Below, in pieces: positions 1-56,971 of a stretch of 56,971 bases of DNA. Numbering within the stretch: position 1 is the first letter of the stretch; every line of letters begins with the position of its first letter. The position numbers and the translations under genes are program-made. Below the pieces are notes generated by a model. That model ran no database searches and had not been told where the DNA came from. It worked only from the letters and a program-made list of their open reading frames with translations. The stretch lies in NCBI GenBank assembly GCA_026395215.1, contig JAPLZC010000010.1, positions 206,150 through 263,120 of the forward strand, written 5' to 3'. Origin of the DNA: Candidatus Staskawiczbacteria bacterium (GTDB taxonomy: Bacteria > Patescibacteriota > Minisyncoccia > Minisyncoccales > Staskawiczbacteraceae).

Positions 1-1099
1 CGAGTCTAGGCGGGTCTTTAAACGTTCCATCCATTTTTACATGTTGGACAAATGGCAATTTTTCTTTTTTCCCAAGCTTCATATCATCTTCTCCAAATGC
101 CGGAGCTATATGCACAATCCCCGTTCCATCTTCTGTATTTACAAAATCTCCAACATAAACCTTCCCTTTTTTAATATAATAATCAAACAACGGCTCGTAT
201 TCTAACCCCGCCAACTCACTCCCTTCCATTTCCCCGACCAAATCCGCCTTTGGCGGAATTGTGACGGGCCCGTCAAAATGCCCTTCGGGGCTTTTGTCGG
301 GTTTCCCAAAAACCGCACTAAATCTATCCTTAGCTAAAATATAACTTTCATTACCAAATTTTACCTGAGCGTATTTTATTTTCTCTCCAACTGCCAAAGC
401 AACGTTTCCTGGCAAAGTCCATGGCGTGGTAGTCCAAGCCAAAAAGTAAACGTCACCCTGCAAACCTAATTTTTCTGGATTTTTTACTTTAAACTTCACA
501 GTGGCCGACAAGTCTTTTATATCCTTATATCCTTCGGCTACCTCTCCTTGGCTCAAAGTGGTTTCGCATCTTGGACAAATGTGCATAGACCTATAATCTT
601 CATAAATAAGCCCTTTCTTATGTAGCTCTTTAAATGCCCACCATTCTGCCTGCATGTACTCAAAATCCATTGTCCTATACGGATGCGCCATATCTGCCCA
701 TCGGCCAAAACGCGGAATTACTCTTTCCCACTCATTTATAAAAGTAAAAATTTTAGAACGGCAAAGGTCATTAAACTTTTTTACTCCCATTGCCATAATT
801 TCTTTCTTTGATTTTGTGCCAAGTTCTTTCTCAACAATATTTTCAATTGGAAGTCCATGACAATCCCAGCCCCACTGGCGAGGTACATTAAAACCTTGCA
901 TAGTTTTATAACGAGGGATTACATCTTTTATTGCGCTTTGCAACAAATGCCCATAATGTGGAGTTCCAGTTGCAAACGGCGGACCATCATAAAATACAAA
1001 AGATTTTCTCTTTTTATTTTTTTCCAAACTCTTCTCAAAAATCTTATTCTCCTCCCAAAACTTCAATATCTTCTCCTCCTCTTGTGGAAAATTAAACAT
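1..1099 (-). CDS. ileS: Isoleucine--tRNA ligase (IleRS2 type), N-terminal part, runs off the left edge
   Basis: Not in ORF track. Manual translation from ATG 1099: MFNFPQEEEKILKFW...FYDGPPFATGTPHYGH...GWDCHGLPIE, later WTTTPWTLPGN and GTGIVHIAPAFGEDD. Confidence 0.95.
   Translation of the reverse strand, partial: MFNFPQEEEKILKFWEENKIFEKSLEKNKKRKSFVFYDGPPFATGTPHYGHLLQSAIKDVIPRYKTMQGFNVPRQWGWDCHGLPIENIVEKELGTKSKKEIMAMGVKKFNDLCRSKIFTFINEWERVIPRFGRWADMAHPYRTMDFEYMQAEWWAFKELHKKGLIYEDYRSMHICPRCETTLSQGEVAEGYKDIKDLSATVKFKVKNPEKLGLQGDVYFLAWTTTPWTLPGNVALAVGEKIKYAQVKFGNESYILAKDRFSAVFGKPDKSPEGHFDGPVTIPPKADLVGEMEGSELAGLEYEPLFDYYIKKGKVYVGDFVNTEDGTGIVHIAPAFGEDDMKLGKKEKLPFVQHVKMDGTFKDPPRL
233..301. repeat. 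69-nt composite palindromic element inserted in frame in ileS
   Basis: CCCGAC...GTCGGG termini with internal hairpins; reverse complement nearly identical to 30052-30120; encodes PDKSPEGHFDGPVTIPPKADLVG. Confidence 0.9.
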
Positions 1100-1142
1100 G
1101 TTTTAATTTCTTATTGTTTTAACTATAAATATATTTTTTAAA

Positions 1143-1661
1143 TTACTTCCACCGACTGGGTAATAAATCTAAGCACTTTTTAAATACATTATTTGACACA
1201 AGATTACGATGGTTTCGCATAATATACGGCAAATTTCTTATACCAGCTCCTGGATAAATGCCAACAATTTTAGCATTTTTGTCAGCAATTGTAATAATTT
1301 TTTGTTTATTGATATCTATTCCCTCATTTCGTAATCCATAATCAAATACATCACCTATGGCCTTATATCCAGAAATCCAACCCCCAAGACATTCTACGAA
1401 ATAACCGCCTACGCCGCAATCAGATCCAATACACATGGTTTCATCACCAAGCGAGTAAACATAAAATTCAGATTCTTCGAATACTTTATCATAAGGGGGC
1501 GCCCATCCGGTTAAATCGCCTGCTTTTTCAGCGGCGGGCATTCCAAGTTTAATTGTTTTATATTGTTTAGTTCCGAATGGATATTTCTCCCACAAAACCG
1601 TACCCATGACTATAGATATTAGTATTATCGCTAAAAAAACAAATAAATAAAGTCTCTTCAT
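1143..1661 (-). CDS. Membrane-anchored hypothetical protein, possible immunity partner of the upstream gene
   Basis: 172 aa ORF with N-terminal hydrophobic helix; start overlaps upstream stop (TAATG). Confidence 0.7.
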   Translation of the reverse strand: MKRLYLFVFLAIILISIVMGTVLWEKYPFGTKQYKTIKLGMPAAEKAGDLTGWAPPYDKVFEESEFYVYSLGDETMCIGSDCGVGGYFVECLGGWISGYKAIGDVFDYGLRNEGIDINKQKIITIADKNAKIVGIYPGAGIRNLPYIMRNHRNLVSNNVFKKCLDLLPSRWK

Positions 1662-2632
1662 TAATCAACCACCTCAAGAACGCCGACGCTTATAGAGTCG
1701 CTTTTGCGCGCCTTGATCAGTGTATTATAAATTTCCGACCACAAAGTTTTCTCGATAATAGTAATACAACCAAGCGACCGACTACCTGTATGTAAATATC
1801 TTTCTCCAGTATGCCCAATTCTAAACCAAATTTTCGCTTTTGGTGCCAATTCTAAATATCTTAATCCTCCTAGATGAGGATAATCAGGAATTTCAATATC
1901 ATATAATCCTTTTTTCCATGGATTAGCGGGATAATCAGCAGCTTTATATTCCTTCCCGTTTAAAATAAATATTTTTTTAGAAATAGAATATTTTGCCAGT
2001 GCCTCCGACCCATATTCGGCAATGAAAATAAACTGCGAAGAACCATTCTCACGCAATACAATAGAAGCGCGTTCTCCACGATATGGACCCTCTAAAATCA
2101 TAAAATGCTCCCTCTTCCTATCGCTATTTTCTATTTTTACCCGCAGAAATGCAGGTAAGTTAATTTTTGATTTATCTTTTTCTAATACCACCTTGATCCA
2201 TCCATCCCCCCTATCTGGAACGCACCATATTGCATCTGATGCTTTTGCCTCAAAAATTATTTCAAAAACAGCATTAGCTTTTCCCCAAAATTTATCCATT
2301 ATTGAACGATTTTCTCTTACTTGAATTTCAAAACTGAATTGTTGCGATTTAGTAATAGTAGTGTTAACTTTTATATTAGTTTTTATACCACCGACATCAT
2401 TAAACAATAAATCTTTTTCAATAATGCTAATCGAAATTTCTGTTTGAAATAAATCTTGATCAGTTTCAAATCTACCAACTTCACGATTTATTTCCGCTGT
2501 TGTGCCAACCTTGATTCTTTTATCAACACGCAAAAATTTTCCGAGCACATCAATCTCCGCACGGATATCGTCGCCAATAGAATCACCATTATATTTTATT
2601 TTTAAAAGATTCAGTTGAATAGATTTAAGCAT
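1661..2632 (-). CDS. Hypothetical protein with C-terminal L,D-transpeptidase-like (DUF2778/Tlde1-like) domain
   Basis: Motif YLHTGSRSLGCIT (HxGxxSxGC), preceded by PWKKGLY and followed by terminal GVLEV. Confidence 0.6.
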   Translation of the reverse strand: MLKSIQLNLLKIKYNGDSIGDDIRAEIDVLGKFLRVDKRIKVGTTAEINREVGRFETDQDLFQTEISISIIEKDLLFNDVGGIKTNIKVNTTITKSQQFSFEIQVRENRSIMDKFWGKANAVFEIIFEAKASDAIWCVPDRGDGWIKVVLEKDKSKINLPAFLRVKIENSDRKREHFMILEGPYRGERASIVLRENGSSQFIFIAEYGSEALAKYSISKKIFILNGKEYKAADYPANPWKKGLYDIEIPDYPHLGGLRYLELAPKAKIWFRIGHTGERYLHTGSRSLGCITIIEKTLWSEIYNTLIKARKSDSISVGVLEVVD

Positions 2633-2667
2633 GGAATTTTAATAAAATATTGTTTTTGTCTAAATGT

Positions 2668-2925
2668 TTAATTATAAATAGAATGGCCACCTATAGCATG
2701 GAATATGACAGTCTTTCCGCTTTTAAATTCAAAAACTATTCTACAATCATAATCAACGGAAAATGCCCACAAATCCCGAAACCTACCGCTTAATTTATGA
2801 GTTTTTAGGCGACCATCGAAGGGATTATTACGAAAAATATTTTCTCTCATCTCTGCTTTTATTTTCAACTGCTCGTTGATTTTCTCATAATCGCCTTCAA
2901 ATCTCGGAGAATAAATAATTTGCAT
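2668..2925 (-). CDS. Type II toxin, RelE/YafQ-like mRNA interferase
   Basis: 85 aa, LKTHKLSG...AFSVDYDCRIVF...IGGHSIY; directly downstream of an RHH gene. Confidence 0.85.
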   Translation of the reverse strand: MQIIYSPRFEGDYEKINEQLKIKAEMRENIFRNNPFDGRLKTHKLSGRFRDLWAFSVDYDCRIVFEFKSGKTVIFHAIGGHSIYN

Positions 2926-2932
2926 AACACAA

Positions 2933-3151
2933 TTATCTTAGATCTTTTAATGACCTAAGAATTTTTCCTTTGCCTTGTTCTATCTGCTTTTGGCTTATTT
3001 TTACCCTTTTCAACAAATCCTCCTCTTCCATCTTTTCCCTAATAAGCTCCCTTACAAACTCACTTTTGCTTGAATACTTTCCCTTTTTTATCGCCTTGTC
3101 TAAATCAAAAACAAGTTCTTTCGGCAATGATATGTTAATAACTGAGCGCAT
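2933..3151 (-). CDS. Ribbon-helix-helix (CopG family) antitoxin
   Basis: VINISLPKEL...YSSKSEFVRELIRE; 7 nt upstream of the toxin. Confidence 0.85.
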   Translation of the reverse strand: MRSVINISLPKELVFDLDKAIKKGKYSSKSEFVRELIREKMEEEDLLKRVKISQKQIEQGKGKILRSLKDLR

Positions 3152-3234
3152 GGGTTTTATTTTTTAATTATATAGTGTAACACATTGTATTACACATTTA
3201 TCTTATTATTTAAACGCCCCGCTGTCAATATCTA

Positions 3235-3828
3235 CTAATTTAATTCTCTAATTTCTGCTTTATGAATTCTTTTGTCTAAAGAAAATTCTTTAATTGTCTG
3301 TTTAATTGTTAGCCCCATAAACTTGCCCTGCAACAAAAATGATGGCCCTTCATGGCTAATAAGCATTACATTTCTATCTTTGTATTTTTTCTCTATATCT
3401 TTCACAACACTAAACATCCTGTCTAAAATATGAGTATATGTTTCCCCGCCGTCAGCGCCCTTGTTTATTCTCTCCTCCTCGTGCTTAAAAGACCTCCACA
3501 TACTATGCAAATCTTTCCCATTATATTTTCCAAACCCAATTTCCCGCAAACGTTTATCTACTTTTATTTTTACGCCATTATTAAGAATTTTTCCTGCTAT
3601 TTGAGCCGTTTGCTTTGTTCTTAACAAAGGTGAACACAAAATTACATCAATAGTCTGCCCCTCTAAATCTAACTTGGCTTTCAATTTTTCAGCCGATTCT
3701 CTAACCATTTCTTGACCATACTCTGTAAGTGGATTGTTAAATTTTTCCGGCCAGTTTGAACAAACCCCTCTCACATTGGAAAGCGCCTGCCCATGCCTCA
3801 TTATAAAATATTTATTCTTTAGTTTCAT
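3235..3828 (-). CDS. Histidine phosphatase family protein
   Basis: RHG, SPLLRTKQTA, LREIGFG and SH motifs. Confidence 0.9.
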   Translation of the reverse strand: MKLKNKYFIMRHGQALSNVRGVCSNWPEKFNNPLTEYGQEMVRESAEKLKAKLDLEGQTIDVILCSPLLRTKQTAQIAGKILNNGVKIKVDKRLREIGFGKYNGKDLHSMWRSFKHEEERINKGADGGETYTHILDRMFSVVKDIEKKYKDRNVMLISHEGPSFLLQGKFMGLTIKQTIKEFSLDKRIHKAEIRELN

Positions 3829-3833
3829 AAAGA

Positions 3834-5537
3834 TTACATTTTTTCTAGCGTTTTAATCCCAAGCAACCACATACCGTTTTTCATAACAATAGTAAAAGCT
3901 TTGGTTAACGCTAGTTTATATGGTGAATATTTGTCTGTTTTATCAACTATCTTATTCTCGGCGTAATAAGTATTAAAAATTGCAGCCAACTCTGTCAAAT
4001 AAAGTGAGATAAAGTGAGGTTCGTATGCTTGACCTGCCTTTAAAACTATCTCCTGGAAACGACATATAATTTTTTCTAATTCAGTAATTTCATTTGGAAT
4101 GTTTTTGAATGAAGGCTTTATTTTTTCTGCTTTAGCTTTTCTTAGAACAGACTGCGCCCTTGTGTATGCATATTGCAAATACGGCCCAGAATCTCCTTCA
4201 AATGAAATAGATCTATCAAAATCAAAAATAATATCATGCCCAATTGATTGTTTCAAAATTGAATATTTTATAGCTCCAATTGCAACATTTTCTATGATTT
4301 CTTTTTTCTCTGTTTCTGATAATTCTCTGTCTTTAATTTTCTCTTTCACCAGCTCTTCAACTTTTCTTATCAAGGATTCTCCCGTAATAACCTTTCCTGT
4401 GCGCGAAGACATTTTCCCCTCTGGCAAACGTAACATTCCATGTCCAATGTGTTTTGTTTTCTCCGCCAGTTTTGGAGCCACCTGGCCCATTGCGCAAAGC
4501 ATAACTTTGAAATAATCATTTACTTCATTACCGGTTATAACTACCGATTGGTCATACTTATATTTATTATATTTTACTTCAGCCAATCCTAAATCTTTTG
4601 CCTCATAAGTCGGCAATCCTTCAGAGTTTATAAAAACCCTTGTGTGTAAACCCTGCCCGTCCGGCAGGCGGGCATATTTTTCACCCTTAAAAATAACCGC
4701 GTCGTTATCACCTTTCTCAAATATCCCGTCTTCCAAACCCTTCTCAACAATCTTTTTCCCAATTGGACCAGTTTGACTTTCAAAAATTAACTCATCAAAC
4801 TTTGTGCCAAGTTGTTTATAAATTCTATCGAAATACTTTAAACTCTCTTTTTTCCCTTGGTCATATAGTTTATTTATATCCTTGTCGTTTCTGGCGTATA
4901 TTTTTTTATTCAAATCCATTATTTCCTTCTTTACATTTTCGTCGTCCTCAAACATTTGCGCTCCGTAAGCATAAGCTGCTCCCCATCCTAAATTTTTTGC
5001 ACCATTAATTTTTCCCCAAATAGCTTTTGCAACGTGCATCCCAACGTCTCCTTGATAACAAACCCGTTTTACCTTGGCTCCTTGTACCTCAAAAATACGT
5101 GATAGCGATTCGCCAATTGCATTGCTCATTAAATGCCCTATGTGAAAGTCCTTAAAAGGATTCGGGTCTGTATAATCTATTATTACTTTTTTATTTTTTA
5201 ACTCCCCCCCTTTGCCGTAGCTTTTATCTATATTCTTTAAATTATCAACAAAAACTTTATCTGAAATAAAAAAATTTATAAATCCTGGACCGGCTATTTC
5301 TATTTTTGAAAATAACTTATTCTCGCCAATTTTTTGTTTTATTGAATCAGCTACTTCTCTTGCCTGCCTGCCGGCAGGCAGGGATTCTTTTCCCAGTTTT
5401 TTAGAGAGAACCAAAGCGACATTGGTTGAATAATCACCATGCATTTTGTCGTCTGGTATATCAACTGAAAATCCTTCGGGTACTTCCCCAAAATCCTTAA
5501 CTGCTTTCTCAATTATTTTTTTTATTTCTTCTTTCAT
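3834..5537 (-). CDS. argS: Arginine--tRNA ligase
   Basis: HGDYSTN, GPGFINF, PNPFKDFHIGH, KMSSRTG, GDSGPYLQY, terminal EKM. Confidence 0.97.
   Translation of the reverse strand: MKEEIKKIIEKAVKDFGEVPEGFSVDIPDDKMHGDYSTNVALVLSKKLGKESLPAGRQAREVADSIKQKIGENKLFSKIEIAGPGFINFFISDKVFVDNLKNIDKSYGKGGELKNKKVIIDYTDPNPFKDFHIGHLMSNAIGESLSRIFEVQGAKVKRVCYQGDVGMHVAKAIWGKINGAKNLGWGAAYAYGAQMFEDDENVKKEIMDLNKKIYARNDKDINKLYDQGKKESLKYFDRIYKQLGTKFDELIFESQTGPIGKKIVEKGLEDGIFEKGDNDAVIFKGEKYARLPDGQGLHTRVFINSEGLPTYEAKDLGLAEVKYNKYKYDQSVVITGNEVNDYFKVMLCAMGQVAPKLAEKTKHIGHGMLRLPEGKMSSRTGKVITGESLIRKVEELVKEKIKDRELSETEKKEIIENVAIGAIKYSILKQSIGHDIIFDFDRSISFEGDSGPYLQYAYTRAQSVLRKAKAEKIKPSFKNIPNEITELEKIICRFQEIVLKAGQAYEPHFISLYLTELAAIFNTYYAENKIVDKTDKYSPYKLALTKAFTIVMKNGMWLLGIKTLEKM
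4652..4672. repeat. Short palindromic element (LPAGRQ family variant) in frame in argS
   Basis: CCTGCCCGTCCGGCAGGCGGG, adds ARLPDGQ. Confidence 0.8.
5363..5382. repeat. Perfect 20-nt palindrome in frame in argS
   Basis: CCTGCCTGCCGGCAGGCAGG, identical at 6230 and 18053; encodes SLPAGRQA. Confidence 0.95.
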
Positions 5538-5540
5538 TTT

Positions 5541-5576
5541 ATAATCCGAATGTCATCCGAATAAATCCGAATGCTA
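5541..5576. repeat. Tandem ATCCGAAT array, downstream flank of GxxExxY gene
   Basis: Three ATCCGAAT units with 10-11 nt period; inverted copy ATTCGGAT at 5968-5975. Confidence 0.85.
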
Positions 5577-5969
5577 CTAATTAATTTTATTCAATACCCT
5601 CTTAGGATAAATATATTCTTGCCTGAAGTTTACAACTAGCCCCAACTCTTTGTTATAAGAAGCAAGATATCTTTTCATCTGGAAATAGTCCTCTTTTGTA
5701 GTCAATCTTTTGGCTTTTAAATCTACGATTATTTTATCTTCAATAATAAAGTCTGGTATGTTCCTCCTGTCCCTTTCTCCCGCGAACGAAGCTGGCAATG
5801 GCACCTCTCTCAAATAATTTATTTTATTCTCTTTCAGCGAAAATTCTAATGCGTCGGCATATTACATTTCGTTCCTATACCTTCCGAGTTTGTTATGAAC
5901 TCCGAAACAAAGTCCACAAATCTTATATGACAGTTCTGGATGTAAAATTTTTTCGTTTATTTGTGGCAT
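5577..5969 (-). pseudogene. GxxExxY family protein with in-frame TAA at codon 36
   Basis: MPQINEKILHPELSYKICGLCFGVHNKLGRYRNEM*YADALE...IPDFIIEDKIIVDLKA...LGLVVNF; stop at 5862-5864; 130 codons, the usual family length. Confidence 0.85.
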
Positions 5970-5993
5970 TCGGATAATATTTGTAGATTAGAA

Positions 5994-6692
5994 TTATTTA
6001 ATGGTTGTGCCGATGAATGGTTTATTATTTAAAAAGTCTTCAAGATATTCTAATTTTTTTCCGTTAAGCATTATAACCTTTAATTTCAACTTTGCTGCCA
6101 GTTTGGTGGCTATTGGGTCAAATGGCTTGTTAGCTCCAGGGCTCCACTTATCTCCCACAATTTTCTGAAAATGGTCCCAGCTGACTTCTTTCAATGGCGT
6201 TGCATTTTCAAAATTAGATGGGATTTTTACCTGCCTGCCGGCAGGCAGGTCATACACATAATCAATATTTGTTAAATTAATTATTGTTTTTGCGCCATGA
6301 TTTTTTGCAATTAACACCGCATCGTAATCTGTTGACCACCCCGGTTTCCAGCCGGCTCCCACAACAACATCTTTGCTAGTTTTTACTTTTTTTGTAGGGT
6401 CTGTAATAATTTTTGAGTAAGATCTATCGCCAAATAACTGCCTTACAACTTCTGCATTTAGCCTTGTAACATTTATTCCAATCCAATCCCTATCACTGCT
6501 CTTAGCCCCAAATTCCAAAATAGCCTTCTGATACATCCTGGCCACCTTCCCTCCCCCCACTATTATAAAAAACTTATTCTGCCCAAACCGTTTCTGCAAA
6601 ATCTGTTTAAAGCTTTTCAAAAACCCCAAGTCTATCTCCCCCGGTGCCACCAACGATCCCCCCAATGAAATTATAATAGTCTCTTTTTTCAT
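5994..6692 (-). CDS. pyrH: UMP kinase (archaeal-type)
   Basis: ISLGGS, VGGGKVAR, PGWSTDYDA, TNIDYVYD, PFDPIA; start refined to ATG 6692. Confidence 0.92.
   Translation of the reverse strand: MKKETIIISLGGSLVAPGEIDLGFLKSFKQILQKRFGQNKFFIIVGGGKVARMYQKAILEFGAKSSDRDWIGINVTRLNAEVVRQLFGDRSYSKIITDPTKKVKTSKDVVVGAGWKPGWSTDYDAVLIAKNHGAKTIINLTNIDYVYDLPAGRQVKIPSNFENATPLKEVSWDHFQKIVGDKWSPGANKPFDPIATKLAAKLKLKVIMLNGKKLEYLEDFLNNKPFIGTTIK
6230..6249. repeat. Perfect 20-nt palindrome in frame in pyrH
   Basis: CCTGCCTGCCGGCAGGCAGG; encodes DLPAGRQV. Confidence 0.95.
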
Positions 6693-6742
6693 GTTATTTA
6701 GAAATTTTATCATAAAAGAGCATAAAAATAAAGCTCTCTATA

Positions 6743-6780
6743 CAAAAAAAGAGCCCTCGCAGAAATTAATCCGCGAGGGC
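6743..6780 (-). terminator. Intrinsic terminator of small orphan gene
   Basis: GCCCTCGC...GCGAGGGC stem followed by T-run on minus strand. Confidence 0.8.
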
Positions 6781-6806
6781 ACGATGCTTCCCGACGATGC
6801 AAGAAC

Positions 6807-6971
6807 TTACCGCCCTTCGACGGCCGTTATCAATCGGGTTATGATATTCGCGATTGCCTCCTTTGTGCCGTAGCTGATTGCACTTCGAAGGCAATTGACA
6901 CGGACAAGAACCCTTCTTGCCTCTTCCGTCAGTTTCTTTGGGTCTTCTTTGGCATCAGATTTGCCGGCCAT
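6807..6971 (-). CDS. Small orphan protein, 54 aa (below ORF-track cutoff)
   Basis: MAGKSDAKEDPKKLTEEARRVLVRVNCLRSAISYGTKEAIANIITRLITAVEGR; SD AGGGAGG upstream, TTGACA at 7063-7068, terminator downstream. Confidence 0.7.
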   Translation of the reverse strand: MAGKSDAKEDPKKLTEEARRVLVRVNCLRSAISYGTKEAIANIITRLITAVEGR

Positions 6972-7104
6972 AGTCTTACCCTCCCTTTGTCTTGTCCCGA
7001 AGGACCTGTGTGCAAAAAGCGTGATTTACGCTCATTGTTCTTTTAGCATATTATATAGGCATTGTCAAGAGTAAAATTTCATGGTAATATGATATTATAA
7101 AAAC

Positions 7105-7548
7105 ATGAAGATATACAGTGAGAACAAGAAGGCGGGGTTTGATTATGAGATTTTGGAGCGCTATGAGGCGGGGGTGGTTTTGTTTGGACAGGAGGTTAAA
7201 TCCATAAGAACGGGGCATATAAATTTATCGGGGACTTTTGTTACAATAAGAGGTGGAGAGCCGTTTTTACTGGGGGTGAAGATACCTCCCTATCAGCCAA
7301 ACAATGCGGGAGCTGACTATAATGAAGAAAGGGACAAAAAGCTTCTTTTGAACAAAAAAGAGATAGATTATTTGATAGGAAAGACCAAAGTGAAGGGTTT
7401 TTCCCTTATACCCTTGAAAGTTTTCGACAAAAGTGGTAGGATAAAGCTTGAATTCGGATTAGCCAAGGGTAAAAAGAAATACGATAAAAAAGAGAAAATT
7501 AAGAAGCGCGACGTAGAGCGCGAGGTTAATCGCGAATTATCAGAATAA
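7105..7548 (+). CDS. smpB: SsrA-binding protein
   Basis: ENKKAGFDY...EAGVVLFGQEVKSIR...KKLLLNKKEI...GKKKYDK. Confidence 0.97.
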   Translation: MKIYSENKKAGFDYEILERYEAGVVLFGQEVKSIRTGHINLSGTFVTIRGGEPFLLGVKIPPYQPNNAGADYNEERDKKLLLNKKEIDYLIGKTKVKGFSLIPLKVFDKSGRIKLEFGLAKGKKKYDKKEKIKKRDVEREVNRELSE

Positions 7549-7899
7549 GGGAGTGACTGTTTTGATGGATAGTTCTTTAAAGTAAGGCAAGTTGAGCTTC
7601 CTTGGGGCTCATTAATCTTCCGAGGAAAAACATAATTGCTAATTTATTTAACTTTAATAAGCAACCAGCTTTAGCTTACGCTTAGGCTGCATCTTCGCCA
7701 TCAACTCCTGATAGATGGGTCGAAGGTGTTATATATCAGGATAGATAACTCCCTTCTCTGAGGAGTTATCAAAACTAAAGAGATAAAGTATCAAAAATTT
7801 TGTTAATTCTTTATTTGATACTCGAAAAACAGAATTAAATAAACTTGTAGAATTGCTTTTAAGAGTTTTCCAGACGCGAGTTCAATCTCGCCACTTCCA
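7549..7899 (+). ncRNA. ssrA: tmRNA; tag peptide ANLFNFNKQPALAYA (7638-7685)
   Basis: Acceptor stem GGGAGTG/CACTTCC-A with G3.U wobble; T-arm GCGAG-TTCAAT-CTCGC; tag ORF ending ALAYA*; directly after smpB. CCA not encoded. Confidence 0.93.
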
Positions 7900-7923
7900 C
7901 AATATAAACCTAAGATAAATAAC

Positions 7924-8430
7924 ATCGACAAAGTATTAATAAACAATTTCATAAGGGCTAAAGAAGTTAGAGTTATTTCTGAAACAGGCGAACAGCTTGG
8001 AGTTATGAATATTTTCCAAGCAATAGATTTAGCAAAATCAAAGGGTTTAGATTTAATTCAAGTTACAGAAAAAGTTGAGCCACCAGTTTGTAAAATTGCC
8101 AACCACGGAAAATTCCTTTACCAGCAACAGAAAAAAGAAAAGAAAATGGCTAAACCAAAGGGTGGAGAGCTAAAAGAGATAAGACTAACCTTTGGTATCT
8201 CCCCTCACGATATGGAGGTAAGAGCAAACCAAGCCAAAAAATTCCTTGATGATGGAGATAAAGTAAAGATAAACATGGCTTTAAGGGGTAGAGAGAAAGC
8301 AATGGGACAATTTGCCACAGATAAAGTAAAAATATTTTTAGAAAATTTAAATAAGTTAATACCAATTAAAACTGAAAGAGAGTTAAAGCGTGAACCCAGA
8401 GGTTTCACAATGATAGTCAGCAAATCATAA
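7924..8430 (+). CDS. infC: Translation initiation factor IF-3 with non-canonical start (ATC 7924 or ATA 7915)
   Basis: Frame extends upstream of track ATG as DKVLINNFIRAKEVRVISETGEQLGVM, the conserved IF3 N-terminus; infC-rpmI-rplT order. Confidence 0.92.
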   Translation: MDKVLINNFIRAKEVRVISETGEQLGVMNIFQAIDLAKSKGLDLIQVTEKVEPPVCKIANHGKFLYQQQKKEKKMAKPKGGELKEIRLTFGISPHDMEVRANQAKKFLDDGDKVKINMALRGREKAMGQFATDKVKIFLENLNKLIPIKTERELKREPRGFTMIVSKS

Positions 8431-8524
8431 CACTAATATACTAATTTTATTCTAATCTACAGAAACACTAATCTACAAATTCGCATTTTCGCAGATTAGC
8501 ATAAGATTCGCAGATTAGTATTAT
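8431..8524. repeat. Inverted array CTAATCTAC x2 / GCAGATTAG x2 between infC and rpmI
   Basis: Units at 8452, 8468 and inverted at 8491, 8510; right arm 39/45 identical to 35731-35775. Confidence 0.88.
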
Positions 8525-8530
8525 ATTTAT

Positions 8531-8719
8531 ATGAATAAAACAAAAAAAGCGTTAGTAAAAAGATTTAGAGTGACAAAGAACGGTAAAATTCTGAGAAGAG
8601 CAACCGGTCAGAACCACTATAGATCTAAAAAAACGGGTGAACAAAAGAGAAAAGGTCGCAAATGGATCACCCTTTCAAAAAAAGAAGCTGGTAGAATTAA
8701 AAAGTTTTTAACAAAGTAA
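8531..8719 (+). CDS. rpmI: 50S ribosomal protein L35
   Basis: KTKKALVKRFRVTKNGKI...GQNH; position. Confidence 0.93.
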   Translation: MNKTKKALVKRFRVTKNGKILRRATGQNHYRSKKTGEQKRKGRKWITLSKKEAGRIKKFLTK

Positions 8720-8734
8720 TATAATAGTAAGGTA

Positions 8735-8764
8735 CACCCTTCGCTTTTGTAAAAGCTCAGGGTG
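8735..8764. repeat. CCCTTCG...GCTCAGGG family palindromic element, intergenic
   Basis: CACCCTTCGCTTTTGTAAAAGCTCAGGGTG; shares arms with 21015-21037. Confidence 0.7.
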
Positions 8765-8790
8765 ATTTCCTCGCTTAACTCGAAAATCAC

Positions 8791-9138
8791 ATGTCAAGAG
8801 TAAAAAGAGCAGTACAAGCCAGAAAGCACAGGAAAAACATACTAAAACATGCTAAAGGTTTTTCATACGGAAGAAAAACACATTTTAAGTTGGCCAAAGA
8901 TGCATTAAGACATGCATGGACTTATGCATACAGAGACAGAAAAACAAAAAAGAGATTGTCCAGGAATCTTTGGAATATACAAATAAACGCATTAGCCAGA
9001 CAAAACGGAATTACTTACAGCAGGTTAATTGACGGGCTTAAAAAACACAAGATAGAGTTAGACAGAAAAGTTTTGTCCGTATTAGCAAACGAATATCCAG
9101 AAGTATTCATAAAGGTAGTTGAAGAAGTCAAAAAGTAG
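8791..9138 (+). CDS. rplT: 50S ribosomal protein L20
   Basis: MSRVKR...AKGF...YAYRDRK...LDRKVLS. Confidence 0.97.
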   Translation: MSRVKRAVQARKHRKNILKHAKGFSYGRKTHFKLAKDALRHAWTYAYRDRKTKKRLSRNLWNIQINALARQNGITYSRLIDGLKKHKIELDRKVLSVLANEYPEVFIKVVEEVKK

Positions 9139-9142
9139 ACAT

Positions 9143-9173
9143 AAAAAAACACTCCCCTATTGGGAGTGTTTTT
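9143..9173. terminator. Bidirectional terminator between rplT and NUDIX gene
   Basis: AAAAACACTCCC-CTATT-GGGAGTGTTTTT. Confidence 0.85.
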
Positions 9174-9176
9174 AGT

Positions 9177-9665
9177 TTATTTTATATTCGTAACAAAGTC
9201 ATTCGCCTCTTTCAACAATTTCTTAGAATTTTTGAACGTTGTCCTTTTAATTGCCTCATCAATTGGAAGCCATAAAAATCCTTTGTGCTCGTGGGAAATT
9301 TCTACTGCCTTAGTTTTTGTCTCTGCAACAAAAAAGGTAACTAATTTAAAAATCCACCCGCCTAAAGCTTCAACATTATGGCGGGCAGGCTCCGACTTGC
9401 CCGTCAAATTGCCCAACAGGGCTTTTGTCGGGTATTGCTTAAAAAAGTATTTCGCATATTTTTTGAATCCCGGCAAAATTTTAATATCCTTTATCCCGGT
9501 TTCCTCACCCACCTCCCTCCTTGCGGCGTCTTCCTCACTTTCTTTACCTTCAATATGCCCCTTAGGAAATTCCCAATGCCCAGAAGGGTAATGCAAAAGG
9601 AGGTAATAAGTTTTATCACCATCTTTTCTAAAAATTATAGCTCCCGCTGATTTCTCTCTTGGCAT
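9177..9665 (-). CDS. NUDIX hydrolase (Ap4A hydrolase-like) with repeat-derived insert
   Basis: Nudix box GHIEGKESEEDAARREVGEETGI; SAGAIIF, ISHEH. Confidence 0.9.
   Translation of the reverse strand: MPREKSAGAIIFRKDGDKTYYLLLHYPSGHWEFPKGHIEGKESEEDAARREVGEETGIKDIKILPGFKKYAKYFFKQYPTKALLGNLTGKSEPARHNVEALGGWIFKLVTFFVAETKTKAVEISHEHKGFLWLPIDEAIKRTTFKNSKKLLKEANDFVTNIK
9357..9432. repeat. Two adjacent palindromic elements in frame in NUDIX gene
   Basis: CCCGCC...GGCGGG (9357-9385) and CCCGTCAAATTGCCCAACAGGGCTTTTGTCGGG (9400-9432), the latter the same unit as half of the ileS element. Confidence 0.85.
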
Positions 9666-9670
9666 ATAAA

Positions 9671-11410
9671 CTAATTTTTAATTTTTAATTTGAAATTTTC
9701 AATTAATTCCTGTATCGGCAAAGTATTTATAATGTCGCTCTTCTCTGCCCAACCTCGTCTTGCTTGGCCAACACCATATTCCATTAAATCCATCTGTTCT
9801 TTTTGGTGGCTGTCTGTATTTATTATCATTTTTATTCCCCTTGCCTTTGCTTGTCTTATATTAAAACCATTTAGGTCTAGCCTTCTGGGAGAGGAATTAA
9901 TTTCTAAAATTATTCCTGCTCTTTTGGCAACTTCAAGTATTTTATCAAAATCCATTTGATATTCATCTCTCTGGCCAATTAACCTTCCCGTTGGGTGCGC
10001 AAATATATCAACGTTTGGGTTCTCTAAAGCTTTCACTATTCTTTCTGTCATTTCCTTTCTTTTCATCTTCATTCCAGAATGGATACTAATAATAACATAA
10101 TCTAATTTTTCCAAAAATTCATCTTCAATTGCTAACGAGCCATCTGGCAATATATCTACCTCGCATCCATGTAAAATGCGGAACTTTATACCTTGCTCTT
10201 TAAACTTTAAATTTAGTTTTTGTATTTCTTCGTTTTGTTTTAATAGTTTTTTTCCGTCTAACCCATTTGTGATTCCTATAAATTTTGAGTGATCTGAGAT
10301 GCCAATATATTCGTGGCCCATGTCTATAGCTTTTTGAACCATATCTTCTAAAGAATTATCCCCGTCAGAATCTAAAGTATGTGTATGCAGGTTTCCCTTT
10401 ATATCTTTAAGCTCCACTAGAATCGGCAGTTTACCTTCTATGGCGGCTTGAATTTCTCCGTCATCTTGGCGCATTTCCGGTTCTATGTATGGCAAGCCAA
10501 TGGCTTTATAAACTTCTTGTTCTGTTTTGCCTGCAATATACTTTTTACCTTTAAAAACTCCGTATTCTGAAAGTTTTAGACCTTTCTCAATGGCAATTTT
10601 TCTTGTAGCAATGTTGTGCTCTTTAGAACCTGTAAAATATTGCAAGGCTGAGCCAAAGCTTTCCTTTTTAACCATTCTTAAATCAATATCAAATCCTTCT
10701 TTAAACCTTACAGAACACTTTGTTCCACCATTTGCCCAAATTTTCTCCACTTCAGGCATTTTCACGAAAAAATCTGCGGTCTTTTTTGGTTTATCAGACA
10801 CCACCAAAATATCAATGTCACCAATTGTTTCTTTTTGTCTTCTAACAGAGCCAGCAACGCTAACCTGCTTTATTTCTTTTCTATTTTCCAATCTCTTTAT
10901 AATTTCTTTAACAGTCGACATAATATCCCCTAATAAAAATCTACCCTTGCTCTGCTTCAAAAATTCTAATCCCTGCAATATATTTTTTTCTGTTTTTTCT
11001 CCAAACCCAAAAAGCGGAGCTATTTTATGACTCTTAGCCATTTTAGACAAATCTTTCAAATTTTTAATCCCCAGTTTTTGGTAAAGCACTTTTATCTTTT
11101 TTGGTCCCAACCCCTCAACCTTCAGCAGTTCTTCAACCTTAAACGGCAACTTTTTTTTAAGAGCCTCCAAACTTTTTATTTTTCCAGTTTTTAGATACTC
11201 TTCTATCCCCTTGGCTATACCCTCGCCAACACCAGAAATTTCATAAAGCGCCTTAATACCTCCATTTATATAAATTTCTCCGACATCGTCCTTTAAGCTA
11301 TCTAAAGTCAGCGCTACTTTTCTGTAGGCAAAAGGCTTAAAGCTTACACCATCTATTTCCAGATAGTTTGCCATTTCAAAAAATATTTTTGCTAATTCTT
11401 GATTCTTCAT
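9671..11410 (-). CDS. polX: DNA polymerase X with PHP domain
   Basis: AGSVRR...GDIDIL, YFTGSKEHN, HTH..SDG, AHPTGR, NTDSH; start refined to MKNQELA at 11410. Confidence 0.95.
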   Translation of the reverse strand: MKNQELAKIFFEMANYLEIDGVSFKPFAYRKVALTLDSLKDDVGEIYINGGIKALYEISGVGEGIAKGIEEYLKTGKIKSLEALKKKLPFKVEELLKVEGLGPKKIKVLYQKLGIKNLKDLSKMAKSHKIAPLFGFGEKTEKNILQGLEFLKQSKGRFLLGDIMSTVKEIIKRLENRKEIKQVSVAGSVRRQKETIGDIDILVVSDKPKKTADFFVKMPEVEKIWANGGTKCSVRFKEGFDIDLRMVKKESFGSALQYFTGSKEHNIATRKIAIEKGLKLSEYGVFKGKKYIAGKTEQEVYKAIGLPYIEPEMRQDDGEIQAAIEGKLPILVELKDIKGNLHTHTLDSDGDNSLEDMVQKAIDMGHEYIGISDHSKFIGITNGLDGKKLLKQNEEIQKLNLKFKEQGIKFRILHGCEVDILPDGSLAIEDEFLEKLDYVIISIHSGMKMKRKEMTERIVKALENPNVDIFAHPTGRLIGQRDEYQMDFDKILEVAKRAGIILEINSSPRRLDLNGFNIRQAKARGIKMIINTDSHQKEQMDLMEYGVGQARRGWAEKSDIINTLPIQELIENFKLKIKN

Positions 11411-11414
11411 TTTT

Positions 11415-12059
11415 TTATGGCTCCACCACCGGTTTCCCTCCAGAAAATGGAATAATATGACCATCTCTTGAAAAAATGTGCTTTCTAACAAGTAGCAACA
11501 AAATTGTTGAAATAATTGTTAGCGCGCTTACAGAAATGAAAAGTACTTTGAATCCTACAAGTGCCACCACTATTCCACTTAACCCACCCGCTATACCGGC
11601 TCCCATACCCACAGATGTGCTTTCTAGTCCCCATTCAAAAGCTTCTTTGCCTTTATCTATGTGGCGGGTGAATATGGCAAGCCAGGAAGGCAGTACCATT
11701 GCCATACCAGCCGCATATATTACCTGCAAAAGATAAATGTGCCATGGCGCAGAAGAAAAAAGATATCCAATTGGTATAAACGCTGCTATAAACATTCCGC
11801 ACACCATAAACCAAAAATCATCTTTCTCTCCATGCTTTTTGTCCAGAAAAATTGCTATTGGGATTTGGAAAAAAGATTTTGGTATCCAATAAAAAAGCGC
11901 GGCCAGTCCAGCAATTCCTGCGGCTTGTGCTGGGCTATTTTTTGCGATATTACCCAAAATAAATATAGCAAATATGGGAGACAACAAGCCCCACCCCAAA
12001 TTTAAAAAAAGATCGCTTACAACCAATGTCTTAATAACCCTATTTATTAATTTTGCCAT
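11415..12059 (-). CDS. MFS-like membrane protein, half size (about 6 TM)
   Basis: 214 aa, hydrophobic helices, LDKKHG loop resembling MFS motif A. Confidence 0.75.
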   Translation of the reverse strand: MAKLINRVIKTLVVSDLFLNLGWGLLSPIFAIFILGNIAKNSPAQAAGIAGLAALFYWIPKSFFQIPIAIFLDKKHGEKDDFWFMVCGMFIAAFIPIGYLFSSAPWHIYLLQVIYAAGMAMVLPSWLAIFTRHIDKGKEAFEWGLESTSVGMGAGIAGGLSGIVVALVGFKVLFISVSALTIISTILLLLVRKHIFSRDGHIIPFSGGKPVVEP

Positions 12060-12140
12060 TTTGTTACGTTTATTTATTATTTTAATATTTTACCACAAAT
12101 AAAAACAAAAAGCCCCCAGAAGGGGCATTTTGTTGTTTTG

Positions 12141-12617
12141 CTAGCTAATCTCGTATTTTATATTCTTTATTTTATATCTCATTTCAACGGGGGAAGGAAC
12201 AATCACCTCATCTCCTATTTTATGACCCATTAAGGCTCTTCCAACAGGTGATTCATTACTAATTTTTCCTAATGCCGGATTTGCTTCCAACGTCCCTACA
12301 ACAACAAATTCATCTTTTTGTCCGCCAACGTCCACTCTAACCTTCGCCCCAACTGCCACAACTCCCTGCTTATCTTTTGCCGGATTTTTTATCAATTCAT
12401 GGTGGTCCAAAACATTTCTCAGTTCGTCAATTCGCGACCTCAAAAAGTCTATATCTTCCTGAAAGCTGACAAACTCCGGATTTAAATCTTCTGACTCTAA
12501 AACTTTTGGCGCCTCCTGACCTAAAGATTTTTTTTGCTCAAAATCAACCAACTCTGCATATTCTTTTTTAAGCTCCTGAAATTTTTCTTTGGTTATGTAA
12601 AAAAGTTTGTCTTCCAT
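12141..12617 (-). CDS. greA: Transcription elongation factor GreA/GreB family
   Basis: YITKEKFQELKKE, EANPALGKISNESPVGRALMG; acidic tip divergent (EDLNPEF). Confidence 0.85.
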   Translation of the reverse strand: MEDKLFYITKEKFQELKKEYAELVDFEQKKSLGQEAPKVLESEDLNPEFVSFQEDIDFLRSRIDELRNVLDHHELIKNPAKDKQGVVAVGAKVRVDVGGQKDEFVVVGTLEANPALGKISNESPVGRALMGHKIGDEVIVPSPVEMRYKIKNIKYEIS

Positions 12618-12670
12618 GTTATGGCTTTTTAATGATATTCCAGCAATCAAGTAATGTCAATACTTTTTTT

Positions 12671-13888
12671 TCACAGCAAGATTTTTATTTTCCCGTAGAC
12701 CCCGTCGTATCCTGGCTTAATAGAGACTTTTCCTTGGCGCATTTTTATAACTCCCGTAGCAATCTCCGGTAAAGACCATTTTTTAATTTCTTCTTCCGTT
12801 GACTCCAATAATATTTCTAATTCGTTCCCTAAATTTTTTATTAGGTTATTATAATACTTTGGGACTTCTTTAGACAAGACAGAAACGCCAATTGATTCAG
12901 CAATTACTTCGTTTAGTGGAATCAAACTCTTAAATGGAATTGCATTTTTAGGCACAAAACCTTCCGGCCTATCGGCTAATTCTTCAACTCTGTTCAAAAC
13001 ACCTATAACTAATTTCTTTTTACACTTAGGACAAATATTTTTATTTTTTTTAGATTGCCTAGGAGAATAACTTATGCCACATAGTCTATGACCATCATAA
13101 TGGTATTTCCCCTCTTCCGGGAAAAATTCAATGGTATATAAGAATTTTTTAGAACGCACTTTCGGAGTTTTTGATTTTAGCGCGTCAGCAATCCCTTTAT
13201 AGCTAAGCTCTGTGGTAAAGACATTTGCCTCTCTGCCAATTTTGGCAAGAGAATGGGCATCACTATTAGAGATTAAATTAATTTTATCTAATTGAGAAAG
13301 CCTCCAATTCATTTTTGGATCAGAACATAAACCTGTTTCTATTGCATAAATATATTTTGTGTATTCTTCAAAACATTCTTCTAAAGAATTAAAACCTGAC
13401 TTTGACCCAAAAACAGAAAACCACGGCGTCCAAGCGTGAGCCGGCACCACCAAACAATCTTTATCTACCTCTAAAACAATTTTAACCAACTCCTTTGCGT
13501 CTAATCCCAAAATTGGCCGTCCATCAGAATGCAAATTTCCTATTTTACTTAATTTTTCGTTTATTTTTTCAACCGTATTTATAGATGGAGCGAAAATAAT
13601 TATGTGAATTTTCCTGACTTTGCCGTTTTTTTTATAAATACAGCTGATTTCTGAAGTTAGAATAAATCGAGTCCCAAAATTTGATTTTTTTAGTGAAAAA
13701 AGCCCCGATTCTGCGGGGTTTAGTTCTTTTTTTATACTCTTTAACCATTTAGGGTGTGTAAAATCTCCTGTTCCCAAAACTTTAATCCCTTTAATTTCCG
13801 CCCATTTAGCCAAATTAGCCAGATTCATTTGTGGAGATACAGCCCTAGAATATTTAGAATGTATGTGAAAATCTGCTATAAAATTCAT
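12671..13888 (-). CDS. Endonuclease Q family / PHP-domain protein
   Basis: ADFHIHSKYSRA, GTGDFTHP, PAHAWTPW, SNSDAHS, GKYHYDGHRLC, CPKC, PGYDGVYG. Confidence 0.88.
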   Translation of the reverse strand: MNFIADFHIHSKYSRAVSPQMNLANLAKWAEIKGIKVLGTGDFTHPKWLKSIKKELNPAESGLFSLKKSNFGTRFILTSEISCIYKKNGKVRKIHIIIFAPSINTVEKINEKLSKIGNLHSDGRPILGLDAKELVKIVLEVDKDCLVVPAHAWTPWFSVFGSKSGFNSLEECFEEYTKYIYAIETGLCSDPKMNWRLSQLDKINLISNSDAHSLAKIGREANVFTTELSYKGIADALKSKTPKVRSKKFLYTIEFFPEEGKYHYDGHRLCGISYSPRQSKKNKNICPKCKKKLVIGVLNRVEELADRPEGFVPKNAIPFKSLIPLNEVIAESIGVSVLSKEVPKYYNNLIKNLGNELEILLESTEEEIKKWSLPEIATGVIKMRQGKVSIKPGYDGVYGKIKILL

Positions 13889-14865
13889 ATTTTATCTAAA
13901 ATTATTCCTCCCTGATAATTTAATTTATATATTTTTTTATCTTGTACAGTAATTTCTTCTACACCGGAAAAGTCGTCAATGCTTCCCTTACCTTGGTCAG
14001 AATATTTATATTCTCTTTTTTCATATTCACAAGATTTTCCAAGCCGACATTTTTCAGCTAACCTAAACAATGATTCCCTTAAAAAACCAGCTTCCAATCT
14101 TCCAATTTGATCTCCCATATAATTCATACCCCAAATTGGTCTTAACTCCTGATAAATAATTTCTTGCCCGATAAACTTTTTATTCCCATTAAAAAAAATG
14201 TCGCGATAAAAATAATCTCCTTTTTGGAATTCTAATTGTTTAGAAGCTAAAAGACGTGGGTTGTCTAACGAGTTAGCATTAGCAGCAAAAGTACTTTTGC
14301 GGGCTTCACACAGAAAATTTACCAAGCTCTCCAAGTTTATATTGCTTTTATCTGTATAATCAATTTCCTTAAAAGTGAATTTACCTCCGCTTTCAAGCGC
14401 GCTCATCATTAATTTACCCAATTCTTTTGTTTCTACTATATATTTTGAATATTTATCTTTCTTTTTAATATCCAATGGAGCCTGAAATCTCAATAACTTT
14501 TTGCCTTCCTGAGACTCTACAACCTCCGCAATATCCCTAAACTGTAATGATGGCACTAACCAAATATAATCATTAATTTTTTGTAAAACCTCATCAAAGT
14601 AAACAAAAAGCAAATAAAAGTTTTTTTCCGCTTTGAAACTTTCCTGCAAAAAATCCTTTACAAAAATGCCTTTCTTCATGGGCTTAAAAGTGCTACCAAT
14701 AAGGAAATACATTTCTTTCTCTTTGTATTCCCCTCTTCTTTCCACAGCCAAATAGTCTTCTAGCCCCTTCTTCTCCGGCTTAAAAACAACCAGCCTGCCT
14801 CCGGTGCTTAAAGCAATTACATCAATAATTTTATCTTCAATTTCCTCTTGTATATTCTCAACCAT
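13885..14865 (-). CDS. Hypothetical protein with C-terminal DUF5680-like domain
   Basis: FLCEARKSTFA...YFYRDIFF...FIGQEII...WGMNYMG...F.G.EEI...Y.GG pattern. Confidence 0.6.
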   Translation of the reverse strand: MVENIQEEIEDKIIDVIALSTGGRLVVFKPEKKGLEDYLAVERRGEYKEKEMYFLIGSTFKPMKKGIFVKDFLQESFKAEKNFYLLFVYFDEVLQKINDYIWLVPSLQFRDIAEVVESQEGKKLLRFQAPLDIKKKDKYSKYIVETKELGKLMMSALESGGKFTFKEIDYTDKSNINLESLVNFLCEARKSTFAANANSLDNPRLLASKQLEFQKGDYFYRDIFFNGNKKFIGQEIIYQELRPIWGMNYMGDQIGRLEAGFLRESLFRLAEKCRLGKSCEYEKREYKYSDQGKGSIDDFSGVEEITVQDKKIYKLNYQGGIILDKI

Positions 14866-14866
14866 T

Positions 14867-15205
14867 TTAAATTTTATACACTTTATATCCCTCGTGAACT
14901 TTTTCTTCTATTTTCATACCAACGTCATCTCCTTTTTTAGCTACTTTAACCTCTTTGTGGTCAATTTGCATAGATTTAACCTTTTGCTCAAAATCTGTTT
15001 CTTGGCCACCAATTATTCTAATATCATCTCCAATCTTCAAAGGTGATAAAAGATTAATAACCACCACCTCTATATTAGAAAAATAATGGGTTATTCTCCC
15101 TATTAATTTTCCTTCTATTGCGGCTTTTACCGGGCTTGCTTTTTTTACAACTTTTTTGACTACCTTTTTTGCTACTTTTTTAACTGTTTTTTTCTTTGTT
15201 GCCAT
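14867..15205 (-). CDS. Small translation-factor-like beta-barrel protein with Lys-rich N-terminus
   Basis: IGRITHYFSNIEV...LKIGDDIRIIG...FEQKVKSMQIDH...GDDVGMK. Confidence 0.75.
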   Translation of the reverse strand: MATKKKTVKKVAKKVVKKVVKKASPVKAAIEGKLIGRITHYFSNIEVVVINLLSPLKIGDDIRIIGGQETDFEQKVKSMQIDHKEVKVAKKGDDVGMKIEEKVHEGYKVYKI

Positions 15206-15213
15206 GTTTCTTG

Positions 15214-15242
15214 CCCGCCTAATTGCTTTAGCTTTTGGCGGG
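15214..15242. repeat. 29-nt palindromic element just upstream of a start codon
   Basis: Reverse complement CCCGCCAAAAGCTAAAGCAATTAGGCGGG resembles 37231-37259. Confidence 0.8.
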
Positions 15243-15279
15243 TTATATTAATTATATATAACTCTTACCTTACTCTAAC

Positions 15280-15308
15280 AAAAAAACCATTGCTTTTCAA
15301 CAATAGTT
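15280..15308 (-). terminator. Intrinsic terminator of candidate 6S-like RNA
   Basis: AACTATTGTT-GAAA-AGCAATGGTT followed by T-run. Confidence 0.7.
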
Positions 15309-15315
15309 CCTTTAA

Positions 15316-15450
15316 GGGGGAGAGTGAATATTTTGCAACGAAATTGGTTTTTCTCGAGTCTAACTTCGGACAACGAAGCTAAATATATATTTTTCCTACT
15401 TCGATACAAGCTATTTTTGTCCTTAGGGATAAACCCCGTACCCTCCCCAT
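15316..15450 (-). ncRNA. Candidate 6S-like RNA
   Basis: Own promoter and terminator; no plausible ORF; ends pair (GGGGAGGGT/ACTCTCCCC) and the rest folds by eye into a rod with central bubble. Confidence 0.55.
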
Positions 15451-15457
15451 AACTGTA

Positions 15458-15521
15458 ATTCTATCTTTTAATACCCAAATGTCAATTGCTTGTTGACAAA
15501 TTTATATTTTAAAAATAGAAT
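15458..15521. promoter_or_regulatory. Back-to-back sigma70 promoters
   Basis: Minus: TTGACA (15480-15485)-16-TAGAAT (15458-15463). Plus: TTGACA (15493-15498)-17-TAGAAT (15516-15521). Confidence 0.85.
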
Positions 15522-15527
15522 TAAATC

Positions 15528-15780
15528 AACGTAGCAAACGCTGTGGAGACACAGCCAAACAACAAGGAGATACGGGTCAGCAGATGATGAAGACGACAAA
15601 GACGACGGCAACGATCATCGCGCGATGAACACCGGGAACCGGGGGCGCCTGCCATGAAAGGGGTGGGCGCCCCCACCAGTGCTCTTTAACAATTTACAGG
15701 TTCTGACCCTCTGGTCAGAAGAAACTGCTCAGTGATGAGCGCAACAAAAAAGCAGGACACATGTCTCTGCTTCTTTTTTT
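15528..15780 (+). ncRNA. Candidate structured small RNA with 14-codon ORF and boxA
   Basis: Consensus promoter; hairpins at 15540-15555, 15641-15674, 15701-15720, 15727-15740; TGCTCTTTAACA at 15680-15691; terminator 15746-15780. Confidence 0.55.
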
Positions 15781-15785
15781 ATATT

Positions 15786-16733
15786 TTATTTAACTCGTGA
15801 GAATCTAGTGAATCCTGAGCATGGAATAATTTCTATGCCTTGTTTTTCTAATTCATCTATAAACAAATTAACTCCCAAAGAGTCTGAAGAAATATGGCCG
15901 GCTATGACAATGTTGATGTGGGCTAATTCTGCTTCTTTTTTGTGTTCTTCTGAAATATGCATTCCTACAACTGTTCCAACTCCAGCCTGTGCCATTTTTT
16001 CGTAGAGTTTTGCAGAACCCTCGGTTCCGCCGGTTATCTCAGACAAAGCAATTTTTCCGCAGTGGTTTTCTGGACTGCCTACAAATATTTTTGGCCCCAC
16101 TCCAATTTTCATTGCTTCTTTATATTCTGGAATCTCTTTCAAAATCTCAATTAACTCACCTACTTTTGATGGGTTTCTTTGTTCAACAAAATTTTTCAAA
16201 AATTTGGCCGCCAAATTATCGCAAGGAGTATGAGAGTTCATTAAGTTAACTTTTAACAATTTAGCTGCGTCAACTGTTCTCTGATGGTTTGATGCATTAA
16301 CTCCTCTGGCAACTTCAGAAATTCTTTCTTTCATCATACCCTCGGCAACATTTATTGGTACTCCATAATAGTTATAAACATCTGCCTGCAATTCCATTAC
16401 GTCTGCCAGCTGAGCCAATCCTTTTCCAATTGGGTGATGAGCTATAACCAAGTCTATGTTTCCTAGTTGTTTTGCAATTAAAATTTCATCTGAACCAACA
16501 TCTATACCAACTAAAACCCTTTTTATTTCTTTGTCATCGGCAATATTATAAACCCCAGAATCCAAATATGGGTTCTCCAAAGCATCTTTATCAAATTCTT
16601 CTTTGTCTTTGCCGGATAATTTTTCAAACTTTTGTTTTTTTCCATCCAGTAATTTTTGTACGCCATCAGAACCCCTGAAATCAGAGTCAATTCCCATTTT
16701 TACAGATAATTTTTGTATATCTTGAATCTTCAT
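15786..16733 (-). CDS. NIF3 family protein
   Basis: VLVGIDV, VIAHHP, HTPCDN, GGTEG, AGHISSDSLG. Confidence 0.85.
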   Translation of the reverse strand: MKIQDIQKLSVKMGIDSDFRGSDGVQKLLDGKKQKFEKLSGKDKEEFDKDALENPYLDSGVYNIADDKEIKRVLVGIDVGSDEILIAKQLGNIDLVIAHHPIGKGLAQLADVMELQADVYNYYGVPINVAEGMMKERISEVARGVNASNHQRTVDAAKLLKVNLMNSHTPCDNLAAKFLKNFVEQRNPSKVGELIEILKEIPEYKEAMKIGVGPKIFVGSPENHCGKIALSEITGGTEGSAKLYEKMAQAGVGTVVGMHISEEHKKEAELAHINIVIAGHISSDSLGVNLFIDELEKQGIEIIPCSGFTRFSRVK

Positions 16734-16743
16734 AACTACTCTT

Positions 16744-16896
16744 TTATTTTACCACTTTTGCTGGGCTAAGTTTATTATATATCTCTTTAATCATTTCCTC
16801 CTGTTTTTTAACATCCCAAAATTGGCGTCTTATCTGCGCCTTCTGTCTTGCAATAAATTTTCTGACTGACCCTGACAATTTTTTTCTTGTTTCCAT
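16744..16896 (-). CDS. Small basic hypothetical protein, 50 aa (below ORF-track cutoff)
   Basis: METRKKLSGSVRKFIARQKAQIRRQFWDVKKQEEMIKEIYNKLSPAKVVK; fills the gap co-directionally. Confidence 0.65.
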   Translation of the reverse strand: METRKKLSGSVRKFIARQKAQIRRQFWDVKKQEEMIKEIYNKLSPAKVVK

Positions 16897-16957
16897 AATA
16901 AAAAGACATCTTTTATATGTCTTCTATACTCTAACATAGATTACCGTAGATAGCAAA

Positions 16958-18166
16958 TTATCTATTTTTTAATGCGTCTCGGGCGATTTGGCGATCGTCC
17001 CACGGAATTTTTTTGCCGTTTTCCAAACACATCCAGGGCTCTGACCCCTTTCCAGTAATTACAACAACCTCCCCAGGTTGCGCAAGTTTTATTGCAGTAT
17101 TTATTGCTTCTTTTCTATCTAATATTATTTGGGCTTTAGGACCAGCTGTTTTAGCAACCTCATTTATAATTTCCATTGGCTCTTCATCATACGGATCTTC
17201 ATTGGTGATTATAATTTCTTTACAATATTTTCCTGCCAGTTCTCCCAACACCGGCCTTTTCCATTTATCTCTCCCGCCCCCGCAAGACCCCAAAACACAA
17301 ACCATATTTTCATCCTTAAAAGTTTTATAAACGGCTTCAAGTTGTTCTGGGGTGTGCGCATAATCTACAACAACCTTTATGGGAGTTTCGGCCACAATTT
17401 CCATTCTACCTGGAATACCGGGATACCCTTTGGGTCTTTTTTCCAGTGCCCTTTTGCTTACTGTGTCGTCAATCCCATAAGCTCTGGCAACAGAAATTGC
17501 AGCCATTGCGTTCATTAAGTTAAACTCTCCCTCCATATTTAATTTAATTCCAGCGTCTTTGGCATCTTCCATACAAAATTCTACTATTTTGTTTGCGGGA
17601 ATATCCAAAAAGTATTTTGCATTTTGGTCATCTGCGTTTATAACGTGTATATTTTTTGTCACTTTAAAAAGTTTGAGTTTTTCGTTTCTATAATTTTCAA
17701 AACCTCCATGGCTTTCAATGTGCTCGGGAGTTAGGTTTGTAAAAACAGCGCAATCAAAATTTATAAACTTGTGCCTAAATTGTCTAATTCCCTCTGATGT
17801 CACTTCTAAAACAACATATTTACAACCTGCCCTTCTCGCCTGTGCTAAAAATTTCTGAATCACAAAACGCCCGGGCATTGTCATCTTATACTTGTTCTCC
17901 CACTCTTTATTGGCAACTTTAAATCTTATTGAAGAAAGCGAAGCAACTTTTTCTCCTTTCTCTTCTAAAATTCTTGTAATAAAATCTGTAGTTGTTGATT
18001 TCCCGCTGGTTCCCGTAACCCCAATTATTTTCATGTTTTTGTTATGGAAAACCCTGCCTGCCGGCAGGCAGGCAAAAAACACAGCCCCAATTAAAGCCCA
18101 ACAAAAATGATAGCCTCTCAACAGAAATTTCGGTATAAATTTTTTAATTATTTCTTTAAAAGTCAT
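16958..18166 (-). CDS. murE: UDP-N-acetylmuramoyl-tripeptide synthetase (MurE-like)
   Basis: GVTGTSGKSTT, LEVTS, FTNLTPEH, GRME, VDYAHTP, GGGRD, EDPYDE, GKG.E. Confidence 0.9.
   Translation of the reverse strand: MTFKEIIKKFIPKFLLRGYHFCWALIGAVFFACLPAGRVFHNKNMKIIGVTGTSGKSTTTDFITRILEEKGEKVASLSSIRFKVANKEWENKYKMTMPGRFVIQKFLAQARRAGCKYVVLEVTSEGIRQFRHKFINFDCAVFTNLTPEHIESHGGFENYRNEKLKLFKVTKNIHVINADDQNAKYFLDIPANKIVEFCMEDAKDAGIKLNMEGEFNLMNAMAAISVARAYGIDDTVSKRALEKRPKGYPGIPGRMEIVAETPIKVVVDYAHTPEQLEAVYKTFKDENMVCVLGSCGGGRDKWKRPVLGELAGKYCKEIIITNEDPYDEEPMEIINEVAKTAGPKAQIILDRKEAINTAIKLAQPGEVVVITGKGSEPWMCLENGKKIPWDDRQIARDALKNR
18053..18072. repeat. Perfect 20-nt palindrome in frame in murE
   Basis: CCTGCCTGCCGGCAGGCAGG; encodes ACLPAGR. 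Confidence 0.95.
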
Positions 18167-18241
18167 TATTTATAATTTAGCACACATTACACATAAAAAA
18201 AAGCCGACACGTTGTGCCAGCCATACTATTACAGAGCAAAT

Positions 18242-18451
18242 TCAATACCTTGGCTTTTCAACAAACCTACATTTTTTCTTATCCCAGACAAAGTCTCCGA
18301 TAGCTTTTTTTTCAAAATAAACTACAACACCGCCAAATGCCAGTTTTCGTACTGTATATTCAAAATCTCCCGCATGCAAGACACATATTTCGCACTTTAA
18401 TACTTTATACATATTCTGAGTCAAAAATCCCGCCAGCTGTTCGCTGTTCAT
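18242..18451 (-). CDS. Small orphan protein
   Basis: 69 aa ORF with SD AAGGAG, promoter TTGACA-17-TAGATT (18607-18635) and terminator at 18195-18221. Confidence 0.7.
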   Translation of the reverse strand: MNSEQLAGFLTQNMYKVLKCEICVLHAGDFEYTVRKLAFGGVVVYFEKKAIGDFVWDKKKCRFVEKPRY

Positions 18452-18484
18452 GAGTATGCTCCTTTACGTTGTTAATGGACTATC

Positions 18485-18596
18485 AAAAAGAAAACCTCTT
18501 TTTGAGAAGAGGCGTTTTATGATTTAAGTTGAAAACGCGCCTTCTCTAAGAGAGGTTAATAATGCTAATAATTATTGTAGAAAGCCTGTAATTCAT
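18485..18596 (-). promoter_or_regulatory. Attenuator-like leader: Ile-rich 16-codon ORF overlapping a terminator-like hairpin
   Basis: MNYRLSTIIISIINLS* at 18546-18596; long stem 18493-18557 followed by U-rich run. Confidence 0.45.
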
Positions 18597-18635
18597 GATT
18601 ATTTATAATCTACTCCAACCCACTTTGTTTGTCAA

Positions 18636-19193
18636 CTATTTACCTAAGGTTTTTAAGGCCTGCTTAATGCGCTCTTCGGGATCTTTAGCAGAAACTCGGC
18701 TTAGGGCGTCTTTGGCTTGTTGTTTGGAAAAACCAAGTTGTACTAAAGTATCTTCGGCGGGATCTGAAGAACCTTTTTTGTGACCATCTAGCATTTTTAT
18801 TTTACCTGTAAGCTCTAAAATTATTGTCATTGCTTTTTTAGCGCCAATACCCGGAACGCCCTCAAAGACTTTTTCGTCCTGTCTTAATATCCTGTCTTTT
18901 ATTTTTTCCAAAGAACCCAAGGCTGAAATATCTAAAGCTGACTTTGGCCCGACTCCGCGGATTTCCATCAATGTCTCAAAAAATTCCAAACCCTCGTAGG
19001 TTGAAAACCCGTATAAATCTAATGCTTCTTCTTTAACATTTTGATAGGTAAAAAGCTTGATTGGCTCGCCAATTGCTGGTAATGTTATTATGCTTTGCCT
19101 ATTCAAATAAACCTTGTAGCCAACATTATTGACTTCAAGTATAATAAACTTATCCCTCTTTAAAATAATTTTCCCACTTAAATAAGCTATCAT
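18636..19193 (-). CDS. ruvA: Holliday junction branch migration protein RuvA
   Basis: True start MIAYLSGK at 19193; VNNVGY, LYGF, GVGPKSAL, VPGIGAKKA..I.LEL. Confidence 0.95.
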   Translation of the reverse strand: MIAYLSGKIILKRDKFIILEVNNVGYKVYLNRQSIITLPAIGEPIKLFTYQNVKEEALDLYGFSTYEGLEFFETLMEIRGVGPKSALDISALGSLEKIKDRILRQDEKVFEGVPGIGAKKAMTIILELTGKIKMLDGHKKGSSDPAEDTLVQLGFSKQQAKDALSRVSAKDPEERIKQALKTLGK

Positions 19194-19206
19194 ACTTATA
19201 TAGTAT

Positions 19207-21171
19207 ATGAAATTTGAGTTAAAATCAAAATTTGAGCCTACGGGTGACCAGCCTCGGGCTATAAAACAGCTTACTGAGAATCTTGAAAATGGGGTAAAAG
19301 ACCAGGTGCTTTTGGGCGTCACGGGATCTGGCAAAACTTTCACAATGGCTAAGGTTATAGAAAAAATGCAAAAGCCAACTTTGATTATTTCACCTAACAA
19401 AACTTTAGCCGCCCAACTTTACCAGGAGATGAAAGAATTTTTCCCAAACAATGCGGTACACTATTTTGTTTCATATTATGACTACTATCAGCCTGAAGCC
19501 TATATCCCCCAGTCAGACACATATATAGAGAAGGATGCAAAAATTAATGAAGAAATAGACAGACTTAGGCACGCGGCAGTCCAAGATGTAACTGCAAGGA
19601 AAGATGTTATTGTGGTTGCCTCAGTTTCTTGTATTTACAACATTGGTTCACCGGAAAACTATGGGGGCACATCTTTAGAAATTAAGCAGGGACAAAAAAT
19701 TAAAAGGAAAGATTTCCTGTTTTTGCTAACCGGCTTGCAATATCAAAGAAATGATCTTGAGTTTAAACCCGGGACTTTTCGCGTTAGAGGAGACACGGTT
19801 GAAATTAATTTGGTAACTGGCGAAAAAATAGTACGTGTGGAATTTAACGGCGATAGTATCGCCCAAATCTCTGAATTATCACCCGATTTAGTTAGTAGCC
19901 AGAAGTTAGTAGTTAGCAGTTACCGTCTATTCCCCGCAACCTTTTGGGTAGCCCCACAAGAAAAATTAAAAATTGCTATTAACAATATAAAACTTGAATT
20001 AAAAGATCAGCTGGCAAAATTAAAAAAGATCGGAAAAAATTTAGAGGCTGAAAGATTGGAACAGAGAACAAATTATGATTTGGAAATGTTGGAAGAAACC
20101 GGCCGATGCCAAGGTATAGAAAATTATTCTTCCCATATGGAATTTAGAAAACCCGGACAAGCCCCCTTCTCTCTGGTAGATTATTTTGGTTACTTTAATA
20201 AAAATGACTCTTTGATGTTTATAGATGAATCACACATTTCTATTTCTCAAATTCGGGCAATGTCAGTGCAAGATAAAATAAGGAAACAAACACTTATTGA
20301 TTTTGGCTTCCGCTTGCCGTCTGCCATTGATAACCGACCATTAAATTTTAAAGAATTTGAAGAAAGGCAAAAGCAAACTATTTATGTTTCAGCAACTCCG
20401 GCTGACTTTGAAAAGCAAAAAGCCGACAATAATATAATAGAACAATTAATCAGGCCAACTGGTTTGCTAGAGCCATCAATAGAAATTAAAAAAACTGAAA
20501 ACCAAATTAAAGATTTAGTGGAGGAAATAAAAAAACAGGTTGAGAAAAAACATAGGACATTGGTTGTAACTATCACAAAAAGACTGGCCGAAGAAATTTC
20601 TGACTACCTAACCGAACATGGCATAAAAACACAGTACTTACACTCTGAAATAAAAACAATGGAAAGGCCAAAAATATTAAAAGATTTCAGAGAGGGTAAA
20701 TATGACGTGCTGGTTGGAATAAACTTATTGAGAGAAGGGCTAGATTTGCCAGAGGTTTCTTTGGTGGCAATTTTAGATGCCGACAAAGAAGGCTTTTTGA
20801 GAAACGAAACAACATTAATACAAACAATGGGCAGAGCTGCGCGCCACATAAATGGCCGTGTAATTTTGTACGCTGACAAAACAACCACCTCAATGAGGTC
20901 GGCTATTAATGAAATAACTAGAAGAAGAAAAATTCAAGAAGACTATAATAAGAAAAATAATATAACCCCAACAACAATAATATCTGGCATCCGCGACTGG
21001 GGCTTTTACAAAAACCCTTCGACAAGCTCAGGGCAAGAGAGTATCAGTGAGGAATTTTTTGCAATTCATGACAAAAAACTTTTAGAAAAAGAAATGAAAA
21101 TCGCCGCCAAAAATTTAGATTTTGAAAGAGCGGCAGAGATAAGAGATCTAATAAAAAAACTGGGAAAATAA
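19207..21171 (+). CDS. uvrB: Excinuclease ABC subunit B
   Basis: PTGDQP, LGVTGSGKT, YYDYYQPEAY, DESH, GINLLREGLD, C-terminal UVR domain. Confidence 0.98.
   Translation: MKFELKSKFEPTGDQPRAIKQLTENLENGVKDQVLLGVTGSGKTFTMAKVIEKMQKPTLIISPNKTLAAQLYQEMKEFFPNNAVHYFVSYYDYYQPEAYIPQSDTYIEKDAKINEEIDRLRHAAVQDVTARKDVIVVASVSCIYNIGSPENYGGTSLEIKQGQKIKRKDFLFLLTGLQYQRNDLEFKPGTFRVRGDTVEINLVTGEKIVRVEFNGDSIAQISELSPDLVSSQKLVVSSYRLFPATFWVAPQEKLKIAINNIKLELKDQLAKLKKIGKNLEAERLEQRTNYDLEMLEETGRCQGIENYSSHMEFRKPGQAPFSLVDYFGYFNKNDSLMFIDESHISISQIRAMSVQDKIRKQTLIDFGFRLPSAIDNRPLNFKEFEERQKQTIYVSATPADFEKQKADNNIIEQLIRPTGLLEPSIEIKKTENQIKDLVEEIKKQVEKKHRTLVVTITKRLAEEISDYLTEHGIKTQYLHSEIKTMERPKILKDFREGKYDVLVGINLLREGLDLPEVSLVAILDADKEGFLRNETTLIQTMGRAARHINGRVILYADKTTTSMRSAINEITRRRKIQEDYNKKNNITPTTIISGIRDWGFYKNPSTSSGQESISEEFFAIHDKKLLEKEMKIAAKNLDFERAAEIRDLIKKLGK
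19890..19924 (+). repeat. Heptamer tandem array inside uvrB
   Basis: AGTTAGT AGCCAGA AGTTAGT AGTTAGC AGTTACC; encodes VSSQKLVVSSY. Confidence 0.8.
21015..21037. repeat. CCCTTCGACAAGCTCAGGG element in frame in uvrB
   Basis: Imperfect palindrome encoding PSTSSGQ; related to 8735-8764. Confidence 0.75.
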
Positions 21172-21192
21172 CCCCAGTTTTTTAAATTTAAA

Positions 21193-21408
21193 TTATTTTT
21201 CTACCAATAGTTCCCTTACTTTTTTAATTGCTTTATCGCGCTCTTGGTTTAACAAAAAAACATTTTTAAGAACAGCTAAAAGCTCCAGCCTTTCTTCACG
21301 GTCCATTTTTGGCAATCCATCAAGCAAAAATTTCTCCTGCTCTTTGTTGATACCAAGCTTAGTTATAAACTCCTGAAAATTTTTATTTGATAAAAATGAT
21401 TTAGTCAT
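21193..21408 (-). CDS. Hypothetical protein
   Basis: 71 aa, 1 nt after upstream stop. Confidence 0.7.
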   Translation of the reverse strand: MTKSFLSNKNFQEFITKLGINKEQEKFLLDGLPKMDREERLELLAVLKNVFLLNQERDKAIKKVRELLVEK

Positions 21409-21409
21409 A

Positions 21410-23380
21410 TTATATTTCTTTTTTTACTACCGATTCCATAACAGCAAAAAACCAATCTAATAATCCATCCTTACGTTTCCAACAGTCTTTATAAAAGTTT
21501 CTACTTTTATTATTGTCCATTCTCTTTTTTAATTTTTCGGGGTTTATTCCTTTAACGCCGAGCTTTTCTGCTAAATAACCGCTTAAAATAGTCGCATCTT
21601 CCTCGGCTTCTCCCGTCAAATCTTGCAACCCACCCCCCCTTTCACCACTTTCATCAGCTATTGCATCTTTAGCCAGCTTAAAATACACATCAACCATTGA
21701 TGTTTTTTCCGGTTTATTAGCTTTACTTGTTTTTCCCTCTCCAAATTCTTTTTCTATTTTTTTCGCCCTAGCCGGAGTTTTCTCGACCGGTTTTTTTTCC
21801 GCTTCTTTTTTTATATATTCTTGGATTATTCTTTCTTTAGCTATCTGATATACTTTCTCAATTCCCCCTTCTGCCTTTTCAGGAGATTCTGCCAATTCTT
21901 TTATACGTCGCTCCATTTCTTCTTTAATTCTTTCAACACGATCTGTATCCCACATCTTTTCCAACTTTGCACGAGCCTGAGACTCAGAAAATTTATTATA
22001 ATCTCCACCGGCATTATCTACAAAATCAGCATATTCTTTCACATTCATTTCTTTATAAGATCCAGCCTGTGTTGGAACTTCCATTTTTTTCCCACCAAAC
22101 AATTGAAATCCCTTTTTCCTTATTTCGTGAGGTTTATACCCTTGTTCTAAGAGGCCATAAAATTGTTCTCCTTTTATTCCATTTTTATCGGCAAGCGTTA
22201 TTACACTTGCATGAAATAGGTCCCTATTAAATTTCTGGAATGCCTCTTCTTTTTCCTGAGCCGAAGCATATTTTTTGAATATTTCTATTTTGCCAACTTT
22301 ATTATCGTATGTTCTGTCAAATTCATACCGAGAAACTTCTAATTTAACTCCCAGCTTTTTTTGATATTTACTTCTCTGCTTTTCTGGAAGATTCAAATAT
22401 GCCTGGTATTCTTTATTAAACAATTCATTCTTTTTCTGATTTTGCTTTTCTTTTTCTCTTTGTCTTTGTCTTTCAACACCCTCTTCAATATATTTTTCTC
22501 TTGATCCATTAAACTTATCAATCCATTCAGTCGCCTTCACAGTTAAGTTTTCTCCCATTGTCTTTTCAGCAATTTCTTTCCTCATTAAAAATAATTCTTC
22601 GAGCTCTTTTGTTTTACTTGCAACAAAAATTTCTGCTGCCGCATCGCCTCCAAGCGCTTTTTCCTTTTGACTTTCAAGTTCCTTCTGCTCCTTTTCAAAT
22701 TTCTCCTGTAAATAATTTAGCAGCAAAAATGGTGTTTCCGGAGGGACATTGCCTTTTTTTATATCGGCCCTAAGCACTCCTATCCTGTCCATTCGCTCAC
22801 GCACTGTTTTATATTCTGGTTTGTTCACTTCTGCTGCAGCCCCCATACCACCTTTTTCTTTAGAACCCAAAACCAAACTGATTTTCCATTCATCGGAAGC
22901 ATTGTCGGGGATAACTCTTCCCTCCTTCTTCATTGCATCTTCGTTATTTCCAAACCACTCCAAGGCAAACTCTCTGTATAACCCATCGGCATCTTTAGCC
23001 AAAAAACCATCAGCGGCTTTTATTGTTCCGCTATCAACTTTAGTTGTCTCAACAATAATGCCTCTGACTATTTCATCTTCTTGTTTTTGAAAAAGATTTA
23101 TTTCAAGTTGTTCTTCGGTTTCAGCTTCTACTTTTTCTAAGGTGACTTCCGGTTTTGGTGCTTCTCCTTCGGGTTGTTTATCTGCTTTTTTTTCATTAAG
23201 AATTCTCTGTGCCGCTTCTGGCGTTAGCCCATTTATTTGTTTTTTAGTATAACCCTTCTCTGCTAACTGTTTTTCAATTGGACCACTAACCACTAGAGGA
23301 ATTTCCACAGGAAAATCGGCAGAATTTAATTCGCTAAAATCATTTTTCTGCTCGCTTGAACCTGGTTCTTTTTTTGCCAT
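21410..23380 (-). CDS. Large Glu/Lys-rich helical hypothetical protein
   Basis: 656 aa ORF, coiled-coil-like composition, no recognisable motif. Confidence 0.8.
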   Translation of the reverse strand: MAKKEPGSSEQKNDFSELNSADFPVEIPLVVSGPIEKQLAEKGYTKKQINGLTPEAAQRILNEKKADKQPEGEAPKPEVTLEKVEAETEEQLEINLFQKQEDEIVRGIIVETTKVDSGTIKAADGFLAKDADGLYREFALEWFGNNEDAMKKEGRVIPDNASDEWKISLVLGSKEKGGMGAAAEVNKPEYKTVRERMDRIGVLRADIKKGNVPPETPFLLLNYLQEKFEKEQKELESQKEKALGGDAAAEIFVASKTKELEELFLMRKEIAEKTMGENLTVKATEWIDKFNGSREKYIEEGVERQRQREKEKQNQKKNELFNKEYQAYLNLPEKQRSKYQKKLGVKLEVSRYEFDRTYDNKVGKIEIFKKYASAQEKEEAFQKFNRDLFHASVITLADKNGIKGEQFYGLLEQGYKPHEIRKKGFQLFGGKKMEVPTQAGSYKEMNVKEYADFVDNAGGDYNKFSESQARAKLEKMWDTDRVERIKEEMERRIKELAESPEKAEGGIEKVYQIAKERIIQEYIKKEAEKKPVEKTPARAKKIEKEFGEGKTSKANKPEKTSMVDVYFKLAKDAIADESGERGGGLQDLTGEAEEDATILSGYLAEKLGVKGINPEKLKKRMDNNKSRNFYKDCWKRKDGLLDWFFAVMESVVKKEI

Positions 23381-23464
23381 ATTTCAATTTTACCACTAAA
23401 AATCCAAAAGTCAAAACAAAAAAAATAGGACGACCGTTCGTCCTACATACTCGCCCAAATGGGC

Positions 23465-24958
23465 CTACGAGTTATTGTTTTTTGCAAACCTCCAGAAGTG
23501 TAACCTGTATACCCAGAATGTTACTGCTTCAGAAAAGGCTCGCCTATGCTTAAAAAATGCCAGCGACAATGTCCGCCAGTAATAAAAGCTGGTCCTAAAA
23601 CCGCCGAATATCCCTATGCGCCAGACAGATGAAAAAAATAAAGAAACGTCGCTTGCAGTCACTTTCCTGGCCACCTTTTTGGTGGTATTATATTCTCTCA
23701 GGAAAACACGTATTCTTTCATAGTATTCCCTAGGAGAATAGACTGTCTTTAAAACATCCTTGTATCCTTGTACAAGAGTTCCAACTGGCATTTTGCAAGC
23801 AAAGTTTGGCCGGCAATCAGTGTTATTACCCGATGCCTGTTCCTGTAATCTGCCTTCTTCCTCCATTTTTTTATACAGCAGACTTCCCTTGGAAGCCTGA
23901 AGCATACTAAGCATTGGGAAAATTATCCCTGTTTTCCGATAGAATTCAATATGCTGTTTGAAAATATCCGGGCCGTCGTGATCAAACCCAAAAATGAACC
24001 CAGACAGTGTAACTAAACCATGGTTATGAATTTTTTTTACGTCAGCACACATATCGCGGTTGACGTTTTGCGTTTTACCGCATTCAATAAGAGATTCCTT
24101 GTTGGGCGTTTCCAAACCTAGAAAAACCTTTTTGAATCCGGCCTTAACCATTAGATCCATTAGATCTTCGTCGTCAGCAAGAGTAATATCGGCTTCCACT
24201 GTGAATTCATACGGGTATTTGTGAGTAATCTGCCAACCAACAAGTCTTAGCAACATAGCTTTTACCTTTGCTTTGTTACCAATAAAATTGTCGTCGGCCA
24301 CCATGATTCCTCCTCTAAACCCCGTCTTGTACAGAGCGTCTAACTCGCGCAAAAATTGCTTCGGCAATTTTGCCCGCGGAGTGCGACCATTGAGATTAGC
24401 CACTGCACAAAATTCACACTTATATGGACAACCTCTCACAAATTGGACAAGCATAGATGCGTAATATCTTGGATTGATCAACCCCCACAAAGGGATTGGC
24501 GAAGCAGACATATCAGGGAAAGTGTTGGGCGGAGAAAGATAAACCTTTTTTGCCCTATACAACGCCAGATCATTCAAAAATTGTGGCATTATATTTTCCA
24601 CTTCTCCCAGCAGAAAATGCCTTACACTAGGAAATTCTTCACAGCCTTTTTCAAGGATTGGGCCTCCCATAACTACAGGGATTTCCATTCTTTCGCAACG
24701 CTTAAGCACTTCTTGCGTTGAATCATTTTGCGTTATCATGGCGCCGACAAAAACATAGTTTGCCCATCTGATATCTTCATCAGTGAGCTTACAAACGTTT
24801 AGGTCAACTAACTTCTTTTCCCATGATTCCGGAAGCATGGCAGCCACCGTAAGCAGTCCCAGCGGAGGGAAAGCTGCTCTTTTACCAATAATCCTCAGAA
24901 GGTATTTCCACCCCCAGAAGGTTACTTTGAACTCGGGATAAACCAAAAGGACTCTCAT
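23465..24958 (-). CDS. B12-binding radical SAM protein (DUF4070-type)
   Basis: PPLGLLTVAA N-terminus; RGCPYKCEFC (CxxxCxxC); DDNFIGN; terminator at about 23418-23446. Confidence 0.9.
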   Translation of the reverse strand: MRVLLVYPEFKVTFWGWKYLLRIIGKRAAFPPLGLLTVAAMLPESWEKKLVDLNVCKLTDEDIRWANYVFVGAMITQNDSTQEVLKRCERMEIPVVMGGPILEKGCEEFPSVRHFLLGEVENIMPQFLNDLALYRAKKVYLSPPNTFPDMSASPIPLWGLINPRYYASMLVQFVRGCPYKCEFCAVANLNGRTPRAKLPKQFLRELDALYKTGFRGGIMVADDNFIGNKAKVKAMLLRLVGWQITHKYPYEFTVEADITLADDEDLMDLMVKAGFKKVFLGLETPNKESLIECGKTQNVNRDMCADVKKIHNHGLVTLSGFIFGFDHDGPDIFKQHIEFYRKTGIIFPMLSMLQASKGSLLYKKMEEEGRLQEQASGNNTDCRPNFACKMPVGTLVQGYKDVLKTVYSPREYYERIRVFLREYNTTKKVARKVTASDVSLFFSSVWRIGIFGGFRTSFYYWRTLSLAFFKHRRAFSEAVTFWVYRLHFWRFAKNNNS

Positions 24959-25115
24959 GTTTGTCTCCTGTTTTTCTTACTACTCGGTTAGGTAGTCAAT
25001 AATGACAAAGAACGAAACGGTAGAGCAAACTACCACCTATAATATAACACGTGTTTACTACTATTGCAAAAAAAACTATTATCTGGTATTATATGTTTAT
25101 ATAAATTATATAACT

Positions 25116-25379
25116 ATGGCAATAACAGAATCAGCAAAAAAAGCAATCAGACAATCTGCCAAAAGACATGAGCAGAACGTAGTCTATAAGGACAAAATAA
25201 AAAAGCTTGTTAAAGAAGCTAGAGCTTTAGTTTTGGCAAAGAAAATGACCGAGGCAAAAAAGCTTTTACCGGAAATATATAAAGCTTTTGACAAGGCCGC
25301 CAAGGTTGGCGTAATCAAAAAAAATAATGCCTCAAGGCATAAGTCACGTCTCACAAAATTAATAGACAAAAAAATCTAG
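25116..25379 (+). CDS. rpsT: 30S ribosomal protein S20
   Basis: MAITESAKKAIRQ...DKAAKVGVIKKNNASRHKSRL; start refined to 25116. Confidence 0.95.
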   Translation: MAITESAKKAIRQSAKRHEQNVVYKDKIKKLVKEARALVLAKKMTEAKKLLPEIYKAFDKAAKVGVIKKNNASRHKSRLTKLIDKKI

Positions 25380-25396
25380 GGCAAACCTAGATTTTT

Positions 25397-26332
25397 TTAT
25401 ATTTCCGAAAGTAACAAGTCTAGCGCCGTCTCTGCCTCAATCTTCCCTGTTTTAATATCCGAATCTATCTGAAAAATTTTCCGGTAGATTTTTTTTAGTT
25501 GTTCCATTGTAAATTGATTGCACAAATATGAACTTTTCTGCACCACAAACGGATGTAACCCTGATTTCTTTGCAATTAACCCATACGGTTCTTTTTTATC
25601 TTGTAAATCTTTAATAATTAAAAGTGTCCTAAACTGATACGCAATCATGGACAAAAGATAAAGGGGAGCTTCCCCGTCGTCAAGATGCTTATGCAATAAA
25701 GACAATGCCGTTTTTTTATCTTTTGAGGCTACTGCCTCAATTGTTTTAAAAATTTCATTCTCTGTGTTTGGCCGTACCAAAAGCTCCACATCTTCTTTTT
25801 TTATGCTTTTTCCCAAACCATAATTAGACAGCTTATTTATTTCATTTGTCATTTGCCACAAGTCATTTCCCACAAAGTTTACCAGAAACTCCAGCGCGTC
25901 ATTATTTATTTTGGCGCCATGCGTTGCAAATTCTTTTACCACCCAATTTTTTGTTTTGGCAAAATCCAGTGGCTCAAACTCCTGACATTTAGCGCGTTTT
26001 TGAAGCTCTTTAAAGAGCTTGGTTCGTTTGTCAGCGACACAATCCTCATAGACAATAATAATATCTTTTGCGTTTTCCAACTCTTTTATATTTTCCAAAA
26101 AATCTTCAACAAATTTATCTTCTGCAAAAACATTACTTAAAATTATAAGTTTTTTCTCAGCAAACATTGAAGTAATTTTAAGCTCGCTGTAAAAATCTTT
26201 GAACTGTTTTTTTTCAACATCTATATATAATAAACTCAACCCGGATTTGTGCTTTTCCTTGTAACTCAAAATAATCTCATCTAACTTCCTTTTACTCCTA
26301 TATGAATCTTCCCCAAAAATAAAATAAATCAT
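25397..26332 (-). CDS. holA: DNA polymerase III delta subunit
   Basis: MIYFIFGED, SMFAEKKLIIL, GNDLWQMTNEINKL, HPFVVQK, DIKTG. Confidence 0.9.
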   Translation of the reverse strand: MIYFIFGEDSYRSKRKLDEIILSYKEKHKSGLSLLYIDVEKKQFKDFYSELKITSMFAEKKLIILSNVFAEDKFVEDFLENIKELENAKDIIIVYEDCVADKRTKLFKELQKRAKCQEFEPLDFAKTKNWVVKEFATHGAKINNDALEFLVNFVGNDLWQMTNEINKLSNYGLGKSIKKEDVELLVRPNTENEIFKTIEAVASKDKKTALSLLHKHLDDGEAPLYLLSMIAYQFRTLLIIKDLQDKKEPYGLIAKKSGLHPFVVQKSSYLCNQFTMEQLKKIYRKIFQIDSDIKTGKIEAETALDLLLSEI

Positions 26333-27225
26333 TATAATTTTTGACAATTAGGGCAAAGGAAAGCGCTTCGCCCTCCAAAATGTATTCTTTTTATTTTAGT
26401 ACCACAACGGCTACATTTTTGCCCCTCTCTATTATATGCCCTTCTCTCAGAGTCAAAATCTCCCTTAGTTCCATCGGGTTTTCTATAATCTGAAAAACTT
26501 TCTCCGCCCAATTTAACGGCCGTCTCTAAAACTTTTTTTATATTCTGATAAATCAACTTTAACTCTTTTTCGTTTAATTTTGCAACACTTTTTTCCGGAT
26601 GAATTTTTGACTGCCATAATATTTCTGAAGAATAAATATTCCCAATGCCAGCAATTACTTCGGGCTTCATTAAAACCTGTTTAACCTTACCATTTTTATC
26701 TTTTAATATTTCTTTAAACTTTTCAAAAGTAAAAGATTTTTCCAAGGGCTCTGGCCCCAATTTATCCAGCTCTTTTTTCAGTTCTTCTGTCTTCCACAAT
26801 TCAACCTTTGCAAATTTCCTTGCATCAGACAGCGCCAGCATTTTTTTATTATCAAGAAAAAATACTAAGTGTAAAAATCTATTATACGGGTCATTCAACG
26901 GGCTTTTTTTATCTATTGGTTTCCAGTCACCATTTACTAGTTGCCAGTTACCCACTAACAAGTGCCCGGTCATTTTTTGGTGGACCAAAAGAGAGTGCCC
27001 TTCAGATAAATCAAAAATTATATTCTTGGCTCTGCGCCAAATTTTTTCTATTTTTTTATTTTTTATTTCTTTTTTAAATGCATCAAAATTTTTAGCCTGC
27101 CCGCCGGGTAGGCGGGGTTTCTTAACAATCTTGCTCCAGTCAGACCAAACATCAACAAAGGTGCTTTTAAGCACCTTTTTATTTAACCCATCTACGGTTG
27201 TTTGAACTTCAGGAAGCTCTGGCAT
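26332..27225 (-). CDS. mutM: Formamidopyrimidine-DNA glycosylase
   Basis: MPELPEV, RRAK, KMTG, GIGNIY, C-terminal CxxC...CPNCQ zinc finger. Confidence 0.97.
   Translation of the reverse strand: MPELPEVQTTVDGLNKKVLKSTFVDVWSDWSKIVKKPRLPGGQAKNFDAFKKEIKNKKIEKIWRRAKNIIFDLSEGHSLLVHQKMTGHLLVGNWQLVNGDWKPIDKKSPLNDPYNRFLHLVFFLDNKKMLALSDARKFAKVELWKTEELKKELDKLGPEPLEKSFTFEKFKEILKDKNGKVKQVLMKPEVIAGIGNIYSSEILWQSKIHPEKSVAKLNEKELKLIYQNIKKVLETAVKLGGESFSDYRKPDGTKGDFDSERRAYNREGQKCSRCGTKIKRIHFGGRSAFLCPNCQKL
26919..26960. repeat. Degenerate heptamer array inside mutM
   Basis: GTTTCCA GTCACCA TTTACTA GTTGCCA GTTACCC ACTAACA; encodes LVGNWQLVNGDWK. Confidence 0.6.
27096..27116. repeat. Short palindromic element (LPAGRQ family variant) in frame in mutM
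   Basis: CCTGCCCGCCGGGTAGGCGGG; adds RLPGGQA. Confidence 0.8.
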
Positions 27226-27718
27226 CTTGCTTTTTACTTTTTAATTCTTCCTCCAATTCATTAACTCTTTTGACCAACCTTTCTGCCTCTATTGTCCTAT
27301 TCCTCACTTTTTGCTCCAAAGCGTCAATTGTTTCCTCTAAAACCTGTGTTTTGGCTCTTACTTTTATATCCACTGACTTATCCATATCCCTCTCCTGCTC
27401 CTGACTTATTTTTAACTCCTCCGCTATTTTATTAAAGGTAGATGCCAATTCTGAAAGTTCATCTTTTGTTTCTAAAAAAACTTGACTTGATATATCTCCG
27501 TTGCTCAATTCTTTAGCTCTGTCTAATAATTTTTTGATGGGTGAAGAAAAATTTTGTCCCACTGCCAGTCCGAAAAAAAATATAAAAATAACAAGAAGCA
27601 AAAAAACAATGTAAAAACTACTGTTTAACTGTTCATAATTAAGAGCTATAAAAATAGCTATTGTGAAAAATCCGACTAAAATTATTGGAACAGTTATTTT
27701 TGTTATAAGCTTGGACAT
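27209..27718 (-). CDS. Two-TM HAMP-domain protein without output domain
   Basis: SPIKKLLDRAKELSNGD...DELSELASTFNKIA followed by coiled coil only. Confidence 0.8.
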   Translation of the reverse strand: MSKLITKITVPIILVGFFTIAIFIALNYEQLNSSFYIVFLLLVIFIFFFGLAVGQNFSSPIKKLLDRAKELSNGDISSQVFLETKDELSELASTFNKIAEELKISQEQERDMDKSVDIKVRAKTQVLEETIDALEQKVRNRTIEAERLVKRVNELEEELKSKKQDARAS

Positions 27719-28587
27719 AATGGTAAACGATTTATAAGACTGTTAAATTCTAATTTTTTAAAAATTTCTTCCACTTTGTTTTTGTCATAACCTCCAAATT
27801 TGCAATCATCCAAAATAAAATTTACATCTACATCACTTTTCATTTGTGCCAAGTCTCGTGACATTAAAGCAGATTCTTTATTCTTCTTTAACATTTCTTT
27901 TACCTTTGGCTTTAAAACTGCTGTGTCTGTGGCAAGCTCATCATAAAGATTTTTTATCCTGCCATATTGCCCAATTATTTCAGCTGCTGTTTTTTTGCCA
28001 ATTCCTTCAACTCCCGGAATATTATCGGAAGCATCTCCCGTAAGAGCCTTATAATCCACCATTTGCTCTGGTTTTACTCCAAACCGCTCTACTACTTTAT
28101 TTATATCATAAATTACCGTATCTTTGATACCCTTGCCCAAAGTATAAACTTTTATATTTTCATTGACCAACTGAGTATTATCCATGTCACCTGAAACTAT
28201 ATATATTTCGGTATTTGGAGTTTTTGCGCAGATAGTAGCAATCAAATCATCTGCTTCAACTCCTTCTTTTGCAAAAACTGGAATTTTAAAAGCTTCAAGA
28301 ACTTCTTTGGTAACAGGTATCTGCGAAACAATTCCCGATGGCGTTACCGGTCTTTGTGCCTTATAATCTTTATACATCTCATGCCTAAATGTAGGCATTT
28401 TTGTATCAAAACAAGCCACAACATAGTCAGCCTTCAAATCATTTATTGCTTTAAACAAAGTCAGCAAAAATCCATAAACCGCCCCAGTCTCCTGCCCCGT
28501 CTTTGTCATTAAAGGTGGCAACGCATGAAACGCCCTATGCAACAACGCATTAGAATCAATAATAATTAATCTCTTTTTATTTTCCAT
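27703..28587 (-). CDS. Stand-alone 5'-3' exonuclease (PolA N-terminal domain)
   Basis: IDSNALLHRAFHA, YKAQR, EADDLIAT, SGDMD, GDASDNIPGVEGIGKKTA; ends at 294 aa. Confidence 0.92.
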   Translation of the reverse strand: MENKKRLIIIDSNALLHRAFHALPPLMTKTGQETGAVYGFLLTLFKAINDLKADYVVACFDTKMPTFRHEMYKDYKAQRPVTPSGIVSQIPVTKEVLEAFKIPVFAKEGVEADDLIATICAKTPNTEIYIVSGDMDNTQLVNENIKVYTLGKGIKDTVIYDINKVVERFGVKPEQMVDYKALTGDASDNIPGVEGIGKKTAAEIIGQYGRIKNLYDELATDTAVLKPKVKEMLKKNKESALMSRDLAQMKSDVDVNFILDDCKFGGYDKNKVEEIFKKLEFNSLINRLPLCPSL

Positions 28588-28671
28588 TCCTTATCTTATC
28601 ACATTTTTCACCCAAAAAAAATAACCCCGCTTTACGAGAATATTTTTTTGTTTACAGCACTTAATGCCTAT

Positions 28672-28953
28672 TTAACAACTACCAGAAATCTTAGGGATAT
28701 ATATTATCAATAACAAAAAAATAACAGAAAATATCAAAAATATATATTTACTAAACCTTAATGGTCTTTCAACTTTTAAAAACAGACTCATGCAATTTAA
28801 TATGAAAAACGCAAAACCTGAAAGTGCCCAAATTATCACCGCAAAATCCATATTGACGACATGCGTGGAACAAAAATCCAAAGAAAACAAAACAACTATT
28901 ACTACCGAGACAATTAAAATTAGTAAATTATAAATAAAAGTTTTCTTGTTCAT
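28672..28953 (-). CDS. Small membrane protein (3 TM)
   Basis: 93 aa hydrophobic ORF. Confidence 0.6.
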   Translation of the reverse strand: MNKKTFIYNLLILIVSVVIVVLFSLDFCSTHVVNMDFAVIIWALSGFAFFILNCMSLFLKVERPLRFSKYIFLIFSVIFLLLIIYIPKISGSC

Positions 28954-28976
28954 TATTATAATTATATTTTACTCTT

Positions 28977-29432
28977 CTAAAAATCCCTGTCAAATTTAAT
29001 TTTGCGAGTTTTGTCGTCAATAAATTTAAAATCTATTTTGATGATATTTTTGGGGAGAACTTTTTTAATACGTTCGGGCCATTCTATTGCAATAATATTT
29101 CTGGCGTCTTTTAAAATATCTTTTAATCCCAATTCAGCAGCATCTTTTTCATCTTTTAGCCGGTAACAATCAATGTGATAAAAATCTTTGAATCTAAAGC
29201 CCGGCACTTCAAATCTTTTCTGTATAACAAAAGTTGGGCTTAATATTTTATCTTTTATGCCAAGACCTTTTGCAAATCCCTGCAAAAAAGTTGTCTTGCC
29301 TCCCCCTAAATTTCCGAACAAAGCCAAAACAACTGCTCCTTTTTGAGGCACGGTTGCCAAAATCTCTTCGGCTAAATTTTCGCCAAGCTTTTGGGTTTGT
29401 TTTGCGCTGGTTGTGATGTATTTTTTATCCAC
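28977..29432 (-). CDS. tsaE: tRNA t6A biosynthesis ATPase
   Basis: GNLGGGKTT, SPTF, HIDCYRL, IEWPE. Confidence 0.95.
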   Translation of the reverse strand: MDKKYITTSAKQTQKLGENLAEEILATVPQKGAVVLALFGNLGGGKTTFLQGFAKGLGIKDKILSPTFVIQKRFEVPGFRFKDFYHIDCYRLKDEKDAAELGLKDILKDARNIIAIEWPERIKKVLPKNIIKIDFKFIDDKTRKIKFDRDF

Positions 29433-29479
29433 AGATTTTGTTTGACTTATTTTTTGAATTCGTTTAGGGTATTATAATC

Positions 29480-29499
29480 CCCGCCTGCTAGCGGGCAGG
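29480..29499. repeat. LPAGRQ-family palindrome, intergenic
   Basis: CCCGCCTGCTAGCGGGCAGG, 9 nt upstream of ATG 29509. Confidence 0.8.
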
Positions 29500-29508
29500 T
29501 ATAAAAAT

Positions 29509-30270
29509 ATGGAAAACCAAGAAACAAAAAATTTAATAGACAATTCTAAAAATATTTATTTGATTACTTCGCAGGAGCCAGAGGCAATAACCTCTACACT
29601 GGCTCTTTTTTATACTTTAAAAGATTTAGGCAAAAATGTAAACCTTATTATTGAATCTCTGCCTGAAAATTTAAAATTTTTATCTCCATCTTTAGATTTT
29701 ATTTCTTATCCTAAAAACTTTGTAGTTTCTATCCCAACCAAAGTAGCTCAAATATCGCAAATTCATTACGAAAAAAAAGACGAAGCTTTTAAAATACATT
29801 TAACCTTAGAGGGCGGATCTATAAAAAAAGATAATATTTCATTTTATTTTCAGGAAGCTAAGCCAGACCTAATAATAACAGTTGGCGTAGAAGACTACCA
29901 AAAAGAATTATCGGAAAAGTTAAATTATTTTGGCTTTTTACTGGATTCTCCAGTTGTGGATATCGACAACAAGCAAAATAACAAAAAATTTGGTAAAATA
30001 AACTTAATAGGAGAAGGTTCGATGTCGGAGGTTATTTATAACCTAATAAAACCCGACAAAAGCCCCGAAGGGCATTTAGACGGGCCCGTCACAATCCCCG
30101 CAATGCGGGGTTTGGTCGGGGAGACTGCCCAATGCCTTTTGACGGGCCTAGTTATATACACTGAAAATTTTAAAAATAAACTTTCTGCTGATGTTTTCCA
30201 ACTTGCTTCAGATTTAATGAAAAAAGGGGCCAGCTTAGAAGAAATAGTAAAAAATATTTACAGTAAATAA
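29509..30270 (+). CDS. Degenerate DHH-family (NrnA-like) protein
   Basis: DHH-like layout (ALFYTLKDLGKNV, PDLIITVG, AQCLLTGL) but DIDNK where DHH is expected. Confidence 0.65.
   Translation: MENQETKNLIDNSKNIYLITSQEPEAITSTLALFYTLKDLGKNVNLIIESLPENLKFLSPSLDFISYPKNFVVSIPTKVAQISQIHYEKKDEAFKIHLTLEGGSIKKDNISFYFQEAKPDLIITVGVEDYQKELSEKLNYFGFLLDSPVVDIDNKQNNKKFGKINLIGEGSMSEVIYNLIKPDKSPEGHLDGPVTIPAMRGLVGETAQCLLTGLVIYTENFKNKLSADVFQLASDLMKKGASLEEIVKNIYSK
30052..30120. repeat. 69-nt composite palindromic element in frame
   Basis: Encodes PDKSPEGHLDGPVTIPAMRGLVG; paralog of the ileS insert. Confidence 0.9.
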
Positions 30271-30274
30271 TTAT

Positions 30275-31609
30275 ATGGAAGAAACAAAAAAATTATTGGG
30301 GTCGGTGACAATTTCTCCAAAAATTATTGAAGAAGTCAAAACTCAAGTAAAAGACATTGAGGCTTTTAAGAATAAAATTAAAGAGTATTCAACGCAAAAT
30401 GTCACAGAGCTTTTGGATGTTATTTTGTATGGAGCCATAACGCTTAATACTTCCGATGTTCACATTGAACCACAAGAAGAAGAGGCGCGACTTAGAATTA
30501 GGTTGGACGGTATTTTGCAGGATGTTGTTTTCTTTCAACATGATGCTTACCACCATTTGCTTAGCCGTTTAAAACTTCTTTCAAAACTAAAACTTAATAT
30601 TGCAGACAAGCCGCAGGATGGTAGGTTTACAATAATGGTTGCTGATTTACTGATTGAAGTAAGAACTTCCAGCTTGCCGGCAGAATATGGCGAGTCAATT
30701 GTGATGAGAATACTAAATCCAAAAAGTTTAATTTCTTTGGAAGATTTAGGTTTAAGGGAGGACTTATACAAAACTTTTCAAAAAGAAATTACAAAACCAA
30801 ACGGAATGATAATTGTTACCGGTCCGACCGGGTCTGGTAAAACAACTACTCTTTACGCCTTCTTAAAAAAAATACAAAACCCGGAGATTAAAATTATAAC
30901 AATTGAAGACCCAATTGAATATCACCTAACAGGAGTTTCGCAAACGCAGGTTGCCCCGGAAAAAGGATATGACTTTTCCGATGGCTTACGGTCAATTGTA
31001 AGACAAGACCCAGATGTTATTTTGGTTGGTGAAATTAGAGACTTAGAAACCGCAAAAATAGCCCTTCAGGCGTCTTTGACTGGCCACTTGGTACTATCAA
31101 CCTTGCACACCAATGACGCGGCTGGAACCATCCCGCGACTTGTGGACCTTGGTGTAGAGCCCTCATCGGTAGCATCAGGATTGAAAATGGCAGTAGCACA
31201 GCGATTATTGAGAAAAGTGTGTAAAGAGTGTTCAACCCTTGCCAAGCCCTCTACAAGTGAATTAGCAGAGCTAAAAAAAGGACTTAAAGATTTGCCAAAA
31301 AATATAAAAATACCTGATTTGGATAAAGTAAAAGTTGCCAAGATAAAAGAGGGCGGCTGCCAAGCCTGCAATTTTACAGGATATAGAGGCAGACAGGGAC
31401 TATTTGAAGCATTTTTAGTTGATTCGGGAATGGAAAAGTTTATTTTAACCAATCCCCCAGTTTCAGATATTAGAGAGCTGGCCATAAAAAAAGGAATGGT
31501 AACAATGTACCAGTCCGGTCTGATAGACATAGCTGAAGGCAAAACCACTTTTGACGAAGTCGCCCGCGTAGTCGAAGCCGACGAGGAACAGCAGGTTGAA
31601 AAAATATAA
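30275..31609 (+). CDS. pilB: Type IV pilus assembly ATPase (PilB/GspE family)
   Basis: SDVHIEP, PQDGR, GPTGSGKTTT, TIEDPIEY, RQDPDVILVGEIRD, STLHTN, two CxxC. Confidence 0.9.
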   Translation: MEETKKLLGSVTISPKIIEEVKTQVKDIEAFKNKIKEYSTQNVTELLDVILYGAITLNTSDVHIEPQEEEARLRIRLDGILQDVVFFQHDAYHHLLSRLKLLSKLKLNIADKPQDGRFTIMVADLLIEVRTSSLPAEYGESIVMRILNPKSLISLEDLGLREDLYKTFQKEITKPNGMIIVTGPTGSGKTTTLYAFLKKIQNPEIKIITIEDPIEYHLTGVSQTQVAPEKGYDFSDGLRSIVRQDPDVILVGEIRDLETAKIALQASLTGHLVLSTLHTNDAAGTIPRLVDLGVEPSSVASGLKMAVAQRLLRKVCKECSTLAKPSTSELAELKKGLKDLPKNIKIPDLDKVKVAKIKEGGCQACNFTGYRGRQGLFEAFLVDSGMEKFILTNPPVSDIRELAIKKGMVTMYQSGLIDIAEGKTTFDEVARVVEADEEQQVEKI

Positions 31610-31668
31610 AAAAACAGCCCCGTCCACTGAAAAGTTACTAAGGGCAAGAAAATGAAAGGTTTAAATGG

Positions 31669-32046
31669 CTAGGATTTCCTAAATACCAGTATCTCGATAA
31701 TGAGAGTAAGGTATCCTAAACCCATAAGTCTCAAAGACAACACGGCAGAATCATGAATGACCATCGGATCCGATTGTATCCCTGACTCTACAACGTAGAA
31801 CAATAGCGTCCAGGCGGTTGCACATCCTACCGCTATGATGATTTCGGGGATATTGCTCCATATGGTAGAGATTACATACGCCATGCTATGACCGAATTCT
31901 GTAAGTGTATTTTTCATCAGCCATTCCTTCCACTTTGAGTTGTCAATAAGCTTTTGAAACGACCCTAGAATTGGAGGTACTTTTATGTCTGGGACATAAA
32001 GAAAGATTTTTCCGAGGAATAATCGAGCCGGAGCAAGATTATCCAA
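31669..32046 (-). CDS. Orphan membrane protein, start uncertain
   Basis: 125 aa ORF; promoter TTGACA-17-TATACT (32115-32143) and SD GGAGGT upstream, but the SD-proximal TTG is in another frame. Confidence 0.5.
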   Translation of the reverse strand: MDNLAPARLFLGKIFLYVPDIKVPPILGSFQKLIDNSKWKEWLMKNTLTEFGHSMAYVISTIWSNIPEIIIAVGCATAWTLLFYVVESGIQSDPMVIHDSAVLSLRLMGLGYLTLIIEILVFRKS

Positions 32047-32136
32047 AGCTGAGAAAAATCCAAATAAATACCTCCAATTCTAGGGTCGTTTATGGTATAA
32101 TTCAAATATCCTTGAGTATATCACTATTTAATCTAT

Positions 32137-33150
32137 ATGTCAACCCCTGTACCTGAAAAACCGCAAAAAGAAGACGACGTGTTAGACTCGACCTTACGGC
32201 CGGGTTCTTGGGCTGATTACGTTGGACAAGACAAAATTAAAGAGAATATCCGTATAATTATAACTGCCGCCAAACAAAGGGGCCATTCCCCTGACCATTT
32301 ATTGTTCTATGGCAACTCAGGATTGGGTAAAACCACTCTAGCGCTTTTAATTGCCAAGGAAATGGGTAAAACAATCCGCTCAACTTCTGGTCCCGCTTTA
32401 GAAAGAGCCGGCGACCTAGCTGCTATTTTAACAAACCTACAAGAGGGTGATGTTTTGTTTCTAGATGAAATCCACAGAATTAATAAAACCATAGAAGAAT
32501 ACCTATATCCGGCTATGGAGGACTACAAATTAAATTTGGTTTTGGGAAAAGGCCCAATGGCGCGCACCATGGAATTAAAATTGCCTAAATTTACTTTGAT
32601 TGGAGCCACTACAAGACCAGGTTTATTGTCTGCTCCCCTACGTAATAGATTTGGAGCAACCTTCCAACTTAATTTTTACAATTTAGAAGATGTTAAAAAA
32701 ATAATTGAACGCTCGGGCAGACTTTTAAAAATAAAAATGGCGCCTGAGGCTGTGGAAGCAATTGCCAAGCGATCAAGATATACTCCAAGAGTAGCAAATA
32801 GACTAGTAAAAAGAGTCAGAGACTTTGCCCAAGTTCAGGGAGTGGAAATTATTACAAAAGAAATTGCCGAAAAATCTTTAGATTCTTTGGAGGTAGATTT
32901 AATGGGTTTAGACCCAAGTGATAGAAATATATTAAAAGCCTTAATAGAAAAATTTAGCGGGGGCCCGGTTGGTCTACAATCTCTAGCCGCCGCCGCTATG
33001 GAAGAAGAAGAAACTATCTTAGATATATATGAACCCTATCTTATGCAATGTGGTCTCCTAGAACGTACTCCCAAGGGCCGAGTTGCCACTAACCTAGCCT
33101 ACGAACACCTAGACCTAAAACACCTAAAAAAACAAAGTAATCTGTTCTAA
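32137..33150 (+). CDS. ruvB: Holliday junction branch migration helicase RuvB
   Basis: LRP, GLGKTTLA, DEIHR, GATTR, TPRVANRL, GGPVG, RTPKGR. Confidence 0.98.
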   Translation: MSTPVPEKPQKEDDVLDSTLRPGSWADYVGQDKIKENIRIIITAAKQRGHSPDHLLFYGNSGLGKTTLALLIAKEMGKTIRSTSGPALERAGDLAAILTNLQEGDVLFLDEIHRINKTIEEYLYPAMEDYKLNLVLGKGPMARTMELKLPKFTLIGATTRPGLLSAPLRNRFGATFQLNFYNLEDVKKIIERSGRLLKIKMAPEAVEAIAKRSRYTPRVANRLVKRVRDFAQVQGVEIITKEIAEKSLDSLEVDLMGLDPSDRNILKALIEKFSGGPVGLQSLAAAAMEEEETILDIYEPYLMQCGLLERTPKGRVATNLAYEHLDLKHLKKQSNLF

Positions 33151-33187
33151 ACAAAAATCGCTCCACTGAGCGATTTTTAAGTCCTGT

Positions 33188-33418
33188 TTATGCGGCGGCG
33201 GAAGATTCCTGGTCTTTCCTTCTTTGCAATTCGTTTTCTGCGGCTTTGACAAACCTTTCCTGCCAAGGCGTCATTGGGGCTTCATTATTTGTTGGAGAAT
33301 ATGAAGTGTTTTTCATATTATCAATATTCCTCTGCAAAAAATCCGATGGAACTTCTCCAAAATTAAACTCCTTTTGCAATTCCTCTTCTTGTGATGACCT
33401 TTCTTTTTGTTCTGCCAT
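33188..33418 (-). CDS. Hypothetical protein
   Basis: 76 aa ORF ending at bidirectional terminator 33153-33178. Confidence 0.6.
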   Translation of the reverse strand: MAEQKERSSQEEELQKEFNFGEVPSDFLQRNIDNMKNTSYSPTNNEAPMTPWQERFVKAAENELQRRKDQESSAAA

Positions 33419-33435
33419 AATTTTTATATTTTTAC

Positions 33436-33801
33436 TTATATTAATTTATTCACATTGAGTTCTTCCAGAATTTTTGCTACTTTTTCTTTTAAGACTGGAA
33501 TTTCTACTTTTGCTGTCTTCCACAATCTATGACAATCAATTCCAAAATACACATGCATAAAAATATTTCTCATTTTAACCGATTTTTTCCAATTTACTTC
33601 TTTATGCCCTTTCTTCAATCCGGCTGGTAGATTTTTAACCGCCTCACCAACAATTCCAATTCGCATTATAACCGCATCTTTAATTTGTTCATTTTTTGTA
33701 AAATCGTTTTCAGTTATATTTTTTGTATACTTATCAATCTTTTCCGCACACTCAATAATGTCTTGTAAAAACATCGCAAAATTTCTATTTTCATTTTTCA
33801 T
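33436..33801 (-). CDS. HEPN (DUF86/HepT-like) RNase toxin
   Basis: DAVIMRIGIVGEAVK, RNIFMHVY (Rx4H-Y); overlaps MNT stop. Confidence 0.9.
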   Translation of the reverse strand: MKNENRNFAMFLQDIIECAEKIDKYTKNITENDFTKNEQIKDAVIMRIGIVGEAVKNLPAGLKKGHKEVNWKKSVKMRNIFMHVYFGIDCHRLWKTAKVEIPVLKEKVAKILEELNVNKLI

Positions 33802-34082
33802 AAAATAAAAACCTGCTCGTTTAATATTCTATCCTTAATTTGAGGACGGATATTTGAATATTCTCCCAAGTCAACTTTTTTCTTCAACTTTTCTTCCAGC
33901 TCAATTTGTAATTCAGCTAAATCAAACAAACTTTTATCATCATTCCTATACTCTATCAAAATATCCACATCACTCTTCTTTTTTTGCTCTCCTCTAGCAT
34001 AAGAACCAAAAATCGACGCCCTTTTAACATCGTGGCGTTTTAAGATCGGCTTTATTTTATTTTTTATATCTTTAATGCTCAT
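33798..34082 (-). CDS. Minimal nucleotidyltransferase (MntA-like) antitoxin
   Basis: FGSYARG...SDVDIL...KKVDL. Confidence 0.9.
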   Translation of the reverse strand: MSIKDIKNKIKPILKRHDVKRASIFGSYARGEQKKKSDVDILIEYRNDDKSLFDLAELQIELEEKLKKKVDLGEYSNIRPQIKDRILNEQVFIL

Positions 34083-34162
34083 ACCTCGTTTATATCACAA
34101 ACCGCCAATTTATCAAAACAAAAAAATGCACAGCGGATTAATCGCTGTGCTTCGAGCCTTGT

Positions 34163-34624
34163 CTAAGGCAGGTCGAACTTTGGAGGGAAAGCCGGCGTTC
34201 CGATTTTCATCTCAACAACCGCGCGTTGGCCTCTGGTAAGCTCCCTAAAAATCTGGCCATCGTAATCGTTTACGATTATTTTCAGAGCTACCAGCATTCC
34301 GTAAAGTTCCAAGATACCCATCCCGCATTTGTCCTTTCCTCTCTGGCGCGATTCAATGTGATAGTAATAGCGGGCAAGATGGACACACAAAAACTGATCA
34401 TTATCCATTTTTTTGTTGGGTTTTTTACCAGGTTTTTTAATCGAAGGAGCTTTGCTGATTTTTTTCAAGGCATCCTTGAGAATCTTTTTTGTGGAATTGA
34501 AAATAATCATTCTAACCTTGGCTGGTTCGTCGGTGCTTCGTATGCTTAAGATGAGAAGAGCGTTGACGGCTACCTCAACCTCTTTAAGAACTTTCTGCCA
34601 AAAAGCAACCTTTTTCGCTTTCAT
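34163..34624 (-). CDS. Orphan basic protein (start 34624 or 34633)
   Basis: About 153 aa ORF with own promoter, leader hairpin and terminator 34120-34150. Confidence 0.65.
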   Translation of the reverse strand: MKAKKVAFWQKVLKEVEVAVNALLILSIRSTDEPAKVRMIIFNSTKKILKDALKKISKAPSIKKPGKKPNKKMDNDQFLCVHLARYYYHIESRQRGKDKCGMGILELYGMLVALKIIVNDYDGQIFRELTRGQRAVVEMKIGTPAFPPKFDLP

Positions 34625-34759
34625 GTTTCCCATCCTTCTTGTGATGGCTCTTTTGAGCCGTTGTTAACGAACACTGATTCAATTTTATATTATCACTAAT
34701 TATATTTTTATCAACATAAATTACTTACAGATAATCTTTTTTTGTTGTATAATATTTAA

Positions 34760-35695
34760 ATGAATAAAAATTTACTGATTATTTTAATTTCTACGTGCTT
34801 TTTTGCGGACGGGGTTTTTGCAGCAGACAGAGTAGATATTAATACAGCTTCTTTGCAACAATTAGACACTCTAACTGGAATTGGACCGGTATATGCGCAA
34901 CGTATAATAGATGGCAGGCCGTATTCTTCAATAAATGATCTAGATAATGTAAAAGGAATTGGACCGGCAACTTTGCAAAAAATAAAAGACCAAGGATTAG
35001 CCTGTGTAAATTGTTCGACGTCCGACGTCGAACAAACTCAGCCGACTCCCCCTGTGCCAACGCCCACTCCAACACCTAACACCCAAAATCCAACACCTAT
35101 AACCTACCCATCGGGCATATATATAAACGAAATTTTGCCAAATCCGACGGGGGCGGATGAAACAGACGAATATGTAGAAATTTACAACTCAAATAGTACC
35201 GATGTGGATTTGTCTGGGTGGCAGTTACAAGACAGAGCCGGTACAATAACAACCTACACAATCCCAAGCATCACCAAAATTATGGCCAACGGATTTTTAG
35301 TCCTCAAAAGACCAGAGACAAAAATAATGTTGAATAATGAACAGGATGGTTTAAACTTGCTAACACCAGATAAAAAGACCGTGGACTCTGTTAATTTTAC
35401 TTCGTCTCCTTTAGGACAATCTTATGGTAAAACATCCTCCGGATGGAGTTGGAGCACAACTCTAACACCTGGGACTATGAATATTATTACGGCTATTACA
35501 AAAGCAGTATTGCCAAAAGCAGATAATTCTGTTAAAAATAACAGTGTTACCCCGCTTGCAGCGGGTTTGAGCCAAAGCATAGATATCAACCAGACAAATC
35601 CTTGGTTTTTATTTTTTACGGTTTTGGGGGTAACGATAATTTTAGCTATATTAGTATTATTAATTAAATTAAGGTTTTTTAAAACACAACACTAA
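34760..35695 (+). CDS. ComEA-like HhH protein fused to lamin-tail domain, C-terminal TM
   Basis: VDINTAS..LDTLTGIGP..AQRII; INEILPNP...EYVEIYN...VDLSGWQL; signal peptide and C-terminal helix. Confidence 0.85.
   Translation: MNKNLLIILISTCFFADGVFAADRVDINTASLQQLDTLTGIGPVYAQRIIDGRPYSSINDLDNVKGIGPATLQKIKDQGLACVNCSTSDVEQTQPTPPVPTPTPTPNTQNPTPITYPSGIYINEILPNPTGADETDEYVEIYNSNSTDVDLSGWQLQDRAGTITTYTIPSITKIMANGFLVLKRPETKIMLNNEQDGLNLLTPDKKTVDSVNFTSSPLGQSYGKTSSGWSWSTTLTPGTMNIITAITKAVLPKADNSVKNNSVTPLAAGLSQSIDINQTNPWFLFFTVLGVTIILAILVLLIKLRFFKTQH
35011..35035. repeat. 25-nt palindrome in frame in ComEA-like gene
   Basis: TTGTTCGACGTC-C-GACGTCGAACAA; encodes CSTSDVEQ. Confidence 0.75.
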
Positions 35696-35775
35696 TCTAC
35701 GGAAAATATTCTAATCTACGGAAACACGAATTCGTATTTTTGTAGATTAGTATAAGATTTGTAGATTAGTATTAT
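35692..35775. repeat. Inverted array CTAATCTAC x2 / GTAGATTAG x2 between comEA-like gene and yebC
   Basis: Units at 35692, 35711; central palindrome ACGAATTCGT 35726-35735; inverted units at 35742, 35761. Confidence 0.9.
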
Positions 35776-35781
35776 ACTTTT

Positions 35782-36507
35782 ATGTCAGGACATAGTCATG
35801 CAAAAACAGTCATGGCCACAAAAATGGCCAATAACGCCCAAAAGGGCAAAATGCTATCCAAATACGGCAGACTAATTACAATAGCCGTAAAAGACGGAGG
35901 CGGTTCTGGAGACCCTGAGAAAAATTCTAAGCTTAAGGCTATAATTGAGCAAGCAAAAGGTGCCAATATGCCCAAAGAAAACATTGAAAGGGCAATTAAA
36001 AAAGGAACCGGTGAATTGGCCGGCGAAAGTTTGGAGTCGGTTTCTTACGAAGGTTTTGGCCCAGCTGGAATTGCCGTAGTTGTCAGCGGAATTACTGATA
36101 ATACAAATAGAACTTTAGGCGAAATAAGATCTATTTTTAACCAAAACAACGGTAAAATGGCCGGCGAAGGAGCAGTAAAATGGATGTTTGAGAGTAAAGG
36201 AACAATAACCGTTTCAGTAGCAGGAACATCGAAAGAAGAATTAGAGTTATTAGCCATAGAGCTTGGAGCCGAAGATGTTGCCGCCCGCGAAAACACAGTT
36301 GATATTTACACAAAACCAGAGAATTTAGACCTCGTAAAAAAAGCCCTAGAAGCAAAAGGAATAAAAATAGACTCTGCATCTATAGATTTTGTAGCTAAAG
36401 AAGAAGTCACAATTTCTGAAAAAGAAAGAGAACAAGCCCAACGCCTCTTCGAAGCCCTAGACGACAACGACGCCGTCAACGAAATCTACTCCAACCTAAA
36501 AAACTAA
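35782..36507 (+). CDS. yebC: YebC/PmpR family protein
   Basis: MSGHS, NMPKENIERAI, YEGFGPAG, TDNTNRT, LDDNDAVNEIYSN. Confidence 0.93.
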   Translation: MSGHSHAKTVMATKMANNAQKGKMLSKYGRLITIAVKDGGGSGDPEKNSKLKAIIEQAKGANMPKENIERAIKKGTGELAGESLESVSYEGFGPAGIAVVVSGITDNTNRTLGEIRSIFNQNNGKMAGEGAVKWMFESKGTITVSVAGTSKEELELLAIELGAEDVAARENTVDIYTKPENLDLVKKALEAKGIKIDSASIDFVAKEEVTISEKEREQAQRLFEALDDNDAVNEIYSNLKN

Positions 36508-36572
36508 ATTATTCTGTACAAAAAAATCCGCAGATTTGTCTCCGCGGATTTTTCATAGATATTATTTCTTAT

Positions 36573-37045
36573 CTATTCAGCGATCTCATCGGCTGGAGCT
36601 AAAAATTTCCTACTAACCGACATAATTCCATCGTAATAACCATCAAGTCCCGACGCAAAAATAGAAATCATTGTTGGGTCCCCTTTTTTTAATGCATCCC
36701 TTAAATTATCAATCTGTATTCTTAATTTGTGAAAAAAATCTAAACTAATACTGGCTTCAAAAACCGCTAAAGACTCTTTTAGTTCTTGTATTTTTTCTAG
36801 ACGTTGTTCTACATATTCAGGATTGACTGTACCATCAGGTTCAGCCATGTCTGTGCAATTATTCAAAAGTGTTTCTAACTTTGTGCCAAAAGAGCTATCC
36901 TCTCCTTGCCGTCTTTGTAGATCAAAGTTACGAACTGATTGGCAGTATCGTAATTAGTTCCAAAGGCAGCCATTTTTTGTTCTTTGATTTGCTCTAGGGT
37001 TAATTGTTCTTCAACTCTTGGTTCTTCTCCAGTTTTTCTTGGCAT
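36573..37045 (-). pseudogene. Probable frameshifted hypothetical gene
   Basis: ATG 37045 frame (MPRKTGEEPRVEEQ...) stops after 56 codons while overlapping the open frame that continues into the 36573-36866 ORF; total 473 nt. Confidence 0.5.
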
Positions 37046-37230
37046 AATTTTATTTTTTATTTAATTTTATTATCTTGCCTTTAGTTTACCCCCGCCCGGC
37101 GACTTCAAGTCAAGGGCCGTATACTGTTTTTTGGCTCAAGCCAAAAAACATACTATTATTGAGAATACAAAAAATCGTAATAAATCAATCGCGTTTTGGC
37201 TAATTTTTTGGTAGAATGGAGATAAACAAA

Positions 37231-37259
37231 CCTGACAAAAGCTAAAGCATTTTGACGGG
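37231..37259. repeat. 29-nt palindromic element upstream of BRO gene
   Basis: CCTGACAAAAGCTAAAGCATTTTGACGGG; same arms as the ileS and 30052 half-elements. Confidence 0.8.
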
Positions 37260-37271
37260 CAAAAACAATAT

Positions 37272-38126
37272 ATGGAAAAAGACAAGGTGGGTGTAGACCA
37301 AAATAAAATAACGAAGATTGTTCTGTTTAAAGGTCAAAAAATTAGGAAAACTATTTACCAAAATGAATGGTGGTTTTCGGTGATAGCTGTTGTGGGCGCT
37401 CTTACAGATAGCTTAGACCCCAATGACTATTGGCATAAAATGAAAACCCGAGTAAAAGATGAAGAAAAAATTGAGTTATCGACAATTTGTCGACAACTGA
37501 AATTAGAATCCTCTGATGGGAAAAAGTATGAAACCGATTGTGCTAACACAGAAGGGATTTTTAGGATTATACAGTCTATCCCCTCGCCCAAGGCTGAGCC
37601 ATTTAAGAGGTGGTTGGCAAAAGTCGGGCATGAGAGAGTGCAGGAAATTGAAAACCCTGAATTAGCGACCAAGCGTACCAGAATGCTTTACAAACTAAAA
37701 GGCTACTCTGATGATTGGATTGAAAAAAGAATGCGCGGGATTTTTATCCGCGAAGAACTTACAGATGAGTGGCAAAAGAGAGGAGCTGCTGAACAAAAGG
37801 ATTATGAAATTTTGACTGCGGAAATTTCAAAGGCGACTTTTGGAGTCACTCCAAGCGATTACAAAAAACTGAAAAATTTAAAACGAGAGAATTTACGAGA
37901 CCACATGGATGATTTAGAATTAATTTTTGTTATGTTGGGAGAACGGTCAACAACGGAAATTCATAGAACCAAAAACTCACAAGGAATGCCAAAATTAAAA
38001 AGTGATGCCACTACGGGTGGAGATATCGCTGGTGGAGCTCGGAAGAAATTAGAGCAAAGATTGGGAAAATCAATAGTTTCTAAAAATAATTATTTAAAAA
38101 GTCCTCAAGACAGGAAAAAATTATGA
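37272..38126 (+). CDS. BRO-N domain protein (antirepressor-like)
   Basis: EWWFSVIAVV, DGKKYETDCA, RIIQSIPSPKAEPFKRWLA, NLRDHM. Confidence 0.85.
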   Translation: MEKDKVGVDQNKITKIVLFKGQKIRKTIYQNEWWFSVIAVVGALTDSLDPNDYWHKMKTRVKDEEKIELSTICRQLKLESSDGKKYETDCANTEGIFRIIQSIPSPKAEPFKRWLAKVGHERVQEIENPELATKRTRMLYKLKGYSDDWIEKRMRGIFIREELTDEWQKRGAAEQKDYEILTAEISKATFGVTPSDYKKLKNLKRENLRDHMDDLELIFVMLGERSTTEIHRTKNSQGMPKLKSDATTGGDIAGGARKKLEQRLGKSIVSKNNYLKSPQDRKKL

Positions 38127-38614
38127 TTATCTTAGGCATTGACCCGGGGTCGGTGATTGTGGGATATTCTATTATTAAGAAACATACTGCTCAGAGGCTT
38201 GAGGTGGTGGATTTTGGGTGTATTATTACGGATAAGTTTGCTACAACGGGAGAAAGATTAAAGCATATTTATAAAGAAGTGAATAAGTTAATAGAGAAAT
38301 ACAAGCCAGGTGTAATGTCCGTGGAAACCTTGTTCTTTTTTAAGAATTTAAAGACTGTTATGCCGGTCAGTCAGACCAGAGGGGTTATTTTATTGGCGGC
38401 AGCAGAGAAGAAACTACTTACCTATGAGTTCACTCCCCTACAGATGAAAATGGCCATTACCGGGTATGGCAGAGCGGAAAAAAAACAAATTAAACAGATG
38501 ATTGAAAAAACAGTAGACATAAGCGGGTTTGATTTGAAAAAGAATAACAGGAAAAAGGATGACGCATATGACGCTTTGGGGGTTGCAATTTGTGCTGCAA
38601 TAAAAAGTTATTAG
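38123..38614 (+). CDS. ruvC: Holliday junction resolvase
   Basis: ILGIDPG, VETLFF, TGYGRAEK, DDAYDAL. Confidence 0.96.
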   Translation: MIILGIDPGSVIVGYSIIKKHTAQRLEVVDFGCIITDKFATTGERLKHIYKEVNKLIEKYKPGVMSVETLFFFKNLKTVMPVSQTRGVILLAAAEKKLLTYEFTPLQMKMAITGYGRAEKKQIKQMIEKTVDISGFDLKKNNRKKDDAYDALGVAICAAIKSY

Positions 38615-38711
38615 GGCGGGTAGAGGCGTCTGTGCAGAAGGGGGTATTGACAATAACTCTTAAAAAAATATAATGATAAAATATAATAATTAAAAATAAC
38701 AAAATAAAAAA

Positions 38712-38891
38712 ATGGAAGAGGAATTTTTAACAAGGTTAATAAGTGAAGACGATGATATTGATGACGCGTGGACAGACACAGATGACGACGATGCCGATGA
38801 TGAAGAAGATGATTTAGACGATGACACAGATGACGCCGATGACGACGCTGAAAAAACTGACGATGACGACACATTAGGCGACGAAGAATAA
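38712..38891 (+). CDS. Hyper-acidic 59-aa microprotein (below ORF-track cutoff)
   Basis: MEEEFLTRLISEDDDIDDAWTDTDDDDADDEEDDLDDDTDDADDDAEKTDDDDTLGDEE; 36/59 D+E; terminator at 38908-38940. Confidence 0.75.
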   Translation: MEEEFLTRLISEDDDIDDAWTDTDDDDADDEEDDLDDDTDDADDDAEKTDDDDTLGDEE

Positions 38892-39010
38892 AATATCCGC
38901 AAAACAGACTCTGCCGACTAAAACTCGGCGGAGTTTTCTTTTCTTCTTGTGTTGTGCTAAGCCTTGCTTTTTTACCGGTTTTGTCCTTTAATTAATGAAT
39001 TAATAAAATT

Positions 39011-41158
39011 ATGAAGAACAAAAAACATATCTGGCTTTTAATATTAAAATACTTGGCCTTTTTATTTTTGGCTGGGTGTTTGTTAATTTTGGCTGTATTT
39101 ATTTATTTCACATGGAATCTACCCCAGCCGGAAAAATTTACTGAAACTCCATTTATACAGTCAACCAAAATATACGACAGCACCGGCAAAACTCTCTTAT
39201 ATGATATTTATGGAGAGGAAAAAAGGGAAATTGTTTCTTTTGATAAAATTTCTGACAATTTGAAACACTCTGTGCTGGCATCGGAAGATTCGCGTTTTTA
39301 TCAACATGGAGGTATAGATCCCATTGGAATACTACGAGCTGTCTGGGTTGATATAACTTCGCAATCAAAAAGCCAAGGAGGGTCCACAATAACTCAACAA
39401 CTTATAAGGTCTGTATATTTAACAAACCAAAAAAGTCTCTCTAGAAAAATACGGGAGGTTGTTTTGAGCATAGAATTGGAAAATAAATATTCTAAGGACC
39501 AAATTCTTGACTGGTATTTGAATCAGATTCCTTTTGGCCAAAACGCGTATGGAGCGGAAGCCGCCAGCCAAACATATTTTAGCAAACCAGCCTCCGACCT
39601 TTCTATAGCTGAGGCGGCGGTTTTAACCGCTATGGTCCCCGCTCCAAGTTATTATTCTCCCTACGGCCCTCATAAAGCGGAATTACTGCAATCAAAAAAT
39701 ACAATATTGGAAAAAATGCAAAAATTAGAATATATAACGCCTGATCAGTTAAAAACAGCCAGAGCTGAAAAATTGAACTTTTCTGAAAATACCCAATCAA
39801 TAAAAGCCCCCGACTTTGTACTGTATGTTAAAAAATATTTAGATGATAAATATGGAGAAAATTACCTAAAAGAAAAAGGGCTAAGGGTTTATACAACTCT
39901 AAACTGGGATCTGCAACAGTTTGTTGAGCAGACTATGAAAGACGCCAACACCACAAATATTAGTAAGGGCGCATATAATGCGGCAATGACTGTTTTAGAC
40001 CCAAGGAACGGCCAAATTTTAGCTTTGGTGGGCTCAAAGGATTACTTTGCAGATTCGTACCCGGCAGGTTGCGAAGATAATGGACCGGGAAACTGTTTAT
40101 TTGACCCAAAATATGACGTAGCCACAATGGGAACTCGTCAGCCGGGATCTTCATTCAAACCTTTTGCCTATGCCACTGCGTTTGAAAAGGGGTACACTCC
40201 AAACACTGTTGTCTGGGACACAAAAACAGAATTCAACCCCAACTGTGATCCAAGTGGAGATCAAAATACAGATCCAAATGGCCAGCAATGTTATAGCCCT
40301 CAAGATTATGACGGCAAAAACAGAGGCCCCGTAACTTTGCGCACTGCGCTTAATTGCTCGTTAAATATTCCAGCTGTAAAAGTTTTGTATTTGGCAGGAA
40401 TCCCCGACACTCTAAAAACAGCGGGCGCCTTGGGCATTACAACTTTGACTGACACAAAAAATTACGGCTTGTCTTTAGTCTTGGGTGGAGGAGATGTTAA
40501 TTTATTAGAAATGACTTCTGCTTACGGGGTTTTTGCGGCAGAAGGAAATTATTTGCCCCCTGTTAGTATTTCAAAAATTACCGATTCGGACGGAAATATT
40601 ATTGAACAAAATCAAACCCAGCCGACAAAGGTTTTAGATACTCAGATTGCCAGACAAATAAATGATATCTTGTCAGACAACAATGCAAGGGCCCCAATTT
40701 TTGGCGCGCACTCCCCTTTATATTTACCAGGATACCAAGTTGCCGCCAAAACAGGCACAACACAAAACTTTGTTGACGGTTGGACAGTAGGATATACGCC
40801 ATTCGCGGTTGTTGGAGTTTGGACAGGTAACAATAATAACTCGCCTACAAATGATGAGGGTGTAGGAATTGCGGCTCCAATGTGGAACAGAATTATGACA
40901 AAAATAGTTTCTGAAAACCCAATACAAAGTTTTACTCCACCAGATCCAATTACAAACAAAAGCCCAGTTTTAATGGGCCAACTTCCAGCAACAGATACTC
41001 ACACAATCTTATACTATATTAACAAAAATAATCCAGAAGGCCCTCAACCTCAAGACCCAACAACTGATCCTCAATACTCTAGCTGGCAGACAGGAATTAA
41101 TAACTGGCTAATATCCTCCGGGAGAACACAAGACATAGTTACTCCCGTTGGCCAATAA
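39011..41158 (+). CDS. Class A penicillin-binding protein (transglycosylase-transpeptidase)
   Basis: EDSRFYQHGG, GGSTITQQL, RKIRE, YLN; SSFK, SLN, KTGT. Confidence 0.95.
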   Translation: MKNKKHIWLLILKYLAFLFLAGCLLILAVFIYFTWNLPQPEKFTETPFIQSTKIYDSTGKTLLYDIYGEEKREIVSFDKISDNLKHSVLASEDSRFYQHGGIDPIGILRAVWVDITSQSKSQGGSTITQQLIRSVYLTNQKSLSRKIREVVLSIELENKYSKDQILDWYLNQIPFGQNAYGAEAASQTYFSKPASDLSIAEAAVLTAMVPAPSYYSPYGPHKAELLQSKNTILEKMQKLEYITPDQLKTARAEKLNFSENTQSIKAPDFVLYVKKYLDDKYGENYLKEKGLRVYTTLNWDLQQFVEQTMKDANTTNISKGAYNAAMTVLDPRNGQILALVGSKDYFADSYPAGCEDNGPGNCLFDPKYDVATMGTRQPGSSFKPFAYATAFEKGYTPNTVVWDTKTEFNPNCDPSGDQNTDPNGQQCYSPQDYDGKNRGPVTLRTALNCSLNIPAVKVLYLAGIPDTLKTAGALGITTLTDTKNYGLSLVLGGGDVNLLEMTSAYGVFAAEGNYLPPVSISKITDSDGNIIEQNQTQPTKVLDTQIARQINDILSDNNARAPIFGAHSPLYLPGYQVAAKTGTTQNFVDGWTVGYTPFAVVGVWTGNNNNSPTNDEGVGIAAPMWNRIMTKIVSENPIQSFTPPDPITNKSPVLMGQLPATDTHTILYYINKNNPEGPQPQDPTTDPQYSSWQTGINNWLISSGRTQDIVTPVGQ

Positions 41159-41162
41159 AATA

Positions 41163-42293
41163 TTATACCTGAGTGGATTTTATAGGCATTACTACATAAA
41201 TGTAACTAGCATCCCCTACCGGCTTTAAAATACATGGGCCCTCTTCTTTGCTTACTTCAAATATAACTTCGGAGCTTTTTATGTTTAATAAGCCGTCAAT
41301 TAAAAATTTGTGATTAAAAGACACCTCAATGTTTTCTCCTTCAATTTTGGCAGAAATACTAGATTTGCTTTCGCCAATATCTGGGTCTTGTGCAAAAATT
41401 TCAACTTCCTTGTTTTCCACGTTTGCTATAATCTTAACCTCGTTTATTTTCCCGGCAAAAAGTGAAGCCGCTTTAATCTGATTCAAAAACTCATCTCTTT
41501 TAATAGTGATATGTGTTTTAAATTTATTTGGAATAATTTCCTCATAATTTGGATATTCTCCATCTATTAATCTTGAAATGATTTGAACTTGAGGGTGAGG
41601 AACATCGGCCATTGGAAATTCAAACATAAGTTGGTTTGCTGAAAAATATATCTTCAACTTGCCTTCTTTTTCCCCAAGCGTATTAATTATTTCCCTGGCC
41701 GGTTTTTGCGGAAGTATAAAGGTTACGTTGTTTTTGACGGGCGCTTCCAATGTAATGCTTTTTTCTGCCAATCTAAAGCTGTCTGTGGCAACTATTTTAA
41801 TTATATTTTTTGAAAAAATAAAATAAATTCCCGATATTTCCGGCCTTGCTTGCGAAGGAGAAGCAATATCCACTATTTGGGATAATCCCTGACAAAACTT
41901 TTTATTATCAATTTCTATATAGTCTAAATTTTTAAATTCTGGGATTAAAGGAAACTCTTCAGGACTGAATCCCTGAATTTGGTTTTTGAAACTTTTACAC
42001 TCAATATATAACCCTTGTTTTTTTTCCTCTAGGGAAACCTTGTCGTTAGGTAACAAGGAAACAAAGTTAGATAAAAATTTTGCAGGGACAACAACCTTCC
42101 CCTTTTTCATAATTTTAGCCAATAGCCAAATTTTTAAAGCTGTTTCCAAGTCTGTTGAACTAAAACTTAAATAATTTTCTTCTGCGTTTATTAAAACGTT
42201 ATCTAAAATTGGCAGGGACAAATTTTTCCCGACAATTTTTTCAACCACGTTTAGTCCATTTTTTAAATTTTCTTTTAGGATTTCTACTTTCAT
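41163..42293 (-). CDS. dnaN: DNA polymerase III beta clamp
   Basis: LPILDNV, STDLE, ATDSFRL, SRLIDGEYPNY, YVVMP. Confidence 0.97.
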   Translation of the reverse strand: MKVEILKENLKNGLNVVEKIVGKNLSLPILDNVLINAEENYLSFSSTDLETALKIWLLAKIMKKGKVVVPAKFLSNFVSLLPNDKVSLEEKKQGLYIECKSFKNQIQGFSPEEFPLIPEFKNLDYIEIDNKKFCQGLSQIVDIASPSQARPEISGIYFIFSKNIIKIVATDSFRLAEKSITLEAPVKNNVTFILPQKPAREIINTLGEKEGKLKIYFSANQLMFEFPMADVPHPQVQIISRLIDGEYPNYEEIIPNKFKTHITIKRDEFLNQIKAASLFAGKINEVKIIANVENKEVEIFAQDPDIGESKSSISAKIEGENIEVSFNHKFLIDGLLNIKSSEVIFEVSKEEGPCILKPVGDASYIYVVMPIKSTQV

Positions 42294-42498
42294 AATAATT
42301 AATTTTTTTATTAATATTAAATACTTATTGTTATTAGTAAATTTTTATTTTGTGTTTTTATTTTTAAAATAAGAATAGGAATATTTTATTTAGGTTCAAA
42401 TTTTTTTGTGTAAAAGTTGTGGATAAATAATATGAAGAAAATGTGTAATTTATGGTGTGTATTTTTTGAGGTTAAAGGGTTGCTCTTTTTGTACCAAG
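42294..42498. promoter_or_regulatory. Probable oriC segment (dnaA-dnaN intergenic)
   Basis: Perfect DnaA box TGTGGATAA at 42418-42426, several degenerate TGTG boxes, very AT-rich tract near dnaN. Confidence 0.7.
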
Positions 42499-43854
42499 TT
42501 ATGCACTGTATATCCTCTGTTTTATAATGTTTAGTTCTTCGGTTAGTTTGCTGTTTTCCTCATTTTCTTGCATTATTTTTTTATAAGCATAAATGGCAGT
42601 TGTGTGGTCTTTGCCTCCAAATTTTCTTGCTATTGCTGGGAATGAGTATTTTAACTCTCTTCTGAGTAAAAACATAGCTATTTGCCTTGGTTTTACAATC
42701 TCTTTTCGGCGGGTAGGGTCAAAAAGGTTTTTTTCCTCTAAATTATAGAATTTAGCAACAGACTCTATTATTTTTTTGTAGTTTGCTACATCAAACGGAG
42801 AAAAAACAAAACCCTTTAGAAGTTTTTTGACAGTTTCTATATTCAATTCTTGGTTGATTTTACTGCAAATTAAAAGCTTGTTTAGGGCGCCTTCTAACTC
42901 GCGGATGTTTTTTTTAACATTGGTAGCAATATAATCTAAAATATCTTCTGGCAAATCCATATTTTTTTCCTGTAGTTTTTGTTTTAAAATAACCAGCCTT
43001 GTTTCATAATCTGGTAGGCTGACGTCAGCAATCATTCCCCCTTCAAATCTAGATCTTAGCCTGTCTTCCAATTCAGCTATGGCGTTTGGCGGTCTGTCTG
43101 AGGAAAGTATTATTTGTTTATTTTTTTCATACAAAGAATTAAAAACATGGAAAAACTCCTCCTGGCTTTTGTTTTTCCCGGCAATAAATTGTATATCATC
43201 TAAAATTAGAACATCAATTGGAGCCAAGCTGGCTTTAAAAACTTCCATAGTGTTTGTTCTAATAGCGGAAACAATACCGGAAACAAATTTTTCTGAAGAA
43301 ATATATTTTACTTTTTTCTTTTTTGCCTCGTCGCCTATTTTGTTGCCAATAGCCTGTATTAAATGTGTTTTTCCAAGTCCTGTTCCCCCATAAATAAAAA
43401 GAGGGTTATATGTAAGTCCGGGGTTTTCAGCCACAGCCAAGGCAGCTGCATGAGCCAACTCATTAAACGAGCCCACAACAAAATTATTAAAAGTGTACCT
43501 AGGATTTAAGTTGGTTTCTTTATTTATTTTAAATTCTTCAAATTTTAGTTGAGCGTCTTCTGGCCTTTCATCTTCAATAGTAACCAAAGGCGGGGCATTT
43601 TTTGCTGTTTGGGGTTTTATGACAAAATCCAACTCCTTTATAGAGTCGTCTATATCATGCAGGGTTTTTAAAATCAGCTTATTATATTTATTACTTAGCC
43701 ACTCTTTAGAAAAAGCATTTGGCACTGAAATTATTATTTTCTCATTTTCTTTGGAAATAATCTCAGTATTCTGGAACCAAGTAGCAAAGTTTGCTTTGGA
43801 AATATGAAACTGCATCTGCGCTAGGACAGACTGCCAAAGTTCTATATTATTCAT
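42499..43854 (-). CDS. dnaA: Chromosomal replication initiator
   Basis: LNPRYTF, YNPLFIYGGTGLGKTHL, DDIQF, RLRSRF, NIRELEGAL, KDHTT. Confidence 0.98.
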   Translation of the reverse strand: MNNIELWQSVLAQMQFHISKANFATWFQNTEIISKENEKIIISVPNAFSKEWLSNKYNKLILKTLHDIDDSIKELDFVIKPQTAKNAPPLVTIEDERPEDAQLKFEEFKINKETNLNPRYTFNNFVVGSFNELAHAAALAVAENPGLTYNPLFIYGGTGLGKTHLIQAIGNKIGDEAKKKKVKYISSEKFVSGIVSAIRTNTMEVFKASLAPIDVLILDDIQFIAGKNKSQEEFFHVFNSLYEKNKQIILSSDRPPNAIAELEDRLRSRFEGGMIADVSLPDYETRLVILKQKLQEKNMDLPEDILDYIATNVKKNIRELEGALNKLLICSKINQELNIETVKKLLKGFVFSPFDVANYKKIIESVAKFYNLEEKNLFDPTRRKEIVKPRQIAMFLLRRELKYSFPAIARKFGGKDHTTAIYAYKKIMQENEENSKLTEELNIIKQRIYSA

Positions 43855-43959
43855 ATAATTAAACTAAAAACCATTTGTTAACTTAAAGTATATTGTATTT
43901 TGCCTTTTTATTGAGGCCCTTGTCAAATGAGAGTAAGACAGAGAGAGGTGTTATTAAAC

Positions 43960-43968
43960 TGTGGATAA
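43960..43968. promoter_or_regulatory. DnaA box upstream of dnaA
   Basis: TGTGGATAA in dnaA-rpmH intergenic region. Confidence 0.8.
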
Positions 43969-44088
43969 GCTGTGAAGCCTATGTTATGGGCAGACGCACA
44001 ATAAATATTATGTAATAATCATCTTGTAAATTTCCCTTTTCCAGGTTATACTGTTTATATTATACATTAATAAAATAAATATACTACA

Positions 44089-44223
44089 ATGAGCTTTACA
44101 TACAAACCAAAAAAGAAAAAAAGAGCCCGCACTCACGGCTTTATGAGAAGAAAAAAGACAAAAACCGGCAGACAGGTACTTGCGCGAAGAAGAAGAAAAG
44201 GCAGAGCAAAAATTGCCATATAA
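44089..44223 (+). CDS. rpmH: 50S ribosomal protein L34 (not in ORF track)
   Basis: [44 protein letters not shown]. Confidence 0.97.
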
Positions 44224-44229
44224 GCTTTT

Positions 44230-44559
44230 ATGTTACCCAAGACCAACAGGATAAGGAAAAAAAGAGACTTTGAGACAATTTTTGCAAATTCTAAAAGCTT
44301 AAAGAACAGTCTTTTTATTTTTAGAATTGCAAAAAATAATTTAGGGCTGAATAGATTTGGTTTTGTGGTAAGTCTAAAGGTGTCAAAAAGGGCGGTTGTT
44401 AGGAATAAAGTCAGAAGAAGGTTAGCAGAGATTATGGCAGTTGAGGAAAAAAGTATCAAACCAGGGAAAGACATAGTTTTAATAGCCCTGCCCGGCATAG
44501 AAAAAAAAGAATTTTCTGAAATTAAAGAAGCAATACATAATATATGTTCCAATCTATAG
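44230..44559 (+). CDS. rnpA: Ribonuclease P protein component
   Basis: RFGFVVSLKVSKRAVVRNKVRRRL. Confidence 0.95.
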   Translation: MLPKTNRIRKKRDFETIFANSKSLKNSLFIFRIAKNNLGLNRFGFVVSLKVSKRAVVRNKVRRRLAEIMAVEEKSIKPGKDIVLIALPGIEKKEFSEIKEAIHNICSNL

Positions 44560-45293
44560 GAAATTTCTTCTACGTTATGTTGTATCAGCCGCTTTTTAAT
44601 GCGCTGGTGATGTTGTATAACTATATACCTGGACACGACTTTGGAATAGCTATAATATTTTTAACTCTTATTATAAGGTTTATTCTCTATCCCCTTTCAA
44701 TAAAAGCTGTCCATTCTCAAAAGAGTTTGCAGGAGGTACAGCCGAAAATATTGGAGGTTCAAAAAAAATATAAAGATGACAAAGAAAAGCAGGCTAAAGA
44801 AATTTTGGCTCTTTATAAAAGTGAAAAAATAAATCCGTTTTCAGGATTGTTTTTAGCCTTGGTGCAGTTGCCTATATTAATTGCCTTGTACCAAGTTTTT
44901 TGGAATGGTTTAAAATCAAAAGAACTTAGTGTATTATACTCATTTATTGCAAACCCGGGACAGATAAATCCGATGTTTATACACCTGTTGGATTTGTCAA
45001 AACCAAACATGATTTTAGCCATACTTGCCGGACTGACACAGTACTTCCAAACAAAAATGATGCTGCCTAAAAAGGCTAAAACTAATGGGCAGGACAAAAA
45101 GGCGGATTTTTCACAAGCAATGCAAACACAAATGCTGTATTTTATGCCGGTATTCACTGTTATTATACTTTTAGGGTTACCATCTGCTTTAGGATTGTAT
45201 TGGACAATAAGCGGAATATTTTCTATAATTCAGCAATATTTAATTTTTTCCGCCCAAGGCGGACCAGCCTCGGGCTGGAAGAAAAGCAAATAA
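44544..45293 (+). CDS. yidC: Membrane protein insertase YidC (short form)
   Basis: FGIAIIFLTLIIR, QPKI, INPFSG, QLPILIALY, LGLYW...QQ. Confidence 0.93.
   Translation: MFQSIGNFFYVMLYQPLFNALVMLYNYIPGHDFGIAIIFLTLIIRFILYPLSIKAVHSQKSLQEVQPKILEVQKKYKDDKEKQAKEILALYKSEKINPFSGLFLALVQLPILIALYQVFWNGLKSKELSVLYSFIANPGQINPMFIHLLDLSKPNMILAILAGLTQYFQTKMMLPKKAKTNGQDKKADFSQAMQTQMLYFMPVFTVIILLGLPSALGLYWTISGIFSIIQQYLIFSAQGGPASGWKKSK
45249..45279. repeat. Double-hairpin element in frame at yidC 3' end
   Basis: TCCGCC-CAA-GGCGGA + CCAGCC-TCG-GGCTGG; encodes SAQGGPASGW; first hairpin resembles TCCGCCTTTGGCGGA inside the ileS element. Confidence 0.8.
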
Positions 45294-45294
45294 C

Positions 45295-45780
45295 ATGATA
45301 GAACAAAACCAAGTTAAAAAAATTGGAGAAATAGTGGAGGAGTTTTTTGATAAAATGACAATGCCGGTTTCCGGAGCCGAGGTAAAAACATCTTCTGAGA
45401 AAGATGAGACCGGGGCAGACAGAGATGTTGTTGATATAGACGTTAAAATAGAAGAACCCCAGATTTTAATTGGTCAGGGTGGACAGACTCTTTTTGAGAT
45501 TCAGCGCATTTTGAGAACAGTTTTAAATAAAAAACTTGAGACAAATTTTTACTTAAATTTGGATATTAACGATTATAAAAAACAAAAGATTGAGTATTTA
45601 AAAAGCATGGCCAAAAGTTTGGCTGACCAAGTGTCTTTGACTAAAGAGGAAAAAATTCTTTCTCCAATGTCGTCTTATGAGAGAAGAGTTGTACATGCCG
45701 AGCTGGCTCAGAGAACAGATGTTATCACAGAAAGCCAAGGAGAAGGATTAGACAGGCATATTGTAATAAAACCTAAATAG
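45295..45780 (+). CDS. jag: Jag/KhpB (EloR) KH-R3H RNA-binding protein
   Basis: LIGQGGQTL, LDINDY, PMSSYERRVVH, TESQGEG. Confidence 0.9.
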   Translation: MIEQNQVKKIGEIVEEFFDKMTMPVSGAEVKTSSEKDETGADRDVVDIDVKIEEPQILIGQGGQTLFEIQRILRTVLNKKLETNFYLNLDINDYKKQKIEYLKSMAKSLADQVSLTKEEKILSPMSSYERRVVHAELAQRTDVITESQGEGLDRHIVIKPK

Positions 45781-45781
45781 A

Positions 45782-47032
45782 TTACCTTTTTATTGGGATA
45801 ATGACAACATAATTAGGCAGAAAACTGCCGTTTTTTCTTATATTTTCCCATTTCAATTGTTGTGGACCCAATTTATTTACGTCATCTGGCGCCGAAAACT
45901 CTTGGCAAGAAGACCACGGGCCGTAGTCTTCATCATCTGGTCCAAAATAGACAAATAGAACAAGGTAGTCGCCATTTATTAGCACAGATGAGAGATTTTC
46001 TCCGCCCAATGTTGGGCAGTCCCTTTGAGTACAAACTCCACTGGTATCATATTTTATGCAATCTTGCTCTTCTTTGGGGACGTTGCAATCATCATTTTGC
46101 ATAGATGCACAATCAGGGCCATTAGTAAAACATAAATCATCTAATTTTTTAATATAAACAGAGTTTCCCGAGCTATTAATTTCTGAATTTGAAATTTTAA
46201 AATATCCCCCACTTTCTTGTTTACATGAGTTGACCATGCCGGTCATATTGCCGTATTGTGAGATAATTTTATTAAAACAAGGTTTACGGAAAAAATAAAC
46301 TCCATCACCATTAGGAGATGGATCATATCTGTATACAGAAGCCGATGAAGCAAAAGGTTTGCCTGTTGTTGAATCAACTGCAGGTTGGCAGGGCTTGTTG
46401 GGATTCAAATATAAACATTTTCCCCACAAATTTGGGTTGTTATATAAAATTGATATATAACTTTCAGAGTCGTTGACAATGCCAACAGAATTAATCTGGT
46501 TTTTTAGTGTTGGTCCAAAGTCTAGTACATTTGAGGTTGTAGAGAGTTTGGCTGGGTCGGTACAGTTGGATGAACCTTTATAAAAATAAACTCCTGGAGC
46601 TTTTGTTTCTGCCGGAGGAGGCGGGGCTGGTGGAAGCTCTGTTAATTTAAAAAAACTAAGCTGAGGGTTTATTGTTGTGATAATTAAATAAGTTAGTACC
46701 AAAACCAGTAACCCAGATATTGCTCCACCTACCCTATCTTTGGCATCGGCCCGCTTATCAACATTTACAGCAGAAAATAAATACATTACGCCCGCAATAA
46801 TTAGGGAAATAAAAACTGAAAAGAATCCCAGAAACATTCCTGCATAAAAAAGATAAGACACGTATGCAGGCAGTTTTGTGTCCCCCGTTATTGATTGGCC
46901 AGCTATGGTTGGGTATGTGACTTCCAGCTGCGCAGCAAAAGTTTTATTGGCTGATAAACAAAAAAATCCAGCAAACAAAAACACAAAAAACAAGGCAGAC
47001 AAGCAAATAAGTTTTTTGTATTTTTTTTGCAT
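45782..47032 (-). CDS. Pilin (VirB2-like) domain protein with C-terminal beta-rich domain
   Basis: Signal peptide, LEVTYPTIAG, two TM helices ending TINPQL, Pro linker, Cys-containing beta domain. Confidence 0.75.
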   Translation of the reverse strand: MQKKYKKLICLSALFFVFLFAGFFCLSANKTFAAQLEVTYPTIAGQSITGDTKLPAYVSYLFYAGMFLGFFSVFISLIIAGVMYLFSAVNVDKRADAKDRVGGAISGLLVLVLTYLIITTINPQLSFFKLTELPPAPPPPAETKAPGVYFYKGSSNCTDPAKLSTTSNVLDFGPTLKNQINSVGIVNDSESYISILYNNPNLWGKCLYLNPNKPCQPAVDSTTGKPFASSASVYRYDPSPNGDGVYFFRKPCFNKIISQYGNMTGMVNSCKQESGGYFKISNSEINSSGNSVYIKKLDDLCFTNGPDCASMQNDDCNVPKEEQDCIKYDTSGVCTQRDCPTLGGENLSSVLINGDYLVLFVYFGPDDEDYGPWSSCQEFSAPDDVNKLGPQQLKWENIRKNGSFLPNYVVIIPIKR

Positions 47033-47040
47033 CAGATTTT

Positions 47041-48459
47041 TTAATTACTCCTCCCTGTACCTCCACCACTAGTCCCACCTCCACCTCCTGTGCCACCGCC
47101 GGAGCCGGTAGGAATTACATAAATGCCTGTTAATACATCAGATTGTGGGCCGGTAACAGGTTCTGTCTCTAGATTTTTAACGATTTGATTAGCTGAAAAT
47201 GTTTGGCAATAGGATACGCCCGAATAGAGAGCAACCAAATAATTACCATTAATATCTATAGATCCTGGGTGATTTGAGAACCATATATTATGTATGATGT
47301 ATTCTTCCGGCACAGCACTAAAGTTGGTATAAACAAATTCCATATCTTGTGGGTCATGCAAATAATTTGAAGCTGACCTTATTTCTGAATCAGACATCAT
47401 ATAGTAGCCAGATTTAGATTCTCGGTCTGCACCGAAAGGTTCACTGAAAAAGTTTACGCCATCGCTGGAAGAAGTTGGACTTTTGTCTAATACAAAAATA
47501 TCAGCAGCCGAAGTATTGTTCTGCTTATTAATGCCAAAGCACTCTCCAGTGTTGTCTTCCGCCAAATTTATTATCGGGGCTTGGCACTGTCCCCCTTTCT
47601 GAGGCGCTGACATCTGGTGGAAAATGACGCCATAATAAAGGCCGGCAGTTGGGTTATTAACAATTCTAACTCCGCTTATTTTTCCATTAAATGTATCATC
47701 TATGTTACCGTCATAACTATTGGTATTTGCAACCGACATATATCCTGAACACATATTTCCGTTGCATCCGCCTCGACAGTAATAAACACCAGCTCTTTCA
47801 TAATCCCATTGGAAGGAACCCGAGGCACTTATATTTTCTGATGCTCCACAAACTATTCTTTTAGTTACAACCCCAGCATAACCGCCATCAGTTCCTATAA
47901 AACTTGCTTTAGGATATTCCCAAATTAAAAGGGCAGGTCCTGTGCCAGGTCCGCTTGCCGAACATTTATAAATTATACTGTCATAACCGGTTGGCCTGGT
48001 ACTTACATCACTCACTGTTTGGCCAACAGGTTGTGTATCTGTTCCGTTAGAATAAAACACGCCGGCTGTTGGAGGGAGAGGAGTTAGAGAGGGGTTTGTA
48101 AGCGCCGGGTTAATGGTGTTTATAATAATAAAAGATACTAGCGTAAGCGCCAGCCCTATAACAGCGCCTTTCATACGGTCTTTGGCATCACCATGGGCCT
48201 CAACATTAGGATTTATAAGTCCTACAGCGCCAATGGTAAAAGAAATTAATGATAAAATTCCGGCTATAAAGACTAGAAGGCCAAAAAAGTATTTAACATA
48301 CGAGGCTATATCAGGAGTAGCTGTATTTAAATTTGGTAGGCCCGGTATAACAGGATAATTTTTTATTTCTAAGGCCGAAGCAACACCGGTTGATAAAATA
48401 ATAAAGGCTACAAGGAAGAAGAAAAGCAGTAAATAACTATTTTTTATTTTTTTGGTCAT
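47041..48459 (-). CDS. Pilin (VirB2-like) domain protein with C-terminal beta-rich domain and Gly tail
   Basis: ASALEIKNYPVIPG, AKDRMKGAVIGL...TINPAL; paralogous to 45782-47032. Confidence 0.75.
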   Translation of the reverse strand: MTKKIKNSYLLLFFFLVAFIILSTGVASALEIKNYPVIPGLPNLNTATPDIASYVKYFFGLLVFIAGILSLISFTIGAVGLINPNVEAHGDAKDRMKGAVIGLALTLVSFIIINTINPALTNPSLTPLPPTAGVFYSNGTDTQPVGQTVSDVSTRPTGYDSIIYKCSASGPGTGPALLIWEYPKASFIGTDGGYAGVVTKRIVCGASENISASGSFQWDYERAGVYYCRGGCNGNMCSGYMSVANTNSYDGNIDDTFNGKISGVRIVNNPTAGLYYGVIFHQMSAPQKGGQCQAPIINLAEDNTGECFGINKQNNTSAADIFVLDKSPTSSSDGVNFFSEPFGADRESKSGYYMMSDSEIRSASNYLHDPQDMEFVYTNFSAVPEEYIIHNIWFSNHPGSIDINGNYLVALYSGVSYCQTFSANQIVKNLETEPVTGPQSDVLTGIYVIPTGSGGGTGGGGGTSGGGTGRSN

Positions 48460-48487
48460 ATTTTATTAATTGATTTTTTATTTTTAA

Positions 48488-51400
48488 TTATTTGGCATAT
48501 TTTTGCAGGCAGAACCAATTATCTAACAAAGATTTGTCAAAAAGATTTCCCAAATCCTTTCCGTAGCAATAACCTTCAATTAGTTTCCCGTTAAAATTTA
48601 TTTGACCATCTATTATTGGAGAAATCAATTCATGTTTGGTTCGAGTACAGCTTAACAATTTCAAATCTGTTCCTCCCTCACTTTTTGAACTGCAATTGTT
48701 TGTTGTTTGCCTAGAATAGGCTAGTTCCTTTATAATATCACTTCTGGGCTCGGCCAGCATATACATATAAAAATCTATAAATTTTAATTTCAGTTGTCTA
48801 TTATAATTCCAAATTTGAGACATATAACTTTTCATTTGGTCGCACGGACTTCCCTTGCATGGGGCAACCAGGCAATTGCAAGTATATCCAATAAGTGACC
48901 CATCAACAAAGACAGGCAATTTGTTATATGAGCAGTTTGTTGTGCAAATTGGGCTGGCATTTTCATATTCGGCCCCGCACATGCAATAATTTTGCACAAT
49001 TGTGTTATCTATGGCTTGTCCGGCCTTTTGCATCATATTCAACATACCTTGCATATAGCTATACATATTGTAGGCCGAATTTATTGTTTGGTCGGCCCAG
49101 TTTTCAGCATTATCAACTGTTTGGCCAACAGGTATTTCTCCTTCCTTCCCCATGTCTATTTTATAAATTTTTCCCAAAGGCTCATTAATTTTGTCATAAT
49201 TTTGTTTGCTTATACTGGTAGGCAATATCCAATTATTTTCACAATAAAAAGTAAGAGGGTCATCGTTGTAAGAATATGTGTTACACTGGGGTCCTGCCAT
49301 TTGAAAGGCTGATACATCTTTTTGTTCTGCGCCGTAACCTTCATTTCCAGCATTTGTCCAAGTATTTTCATTTGGAACTGTAAAATCAATAGTTTGGTCT
49401 ATTTTGTCGCACGGACAACTAGGGCAATCTGAGGATGCAGGGCATTTAGTGGTTTCGGGACACACCTTTTGGCAGGCCGAATTAGGGCTTTTTGAACTAT
49501 AACATACGCCACTTTTAGCTGGTTGATAAGGCTCTGGGCATTTTTCACAGTAAGGGCCAGCGCTGTTGTGAGAGTCATAAATAAAAGATGATGAATATTT
49601 GTCTATTGAACACCCTGCGACAGAAGTATCAATACAATCAGGATAGCCGGCATATTCATCTGAACCATTTTTGCACAAATAGGAATTATTTATGCAAAAA
49701 GCTGCATTGTTTGGGTCAATATTTTGATCGGCGCAATATGCGAATTTACTTGAATCAATCAAACAGGTGTCGGTATTGTCTAAAACGCACTTAGAATTAT
49801 TATTGCATTGGCTTTGACAGAAATTATACTCTTTGGAACACTTTAAATACCTTGCTTCGCAATCATTTGAGCAACTGTCTTGGCAGGAATTTATACACTC
49901 TCCAAAAGTTTTGGAGGTGTCCGGCCCATTTACGCATAGCCTTGCATTGTAAGCATTTTTTATACACTCATCTTGGTTACTTGGGTCAGTACAGGCTGTA
50001 TAGGCTTGTAGCACCGCATTACTTGCATCTGGGCAGGCGTCATTGCATTTTTTAAGACAGCTGGAATTGTCATAATTGAAACCGTTGCAGTACTTTGAGG
50101 GATTTATGGCTTTCCCTGTTTCTGGGTCTGCAAAGGGTTTTTGAGTAAGAATAACAATATTTTTTTGGTCTGCCTGTTTGTAAATATTAAGAAGTTCAAC
50201 ATAAGGAGTTGCCAGATAACACGTGTTTAATGTAGTCTCCGCTTGGCTTAATATTGATTTATCATTTTGAATTTTTTGTGTTATTTCTAATATTTTTGTT
50301 TGCAGATATATTAATTGCTGGGCCATATTGAGCTTATCCCAGTTTTCTTTGTTAATTATTGTCACAGTTTTTTTATTTACTGTATATTGTTCTTCAACAA
50401 ACTCTTTTACGTCAGCTCCAGCGCATGAAGTGAATACTGCATTGGGGTTAGAATCAGCCAAAGTTTCATCACACCTAAATTCATCAAGCCCAGCGTAGCT
50501 ATTGGCGCAGGTTTTAGTTTTTTCATTACACGTTAATCCAATAGGACAGCTTGTGTCTACGCCAATAATGCAGGCGGTCCCCCCCACAAGGCCATCACAC
50601 GTTGGAGAGCCATACGAATTCATGCTACATTTTTGACCATCAGAACAAGCTGATTCCGGGTTGCAGGTAATACCACTACCGGCATTACCAACACATTTTC
50701 TGGTGGCGTCATCACAAGTTAAGCCAAGTGGGCAGTTTAAGTCTATGCCTTTAGTACAAGAAGTACCTTCTTCTGTGCCGTCACACGTGTCGGCACCGGA
50801 AGGACTGGTGGTGCAAATTTGACCGGTAGAGCAGACAGAGCTTGGATTACAAGCGGTATCATTTCCCACGCAACTGGCACCAGCCCCATTAAATGGTACG
50901 GCAATTGGTCCATGTTCTATTTGGTCTTTTACTCCAGTTGGACAGCAGTCGGTTGTATTTGGAGGTTGTTTGCAGGCCGCGCCCACGCACGATCCGCTGC
51001 AATTCCAATTGCCAGGACAATCAGCAGGCGGTTGGTCACATCGCCCATTTCCTTTGCTTTCACAAATGTCAGTATCCGGATTGCATTTTTCAGTATCTGG
51101 GTCGCAAAGTGAAGGGTTCTCATTACATCCAATTACTTTGGGCACACAGGTGTCAGTGGCGGGGTTACAGGTTTCGTCATCGGCGCATATGGAACGGTCT
51201 TCTATGCACCCGTCTGCCACATCTGCGCAGGTATCTGTGGTTTGGTCGCACCTCTGATTTTTTCCACAAATTAAAGGATTCTTTTTACACCCGCTTTTAC
51301 TGCTTTTACCCGCAATACAGATACCACTGACGCAATGTTTTCCATATGCGCAAGGAAAATAATTTGAGCAGAATGTTCCAGACACGCAGACCCCGTTTTC

Positions 51401-52411
51401 ACAATGGCTCCCTGCCCCGCAACTAGATTGGCCAATGCCAAGGCAGGCCGCTCCCGATAAACACTTTCCACTTGCAATATCACAGTGCTCTCTAGGCGGA
51501 CAATTTGCATTATTTGTGCAACCAGTTCCCTTAACACATATGCCACCAACACAGCGCTTTCCCGGTTTGCAAGTGGACTGGCCGGTACCGGTGCAGGCTA
51601 CAGATAATGTAAAACTAGCAGTAAAATATTTTGGCGGGCTGTTTAAACTGGTTTCTTCGGTCTCAGCAGGATCTGAACCGCAGACAGGGTCACATTTGCT
51701 GGTATTTGTTTCTTTATTAAAACAAGAGCAAGTGTCCATTAATTTAGTTAGTTCATCGGTTAAACTGGCAACCACTTGTGCTTTTTTTTGCGCACCATCA
51801 ACCAATTGTGTCAGACAGTCGGCTCTGTCGTAGTTTGTATATGTTGGTGCATTTATTTCTTCTTCATCATCTGTTTTTATTTTTAATCCATCAACAGGGT
51901 CACCCTTTTGGTCAAAACCATAACAGTCCATTGTTCTTGTTAAAAGGTTTTCAGTTAGAGTTCCAATTGGAATTTCTTGATAAGTAATAGGGGTAGCGCT
52001 TGTATTTATTGTAGATATCCCAAAAGGATTAAAATTAATTACCGATAAAATTCCAACCTTACAAGTGGTTAGGCTAGGGTTAATTGTTTGCATAATTAAA
52101 AATGCACAAACAACTATTAAAAGTCCGGAGATACCGGACTTTATCCATTCTTTGGCTTCACTTGTAAACTTTCCCTGCCCATAAGAAACCAAATAATATA
52201 CTCCCCCAAAAATTATTGCGAAAGCAGCAACAATAATAGCCAAGTTTTGAATTAAACCAAAAAGATAACAGATATACTCTGAAAAAGAAGAAGTATTATT
52301 AAATGAAAATCCAAAAATACTAGGATAATGAACCTCAAGAGCCGATGCAAAACTTACCCTTAAAAAAAAGGCAGAAATTATTCCCAAAAAAATAATTATC
52401 TTTTTATTCAT
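48488..52411 (-). CDS. Giant Cys-rich repeat protein with N-terminal pilin (VirB2-like) domain
   Basis: ASALEVHYPSIFG...AKEWIKSGISGLLIV...TINPSL followed by about 1200 aa very rich in Cys with internal repeats. Confidence 0.85.
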   Translation of the reverse strand: MNKKIIIFLGIISAFFLRVSFASALEVHYPSIFGFSFNNTSSFSEYICYLFGLIQNLAIIVAAFAIIFGGVYYLVSYGQGKFTSEAKEWIKSGISGLLIVVCAFLIMQTINPSLTTCKVGILSVINFNPFGISTINTSATPITYQEIPIGTLTENLLTRTMDCYGFDQKGDPVDGLKIKTDDEEEINAPTYTNYDRADCLTQLVDGAQKKAQVVASLTDELTKLMDTCSCFNKETNTSKCDPVCGSDPAETEETSLNSPPKYFTASFTLSVACTGTGQSTCKPGKRCVGGICVKGTGCTNNANCPPREHCDIASGKCLSGAACLGIGQSSCGAGSHCENGVCVSGTFCSNYFPCAYGKHCVSGICIAGKSSKSGCKKNPLICGKNQRCDQTTDTCADVADGCIEDRSICADDETCNPATDTCVPKVIGCNENPSLCDPDTEKCNPDTDICESKGNGRCDQPPADCPGNWNCSGSCVGAACKQPPNTTDCCPTGVKDQIEHGPIAVPFNGAGASCVGNDTACNPSSVCSTGQICTTSPSGADTCDGTEEGTSCTKGIDLNCPLGLTCDDATRKCVGNAGSGITCNPESACSDGQKCSMNSYGSPTCDGLVGGTACIIGVDTSCPIGLTCNEKTKTCANSYAGLDEFRCDETLADSNPNAVFTSCAGADVKEFVEEQYTVNKKTVTIINKENWDKLNMAQQLIYLQTKILEITQKIQNDKSILSQAETTLNTCYLATPYVELLNIYKQADQKNIVILTQKPFADPETGKAINPSKYCNGFNYDNSSCLKKCNDACPDASNAVLQAYTACTDPSNQDECIKNAYNARLCVNGPDTSKTFGECINSCQDSCSNDCEARYLKCSKEYNFCQSQCNNNSKCVLDNTDTCLIDSSKFAYCADQNIDPNNAAFCINNSYLCKNGSDEYAGYPDCIDTSVAGCSIDKYSSSFIYDSHNSAGPYCEKCPEPYQPAKSGVCYSSKSPNSACQKVCPETTKCPASSDCPSCPCDKIDQTIDFTVPNENTWTNAGNEGYGAEQKDVSAFQMAGPQCNTYSYNDDPLTFYCENNWILPTSISKQNYDKINEPLGKIYKIDMGKEGEIPVGQTVDNAENWADQTINSAYNMYSYMQGMLNMMQKAGQAIDNTIVQNYCMCGAEYENASPICTTNCSYNKLPVFVDGSLIGYTCNCLVAPCKGSPCDQMKSYMSQIWNYNRQLKLKFIDFYMYMLAEPRSDIIKELAYSRQTTNNCSSKSEGGTDLKLLSCTRTKHELISPIIDGQINFNGKLIEGYCYGKDLGNLFDKSLLDNWFCLQKYAK

Positions 52412-52422
52412 TCATTATTGAA

Positions 52423-52869
52423 TTAAACCTTTTTTATATCAGCAGCTCCGCCGGATCCTTTGGCTGCGCTAGCAACTTTACCAACAACACCACCGCCATC
52501 TGTTAGTGTTGAATAAACAAACCAAGTCCAGCCTGGAAGAATACTTACAACGGGGATCAATTCTACTCCGCAGGCAATTAAAAGTTTTACTGTGGCTCTT
52601 TTAATGGCTTCTCCAGTTCTGGTAAATAACAACCATCCACCAATAATAATAATACCCAGTATATCTGAGACAACATTTATTACCGGGATTATACTTATTA
52701 CATCAATAATACCGGCTATAGTTAGCATTAAAACTCCTTCCGGAGAGGTTAAATTCCCGCTGTTTCCATTTTCACCACCACTTCCTTCCCCTTCAGTAAT
52801 TTCTTCTTCATTATCTCCTTGTTTGTTATCAGTTTGTGCGGTTGGTTTTTTTGGCTGTTCATCTGCCAT
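52423..52869 (-). CDS. Membrane protein of the VirB4 operon
   Basis: 148 aa; hydrophobic core with ELIPVVSILPGWT. Confidence 0.75.
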   Translation of the reverse strand: MADEQPKKPTAQTDNKQGDNEEEITEGEGSGGENGNSGNLTSPEGVLMLTIAGIIDVISIIPVINVVSDILGIIIIGGWLLFTRTGEAIKRATVKLLIACGVELIPVVSILPGWTWFVYSTLTDGGGVVGKVASAAKGSGGAADIKKV

Positions 52870-52888
52870 TTTTGATTATTTAAAAAGA

Positions 52889-54682
52889 TTATAAATTTTT
52901 TCTGGCTTCTCTTTGTAACAAAACTTCTTGGGGATTGGTTGTAATTAATTTGTTTTCAGTTGCGCTTCCTACTACCGACAAGAAGACATGTTTTCTGCCT
53001 GCAAAAAATAATCCCTCCCCCACCGCAGCTTCCAGCAGAAGGTATTTTTCCTGTTCGGTTAAGTTGAATGTTTTTTGCAAAGAATCAATATCAGCAGTTG
53101 ATTGTTTCATTAACAATTGCAAAGATGAGTTTGTAATAATTGCTTTTCCATAATCTGTACCCATAAAGTCTGCCACGTTCTGGGTAATGGTTGTAACTCC
53201 CAGCCAATATTTCCTTCCTCTTTTTGCCATTCCAAACAAGAAAGAGGCTCCGTCATCTGATTGCATTAAAGACCAGGCCTCGTCAATTACCAAAATTCTC
53301 TTTTTTAGTTTAGACCTGACAATATTCCAAACATATCTCATAACAATATACAGGGCAATAGGTTTTAATGAGTCTTCCATATCTCTTATTCCAAAAACAA
53401 CAAAGTTTTTATCTATGCCAATATTTGACTGCTGGTTAAAGAAGTCTGAAAAGGTTCCTTTGGTAAACTTTTTAATCCTGTTAACTAAAGATTCTGTTCC
53501 AGCCATGCTCTCTAAAATTTCTTGGAAATCAGACATTAGTGGAGTGTTATTTGCCCAAGTTTTTGGATCTGATTGAGGAGTAATATCACGCACAGCATAG
53601 GTTTCTGTAAGTGCTTCATCTATTATGCTGTCTTCTTCCGAGGATAAACCTCCCAACATAATTCTTAAAAGTCCAACAAGGTTAATAACATTAGAACGCA
53701 AGACATCCTCGGGGTTGTCATCTGGCCCGGGCAAAGGCAAATCAAAAGGGTTTAAATGATTTTGTGAAGTTAGAGAAATTTTTAAGAATGCTCCGCCAAC
53801 TGCATCTGACAAATATTCATATTCATTTTCCGGGTCAATAATTATGCAATCAACTCCCTGCATTAAATATCTTAAAATTTCCAGTTTTATTGCATAAGAT
53901 TTTCCCGAGCCGGATTTTGCAAACACCACCATATTAGCGTTTTCCAAACTAAACCTGTCAAATAAAACCAATGAGCTGTTGTGTCTGTTAATTCCATACA
54001 AAATTCCTTCATTTGAGCTTAGGTCAAAAGAAATAAATGGGAATGAGGTTGATAATGGGGCTGTGTCCATTGGAGTGTGAACCTCCAACAAATCCATTCC
54101 GTAAGGGTTACAGGAAATAAATCCTTCTTTTTGTTTAAATAAAGCGGGTTTTATATAAATTAACCTAGATTCAAAAATTGACCTTAAAGTAAGTTCGGTA
54201 TCTTTTAATTCTTTTTCCGAAGTTTCATAAATTGTTATGTAGAGACCAAGTCTGAACATTTTTTCCTGGGCCGTCATTAAGTTGTCCCTTAGGGTTTCAA
54301 TATCTCTGTAGGCTGTTTCCAAAGCCGGGTCTCTAATTAACCCCTTCTCTTCCCTCTCTAAAATTTCAGAAGAAACCTCTGTAACCTTTTTTCTTAATTT
54401 TTTTAAAATTAATTCTGAGCTTACAGGATGTATAAAAAATGAAATGTCCATTGGTTGGTTTAAATCAATAACAGGTGAAAACCAGCCGGTATTTAAATAT
54501 CTTGGATAAGAAAAAACAAAGAAAGATCTGGCAAACCTTTCCCCCAGCTTTATGTGGTCCTGCAAAATTCCAATATATGGAGGAGCAATAATATCACGCA
54601 CATCAAAAGCCTCCTCCTGAAAAATTTTATCTTCTGCAAGATTTTCTTTCTTCTTCCCCAAAATATTGTCTAAAAAGCTCAT
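52889..54682 (-). CDS. virB4: VirB4/TraC-like ATPase
   Basis: AKSGSGKS, IIDPENEY, LNPFD, VIDEAW, RGRKY, TQ, GEGLFFAG. Confidence 0.9.
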   Translation of the reverse strand: MSFLDNILGKKKENLAEDKIFQEEAFDVRDIIAPPYIGILQDHIKLGERFARSFFVFSYPRYLNTGWFSPVIDLNQPMDISFFIHPVSSELILKKLRKKVTEVSSEILEREEKGLIRDPALETAYRDIETLRDNLMTAQEKMFRLGLYITIYETSEKELKDTELTLRSIFESRLIYIKPALFKQKEGFISCNPYGMDLLEVHTPMDTAPLSTSFPFISFDLSSNEGILYGINRHNSSLVLFDRFSLENANMVVFAKSGSGKSYAIKLEILRYLMQGVDCIIIDPENEYEYLSDAVGGAFLKISLTSQNHLNPFDLPLPGPDDNPEDVLRSNVINLVGLLRIMLGGLSSEEDSIIDEALTETYAVRDITPQSDPKTWANNTPLMSDFQEILESMAGTESLVNRIKKFTKGTFSDFFNQQSNIGIDKNFVVFGIRDMEDSLKPIALYIVMRYVWNIVRSKLKKRILVIDEAWSLMQSDDGASFLFGMAKRGRKYWLGVTTITQNVADFMGTDYGKAIITNSSLQLLMKQSTADIDSLQKTFNLTEQEKYLLLEAAVGEGLFFAGRKHVFLSVVGSATENKLITTNPQEVLLQREARKNL

Positions 54683-54999
54683 ACTTGTTTTTCTATTTCT
54701 AATTTAATTTCTTCTTCAACTTTTTTTGCCTCCTCTTTAAAAACTTGTTCAAAGTTTGGCAGGTGTTCTGTAACAAATTTTATTTTGCTTTCGTCATTGT
54801 CAGAATTAAATGTATTTTCCATGGTCCAGCGGTCATTTTCAGGGATAGCTAAATAAACTTTTTTTAAAATCCTGCCAATTACCAAATCAAAAATCCTTGA
54901 ATCTAATTTATTATGATTTGATATTAAACTTTCTAAATCCTTTTTTGACACCATTTGTTTTTTTTGTTTAAACAAGCTGAAAAAACTTTTAATACACAT
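54679..54999 (-). CDS. Hypothetical protein
   Basis: 106 aa; ATGA overlap with virB4. Confidence 0.7.
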   Translation of the reverse strand: MCIKSFFSLFKQKKQMVSKKDLESLISNHNKLDSRIFDLVIGRILKKVYLAIPENDRWTMENTFNSDNDESKIKFVTEHLPNFEQVFKEEAKKVEEEIKLEIEKQV

Positions 55000-55010
55000 T
55001 TTTTAAAAAG

Positions 55011-55364
55011 TTATTTTTTTTCTTTCCCATCAAATGAAAACATATCATTACCAATATTATATCCCTCTGAGAATGTTATCTTACCTTCTTTTTTTAATGC
55101 CTGCCACAAAAATTTTAGTATGCCAAATTTAGTAGCTTTAACGTAAACAGCAGCACCAAGTATACCGATATCTACAAAGTCCCTAACGCTCTCCTTCTGG
55201 AAAAAGTTTTTAGCTTTATCTTTCCAACCCGTGGGTTCTGGATCATTTTTATTCTCAACTGCCGTGAAAGCTGCATCTAATATTTGTTTTGGTTTTTCTT
55301 CTGAAGTTGATTCTGGGTTATTTTTTAAATCTAAATTTTCAGTTGTTGGTCCTTCTTTATGCAT
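55011..55364 (-). CDS. Hypothetical protein
   Basis: 117 aa ORF within the operon. Confidence 0.65.
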   Translation of the reverse strand: MHKEGPTTENLDLKNNPESTSEEKPKQILDAAFTAVENKNDPEPTGWKDKAKNFFQKESVRDFVDIGILGAAVYVKATKFGILKFLWQALKKEGKITFSEGYNIGNDMFSFDGKEKK

Positions 55365-55380
55365 GTTTTTTGCTTTTTAA

Positions 55381-56028
55381 TTATTTTAATAATTCTGGAA
55401 GGATTTCTGGGTAGTAGCCAACTTCGGCTTGGTCTGGGTGATGGATAGACCAGAAAAGTTCTATTAGTTCGGGTGTTGTTAGAGGAATTGCTTCTAATCC
55501 GCATCTTCGCAAACCCATTGCTGCATATTCCATTCTTTGCCAAAGCTGAGTTTTACATTTTTGGAAATCTTCATCTTTCATTGCTTGAGAATTTGCTTGT
55601 CCACCGGAAAAAAGAGTTTTTCCCACACCTTTTACGCCCAATGCTTCCATTAGGTTATATGGTATTACAATATAAAAATTCTTGGTCATAACCGTGTCCC
55701 CCACAACCATGCCTTTTATAAACTCTCTATATGATGCTGTTTGTTCTCTTAGTAATGCGTTAGTTTGTTTTTCTTCCAAATCTTTTAGACCATCCAAATA
55801 CGGCGTAATATTTATATTTCTTGATTGGACAACAATTTGGCAAAAGAAATCCAGAGAGTTTAGAAAACTCTGAAAAGCATAAATTGTGGCAGTTTGCTCC
55901 TCCTCAGATTTTAAGGCAAAGTTTATAGAAGAAACCATCATAATCCCCCTTAGAGTATTATTTTTCAACAACAAAATCCCCTCCTTTATGTCTTGTACCT
56001 CTAAAAATGCTTGGGTAGCTGACTCCAT
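55381..56028 (-). CDS. TraC/VirB4-N-terminal-like protein of the CPR T4SS cluster
   Basis: ATQAFLEVQDIKEG...SSINFALKSEEEQ...FLNSLDF; start refined to ATG 56028 because the upstream GTG extension is repeat-derived. Confidence 0.8.
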   Translation of the reverse strand: MESATQAFLEVQDIKEGILLLKNNTLRGIMMVSSINFALKSEEEQTATIYAFQSFLNSLDFFCQIVVQSRNINITPYLDGLKDLEEKQTNALLREQTASYREFIKGMVVGDTVMTKNFYIVIPYNLMEALGVKGVGKTLFSGGQANSQAMKDEDFQKCKTQLWQRMEYAAMGLRRCGLEAIPLTTPELIELFWSIHHPDQAEVGYYPEILPELLK

Positions 56029-56030
56029 AT

Positions 56031-56079
56031 TAACGGATTTCACAGATAATTTACGGATTTTCACAAATCACGGATTATC
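56031..56079. repeat. ACGGAT 9-10-nt period array, downstream flank of GxxExxY gene
   Basis: TAACGGATT TCACAGATAA TTTACGGATT TTCACAAA TCACGGATT. Confidence 0.85.
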
Positions 56080-56544
56080 TTATGAATTATTATTTTGAAT
56101 TAATGTGATAAATGTTTTGCGATTATTTGTAAAAATTGAACGGCGTATGTCTAATTCACTTGTGTTAAAATTCACTAGGTAACCTATTTCATAGGTGCTT
56201 GCTTTCAAATAAGATATTTGCTGGTTTATGTCTTGGCGGGTGGTGAAACTGCTGGCTTTAATCTCTAGAATTATTTTGTTGTAAATTACGAAATCTGGAA
56301 TATATACACCTAATGATTTTCCGGTGTCTAAAGAATATATGTTAATTCTTTTCTGTTGCTCAAAAGATATATTTTGTTTTGTAAATTCTTCTGCTAAAGC
56401 TTTTTGGTAAATTTGTTCTTTCAGACCAGCCCCATATTTATTAGCCACATTATATATTGCGCCCCTTAGTTTATAGGATAAATCTCTCTCTAAAAAACTA
56501 TCTATGTTATCCGTGTTATCTGTGATATGTGTAGATCCGTTCAT
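56080..56544 (-). CDS. GxxExxY family protein
   Basis: GAGLKEQIY, YIPDFVI...IILEIKA, YLKA...GYLVNF; N-terminal TDNTDN is repeat-encoded. Confidence 0.92.
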   Translation of the reverse strand: MNGSTHITDNTDNIDSFLERDLSYKLRGAIYNVANKYGAGLKEQIYQKALAEEFTKQNISFEQQKRINIYSLDTGKSLGVYIPDFVIYNKIILEIKASSFTTRQDINQQISYLKASTYEIGYLVNFNTSELDIRRSIFTNNRKTFITLIQNNNS

Positions 56545-56562
56545 AAATCCGTGAAAATCCGT
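56499..56562. repeat. ATCCGT 9-10-nt period array, upstream flank of GxxExxY gene
   Basis: TATCTATGT TATCCGTGT TATCTGTGA TATGTGTA GATCCGTTCATA AATCCGTGAA AATCCGT; inverted relative to 56031-56079. Confidence 0.85.
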
Positions 56563-56563
56563 T

Positions 56564-56971
56564 TTACTTAGCTCTTGTTTCCAATTTTGTGTGCATTCTT
56601 TTTAATTGACTTGCTTGGGCTTGTAAAACCGGGCCTTGGGTAATTTTTTTAATCTGAGTTCTAACAATTGGCTTGAATGGATATGGAGATTCTTTTTTCT
56701 TCCATGTGTAGTTTTTTCCGCCCATTGAAAAACCTATTGCTCCCATTATTACATTTAATATAGGAAAACCTCCAATTGTTCCAAAAGCCAAAATTGCCGT
56801 ACCACCAAAAACCAAAAAAGCCGCTATGAAAAAAAGGAAAGAAGGAAGAACAAAGTATAGTATAAAACAAACCACCCCCGCTCCCACCAAATAGAAGAAC
56901 TGCCTAAAAGATATAAAGAAAGCAATTTTAGCCTCCTGCTCAATAAATTGTGGTATAGGATACTGTTCCAT
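56564..56971 (-). CDS. PrgI family protein
   Basis: MEQYPIPQFIEQEAKI...SFRQFFYL, two TM helices, YTWKK. Confidence 0.85.
   Translation of the reverse strand: MEQYPIPQFIEQEAKIAFFISFRQFFYLVGAGVVCFILYFVLPSFLFFIAAFLVFGGTAILAFGTIGGFPILNVIMGAIGFSMGGKNYTWKKKESPYPFKPIVRTQIKKITQGPVLQAQASQLKRMHTKLETRAK

Follow-up and report, generated by a model that had tools for sequence, protein, structure and literature searches.

The analysed window, a 56,971-nt stretch of a Candidatus Staskawiczbacteria genome, carries two 69-nt palindromic elements. One lies at 233-301 (minus strand) in the 5' part of ileS (2..1099, minus; IleRS residues 1-366, the gene continuing beyond the window), and the other at 30052-30120 (plus strand) in a 253-aa gene (29509..30270, plus). 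The latter is called DHH-like here on a weak assignment, its match to PF01368 scoring 19.6 bits, under the cut-off of 28.1. Each element reads in its gene's own frame, giving PDKSPEGHFDGPVTIPPKADLVG in the IleRS N-terminus and PDKSPEGHLDGPVTIPAMRGLVG at residues 182-204 of the DHH-like protein. The two share 61 of 69 bases and their peptides 18 of 23 residues, and a repeat finder paired them as 74-nt arms with 89% complementarity. Both are dimers of two imperfect hairpins set back to back. In ileS, unit A (269..301, minus, 33 nt; covariance model score 49.2 bits, E = 8.5e-10) consists of CCCGACAAAAG, an inner stem-loop and CATTTTGACGGG, and unit B (233..268, minus, 36 nt; 43.6 bits), of the inverted B* type, reads CCCGACCAAAT..AATTGTGACGGG on the plus strand. 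The DHH-like dimer comprises unit A (30052..30084, plus, 33 nt; 48 bits) and unit B (30085..30120, plus, 36 nt; 44.6 bits). DNA folding gave −23.3 kcal/mol for the ileS dimer and −21.1 kcal/mol for the DHH-like dimer (z = −5.4 and −4.5), and none of 200 shuffles folded as well. The arms are conserved; of the eight differences, seven fall in the inner stem-loop of unit B, whose stem is TCCGCC/GGCGGA in one dimer and CCCCGC/GCGGGG in the other, with pairing retained in both. The equal lengths, shared frame, paired hairpins, and conserved arms around divergent but pairing inner stems were all described in the initial annotation, and all held when checked.

Four single units listed there are likewise real. 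Two lie in a solidly assigned NUDIX hydrolase gene (9177..9665, minus; PF00293, 63.8 bits): an A unit at 9400..9432 (minus), read in another frame (PTKALLGNLTG) and bearing a CAAG tail, and a C-type unit at 9357..9385 (plus; CCCGCC..GGCGGG; 32.9 bits, E = 2.9e-5) with a fully paired outer stem. The remaining two stand just 5' of start codons, as had been noted. The C-type unit at 15214..15242 (minus) is 8 nt upstream of ORF 14867..15205 (minus) and points in the same direction, and the A-type unit at 37231..37259 (plus; CCTGAC..GACGGG; 40.7 bits) is 12 nt upstream of ORF 37272..38126 (plus), which encodes a Bro-N domain protein.

The search pattern proposed with the initial annotation matched three times in the window (0.00 expected). 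Scanning the whole 0.77-Mb genome that holds the window (G000) with a looser pattern gave 27 matches versus 0-1 in five shuffles, and a covariance model gave 25. In all, about 24 units were found at 18 loci, so that copies do exist beyond the first pair, either as singles of 28-36 nt or as head-to-head dimers of 66-69 nt. The building block is an imperfect 28-36-nt hairpin. Its outer arms, CCCG-A/C-C..AAAG and CATT..G-A/G-CGGG, are conserved, as is an A.A mismatch; one base is bulged, and the inner stem-loop is variable. Two blocks meet head to head at a joint of ..GACGGG and CCCGTC.., and six or seven G000 dimers combine type A with inverted B*. In an alignment of 24 units, the covariation score was 0.253 versus 0.078 in shuffles, a value reached by none of 500, and paired cells made up 83.5% versus 34-51% with the partner slid, showing that the fold is kept through covariation of the inner stem. 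A-rich sequence precedes the copies on the 5' side, GAR or CARG follows on the 3' side, and comparison of these flanks revealed no target-site duplication at any copy. At the gathering score, Rfam 15 gave no RNA family match to the units, the sole match in the window being tmRNA at 7549-7902. We found no published description of this palindrome family.

Half of the loci (9/18) lie inside protein genes, with in-frame copies in nine G000 proteins; the other copies are between genes or, at one locus (1/18), in an RNA gene. The protein hosts include the NUDIX and DHH-like proteins and the products of essential genes: IleRS, FtsZ, TrxB-like, MnmA-like and GatC-like proteins and a CCA-adding-like enzyme. 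All in-gene copies are free of stops and in phase with the downstream frame, for which translation straight through the copy would be the simpler reading. Sense frame 0 is used by four of the five in-gene dimers in G000 and, as PDKSP.GHFDGP..., by 16 of the 22 copies within long open frames in other genomes; the FtsZ (frame 1) and NUDIX copies are read in frames other than that shared by the dimers. Because copies occur in several frames, between genes and in an RNA gene, the element acts at the DNA level and not as a peptide.

The IleRS insert (residues 267-289) lies in the CP1 editing domain. It falls in a gap of the alignment with Thermus thermophilus IleRS (1ILE), in a region to which the editing-domain structures 1WK8 and 1UE0 match. 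In the AlphaFold model of the DHH-like protein, residues 185-199 are a coil separating helices 172-180 and 204-217, with pLDDT values under 50, suggesting that a tolerated passenger fits better than a new function. The FtsZ copy sits in a Lys-rich N-terminal tail of variable length. The initial annotation proposed that the element remodels essential proteins; its in-frame presence stands, while remodelling goes further than the sole modelled insert, this low-confidence coil. Outside proteins, a 29-nt unit (contig C15, 60105-60133) stands as helix P3 of RNase P RNA. Four single units lie 8-12 nt ahead of start codons in the gene's direction, followed by CAAG or CAAA, and orientation follows the local gene in 12 of 13 A/C-type copies.

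Alignment to same-genus orthologs revealed the empty alleles that the initial annotation had suggested looking for. The IleRS site is empty in 12 of 13 orthologs, and G002 has unit A at a junction identical to that of G000. No insert is present in 23 of 24 DHH-like orthologs, and an unrelated palindrome occupies the same loop in G034. The NUDIX site is empty in all 22 orthologs, and RNase P RNA has a short AT-rich P3 in 22 of 22 relatives versus the 29-nt unit in G000. Native sequence is missing at these sites (about 21 nt in ileS, about 36 nt in the NUDIX gene and the whole native P3), and every resolved site is a replacement rather than a clean insertion. Across the genus, the covariance model found matches in 16 of 26 genomes and none in the other 10. 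A scan for the exact pattern in one genome each of 185,579 species gave 47 stretches in other genomes, the majority of them dimers; 17 were in records titled Staskawiczbacteria, 10 in records titled Patescibacteria group and none in records titled Rickettsia. The family is thus almost confined to Staskawiczbacteria-like CPR genomes. As for the earlier description of a mobile, structure-conserving family, dispersal and a conserved fold were borne out, and mobility is suggested by presence and absence between species.

That no transposase is visible in the window is correct, and three RAYT-like HUH genes lie elsewhere in the genome. These encode 243-aa Y1_Tnp paralogs over the Pfam cut-off, with HUH motif and tyrosine intact, and each gene is flanked by its own hairpins, not by family units. 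The RAYT/IS200-like HUH enzyme flanked by units that the initial annotation had envisaged was not found: the family flanks none of 28 RAYT-like loci in the genus (filters off), with one unit about 1 kb away, and none of 80 metagenomic loci (0/108 in total). A YCCGD/HCGGR centre is present in 94 of the 133 hairpins flanking the 80 metagenomic genes, versus 18% of GC-rich control 10-mers. The most frequent centres contain ACGGG and CCCGT, 5-mers within the GACGGG and CCCGTC of the A-B junction, and the motif CCCG(A/T)C is common to the family and the RAYT-flanking hairpins. Within the genus, a RAYT-like gene occurs in 10 of 16 unit-bearing genomes versus 3 of 10 unit-free ones; G016 has 10 unit matches and no such gene.

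Several known systems resemble the family in part. REP, BIME and REPIN elements of Proteobacteria are reportedly associated with RAYT (TnpA-REP) HUH transposases. They occur in tens to hundreds of copies, most of them outside genes, with singles carrying a short GTAG tail and the RAYT gene flanked by the same REP. The family shares with them a short, imperfect, GC-rich repeated hairpin with conserved mismatch and bulge, a unit length within 20-40 nt, inverted doublets, singles with a short conserved tail (CARG here), and RAYT-like genes of the same genome flanked by hairpins. It differs in flanking no RAYT-like gene, in having about 24 units instead of hundreds, about half of them in genes, and in a dimer that lacks a spacer. 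MITEs have terminal inverted repeats and target-site duplications. The family resembles them in its small size, non-autonomous nature and palindromic structure and in some in-frame fusions; unlike them, it shows no target-site duplication, and the whole element is a hairpin, not two terminal repeats around a core.

GC-rich palindromic clusters and 'byp' elements are described from yeast mitochondria. The 'byp' elements disrupt the reading frame, and the ribosome skips them, whereas the in-gene copies described here are open, in phase and leave the frame uninterrupted. In Nematomorpha mitochondria, GC-rich hairpins stand in the coding sequence of an AT-rich reduced genome, according to PMC6649704, and the likeness to both mitochondrial cases lies in the invasion of such coding sequence by such hairpins. 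Rickettsia palindromic elements (RPEs; Ogata et al. 2000, as recounted in PMC10969869) are palindromes of about 150 bp found in frame in unrelated housekeeping genes of reduced genomes, each family encoding a conserved peptide and inserting where the fold tolerates it, with no transposase within the element. By description alone, the family is alike in its in-frame copies in unrelated proteins, recurrent peptide, reduced genome, fold-tolerated sites and lack of an internal transposase. It differs in size (RPEs are put at about 100-150 bp, after PMC10969869), in a CPR rather than alphaproteobacterial host, in its modular single/dimer design with a hypervariable yet pairing inner stem, and in the copy that replaces helix P3.

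Very probably, this Staskawiczbacteria-like CPR bacterium harbours a selfish, non-autonomous family of palindromic repeats of REP/RPE type. Copies would reach new sites and be kept only where harmless, in variable surface loops, disordered protein tails and short leaders before start codons; the RNase P RNA site would be tolerated since the helix needs only hairpin form. The copies persisting within proteins would mostly be those whose sense frame yields PDKSPEGHFDGP..., a loop-friendly peptide, the length always keeping the frame. The hairpin may move in single-stranded DNA form, with one of the clade's RAYT-like HUH tyrosine nucleases recognising the CCCG(A/T)C ends and doing the cutting and joining in trans. 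Such mobilisation in trans is the likeliest way of moving, and we propose it tentatively. Replacement at all resolved sites and the lack of target-site duplication count against cut-and-paste, as a simple model of that kind does not predict them. Against a selfish REP reading, the copy number is low for REPs, and co-orientation together with the fixed distance before four start codons could reflect host function rather than selfish spread.

Next in rank, and a lesser possibility, is that no transposase is involved and that template switching at stalled forks or short-patch gene conversion overwrites a native loop or hairpin with a unit, which would account for native sequence being lost at the sites and not just interrupted. 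The replacements without target duplication, the exact swap of the native RNase P RNA hairpin for a unit, the unrelated palindrome in the same DHH-like loop of G034, the lack of units beside RAYT-like genes and the units of G016 all fit this. However, the protein target sites had no evident prior hairpin or unit homology, and loops of variable length could just as well have lost the missing residues by later deletion. The mismatch, the bulge, the CARG tail and the CCCG(A/T)C ends are conserved and resemble protein-recognition features. A fuller version, which we regard as unlikely, has the hairpin overwriting pre-existing loops and hairpins by template switching, not as a cut-and-paste transposon at all, and so rewriting RNase P P3, a pseudo-tRNA D-loop and protein surface loops, with some copies since recruited by the host in 5' leaders. 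If true, host-recruited hairpins would stand in the short 5' leaders of mRNAs lacking a Shine-Dalgarno sequence.

It is similarly improbable that the unit is a motif selected by the host, such as a stabilising 5' mRNA stem-loop or a host-protein binding site, with in-gene copies as by-products. The four gene-directed singles before start codons, the co-orientation of 12 of 13 A/C-type copies, the covarying fold and the copy acting as P3 would suit such a role; yet relatives' orthologous sites lack the unit, so that no site needs it, 10 of 26 genus genomes have no match, copies in coding loops have no evident regulatory position, and no Rfam family matches. Selection of the 23-residue peptide as a functional module shared between proteins is very improbable, even with the frame recurring in 4/5 G000 dimers and 16/22 copies elsewhere: it is largely refuted by the non-coding and other-frame copies, and furthermore the differences between copies keep base pairing while changing 5 of 23 residues, the modelled DHH-like insert is disordered, and orthologs do without it.

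In independent metagenome assemblies, summed contig depth over the element at position 289 was 349 to 1008, whereas the next depth bin stood at about 6 to 16; contigs diverged exactly at 233/306 and 15209/15244, and near-identical copies appeared in many other contexts. Contigs from three other DNA samples kept the units wherever they covered them, revealing no excision, precise-excision joint or new insertion. Repeats can mislead assemblers, and contigs of other runs break at the element edges, but chimeric assembly or binning is a negligible explanation, given that other-sample contigs span the NUDIX units (9008-9653) and the 15214 unit (14854-15525, 14808-15578) without differences, that frames stay open through every in-gene copy, and that the ileS junction recurs in the independent genome G002.

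To our knowledge, in-frame selfish palindromes were hitherto an oddity of Rickettsia and a small number of other bacteria. CPR genomes are among the most streamlined known, and here a much smaller, modular hairpin does likewise in IleRS, FtsZ, thioredoxin-reductase-like and tRNA-modification genes and RNase P RNA. For CPR annotation and phylogenomics, the family is a source of spurious 'conserved' peptides in unrelated proteins and of indels in marker genes. The match between its ends and the loop motif of the clade's RAYT-associated hairpins offers a concrete biochemical hypothesis. The family bears on how reduced genomes tolerate, and perhaps recruit, selfish DNA, and its copies form a natural map of the sites where essential proteins take 10-23 extra residues and a ribozyme a foreign helix.

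Sequence comparison of the two 69-nt stretches at window 233-301 (minus strand) and 30052-30120 (plus strand) showed that 61 of 69 bases are identical, and the repeat finder returned the pair as the longest inverted repeat of the window (74 nt, 89% complementary). The first lies within an ORF encoding the N-terminal 366 residues of IleRS (2..1099, minus strand), and the second within an ORF encoding a 253-aa DHH-like protein (29509..30270, plus strand) with a weak, below cut-off DHH match of 19.6 bits; their predicted in-phase translations are PDKSPEGHFDGPVTIPPKADLVG and PDKSPEGHLDGPVTIPAMRGLVG, respectively. Both stretches consist of two imperfect hairpins arranged back to back, with DNA folding energies of -23.3 and -21.1 kcal/mol (z of -5.4 and -4.5) and a GC content of 61-64%, compared with 36% for the window. 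Seven of the eight differences between them fall in the second hairpin, within its inner stem-loop, with pairing kept. The initial annotation had described a single 69-nt palindromic element read in the same frame in both genes, with inner stems that differ yet still pair, and sequence comparison and DNA folding agree with this description. The single units that it placed at 9400-9432 and 9357-9385, inside the NUDIX gene, and at 15214-15242 and 37231-37259 are likewise all present, and its search pattern matched the window 3 times, where 0.00 matches were expected.

The genome scan it proposed was carried out on all 15 contigs (771,534 bp, the window being C15:206150-263120), where a tolerant pattern gave 27 matches versus 0-1 in shuffled sequences, corresponding to a family of ~24 units at 18 loci. 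Alignment of 24 units, all set in one orientation, revealed outer arms that are invariant or almost so, CCCG-(A/C)-C-(A/C)-AAA-(G/T) ... (C/A)-ATT-(T/G)-(T/A)-G-(A/G)-CGGG. The units also share one bulged base and a conserved A.A mismatch, in place of which a 'C-type' subfamily has a C-G pair. The sequence of the inner stem-loop is almost unconstrained and its pairing is retained: 83.5% of cells in the alignment are paired, compared with 34-51% when the partners are slid, covariation scores 0.253, a value that 0 of 500 shuffles reach, versus 0.078 for the shuffles, and double changes occur at six pairs. Two arm subtypes were distinguished, A (..ACAAAAG / CATTTTG..) and B* (..ACCAAAG / CATTGTG..), and dimers always consist of A followed by inverted B*, with GACGGG joined to CCCGTC by zero spacer. 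Dimers are usually flanked by AAA on the 5' side and GA(A/G) on the 3' side, the sequence after a single is CAAG, CAGG or CAAA, and no target-site duplication was found at the flanks of the copies in this genome. No Rfam family matches the units.

Other repeats were also observed. A second GC-rich palindrome family, CCTGCCTGCCGGCAGGCAGG, occurs at window 5363-5391, 6230-6258, 18053-18081 and 29480-29508, with nine or more additional copies in the rest of the genome, and further doublet families combine CGCCCAGTG..CACTGGGCG with GCCAGGTG..CACCTGGC, and CACCCGGTC..GACCGGGTG with TGCCCCGTC..GACGGGGCA. Two AT-rich, internally palindromic intergenic stretches of ~110 nt (window 8422-8533 and 35681-35784) are 80-85% alike, each upstream of a plus-strand gene.

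Nine proteins of this genome carry in-frame copies of the family. Dimers are found in IleRS, the DHH-like protein, a TrxB-like oxidoreductase (peptide PDKSQGHFDGPATMPAEPALGG) and the Lys-rich N-terminal tail of FtsZ, where frame 1 gives NPTKGRKGILTGPSQSRRRRVWSG; a membrane-anchored SNase-like nuclease carries an A unit followed by a decayed B. The NUDIX protein contains two singles in other frames, and one single each is in frame in an MnmA-like protein and in putative GatC-like and CCA-adding-like proteins, the last two named from their N-terminal sequences. The dimer at C12:65109 is assigned to the ftsZ coding sequence, in another frame, and not to a leader, because the N-terminal extension of FtsZ is conserved in the genus. 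Translational bypass is unsupported, since all frames are open. One family unit (C15:60105-60133) forms helix P3 of RNase P RNA (RF00010, 105.8 bits).

Four singles lie 8-12 nt upstream of start codons, in the same direction as the gene. Of 681 genes of at least 100 aa, only 67 show a Shine-Dalgarno-like 4-mer no more than 20 nt from the start, and a promoter consensus scan at the 5' units gave only weak sites, 30 and ~70 nt upstream. A/T-rich words were observed to dominate the upstream regions of genes in this genome. Copies of the A and C types are co-oriented with the local gene in 12 of 13 cases. Across window ~28000-31000, possibly the replication origin region, gene orientation shifts from mostly minus to mostly plus, with the cumulative GC skew minimum nearby; the units on both sides, like the genes, point away from this region.

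Alignment with orthologs from the same genus, suggested earlier as a way of finding empty alleles, showed that the insert is missing from 12 of 13 orthologs at the IleRS site, 23 of 24 at the DHH-like site, and all 22 at both the NUDIX and RNase P RNA sites. The unit replaces some native sequence at every resolved site, and is not a simple interruption. The 23-residue IleRS insert gives a net gain of 16 residues, ~62-66 nt of units in NUDIX give a net gain of 10 residues, and the entire native P3 of RNase P RNA, which in the other 22 genomes is short and AT-rich (17-20 nt), is gone in favor of a 29-nt unit. The ileS gene of a second genome (G002) contains unit A at the identical left junction (..TTTGGGAAA joined to CCCGAC..), after which comes a second unit with a weak score (28 bits). 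A quick IleRS tree leaves our genome in an open polytomy, unpaired with G002, and the two inserts may derive either from a single old insertion or from two hits at one site. The DHH-like ortholog of G034 (locus L066) carries an unrelated long palindrome with arms CCCCCACACCAAACGAGA / TCTCGTTCTGGTGTGGGGG, in frame and in the same loop as window 30052-30120, and the gene in G006 and G014 stops exactly at the insert point, with the C-terminal helices absent. The FtsZ tail varies in length within the genus, and the unit peptide was found in none of its orthologs there. The observation is real, and these comparisons support the reading of the initial annotation, in which a mobile family of miniature elements would remodel essential proteins with its structure conserved.

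Direct reading of the dimer sequence shows four of six frames to be free of stops, and the sense frame starting from the first C is used by four of the five in-gene dimers in this genome. Among 65 A-headed copies examined in 75 loci of other genomes, a long open frame surrounds 22 and is missing around the other 43; 16 of the 22 use the first-C frame, PDKSP(E/K)GHFDGPA.IS..ASLGG, and the remaining 6 use other frames. The copies are related and their flanks short, so this apparent preference is a trend and not a test. The favored-frame peptide is hydrophilic and rich in Pro and Gly, and in the FtsZ tail, itself basic, the frame in use yields a basic peptide. Read-through translation of the units would give a peptide covering SPEGHFDGPVTIPPK. 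Mapping of the inserts onto predicted structures, also proposed earlier, was carried out for the DHH-like protein, using an AlphaFold model built from a 22-row alignment (mean pLDDT 76), in which insert residues 185-199 have pLDDT below 50 and are modeled as coil between helices 172-180 and 204-217. The IleRS insert was instead placed by alignment, and falls in an alignment gap relative to T. thermophilus IleRS, within a stretch matched by isolated editing-domain structures.

A covariance model was derived from the 24 units and searched against 26 genomes of the genus, yielding matches in 16 and none in the other ten, with very uneven counts (25 in this genome with both strands counted, 12 in G002, 11 each in G010 and G034, and 10 in G016). 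An exact-pattern scan of 185,579 species, with one genome per species, returned 47 stretches, the G002 ileS copy among them, and the majority are dimers that share the AAA (5') and GA (3') flanks. By record title, 17 are from Candidatus Staskawiczbacteria, 10 from 'Patescibacteria group', 8 are labelled Saccharibacteria, 4 Gammaproteobacteria (MAG labels from third parties; the tRNA contexts are CPR-like) and 8 are others. In metagenome assemblies of three other samples, the NUDIX and 15214 units are covered by window-identical contigs. Summed contig depth at the element position 289 is 349-1008, versus ~6-16 in the next depth bin, and for many metagenome contigs the match is confined to 233-306 or 15209-15244, with divergent sequence to either side, which indicates near-identical units in many other contexts there. 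No precise-excision joint was detected at any unit in the contigs of four sequencing runs. One RNA-library contig, from another locus, contains 47 nt of the element and is not evidence of transcription here. High contig depth and RNA contigs at window 7549-7902 (plus strand) are explained by a tmRNA gene (RF00023, 116.6 bits).

The window was said to contain no transposase, which holds; elsewhere in the genome, three paralogs of 243 aa that carry a Y1_Tnp domain were found (48.6, 33.6 and 31 bits; cut-off 23), with the HUH motif and Y...N tyrosine intact and with the REP-associated tyrosine transposase model as best NCBIfam match, below its cut-off. These RAYT-like genes (loci L021-L023) are located at C15:135971-136702 (minus), C13:46980-47708 (plus) and C5:31844-32575 (minus), and related genes occur in 13 of the 26 genomes. 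A RAYT gene bracketed by hairpins on both sides is the classic layout, and each of the three has its own GC hairpin on either side, none of them from the family under study. The C15 gene has an additional copy of its hairpin in its own coding sequence (C15:136482-136506), and the C13 gene adjoins a second copy of the beginning of the gene downstream. The initial annotation had called for a search for an HUH gene flanked by family units; none was found among 108 RAYT-like loci, comprising 28 from the genus (covariance model with filters off; one unit lies ~1 kb away) and 80 metagenomic loci with 600-nt flanks, and the linkage that defines REP-RAYT systems is therefore lacking. A YCCGD/HCGGR center is present in 94 of 133 strong hairpins flanking the 80 metagenomic genes, versus 18% of GC-rich control 10-mers, and the commonest centers hold ACGGG and CCCGT, 5-mers contained in GACGGG and CCCGTC, which are the terminal hexamers of the units and meet at the A-B junction. 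On the strength of this shared motif, mobilization of the units in trans by a RAYT-like enzyme is ranked first, as the single most likely engine, albeit a tentative one. A transposase-free route through template switching or conversion is ranked second, as slightly less probable; its rank reflects that it explains the replacement of native sequence.

A GIY-YIG nuclease was rejected as mobilizer, a unit being beside only one of five small GIY-YIG genes, which lie among tRNA genes outside the window (including C15:53439-54050, C7:11363-11581, C14:11105-11317 and C13:12165-12377). At least two of these genes are preceded by a 5' tRNA fragment (acceptor strand and D-arm) with a palindrome in the D-loop, which at C13 is a family dimer and at C14 a CCTGGCCGGGCAGG hairpin, and the layout recurs in another genome (L129). 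tRNA-like D-arm sequence flanks the dimer at C13:12083-12150 and several copies in other genomes; insertion into tRNA D-loops was dismissed when in-silico removal of the element gave no tRNA by ARAGORN. The D-arm-flanked copies are in 5' tRNA-like fragments adjoining intact tRNAs or small GIY-YIG genes, and are not interrupted functional tRNAs. Phage carriage was rejected, with 0 family matches in 2.9 million viral contigs.

By architecture, the family is closest to REP/REPIN elements, but differs from them in RAYT flanking, copy number and extragenic location. It has no target duplication, and is thus not a MITE in the strict sense. Our search of the openly available literature, mostly at the abstract level, turned up no paper that deals with RAYT or palindromic elements for CPR, Patescibacteria or Staskawiczbacteria. 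In behavior, the closest likeness is to the Rickettsia palindromic elements, which, as outlined in PMC10969869, are in-frame, peptide-encoding insertions in unrelated housekeeping genes of a reduced genome, as are the units described here; relative to that outline, the present family is 2-5 times smaller, modular and from another phylum, with a core that is hypervariable but paired. The family is relevant to CPR biology, and to the question of how far essential macromolecules tolerate selfish hairpins.

Follow-up and report, generated by a model that had tools for sequence, protein, structure and literature searches.

Why does a small gene, broken by a stop codon, sit between pyrH and argS in a bacterial genome of 771 kb, with mirrored arrays of short words on both sides of it? 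The genome in question (G000) consists of 15 contigs. The window is the whole stretch of DNA that was analysed, C15:206150-263120, which is 56,971 nucleotides long. A preliminary description of this window had proposed that the gene fills a site of a mobile cassette bounded by repeats. This is supported by what follows, since similar cassettes occupy other junctions, and gene-less copies are found at junctions that are empty in G000.

The stretch 5541-5997, here called cassette 1, is very probably derived from an insertion. It would be an arm-framed cassette with a gene of nuclease fold, belonging to a family that has gene-bearing and gene-less members and that preserves the stop and start codons of its neighbours. 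There is also a fuller reading, in which the stretch is a copy of a repeat-framed cassette, with a PD-(D/E)xK-fold gene between mirror-image arms of 7-9-nt words, and in which the nuclease works on these words. This fuller reading is a little better than an even bet.

The features are listed in Table 1.

Table 1 Positions of the features discussed, counted from the first base of the window.
Feature	Positions	Strand	Remarks
GxxExxY cassette 1 (gene and two arms)	5541-5997	minus	between pyrH and argS
Left (upstream) arm	5967..5997	(-)	ATAAT, TCTAAT/CTAATCTAC, CTACAAAT, ATCCGAAT; same arm in G022, L091 and five gene-less copies
GxxExxY / PDDEXK_3 gene	5577..5969	(-)	130 codons, now a pseudogene; E34, D73, D83-x-K85 kept
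In-frame TAA, codon 36	5862..5864	(-)	between E34-M35 and Y37; sole in-frame stop
Right (downstream) arm	5541..5576	(-)	TAG-C, ATTCGGAT three times, terminal ATTAT (5541-5545)
pyrH, archaeal-type UMP kinase, upstream host gene	5994..6713	(-)	TIGR02076, 187 bits (cut-off 158)
argS, downstream host gene	3834..5537	(-)	three arginyl-tRNA synthetase Pfam domains
Gene-less inverted array CTAATCTAC / GCAGATTAG, sister word family	8431..8522	(+)	between infC and rpmI; G000-specific insertion
Gene-less inverted array CTAATCTAC x2 / GTAGATTAG x2	35690..35772	(+)	hairpin, DNA fold -17.1 kcal/mol, z -6.5
Second GxxExxY cassette of the window, intact	56030..56566	(-)	ACGGAT upstream, ATCCGT downstream

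On the coding strand, the left arm has the word order ATAAT-TCTAAT-CTACAAAT-ATCCGAATG. The terminal ATAAT (5993-5997) contains the pyrH stop TAA (5994-5996), so that the left end of the cassette now provides the stop codon of its neighbour. TCTAAT/CTAATCTAC is at 5983-5991 and ATCCGAAT at 5968-5975. The last AT of ATCCGAAT, together with a G, is the start codon of the cassette ORF. It had been noted before that the pyrH stop stands directly before a repeat arm that supplies this ATG, and this is borne out to the base: the stop at 5996-5994 on the minus strand is followed by TTCTAATCTACAAATATTATCCGAATG, of which the final three bases are the ATG at 5969-5967.

The ORF ends at TAG TAG (5579-5574). 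After this come three copies of ATTCGGAT, at 5565-5572, 5555-5562 and 5544-5551, with a spacing of 10 and 11 nt. The third is followed by TATAAA and then by the argS ATG (5537). The downstream words are indeed inverted relative to the upstream one, as described earlier, given that ATCCGAAT is the reverse complement of ATTCGGAT; the two arms are oppositely oriented. The right arm ends 3 nt short of the argS start, and because the left end gives the pyrH stop, the operon remains readable. The arms also extend into the ORF. There, ATGCCACAAATA is mirrored at the 3' end by TAGTAGCAT, and the mirrored ORF-end stretches are ATCCGAATGCCACAA and TAGTAGCATTCGGAT.

CTAATCTAC is found 7 times in the window, where 0.38 would be expected, and 0 of 100 shuffles reached this count. 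Cassette 1 accounts for one site, and the arrays at 8452-8476 and 35692-35769 account for the remainder. That this word is common to cassette 1 and the arrays at 8431 and 35692 was already seen in the preliminary description. The observation stands and can be extended, since the word is more than a link: it is part of the left arm of the cassette-1 family itself. Taken alone, ATTCGGAT is weaker, with 6 matches in the window (expected 1.8), a count that was also reached in 3 of 100 shuffles. Four of these six matches fall in cassette 1.

In a fold computation, the single arms of cassette 1 did not fold on their own. Rfam gave no match on cassette 1, sub-threshold miRNA look-alikes on the 8431 array, and a tmRNA. 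A contig from an RNA library spans 5544-5694 without a difference, which is a weak observation.

The gene itself is readily assigned to a family. With the stop codon read as X, it scores 86.9 bits against PF13366 (PDDEXK_3), where the cut-off is 22 (E 1.7e-24), and 80.7 bits against TIGR04256 (GxxExxY), where the cut-off is 35. In an alignment of 28 sequences, Y15, E34, D73, K85, Y101, F115 and R124 are invariant. E34 and Y37 of the ExxY motif are present and invariant in these 28 sequences as well, and the stop takes the place of the second x. In the clade of cassette 1, intact orthologs included, the glycine is five residues ahead of the E (GRYRNEMQY), not three.

The PD-(D/E)xK-like signature that had been recognised earlier is made up of E34, D73 (PDF) and D83-L-K85, where alignment position 83 is D or E. 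An AF2 model of the ortholog in the congener G022 (pLDDT 87.8) agrees with it, as do the structural matches. Searched with this model, Foldseek and VIA-align gave listed top matches that are overwhelmingly PD-(D/E)xK nucleases. These include Cas4 SSO0001, lambda exonuclease, SwaI (Z 7.7), BglII and Hjc (Z 6.3). All Z values are below 8, which means that the matches speak for fold and not for function, and that no subfamily can be named. The predicted fold, a restriction-endonuclease-like alpha-beta-beta-beta-alpha-beta arrangement, can be considered settled.

Other searches added little. A sequence search of the PDB gave T7 endonuclease I (48 residues, E 0.0065), which is too weak for use. PADLOC gave no defence family at a meaningful score, the Cas4-like matches being weak (E 6e-4 or worse; one paralog). 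For PF05635, the 23S IVS protein, nothing in G000 was above the cut-off.

Between the copies of G000 and G022, dN/dS is 0.13/2.39 (about 0.05), with synonymous sites that are saturated. Together with the fact that E34, D73 and D83-x-K85 are all still present, this points to purifying selection on the protein for nearly all of the divergence between the two genomes. The low ratio also suggests that the nonsense mutation came late, and the loss of the gene looks recent.

That there is a single TAA in the ExxY motif was stated in the preliminary description, which also suggested a change from CAA to TAA. The position is right, and so is the glutamine, which is found there in the intact G022 ortholog, but the codon in that ortholog is CAG. 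The TAA and its surroundings are identical in contigs of an independent study that differs from the likely source study (run X3 at 5300-6020, run X4 at 5650-6026), although contigs cannot rule out rare variants. None of the 48 predicted tRNAs of G000 has an anticodon that reads a stop, so there is no suppressor among them. TAA is also the main stop codon of this genome, where it terminates 344 of the 469 ORFs of at least 200 codons. The TAA can be taken as real and should function as a stop, in line with the earlier statement that the gene is inactivated. As it is broken and fixed in the sampled population, the gene is dispensable in G000.

The next question is whether the cassette was inserted, or whether the junction was always like this. 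A pyrH search was done on 60 relatives, and the junction with argS was read in 28 loci, after L031 was dropped because it is cut short. In 21 of the 28, the two genes abut or overlap, typically as caATGA. Another small ORF, with no such arms, is found in five, and a 121-nt GC-rich palindrome in one. The same GxxExxY cassette is present in one locus only, that of G022 (75% protein identity). Cassette 1 is thus an insertion; without it, an overlap of pyrH and argS is the normal state of this junction. It had been suggested to look here for alleles from which the gene is missing and in which the arms are retained. Junctions free of the gene are plentiful, and at 21 of 28 they argue against stable synteny. 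Arms without a gene were seen in none of the 28 loci.

The downstream arm, GTAGCATTCGGATTTATTCGGATGACATTCGGATTAT, is the same in G022 at 37 of 37 nt, and the upstream arm matches at 26 of 29 positions. Outside the arms, the identity is 76% for the gene and 70% for the 3' end of pyrH. This places the arms under tighter constraint than the coding sequence. There is no signal of co-conversion around the cassette. Its divergence is close to that of the flanking pyrH, and the synonymous sites of the cassette gene are saturated (dS 2.4). Nor does the pyrH tail of G022 stand out by its closeness: over the last 120 nt, its identity to G000 is 0.79, and that of G034 is 0.81.

A host tree of pyrH and infC in 18 genomes does not resolve, and G000 and G022 as sisters are not rejected (p-AU 0.425). 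This means that a single old insertion, inherited vertically, does as well as two gains. Since the cassette is as diverged as pyrH and vertical inheritance is not rejected, no claim of recent mobility at pyrH-argS is made here.

Further support for the mobile reading comes from other places. Cassettes with the ATCCGAAT word and the left arm ATAATYCTAATCTACRAAT..ATCCGAATG occupy three junctions. These are pyrH-argS in G000 and G022, the junction between a gene ending in ...PPNLPTE and a TraG-like ATPase gene in L091 (73% identity), and the one between pilB-like and pilT-like genes in L095. The L091 junction is also the site of a CTAATCTAC-type cassette in G000 (G000c), G022 and G014. Three further junctions are filled by cassettes of different clades (G000b/G007a, G035a-G027a/G052a and G022a/G029a). 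Between argS and a phosphatase gene, G022 and G019 have another cassette; in G000 this junction is 5 nt long.

Doublets of ATTCGGAT, searched for as a pattern in 61 genomes, turned up in five of them. G000, G022 and G033 have them in their cassettes, and there are five other sites. The latter are gene-less elements of 85-95 nt in which the arms are joined head to head, as ATAATCCTAATCTAC...ATCCTAATGC...GCATTCGGAT..ATTCGGAT...ATTCGGATTAT. Three of these copies of the cassette-1 arms are in G022, one is in G024 and one in G005. In G005 and G024, the search of the 61 genomes found no GxxExxY gene. Two of the five copies are at junctions that are compact in G000.

A TIR transposon or MITE is recognised by terminal inverted repeats, multiple sites and empty alleles. 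All three were found: the element ends are ATAATCC...GGATTAT, the sites are those given above, and empty alleles exist at pyrH-argS, at rpsF next to an ssb-like gene and at one further junction. No consistent target-site duplication was found. ATAA/TAA occurs at both ends of some copies, not in G022, L091 or L170-L173, and the flanks are too diverged and AT-rich for a firm verdict.

G000 itself has only a degenerate gene-less relative of the cassette-1 arms, at C15:31952-32030. An identity of 18 nt between the ORF start and C15:31992-32009 might be taken for a gene-less relic formed by deletion. This was rejected, since the mirrored arm includes these bases. Gene-less arrays are more numerous where a word family of G000 has an intact gene: the three such families come with about 9, 10 and 7 of them.

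Doublets of CTAATCTAC are found in 4 of 61 genomes, with 16 in G000, 14 in G022, 5 in G014 and 3 in G037. In the genus, taken as G000 and 25 congeners, the doublets coincide with the gene clade carrying that word: three genomes have both, and no other has either. As the three may form one lineage, they do not count as separate events. At the infC-rpmI junction, 19 of 19 congeners lack the array that G000 has there, which folds weakly (z -1.9). The gap is no longer than 17 nt in 14 of them, and other inserts are present in 5. The array is therefore an insertion and not an ancestral signal.

If arms and gene belong together, other members of the protein family should have arms too. G000 has four PF13366 genes, and each is framed by inverted arrays of a word specific to that copy: ACGAAT/ATTCGT, ACGGAT/ATCCGT, CTAATCTAC/GTAGATTAG and, for cassette 1, ATCCGAAT/ATTCGGAT. 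In total, PF13366 gives 30 matches in 18 of 61 genomes (G000 included), and it is present in 7 of 25 congeners.

Arms were scored by inverted 7-mers at 29 loci, leaving out one copy truncated at the 5' end. With a locus's own arms, the mean score is 9.24, and it is above zero in 25 of the 29. Non-cognate arms, from different genomes, give 2.40, and the direct orientation gives 2.52. The summed score is 268, versus a mean of 14 and a maximum of 39 in 200 shuffles. For comparison, 775 control ORFs of G000 have a mean inverted score of 0.55, and 2.5% of them reach 4. The second cassette of the window has the top inverted-word score among these 775 ORFs. Of the G000 copies, two intact ones are visible to the score, and they come 1st and about 11th. 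An extra inner arm keeps the score of the copy at C15:93075 low, and cassette 1 is absent from the ranked list because its ORF is broken.

A further 80 loci of the clade come from named Patescibacteria records; 73 were usable, and these have the same pattern. Across 91 non-redundant loci, 512 words (223 upstream, 289 downstream) have the expected orientation, and 46 (26 upstream, 20 downstream) have the wrong one. Word spacing peaks at 8-9 and at 10-11 nt. On the upstream side, the final word shares bases with the ATG; on the downstream side, the first word comes directly after the stop. The idea that GxxExxY genes elsewhere are without inverted arrays does not hold: they are there in 4 of 4 genes in G000 and in 25 of 29 loci (k=7), and polar words are found in nearly all of the 91 loci.

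Protein distance and the 6-mer profile of the arms are correlated (Mantel r 0.46, reached by 0 of 999 permutations), partly through shared descent and through common host flanks at orthologous sites. The co-variation of GxxExxY phylogeny with flanking repeats, raised in the preliminary description, is therefore seen, with a contribution of descent. Words and clades are not matched one-to-one, and TACGAAT for example is found in three protein clades. Judging from these comparisons, gene and arms co-vary and co-occur across genomes. The links between protein and word are correlations among related sequences, which kinship alone can yield.

At 30 of 67 cassette loci, there is an ATTAT at most 16 nt from the next start, versus 111 of 776 control ORFs. 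This ATTAT is read as the end of the element. In G022 and at many other loci, it overlaps the ATG of the next gene. The arrays could also be taken as promoters, with GTAGATTAG...TATTAT-ATG as -35 and -10 boxes of leaderless mRNAs. This candidate was rejected on three grounds: the overlap of the terminal ATTAT with the next ATG, the lack of the infC-rpmI array in all 19 congeners (14 of them with the short gap), and a promoter scan that gives 0 sites in 5300-6300.

A broader alternative is that the module serves the host. The protein would then be a DNA/RNA-binding or processing factor, and the arrays would be operators or RNA punctuation in packed operons, with copies spread via ordinary recombination and no reaction encoded by the element. 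Long purifying selection on a gene that is apparently inherited vertically agrees with this. The arrays are always between a stop and the next start, gene-less arrays can form hairpins (z -6.5), and the RNA-library contig over 5544-5694, free of differences, fits weakly. However, the distribution, over 18 of 61 genomes and 7 of 25 congeners, is patchy, the same junctions are arrayless and 0-17 nt long in most relatives, and the gene could be broken and fixed in the sampled G000 population. Neither is there a promoter-like site in 5300-6300, and where the next ATG overlaps the terminal ATTAT, as in G022 and at many loci, this ATTAT is no -10 box. A host-serving module is therefore considered unlikely.

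Slightly less likely again is a free-standing homing endonuclease, which would cut the empty stop/start junction and be copied in by repair. The arms would then not be its substrate, and would serve expression, operon insulation or recombination. Homing endonuclease genes between conserved genes are known, such as seg/mob of phage T4, and PD-(D/E)xK homing endonucleases exist, I-Ssp6803I being one. Like these, the cassettes place a small nuclease gene exactly between conserved genes, polymorphic in its presence among relatives. Junctions are also reused by cassettes of different clades, as in L091 and G000c, which suggests preferred targets. Homing does not explain polar word arrays that are conserved above the level of the gene, nor the gene-less copies elsewhere, nor the co-occurrence of a word family with a gene clade. 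Homing endonuclease genes are not known to have framing word arrays or gene-less derivatives, both of which the cassettes have. Co-conversion of the flanks was not seen, but at such a deep divergence this has little weight.

It is improbable that the arms are moved by another agent (another transposase, or hairpin-driven errors of replication or recombination) with GxxExxY as cargo, for example an addiction or defence nuclease: G005 and G024 do have gene-less copies with no GxxExxY gene detected, the CTAATT array family of G000 is without a cognate gene, and G000 also has RAYT genes with GC-rich palindromes of their own, but the cargo family is constant in 4 of 4 G000 cassettes and in the cassettes of 18 genomes, every G000 word family rich in gene-less arrays has one matching gene, PADLOC did not point to defence at a meaningful score, and the RAYT-flanking repeats are unrelated in sequence.

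This leaves the preferred reading, that of a cassette whose nuclease works on its words. Here the GxxExxY protein would bind the word arrays in both arms; these arrays face one another, as do the ends of a multi-site transposon. It would then cut at or near the cassette ends. Full cassettes, and gene-less copies in trans, would thereby be copied or moved into stop/start junctions. The partnership would parallel that of RAYT transposases serving REPINs, and cassette 1, with its nuclease dead, would be a non-autonomous fossil in the pyrH-argS transcript. The central step, in which the protein acts on its own arms, is plausible but somewhat short of probable. The same caution applies to the wider idea that there may be a new and widespread class of mobile DNA in bacteria, made up of word-array cassettes below 500 bp with gene-less hairpin copies, and that GxxExxY proteins are the nucleases that mobilise it.

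If so, such cassettes would enter stop/start junctions and rebuild both signals. G000, with its dead nuclease and one degenerate gene-less copy, and G022, with the intact ortholog and three well-kept copies, would then be a natural knock-out pair.

Judged by likeness, the closest analogue is REPIN/RAYT (REPtron), which has an unrelated enzyme fold. It consists of REP doublets and REP-associated tyrosine transposases, according to passages in PMC3116915, PMC3337134 and bioRxiv 10.1101/2022.05.22.493013. As far as these passages go, both systems have a single-copy enzyme gene with inverted repeats on both sides, and identical repeats as short gene-less inverted doublets across intergenic spacers. 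In both, the repeat family co-occurs with its gene, although here the genomes are related and two have orphan copies. Inheritance is long-term and largely vertical, and the enzyme is under purifying selection.

The two systems also differ. The cassette enzyme is of 130 residues and PD-(D/E)xK fold, whereas RAYT is an HUH Y1 (IS200-like) transposase. The arms of the cassettes are AT-rich words of 7-9 nt at a spacing of 8-11 nt, whereas a REP is a GC-rich palindrome of 20-30 nt. Unlike REPIN/RAYT, the cassettes come in several gene/word families per genome, and their ends rebuild the stop and start of the neighbours. G000 also holds true RAYT/REP pairs elsewhere, with repeats that are unrelated in sequence to the cassette arms.

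Transposons of the Tn7 family have ends with several inverted sites to which the transposase binds, and their TnsA is a PD-(D/E)xK nuclease. The cassettes similarly have multiple short repeats, putatively sites, at each end, which face inward, and a protein of restriction-endonuclease fold. Unlike Tn7, they come without DDE transposase, ATPase or target selector, they measure less than 0.5 kb, and no target duplication can be defined.

PDDEXK_3 (PF13366) has been described as a family of unknown function that underwent multiple transfers between divisions (Steczkiewicz et al. 2012, PMC3424549). The cassette-1 gene is a clear member, and the relevant passage of PMC3424549 is silent on flanking repeats or mobility. 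A passage in PMC8934634 only names the domain. Text searches of the literature outside subscription journals gave no published description of GxxExxY cassettes framed by repeats. The cassette family, with its gene-less copies, is apparently undescribed.

For PF13366/TIGR04256, a large orphan family, the proposed working of the cassettes would, if true, mean both a function and a substrate. Bacteria would then have a second counterpart of the REPIN/RAYT partnership, unrelated to it in mechanism. The cassette would also be an example of a selfish element that lives in operons of extremely reduced genomes and leaves them intact, since the ends of the element give the neighbours' stop and sit against the start. 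The pyrH-argS locus is useful for such work, since it offers a broken copy, an intact ortholog with an identical downstream arm, and many empty alleles.

Runs X3 and X4 also contain read joints across cassette 1 that omit 457-471 nt, from 5534-5543 to 5993-6007, at 85% likeness and with short sides. These joints probably derive from related organisms with empty junctions.

The junction between pyrH and argS, where the genome studied carries the GxxExxY pseudogene cassette, is a hot spot among relatives. The inserts found there (loci L014, L018, L021, L023, L030 and L015) are a 121-nt GC-rich palindrome and small ORFs, membrane or secreted, of three unrelated kinds, one of which is common to three genomes.

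Within one genus there are two deeply diverged types of argS, each directly after pyrH (window 3834-5537; loci L006-L034). One type is roughly 59-75% identical to the argS of the genome studied, the other about 24-34%. The congener with an intact ortholog of the cassette, G022, has the other argS type. In locus L009 of relative G009, a TTTACGGGAA-type tandem repeat lies in frame in the N-terminal region, near the argS start.

Both genes flanking the cassette contain the 20-nt palindrome CCTGCCTGCCGGCAGGCAGG, which is in frame and reads LPAGRQ. The genome has 8 copies of it. The pyrH of G022 lacks the palindrome at the corresponding position.

At window 56491-56544 and in the loci of several relatives, the N-terminal ends of GxxExxY proteins, which are variable, are the upstream word array in translated form; MNGSTHITDNTDNIDS is an example. 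The initial 5-16 codons of the gene thus coincide with the arm.

Arrays also occur without a GxxExxY gene. An rsmH-like and an rpmF-like gene each have such gene-less arrays on both sides, belonging to the ACGAAT and ACGGAT families, and ordinary genes can therefore resemble cassettes. Long inverted arrays of a fourth family, CTAATT/AATTAG, reach up to 5+5 words, and no GxxExxY gene matching this family was found in the genome.

The genome furthermore holds two genes that we take, from recognition of their sequence, to be IS200-like (RAYT-type). Each has its own GC-rich palindromes alongside, which means that the word-array cassettes share the genome with a REP/RAYT system of the classical kind.

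Locations of palindromes, arrays and RAYT-type genes
Feature	Location	Relation to window
Palindrome copy in argS	window 5363-5382	inside
Palindrome copy in pyrH	window 6230-6249	inside
Gene-less arrays bracketing rsmH-like gene	C13:20659-20713 and 21634-21689	
Gene-less arrays bracketing rpmF-like gene	C4:22649-22722 and upstream of C4:23028	
CTAATT/AATTAG arrays	C3:11841-11959, C11:52967-53073, C13:29738-29838	outside
IS200-like (RAYT-type) genes	C15:135971-136702, C13:46980-47708	outside

As for RNA genes, the 48 tRNAs predicted in the genome include one tRNA-like gene to which ARAGORN gives a two-base anticodon call ('???', gg). A full-length tmRNA (RF00023, 116.6 bits) directly follows smpB, which is an ordinary arrangement (window 7105-7902).

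What the first reader, a model, noticed from the sequence alone, without database searches (positions are those of the whole stretch)
8431..35775. Two gene-less inverted arrays that look like empty GxxExxY cassette sites
Seen: 8431-8524 (infC-rpmI) and 35692-35775 (comEA-yebC) each have two CTAATCTAC units facing two GYAGATTAG units around an (A/G)AATTCG centre. Each starts at the upstream stop codon and ends 6 nt before the next ATG, much like the filled sites. Their 45-nt right arms differ at six positions, all C/T. Inference: with the two filled loci these outline a possibly undescribed system of landing pads in operon junctions that gain and lose a promoterless nuclease-fold gene, loosely analogous to REP/RAYT or integron cassettes. 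This is my best candidate for a new system in the window.
Basis: partly seen in the sequence, partly recalled or inferred. Interest (0 to 1): 0.82.

Follow-up and report, generated by a model that had tools for sequence, protein, structure and literature searches.

The report
Gene-less repeat arrays partnered with GxxExxY nucleases
The two arrays are real, recently inserted copies of a small palindromic repeat whose units also bracket a GxxExxY nuclease gene elsewhere in the genome, pointing to a nuclease-and-repeat partnership that resembles the known REP/RAYT system but uses a different enzyme.

Summary
Both arrays are exactly as described. They are two of about 10 gene-less copies of one about 90-nt family ("F3": CTAATCTAC units, ACGAATTCGT centre, GYAGATTAG units, TATTAT) in this 771-kb genome. 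All lie between a stop codon and the next ATG.

They are insertions. At infC-rpmI, 17 of 24 genus loci have a spacer of 19 nt or less, and no other genus genome has this array at either junction.

All 16 GxxExxY (TIGR04256/PF13366) genes in the genus sit between inverted arrays of short tandem units. So do 51 of 77 loci from many phyla (controls 3/77 and 0/75).

Each of the genome's four GxxExxY genes has cognate gene-less arrays: 14, 10, about 10 and 1 copies. The F3-flanked gene lies outside the window.

My reading is a REPIN/RAYT-like partnership with a PD-(D/E)XK nuclease. The arrays would be non-autonomous copies rather than landing pads. No relative carries a gene at these two junctions. 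Mobilisation by the nuclease is inferred, not shown.

Three text searches found no description of this link.

The parts
8431..8524 (+). F3 gene-less array between infC and rpmI. Left units are at 8433 (degenerate), 8452 and 8468. The centre is near 8476-8484. Right units are at 8491 and 8510. TATTAT is at 8519-8524 and the rpmI ATG at 8531.
   Evidence: No other genus locus has this array here. It folds to -15.7 kcal/mol on the sense strand and -29.6 on the antisense strand.
35692..35775 (+). F3 gene-less array between the comEA-like gene and yebC. Left units are at 35692 and 35711. The centre ACGAATTCGT is at 35727-35736. Right units are at 35742 and 35761. TATTAT is at 35770-35775 and the yebC ATG at 35782.
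   Evidence: Only G000 among 24 genus genomes has it here. It folds to -33.9 (sense) and -35.6 (antisense) kcal/mol, z -7.6 and -10.0.
5538..5993 (-). GxxExxY cassette ('D type') between an amino-acid-kinase gene and argS. One CTAATCTAC lies at 5983-5991 and ATCCGAAT at 5968-5975. The ORF is 5577-5969, with an in-frame TAA at 5862-5864. Three ATTCGGAT units lie at 5544-5572. The argS ATG is at 5537.
   Evidence: G022 has an intact ortholog at the same junction (L039). In most relatives the two genes overlap as ATGA.
56029..56563 (-). GxxExxY cassette of family F1. The left arm of ACGGAT/ACAGAT units (about 56500-56563) partly forms the N-terminus of the ORF. The ORF is 56080-56544. The right arm of ATCCGT/ATCTGT units is 56029-56079. 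The next gene's ATG is at 56028.
   Evidence: The right arm is 43 of 48 identical to the right half of the gene-less F1 array at G000 C4:21366-21452.

Best explanation
The two arrays are gene-less members of a dispersed, polar, roughly 90-nt palindromic repeat family that I call F3. They inserted into tight stop-to-start junctions of operons in this lineage.

F3 is one of at least three such families in the genome. Each family shares its short tandem units with the inverted arrays that bracket one GxxExxY (PD-(D/E)XK, TIGR04256/PF13366) gene of the same genome.

I read this as a nuclease/repeat partnership built like RAYT/REPIN. A single-copy nuclease gene sits in the loop of its own palindrome, and a dozen ORF-less copies are presumably moved or copied in trans by that nuclease. 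The nuclease would recognise the repeated units on both arms.

Shown here:
- the family, its copy numbers and its polarity;
- insertion polymorphism;
- shared units between genes and arrays;
- the bracket architecture across phyla;
- intact catalytic residues.

Inferred: that the nuclease binds or cuts the arrays and mobilises them. Also inferred is that the TATTAT end, 4-9 nt before the ATG, supplies a -10-like signal that keeps the downstream gene expressed.
For: 1. Family. There are 10 gene-less F3 copies in G000 (9 full, 1 half). An alignment of 18 copies from G000, G014 and G022 shows one conserved, non-symmetric consensus, and 17 of 18 copies have the same polarity relative to the downstream gene. 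The reversed-pattern control gives 0.

2. Insertions. At infC-rpmI, 17 of 24 genus loci have a spacer of 19 nt or less, and G000 alone has F3. At comEA-yebC, G000 alone has it. For 8 F3 arrays in G014 and G022, the orthologous G000 site has no F3 unit (0 of 8). Contigs of related organisms in two runs join across 8418-8531 and across 5534/5538-6006.

3. Link to GxxExxY.
- All 16 genus loci are bracketed by inverted unit arrays.
- G014 L037 has left F3 units, then the gene, then right F3 units.
- Of 77 loci from many phyla, 51 have a flank inverted-repeat score of 28 or more. The direct-orientation control gives 3 of 77 and the displaced-flank control 0 of 75.
- A 6-mer repeated on one side with its complement repeated on the other occurs in 39 of 77 loci, against 3 of 77 in the control.

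4. Cognate sets in G000. F1 (ACGGAT/ACAGAT) has 14 copies, F2 (ACGAAT) 10 and F3 8 by one strict rule, with reversed-unit controls at 0. One gene-less D-type copy lies at C15:31957-32030. Each set matches the flanks of one of the four GxxExxY genes.

5. Lineage specificity.
- The F1 core gives 11 sites in G000, 1 in G022 and 0 in 24 other genus genomes.
- F3 is found in the genus only in G000, G014 and G022, and these are the three genomes with the F3-flanked gene.

6. Other phyla. The genome of L201 has 35 unit-pair hits at about 11 sites, one of them filled. A Chloroflexota genome has 49 hits of the flank 17-mer. Controls are 0.

7. Enzyme. E, D and K of the E...D...(D/E)xK core are invariant across 49 sequences. 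The model has pLDDT 90.5 and a restriction-endonuclease-like fold: BpuSI Z 8.1, 3ijm Z 7.9.
Against: - No cleavage, binding, excision or new insertion has been observed. The source run's contigs show no joint that skips an array, and only contigs, not reads, were available.
- No target-site duplication could be read at the two junctions compared.
- The association is not absolute. G025 has F3 half arrays, but its only full GxxExxY gene has ACGAAT-type flanks. G015 has 2 F2 ends and no GxxExxY hit at E <= 0.001. G022 has 1 F1 core and no F1-flanked gene.
- One of three outside genomes tested, an alphaproteobacterium, has no expansion: 2 hits.
- Of the 77 wider loci, 26 score below the flank threshold.
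- Kin are not independent, so co-occurrence within the genus counts few events.
- The direction of the link is open. The gene could home into pre-existing arrays.
- The hairpin folds better on the antisense strand in 13 of 18 copies. No model here explains that.
Confidence: 0.6

Rival explanations
1. Landing pads or homing sites. The gene-less arrays would be targets. The nuclease cuts the palindromic centre, and the gene is copied in from a filled copy using the arms as homology. Sites would then cycle between empty and filled.
For: - In filled copies the ORF sits where the gene-less copies have their centre or loop.
- The F3 and F2 centres are a perfect palindrome, ACGAATTCGT, a plausible site for a dimeric restriction-type nuclease.
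- One junction has filled copies in G000, G014 and G022, a gene-less half array in G007 and a 17-nt remnant in G005.
- In other phyla, 23 of 67 cassettes lie in frame inside conserved genes, as homing elements do.
Against: - Each family has one filled copy against 8-14 gene-less copies.
- No genus genome has a gene at infC-rpmI or comEA-yebC, and most have no array there either.
- The centre of array 1 is degenerate (AAATTCG).
Confidence: 0.2
2. These are purely RNA-level hairpins in operon junctions, acting as processing, stability or coupling elements, and they share units with GxxExxY flanks only by common descent of repeats.
For: - Predicted hairpins are strong, with z from -3.0 to -10.0.
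- Polarity is fixed relative to transcription in 17 of 18 copies.
- They always lie in transcribed stop-to-start junctions.
- The organism shows no Shine-Dalgarno signal: 9% of 542 starts against 8.4% background.
Against: - The arrays are absent from the orthologous junction in all other genus genomes, so this is not a conserved regulator.
- The mRNA-sense strand folds worse than the antisense strand in 13 of 18 copies, with A.C mismatches in sense.
- No Rfam family matches. The best hits are chance microRNA hairpins below threshold.
Confidence: 0.12
3. These are ordinary REP elements moved by the IS200-like (RAYT-type) Y1 transposases that this genome also encodes.
For: - G000 has three Y1_Tnp genes (PF01797, E 3e-7 to 1e-12).
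- The right-arm units begin with GTAG or GCAG. Nunvar et al. describe a GT(A/G)G head on REPs (PMC2817692, passages read), and Di Nocera et al. describe GTAG-tagged REPs (PMC3733652, abstract read).
Against: - The three Y1_Tnp genes are flanked by their own, different GC-rich hairpins.
- F3 units flank a GxxExxY gene, not a Y1_Tnp gene.
- The 9-nt units have no stem of their own, unlike the 20-40-nt REPs (abstract of PMC3733652).
Confidence: 0.05
4. These are operator or promoter arrays of a regulon, with the repeated units acting as binding sites for a transcription factor.
For: - The units are regularly spaced, 16 or 19 nt apart.
- The right end gives TTAGCA-17-TATTAT, scored 9 of 12 by the promoter scan at 8496-8524.
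- TAWWAT lies at -18..-3 in 22% of starts against 4.8% background.
Against: - The spacers are conserved as well as the units, across unrelated junctions and three species.
- The promoter scan is not above chance, with 2 found against 0.8 +/- 1.1, and array 2 is not called.
- The downstream genes are unrelated in function.
Confidence: 0.03

Closest known systems
REP/REPIN with RAYT (REP-associated tyrosine transposase)
   Same: - A single small nuclease-type gene is flanked by its own repeats in inverted orientation.
- Many gene-less doublets of the same repeat are scattered between genes.
- Gene and repeat vary together.

The RAYT description comes from PMC2817692 (abstract and passages read).
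   Different: - The enzyme is a PD-(D/E)XK nuclease (PF13366/TIGR04256), not an HUH Y1 transposase.
- The arms are arrays of 6-9-nt tandem units without their own stems, not 20-40-nt hairpins.
- The elements sit exactly between a stop and the next ATG, with fixed polarity.
- Bona fide RAYT-like genes with other hairpins coexist in the same genome.
MITEs such as Correia elements of Neisseria (recalled, not read here)
   Same: Both are short, non-coding, palindromic elements. Both occur as presence/absence polymorphisms in intergenic sites, and both may carry expression signals at their ends.
   Different: No transposase-family partner and no target-site duplication were found. The presumed partner is a nuclease of unknown function.
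Free-standing homing endonuclease genes and inteins
   Same: - Both are small nuclease genes inserted at exact positions between or inside conserved genes.
- Presence is patchy among close relatives.
- In other phyla, 23 of 67 cassettes lie in frame inside genes, most in a RecG-like helicase between DEQHRFG and the TATPIPRT-type motif.
   Different: There is no splicing domain. The gene is wrapped in tandem-unit arrays, and gene-less copies outnumber filled copies by about ten to one.
Integron gene cassettes with attC
   Same: Both involve a promoterless small ORF associated with an imperfect palindrome.
   Different: The ORF lies inside the palindrome rather than beside it. The copies are dispersed singly in operon junctions, not stacked next to an integrase gene. 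I did not search for an integrase.
Rickettsia palindromic elements and intragenic REPs
   Same: These are palindromic repeats tolerated in frame inside protein genes. The abstract of PMC3733652 notes REPs inside replication and repair genes. The Rickettsia case is recalled, not read here.
   Different: Here the in-frame insert carries a whole nuclease domain. The two arrays of this finding are intergenic.

Membership tests
REP/RAYT (REPIN-RAYT) system | The associated gene is an IS200/IS605-type HUH Y1 transposase (PF01797). | tested here: not met
   The bracketed genes hit TIGR04256 (1.2e-16 for the broken copy; 1.6e-31 to 8.2e-23 genome-wide) and PF13366, not PF01797.
REP/RAYT (REPIN-RAYT) system | The gene is flanked by two cognate repeats in inverted orientation. 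| tested here: met
   This holds at 16 of 16 genus loci by inspection. Of 77 wider loci, 51 score 28 or more, against 3 of 77 and 0 of 75 in the controls.
REP/RAYT (REPIN-RAYT) system | Many gene-less copies of the same repeat lie between genes of the same genome. | tested here: met
   F1 has 14 copies, F2 has 10 and F3 has 8-10, with controls at 0. Two of three outside genomes tested show the same.
REP/RAYT (REPIN-RAYT) system | Each repeat is a 20-40-nt imperfect palindrome with a GT(A/G)G or CGTC head. | tested here: not met
   The units are 6-9 nt with no stem of their own. Only the F3 right units start with GTAG or GCAG.
REP/RAYT (REPIN-RAYT) system | The enzyme cleaves and moves the repeats. 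| not testable with these tools
   This needs biochemistry or transposition assays.
MITE (non-autonomous copy of an autonomous element) | Its ends are shared with a gene-bearing element in the same genome. | tested here: met
   The F1 right arm is 43 of 48 identical to a gene-less copy. F3 units flank the gene at C15:93036-93410. The D-type gene-less copy keeps both flanks.
MITE (non-autonomous copy of an autonomous element) | A target-site duplication marks the insertion. | tested here: inconclusive
   Comparing filled and unfilled junctions at infC-rpmI and at the kinase-argS junction showed no clear duplication.
GxxExxY / PDDEXK_3 (the genes, not the arrays) | The HMM score is over the curated cut-off and the catalytic E...D...(D/E)xK residues are present. 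| tested here: met
   Four loci score over 35 bits. G25, E30, D68, K80, Y96 and F110 are invariant in 49 sequences.
Free-standing homing endonuclease gene | Presence varies at one site among close relatives, and the nuclease cuts the empty allele. | tested here: inconclusive
   Presence/absence polymorphism is met. Cutting cannot be tested. No filled allele exists at the two junctions of this finding.
Integron cassette / attC | Cassettes are stacked beside an intI integrase with attI. | not tested
   No integrase search was run. The copies are single and dispersed.
Any Rfam RNA family | The match reaches the family's gathering score. | tested here: not met
   In window 5300-9300, only tmRNA passes. 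The array gives 22-25 bits against microRNA models with cut-offs of 49-89.

The most novel reading that the evidence does not exclude
GxxExxY proteins, an orphan PD-(D/E)XK family found across bacteria, may be the mobilising nucleases of a previously unrecognised class of ultra-small selfish elements. Each element would be a nuclease ORF in the loop of a palindrome built from short tandem units.

These elements would (i) spawn REPIN-like gene-less arrays that colonise stop-to-start junctions of operons, and (ii) insert in frame at conserved motifs of essential genes such as RecG-like helicases, intein-fashion but without splicing.

The two arrays in this window would be such offspring. Their better folding on the antisense strand may mean that the recognised form is a single-stranded DNA hairpin of the template strand.
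Probability: 0.4. Interest if true: 0.9.

Novelty: new variant of a known kind. Interest (0 to 1): 0.78.

Why it matters
- It would give a role to a widespread family with no known function. PF13366 is listed as 'Unknown' in the 2012 survey of the superfamily (PMC3424549, passage read).
- It would add a second, mechanistically different example of the gene-plus-repeat symbiosis so far known from RAYT/REPIN.
- About 35 such arrays in a 771-kb genome with about 91% ORF cover show that even streamlined candidate-phyla-radiation genomes carry active-looking selfish repeats, placed where they do least harm.
- The arrays mark junctions that are insertion hot spots. At infC-rpmI, seven of 24 genus loci carry 79-139-nt palindromic inserts.
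- This matters for annotation, because the arms are often translated as false N-termini, and for strain typing.

Tried and rejected
**Tools and searches that gave nothing**
- Rfam found no family for the arrays.
- A PDB sequence search gave only a weak hit to phage endonuclease I (E 0.027). Foldseek found no match at E <= 0.001. VIA-align gave generic restriction-endonuclease-like folds with Z of 8.1 or less, and this does not single out a resolvase or any other subtype.

**Reads**
- Only contigs were served. No joint in the source run skips an array. An RNA-library contig covers 5544-5694, but DNA carry-over cannot be excluded.

**Analyses that were weak or inconclusive**
- My upstream-ORF heuristic failed for many comEA-yebC loci, because of overlapping stops. 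I read those from the printed sequence and from the hit lists.
- The promoter scan was not above chance.
- A search for target-site duplications by eye was inconclusive.
- The genome-wide flank-inverted-repeat scan in G000 ranked only the C15:93036 gene high (score 58). The short-unit arms of the other GxxExxY genes score near background with that scoring scheme.

**Literature**
- 'GxxExxY' occurs in 3 papers, none on this topic. Two were listed and one passage was read.
- 'PDDEXK_3/PF13366/TIGR04256' occurs in 2 papers.
- A search for inverted-repeat, selfish or endonuclease-like terms brought nothing relevant.

Full report
**Observation**

Both arrays are in the sequence as described.
- Array 1 runs from the base after the infC stop (8428-8430) to TATTAT at 8519-8524, and the rpmI ATG follows at 8531.
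- Array 2 begins with a CTAATCTAC that contains the stop of the comEA-like gene (35693-35695). It ends with TATTAT at 35770-35775, and the yebC ATG follows at 35782.
- The two 45-nt right arms differ at six positions, all C/T (read).
- Pfam confirms IF3, L35, L20, an HHH_3+LTD protein and YebC.
- TAGATTAG occurs 7 times in the window against 1.96 +/- 1.36 expected, and no shuffle out of 100 reaches 7.

**A repeat family, not two isolated sites**

The window lies in a 771,534-base, 15-contig genome (G000).
- Clustering of units finds 10 gene-less copies (9 full, 1 right half) plus one gene-bearing locus.
- The unit pair GYAGATTAG-N6-14-GYAGATTAG gives 22 hits in G000 and none for the reversed control.
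- The same pattern occurs in only 3 of 40 other genomes searched: G014 and G022 of the same genus, and G025 of another family.
- Eighteen copies from G000, G014 and G022 align into one roughly 90-nt consensus: two or three CTAATCTAC units, the centre ACGAATTCGY, two GYAGATTAG units, TATTAT, and then an ATG 4-9 nt on.
- The spacers of the two arms are not complementary, so the element has a direction. Seventeen of 18 copies point the same way relative to the downstream gene. The exception is C12:56669.
- The copies sit between co-directional genes, with gaps of a few nucleotides on either side.

**The arrays are insertions**

- At infC-rpmI I read 24 loci from 23 genus genomes. Seventeen have a spacer of 19 nt or less, and most have 1-8 nt. 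G000 alone has the F3 array. Six others carry unrelated palindromic inserts of 79-139 nt.
- At comEA-yebC, G000 alone has the array. G007 has an unrelated 67-nt insert. My ORF heuristic failed on many of these loci. Absence there rests on the printed sequences and on the hit lists.
- For eight F3 arrays of G014 and G022 whose downstream gene has a G000 ortholog, none of the G000 sites has an F3 unit. One of those sites carries an array of another family instead.
- Contigs of related organisms in two runs of another study join across 8418-8531 and across 5534/5538-6006. The identical strain keeps both features. The source run shows no such joint. Only contigs were available.

**The link to GxxExxY**

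The genome has four TIGR04256 loci. Two are in the window. One is the copy at 5577-5969(-), broken by a TAA at 5862-5864. The other is the intact copy at 56080-56544(-).
- In G000 and in seven other genus genomes (16 loci in 8 of 26 genomes), every gene lies between the previous stop and the next ATG. Every one is bracketed by inverted arrays of short tandem units, and the unit type differs from locus to locus.
- The F3 units bracket the gene at G000 C15:93036-93410, 113 kb outside the window. There a full array precedes the gene and three right units follow it.
- In the G014 ortholog the order is simply left units, gene, right units.
- At that junction, 14 close orthologs and a partial one were read. 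Three carry the cassette. G007 has a 52-nt gene-less remnant with one right unit. G005 has a 17-nt remnant. The rest have spacers of 11-36 nt.
- At the kinase-argS junction the ancestral state is an overlapping ATGA. G000 (broken gene) and G022 (intact gene) carry the cassette.

**One gene, many cognate arrays**

- Scanning G000 for clusters of four or more units in both orientations finds three gene-less families: F1 (ACGGAT/ACAGAT, 14 copies), F2 (ACGAAT, 10 copies) and F3 (8 by this rule). Reversed-unit controls give 0.
- F1 matches the flanks of the window's gene at 56080-56544. Its right arm is 43 of 48 identical to a gene-less copy.
- F2 matches the gene at C7:13467-13808.
- F3 matches the C15:93036 gene.
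- The broken D-type gene has one gene-less counterpart, at C15:31957-32030.
- In the genus, the F1 core occurs at 11 sites in G000, once in G022 and nowhere in 24 others. The F2 end occurs 9 times in G000 and twice each in G010 and G015.

**Beyond the genus**

- A scan of one genome per species returned 80 loci from Patescibacteria, Omnitrophota, Planctomycetota, Chloroflexota, Proteobacteria, Bacteroidia and others.
- Of 77 loci with enough flank, 51 have an inverted-repeat score of 28 or more between the 170 nt on either side. The direct-orientation control gives 3 of 77, and flanks displaced by 450 nt give 0 of 75.
- In 39 of 77 loci a 6-mer is repeated upstream and its complement is repeated downstream, against 3 of 77 in the control.
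- In two of three such genomes tested, the flank unit recurs at many gene-less sites: 35 hits at about 11 sites, and 49 hits, with controls at 0. The third genome has only 2 hits.
- In 23 of 67 loci the cassette, arms included, lies in an open frame of at least 100 codons on both sides. Most of these are in a RecG-like helicase between DEQHRFG and the TATPIPRT-type motif. Others are in genes that look like valyl-tRNA synthetase, LepA and GatB; I named those from motifs by eye, not from a search.

**The protein**

- G25, E30, D68, K80, Y96 and F110 are invariant in 49 sequences.
- The model is confident (pLDDT 90.5) and has a restriction-endonuclease-like fold: BpuSI Z 8.1, 3ijm Z 7.9, Hjc Z 6.5. 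No close solved relative exists.

**How it most likely works**

The pattern has four parts: a single nuclease gene inside its own palindrome, about ten ORF-less copies with the same units, lineage-specific expansions, and different junctions occupied in sister species. This is the pattern described for RAYT genes and REP doublets (PMC2817692, abstract and passages read), but with a PD-(D/E)XK enzyme and arms made of tandem units.

I therefore take the two arrays to be non-autonomous copies, moved or copied with the help of the cognate nuclease. This is inferred, not shown.

The TATTAT end may act as a -10-like signal for a nearly leaderless downstream gene.
- SD-like motifs are at background: 9% of 542 starts against 8.4%.
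- TAWWAT at -18..-3 is enriched: 22% against 4.8%.
- The promoter scan itself is not above chance.

**Unexplained**

The antisense strand folds better than the mRNA strand in 13 of 18 copies (mean -31.6 against -27.2 kcal/mol). The reason is that CTAATCTAC faces GCAGATTAG, which gives A.C in sense and G.U in antisense. This argues against a simple mRNA hairpin role. It leaves open a DNA hairpin of the template strand, or double-stranded recognition with a degenerate position.

**Rivals**

- The landing-pad or homing idea keeps some weight, because of the palindromic centre, junction C and the in-frame cases. It is disfavoured by the ratio of one filled copy to about ten empty ones, and by the lack of any filled allele at these two junctions.
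- RAYT-driven REPs are unlikely. The genome's three Y1_Tnp genes have their own GC-rich hairpins.

**Novelty**

Three text searches found no account of GxxExxY genes with flanking unit arrays. The 2012 superfamily survey lists PF13366 as 'Unknown'. Supplements were closed, and subscription journals are not in the library.

Noticed in passing
L149, L154, L158, L163 and 19 further loci of L147-L226: In 23 of 67 loci from other phyla the GxxExxY cassette, arms included, is in frame inside a host gene with no stop. About 15 sit in a RecG-like helicase between DEQHRFG and the TATPIPRT-type motif. Others sit in genes that look like ValRS, LepA and GatB, named by eye from motifs.
   Followed up: partly
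window 5862-5864 (-): The GxxExxY gene at 5577-5969 has an in-frame TAA where the intact G022 ortholog has Q. The identical broken allele is present in contigs of a second study.
   Followed up: partly
G000 C5:31844-32575, C15:135971-136702, C13:46980-47708: Three 242-243-aa IS200-like Y1_Tnp genes are each flanked by its own GC-rich hairpin in inverted orientation. This is the classical RAYT/REP arrangement, coexisting with the GxxExxY arrays.
   Followed up: partly
G000 C11:49986-50558, C12:16190-16750, C11:34135-34710: PaaX_M (Cas2-like domain) genes are flanked by 30-50-nt palindromes in inverted orientation. This may be a further gene-plus-repeat pairing. The third gene was not scanned.
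   Followed up: partly
window 5363-5391, 6230-6258, 18053-18081, 29480-29508: A 20-nt GC-rich perfect palindrome (CCTGCCTGCCGGCAGGCAGG) recurs, and three copies appear to lie inside ORFs (argS, the kinase, and a 402-aa ORF). G041 has it in the junction that is filled by GxxExxY in G000.
   Followed up: no
window 231-304 / 30049-30122; also 9394-9436, 15208-15244, 37229-37265: Another repeat family, with a GACGGGCCCGTC-type core of up to 74 nt at 89% identity, occurs in both orientations.
   Followed up: no
infC-rpmI junction in G014, G023, G022, G010, G015 and G021 (L049, L050, L057, L063, L060, L065): The same junction carries unrelated 79-139-nt palindromic inserts in six other loci of the genus. 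The G022 and G010 inserts share terminal inverted repeats. The junction looks like an insertion hot spot.
   Followed up: no
window 7549-7902 (+): A tmRNA gene (RF00023, 116.6 bits) lies just upstream of infC.
   Followed up: no
whole genome G000: There is no Shine-Dalgarno signal: 9% of 542 ATG starts against 8.4% background. TAWWAT at -18..-3 is enriched, 22% against 4.8%, which hints at many leaderless or short-leader mRNAs. Gene calls were crude.
   Followed up: partly
window 31957-31987 / 32061-32091: A 31-nt inverted repeat, 90% complementary, has 73 nt between its arms.
   Followed up: no
G000 C9:16338-16547 upstream; L002 (G014), L024 (G022): G014 and G022 both have an F3 array before the ortholog of this roughly 69-aa gene. 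G000 has only an ATAATATACTAATATA-like stretch there, which may be a remnant of the array's left end.
   Followed up: no
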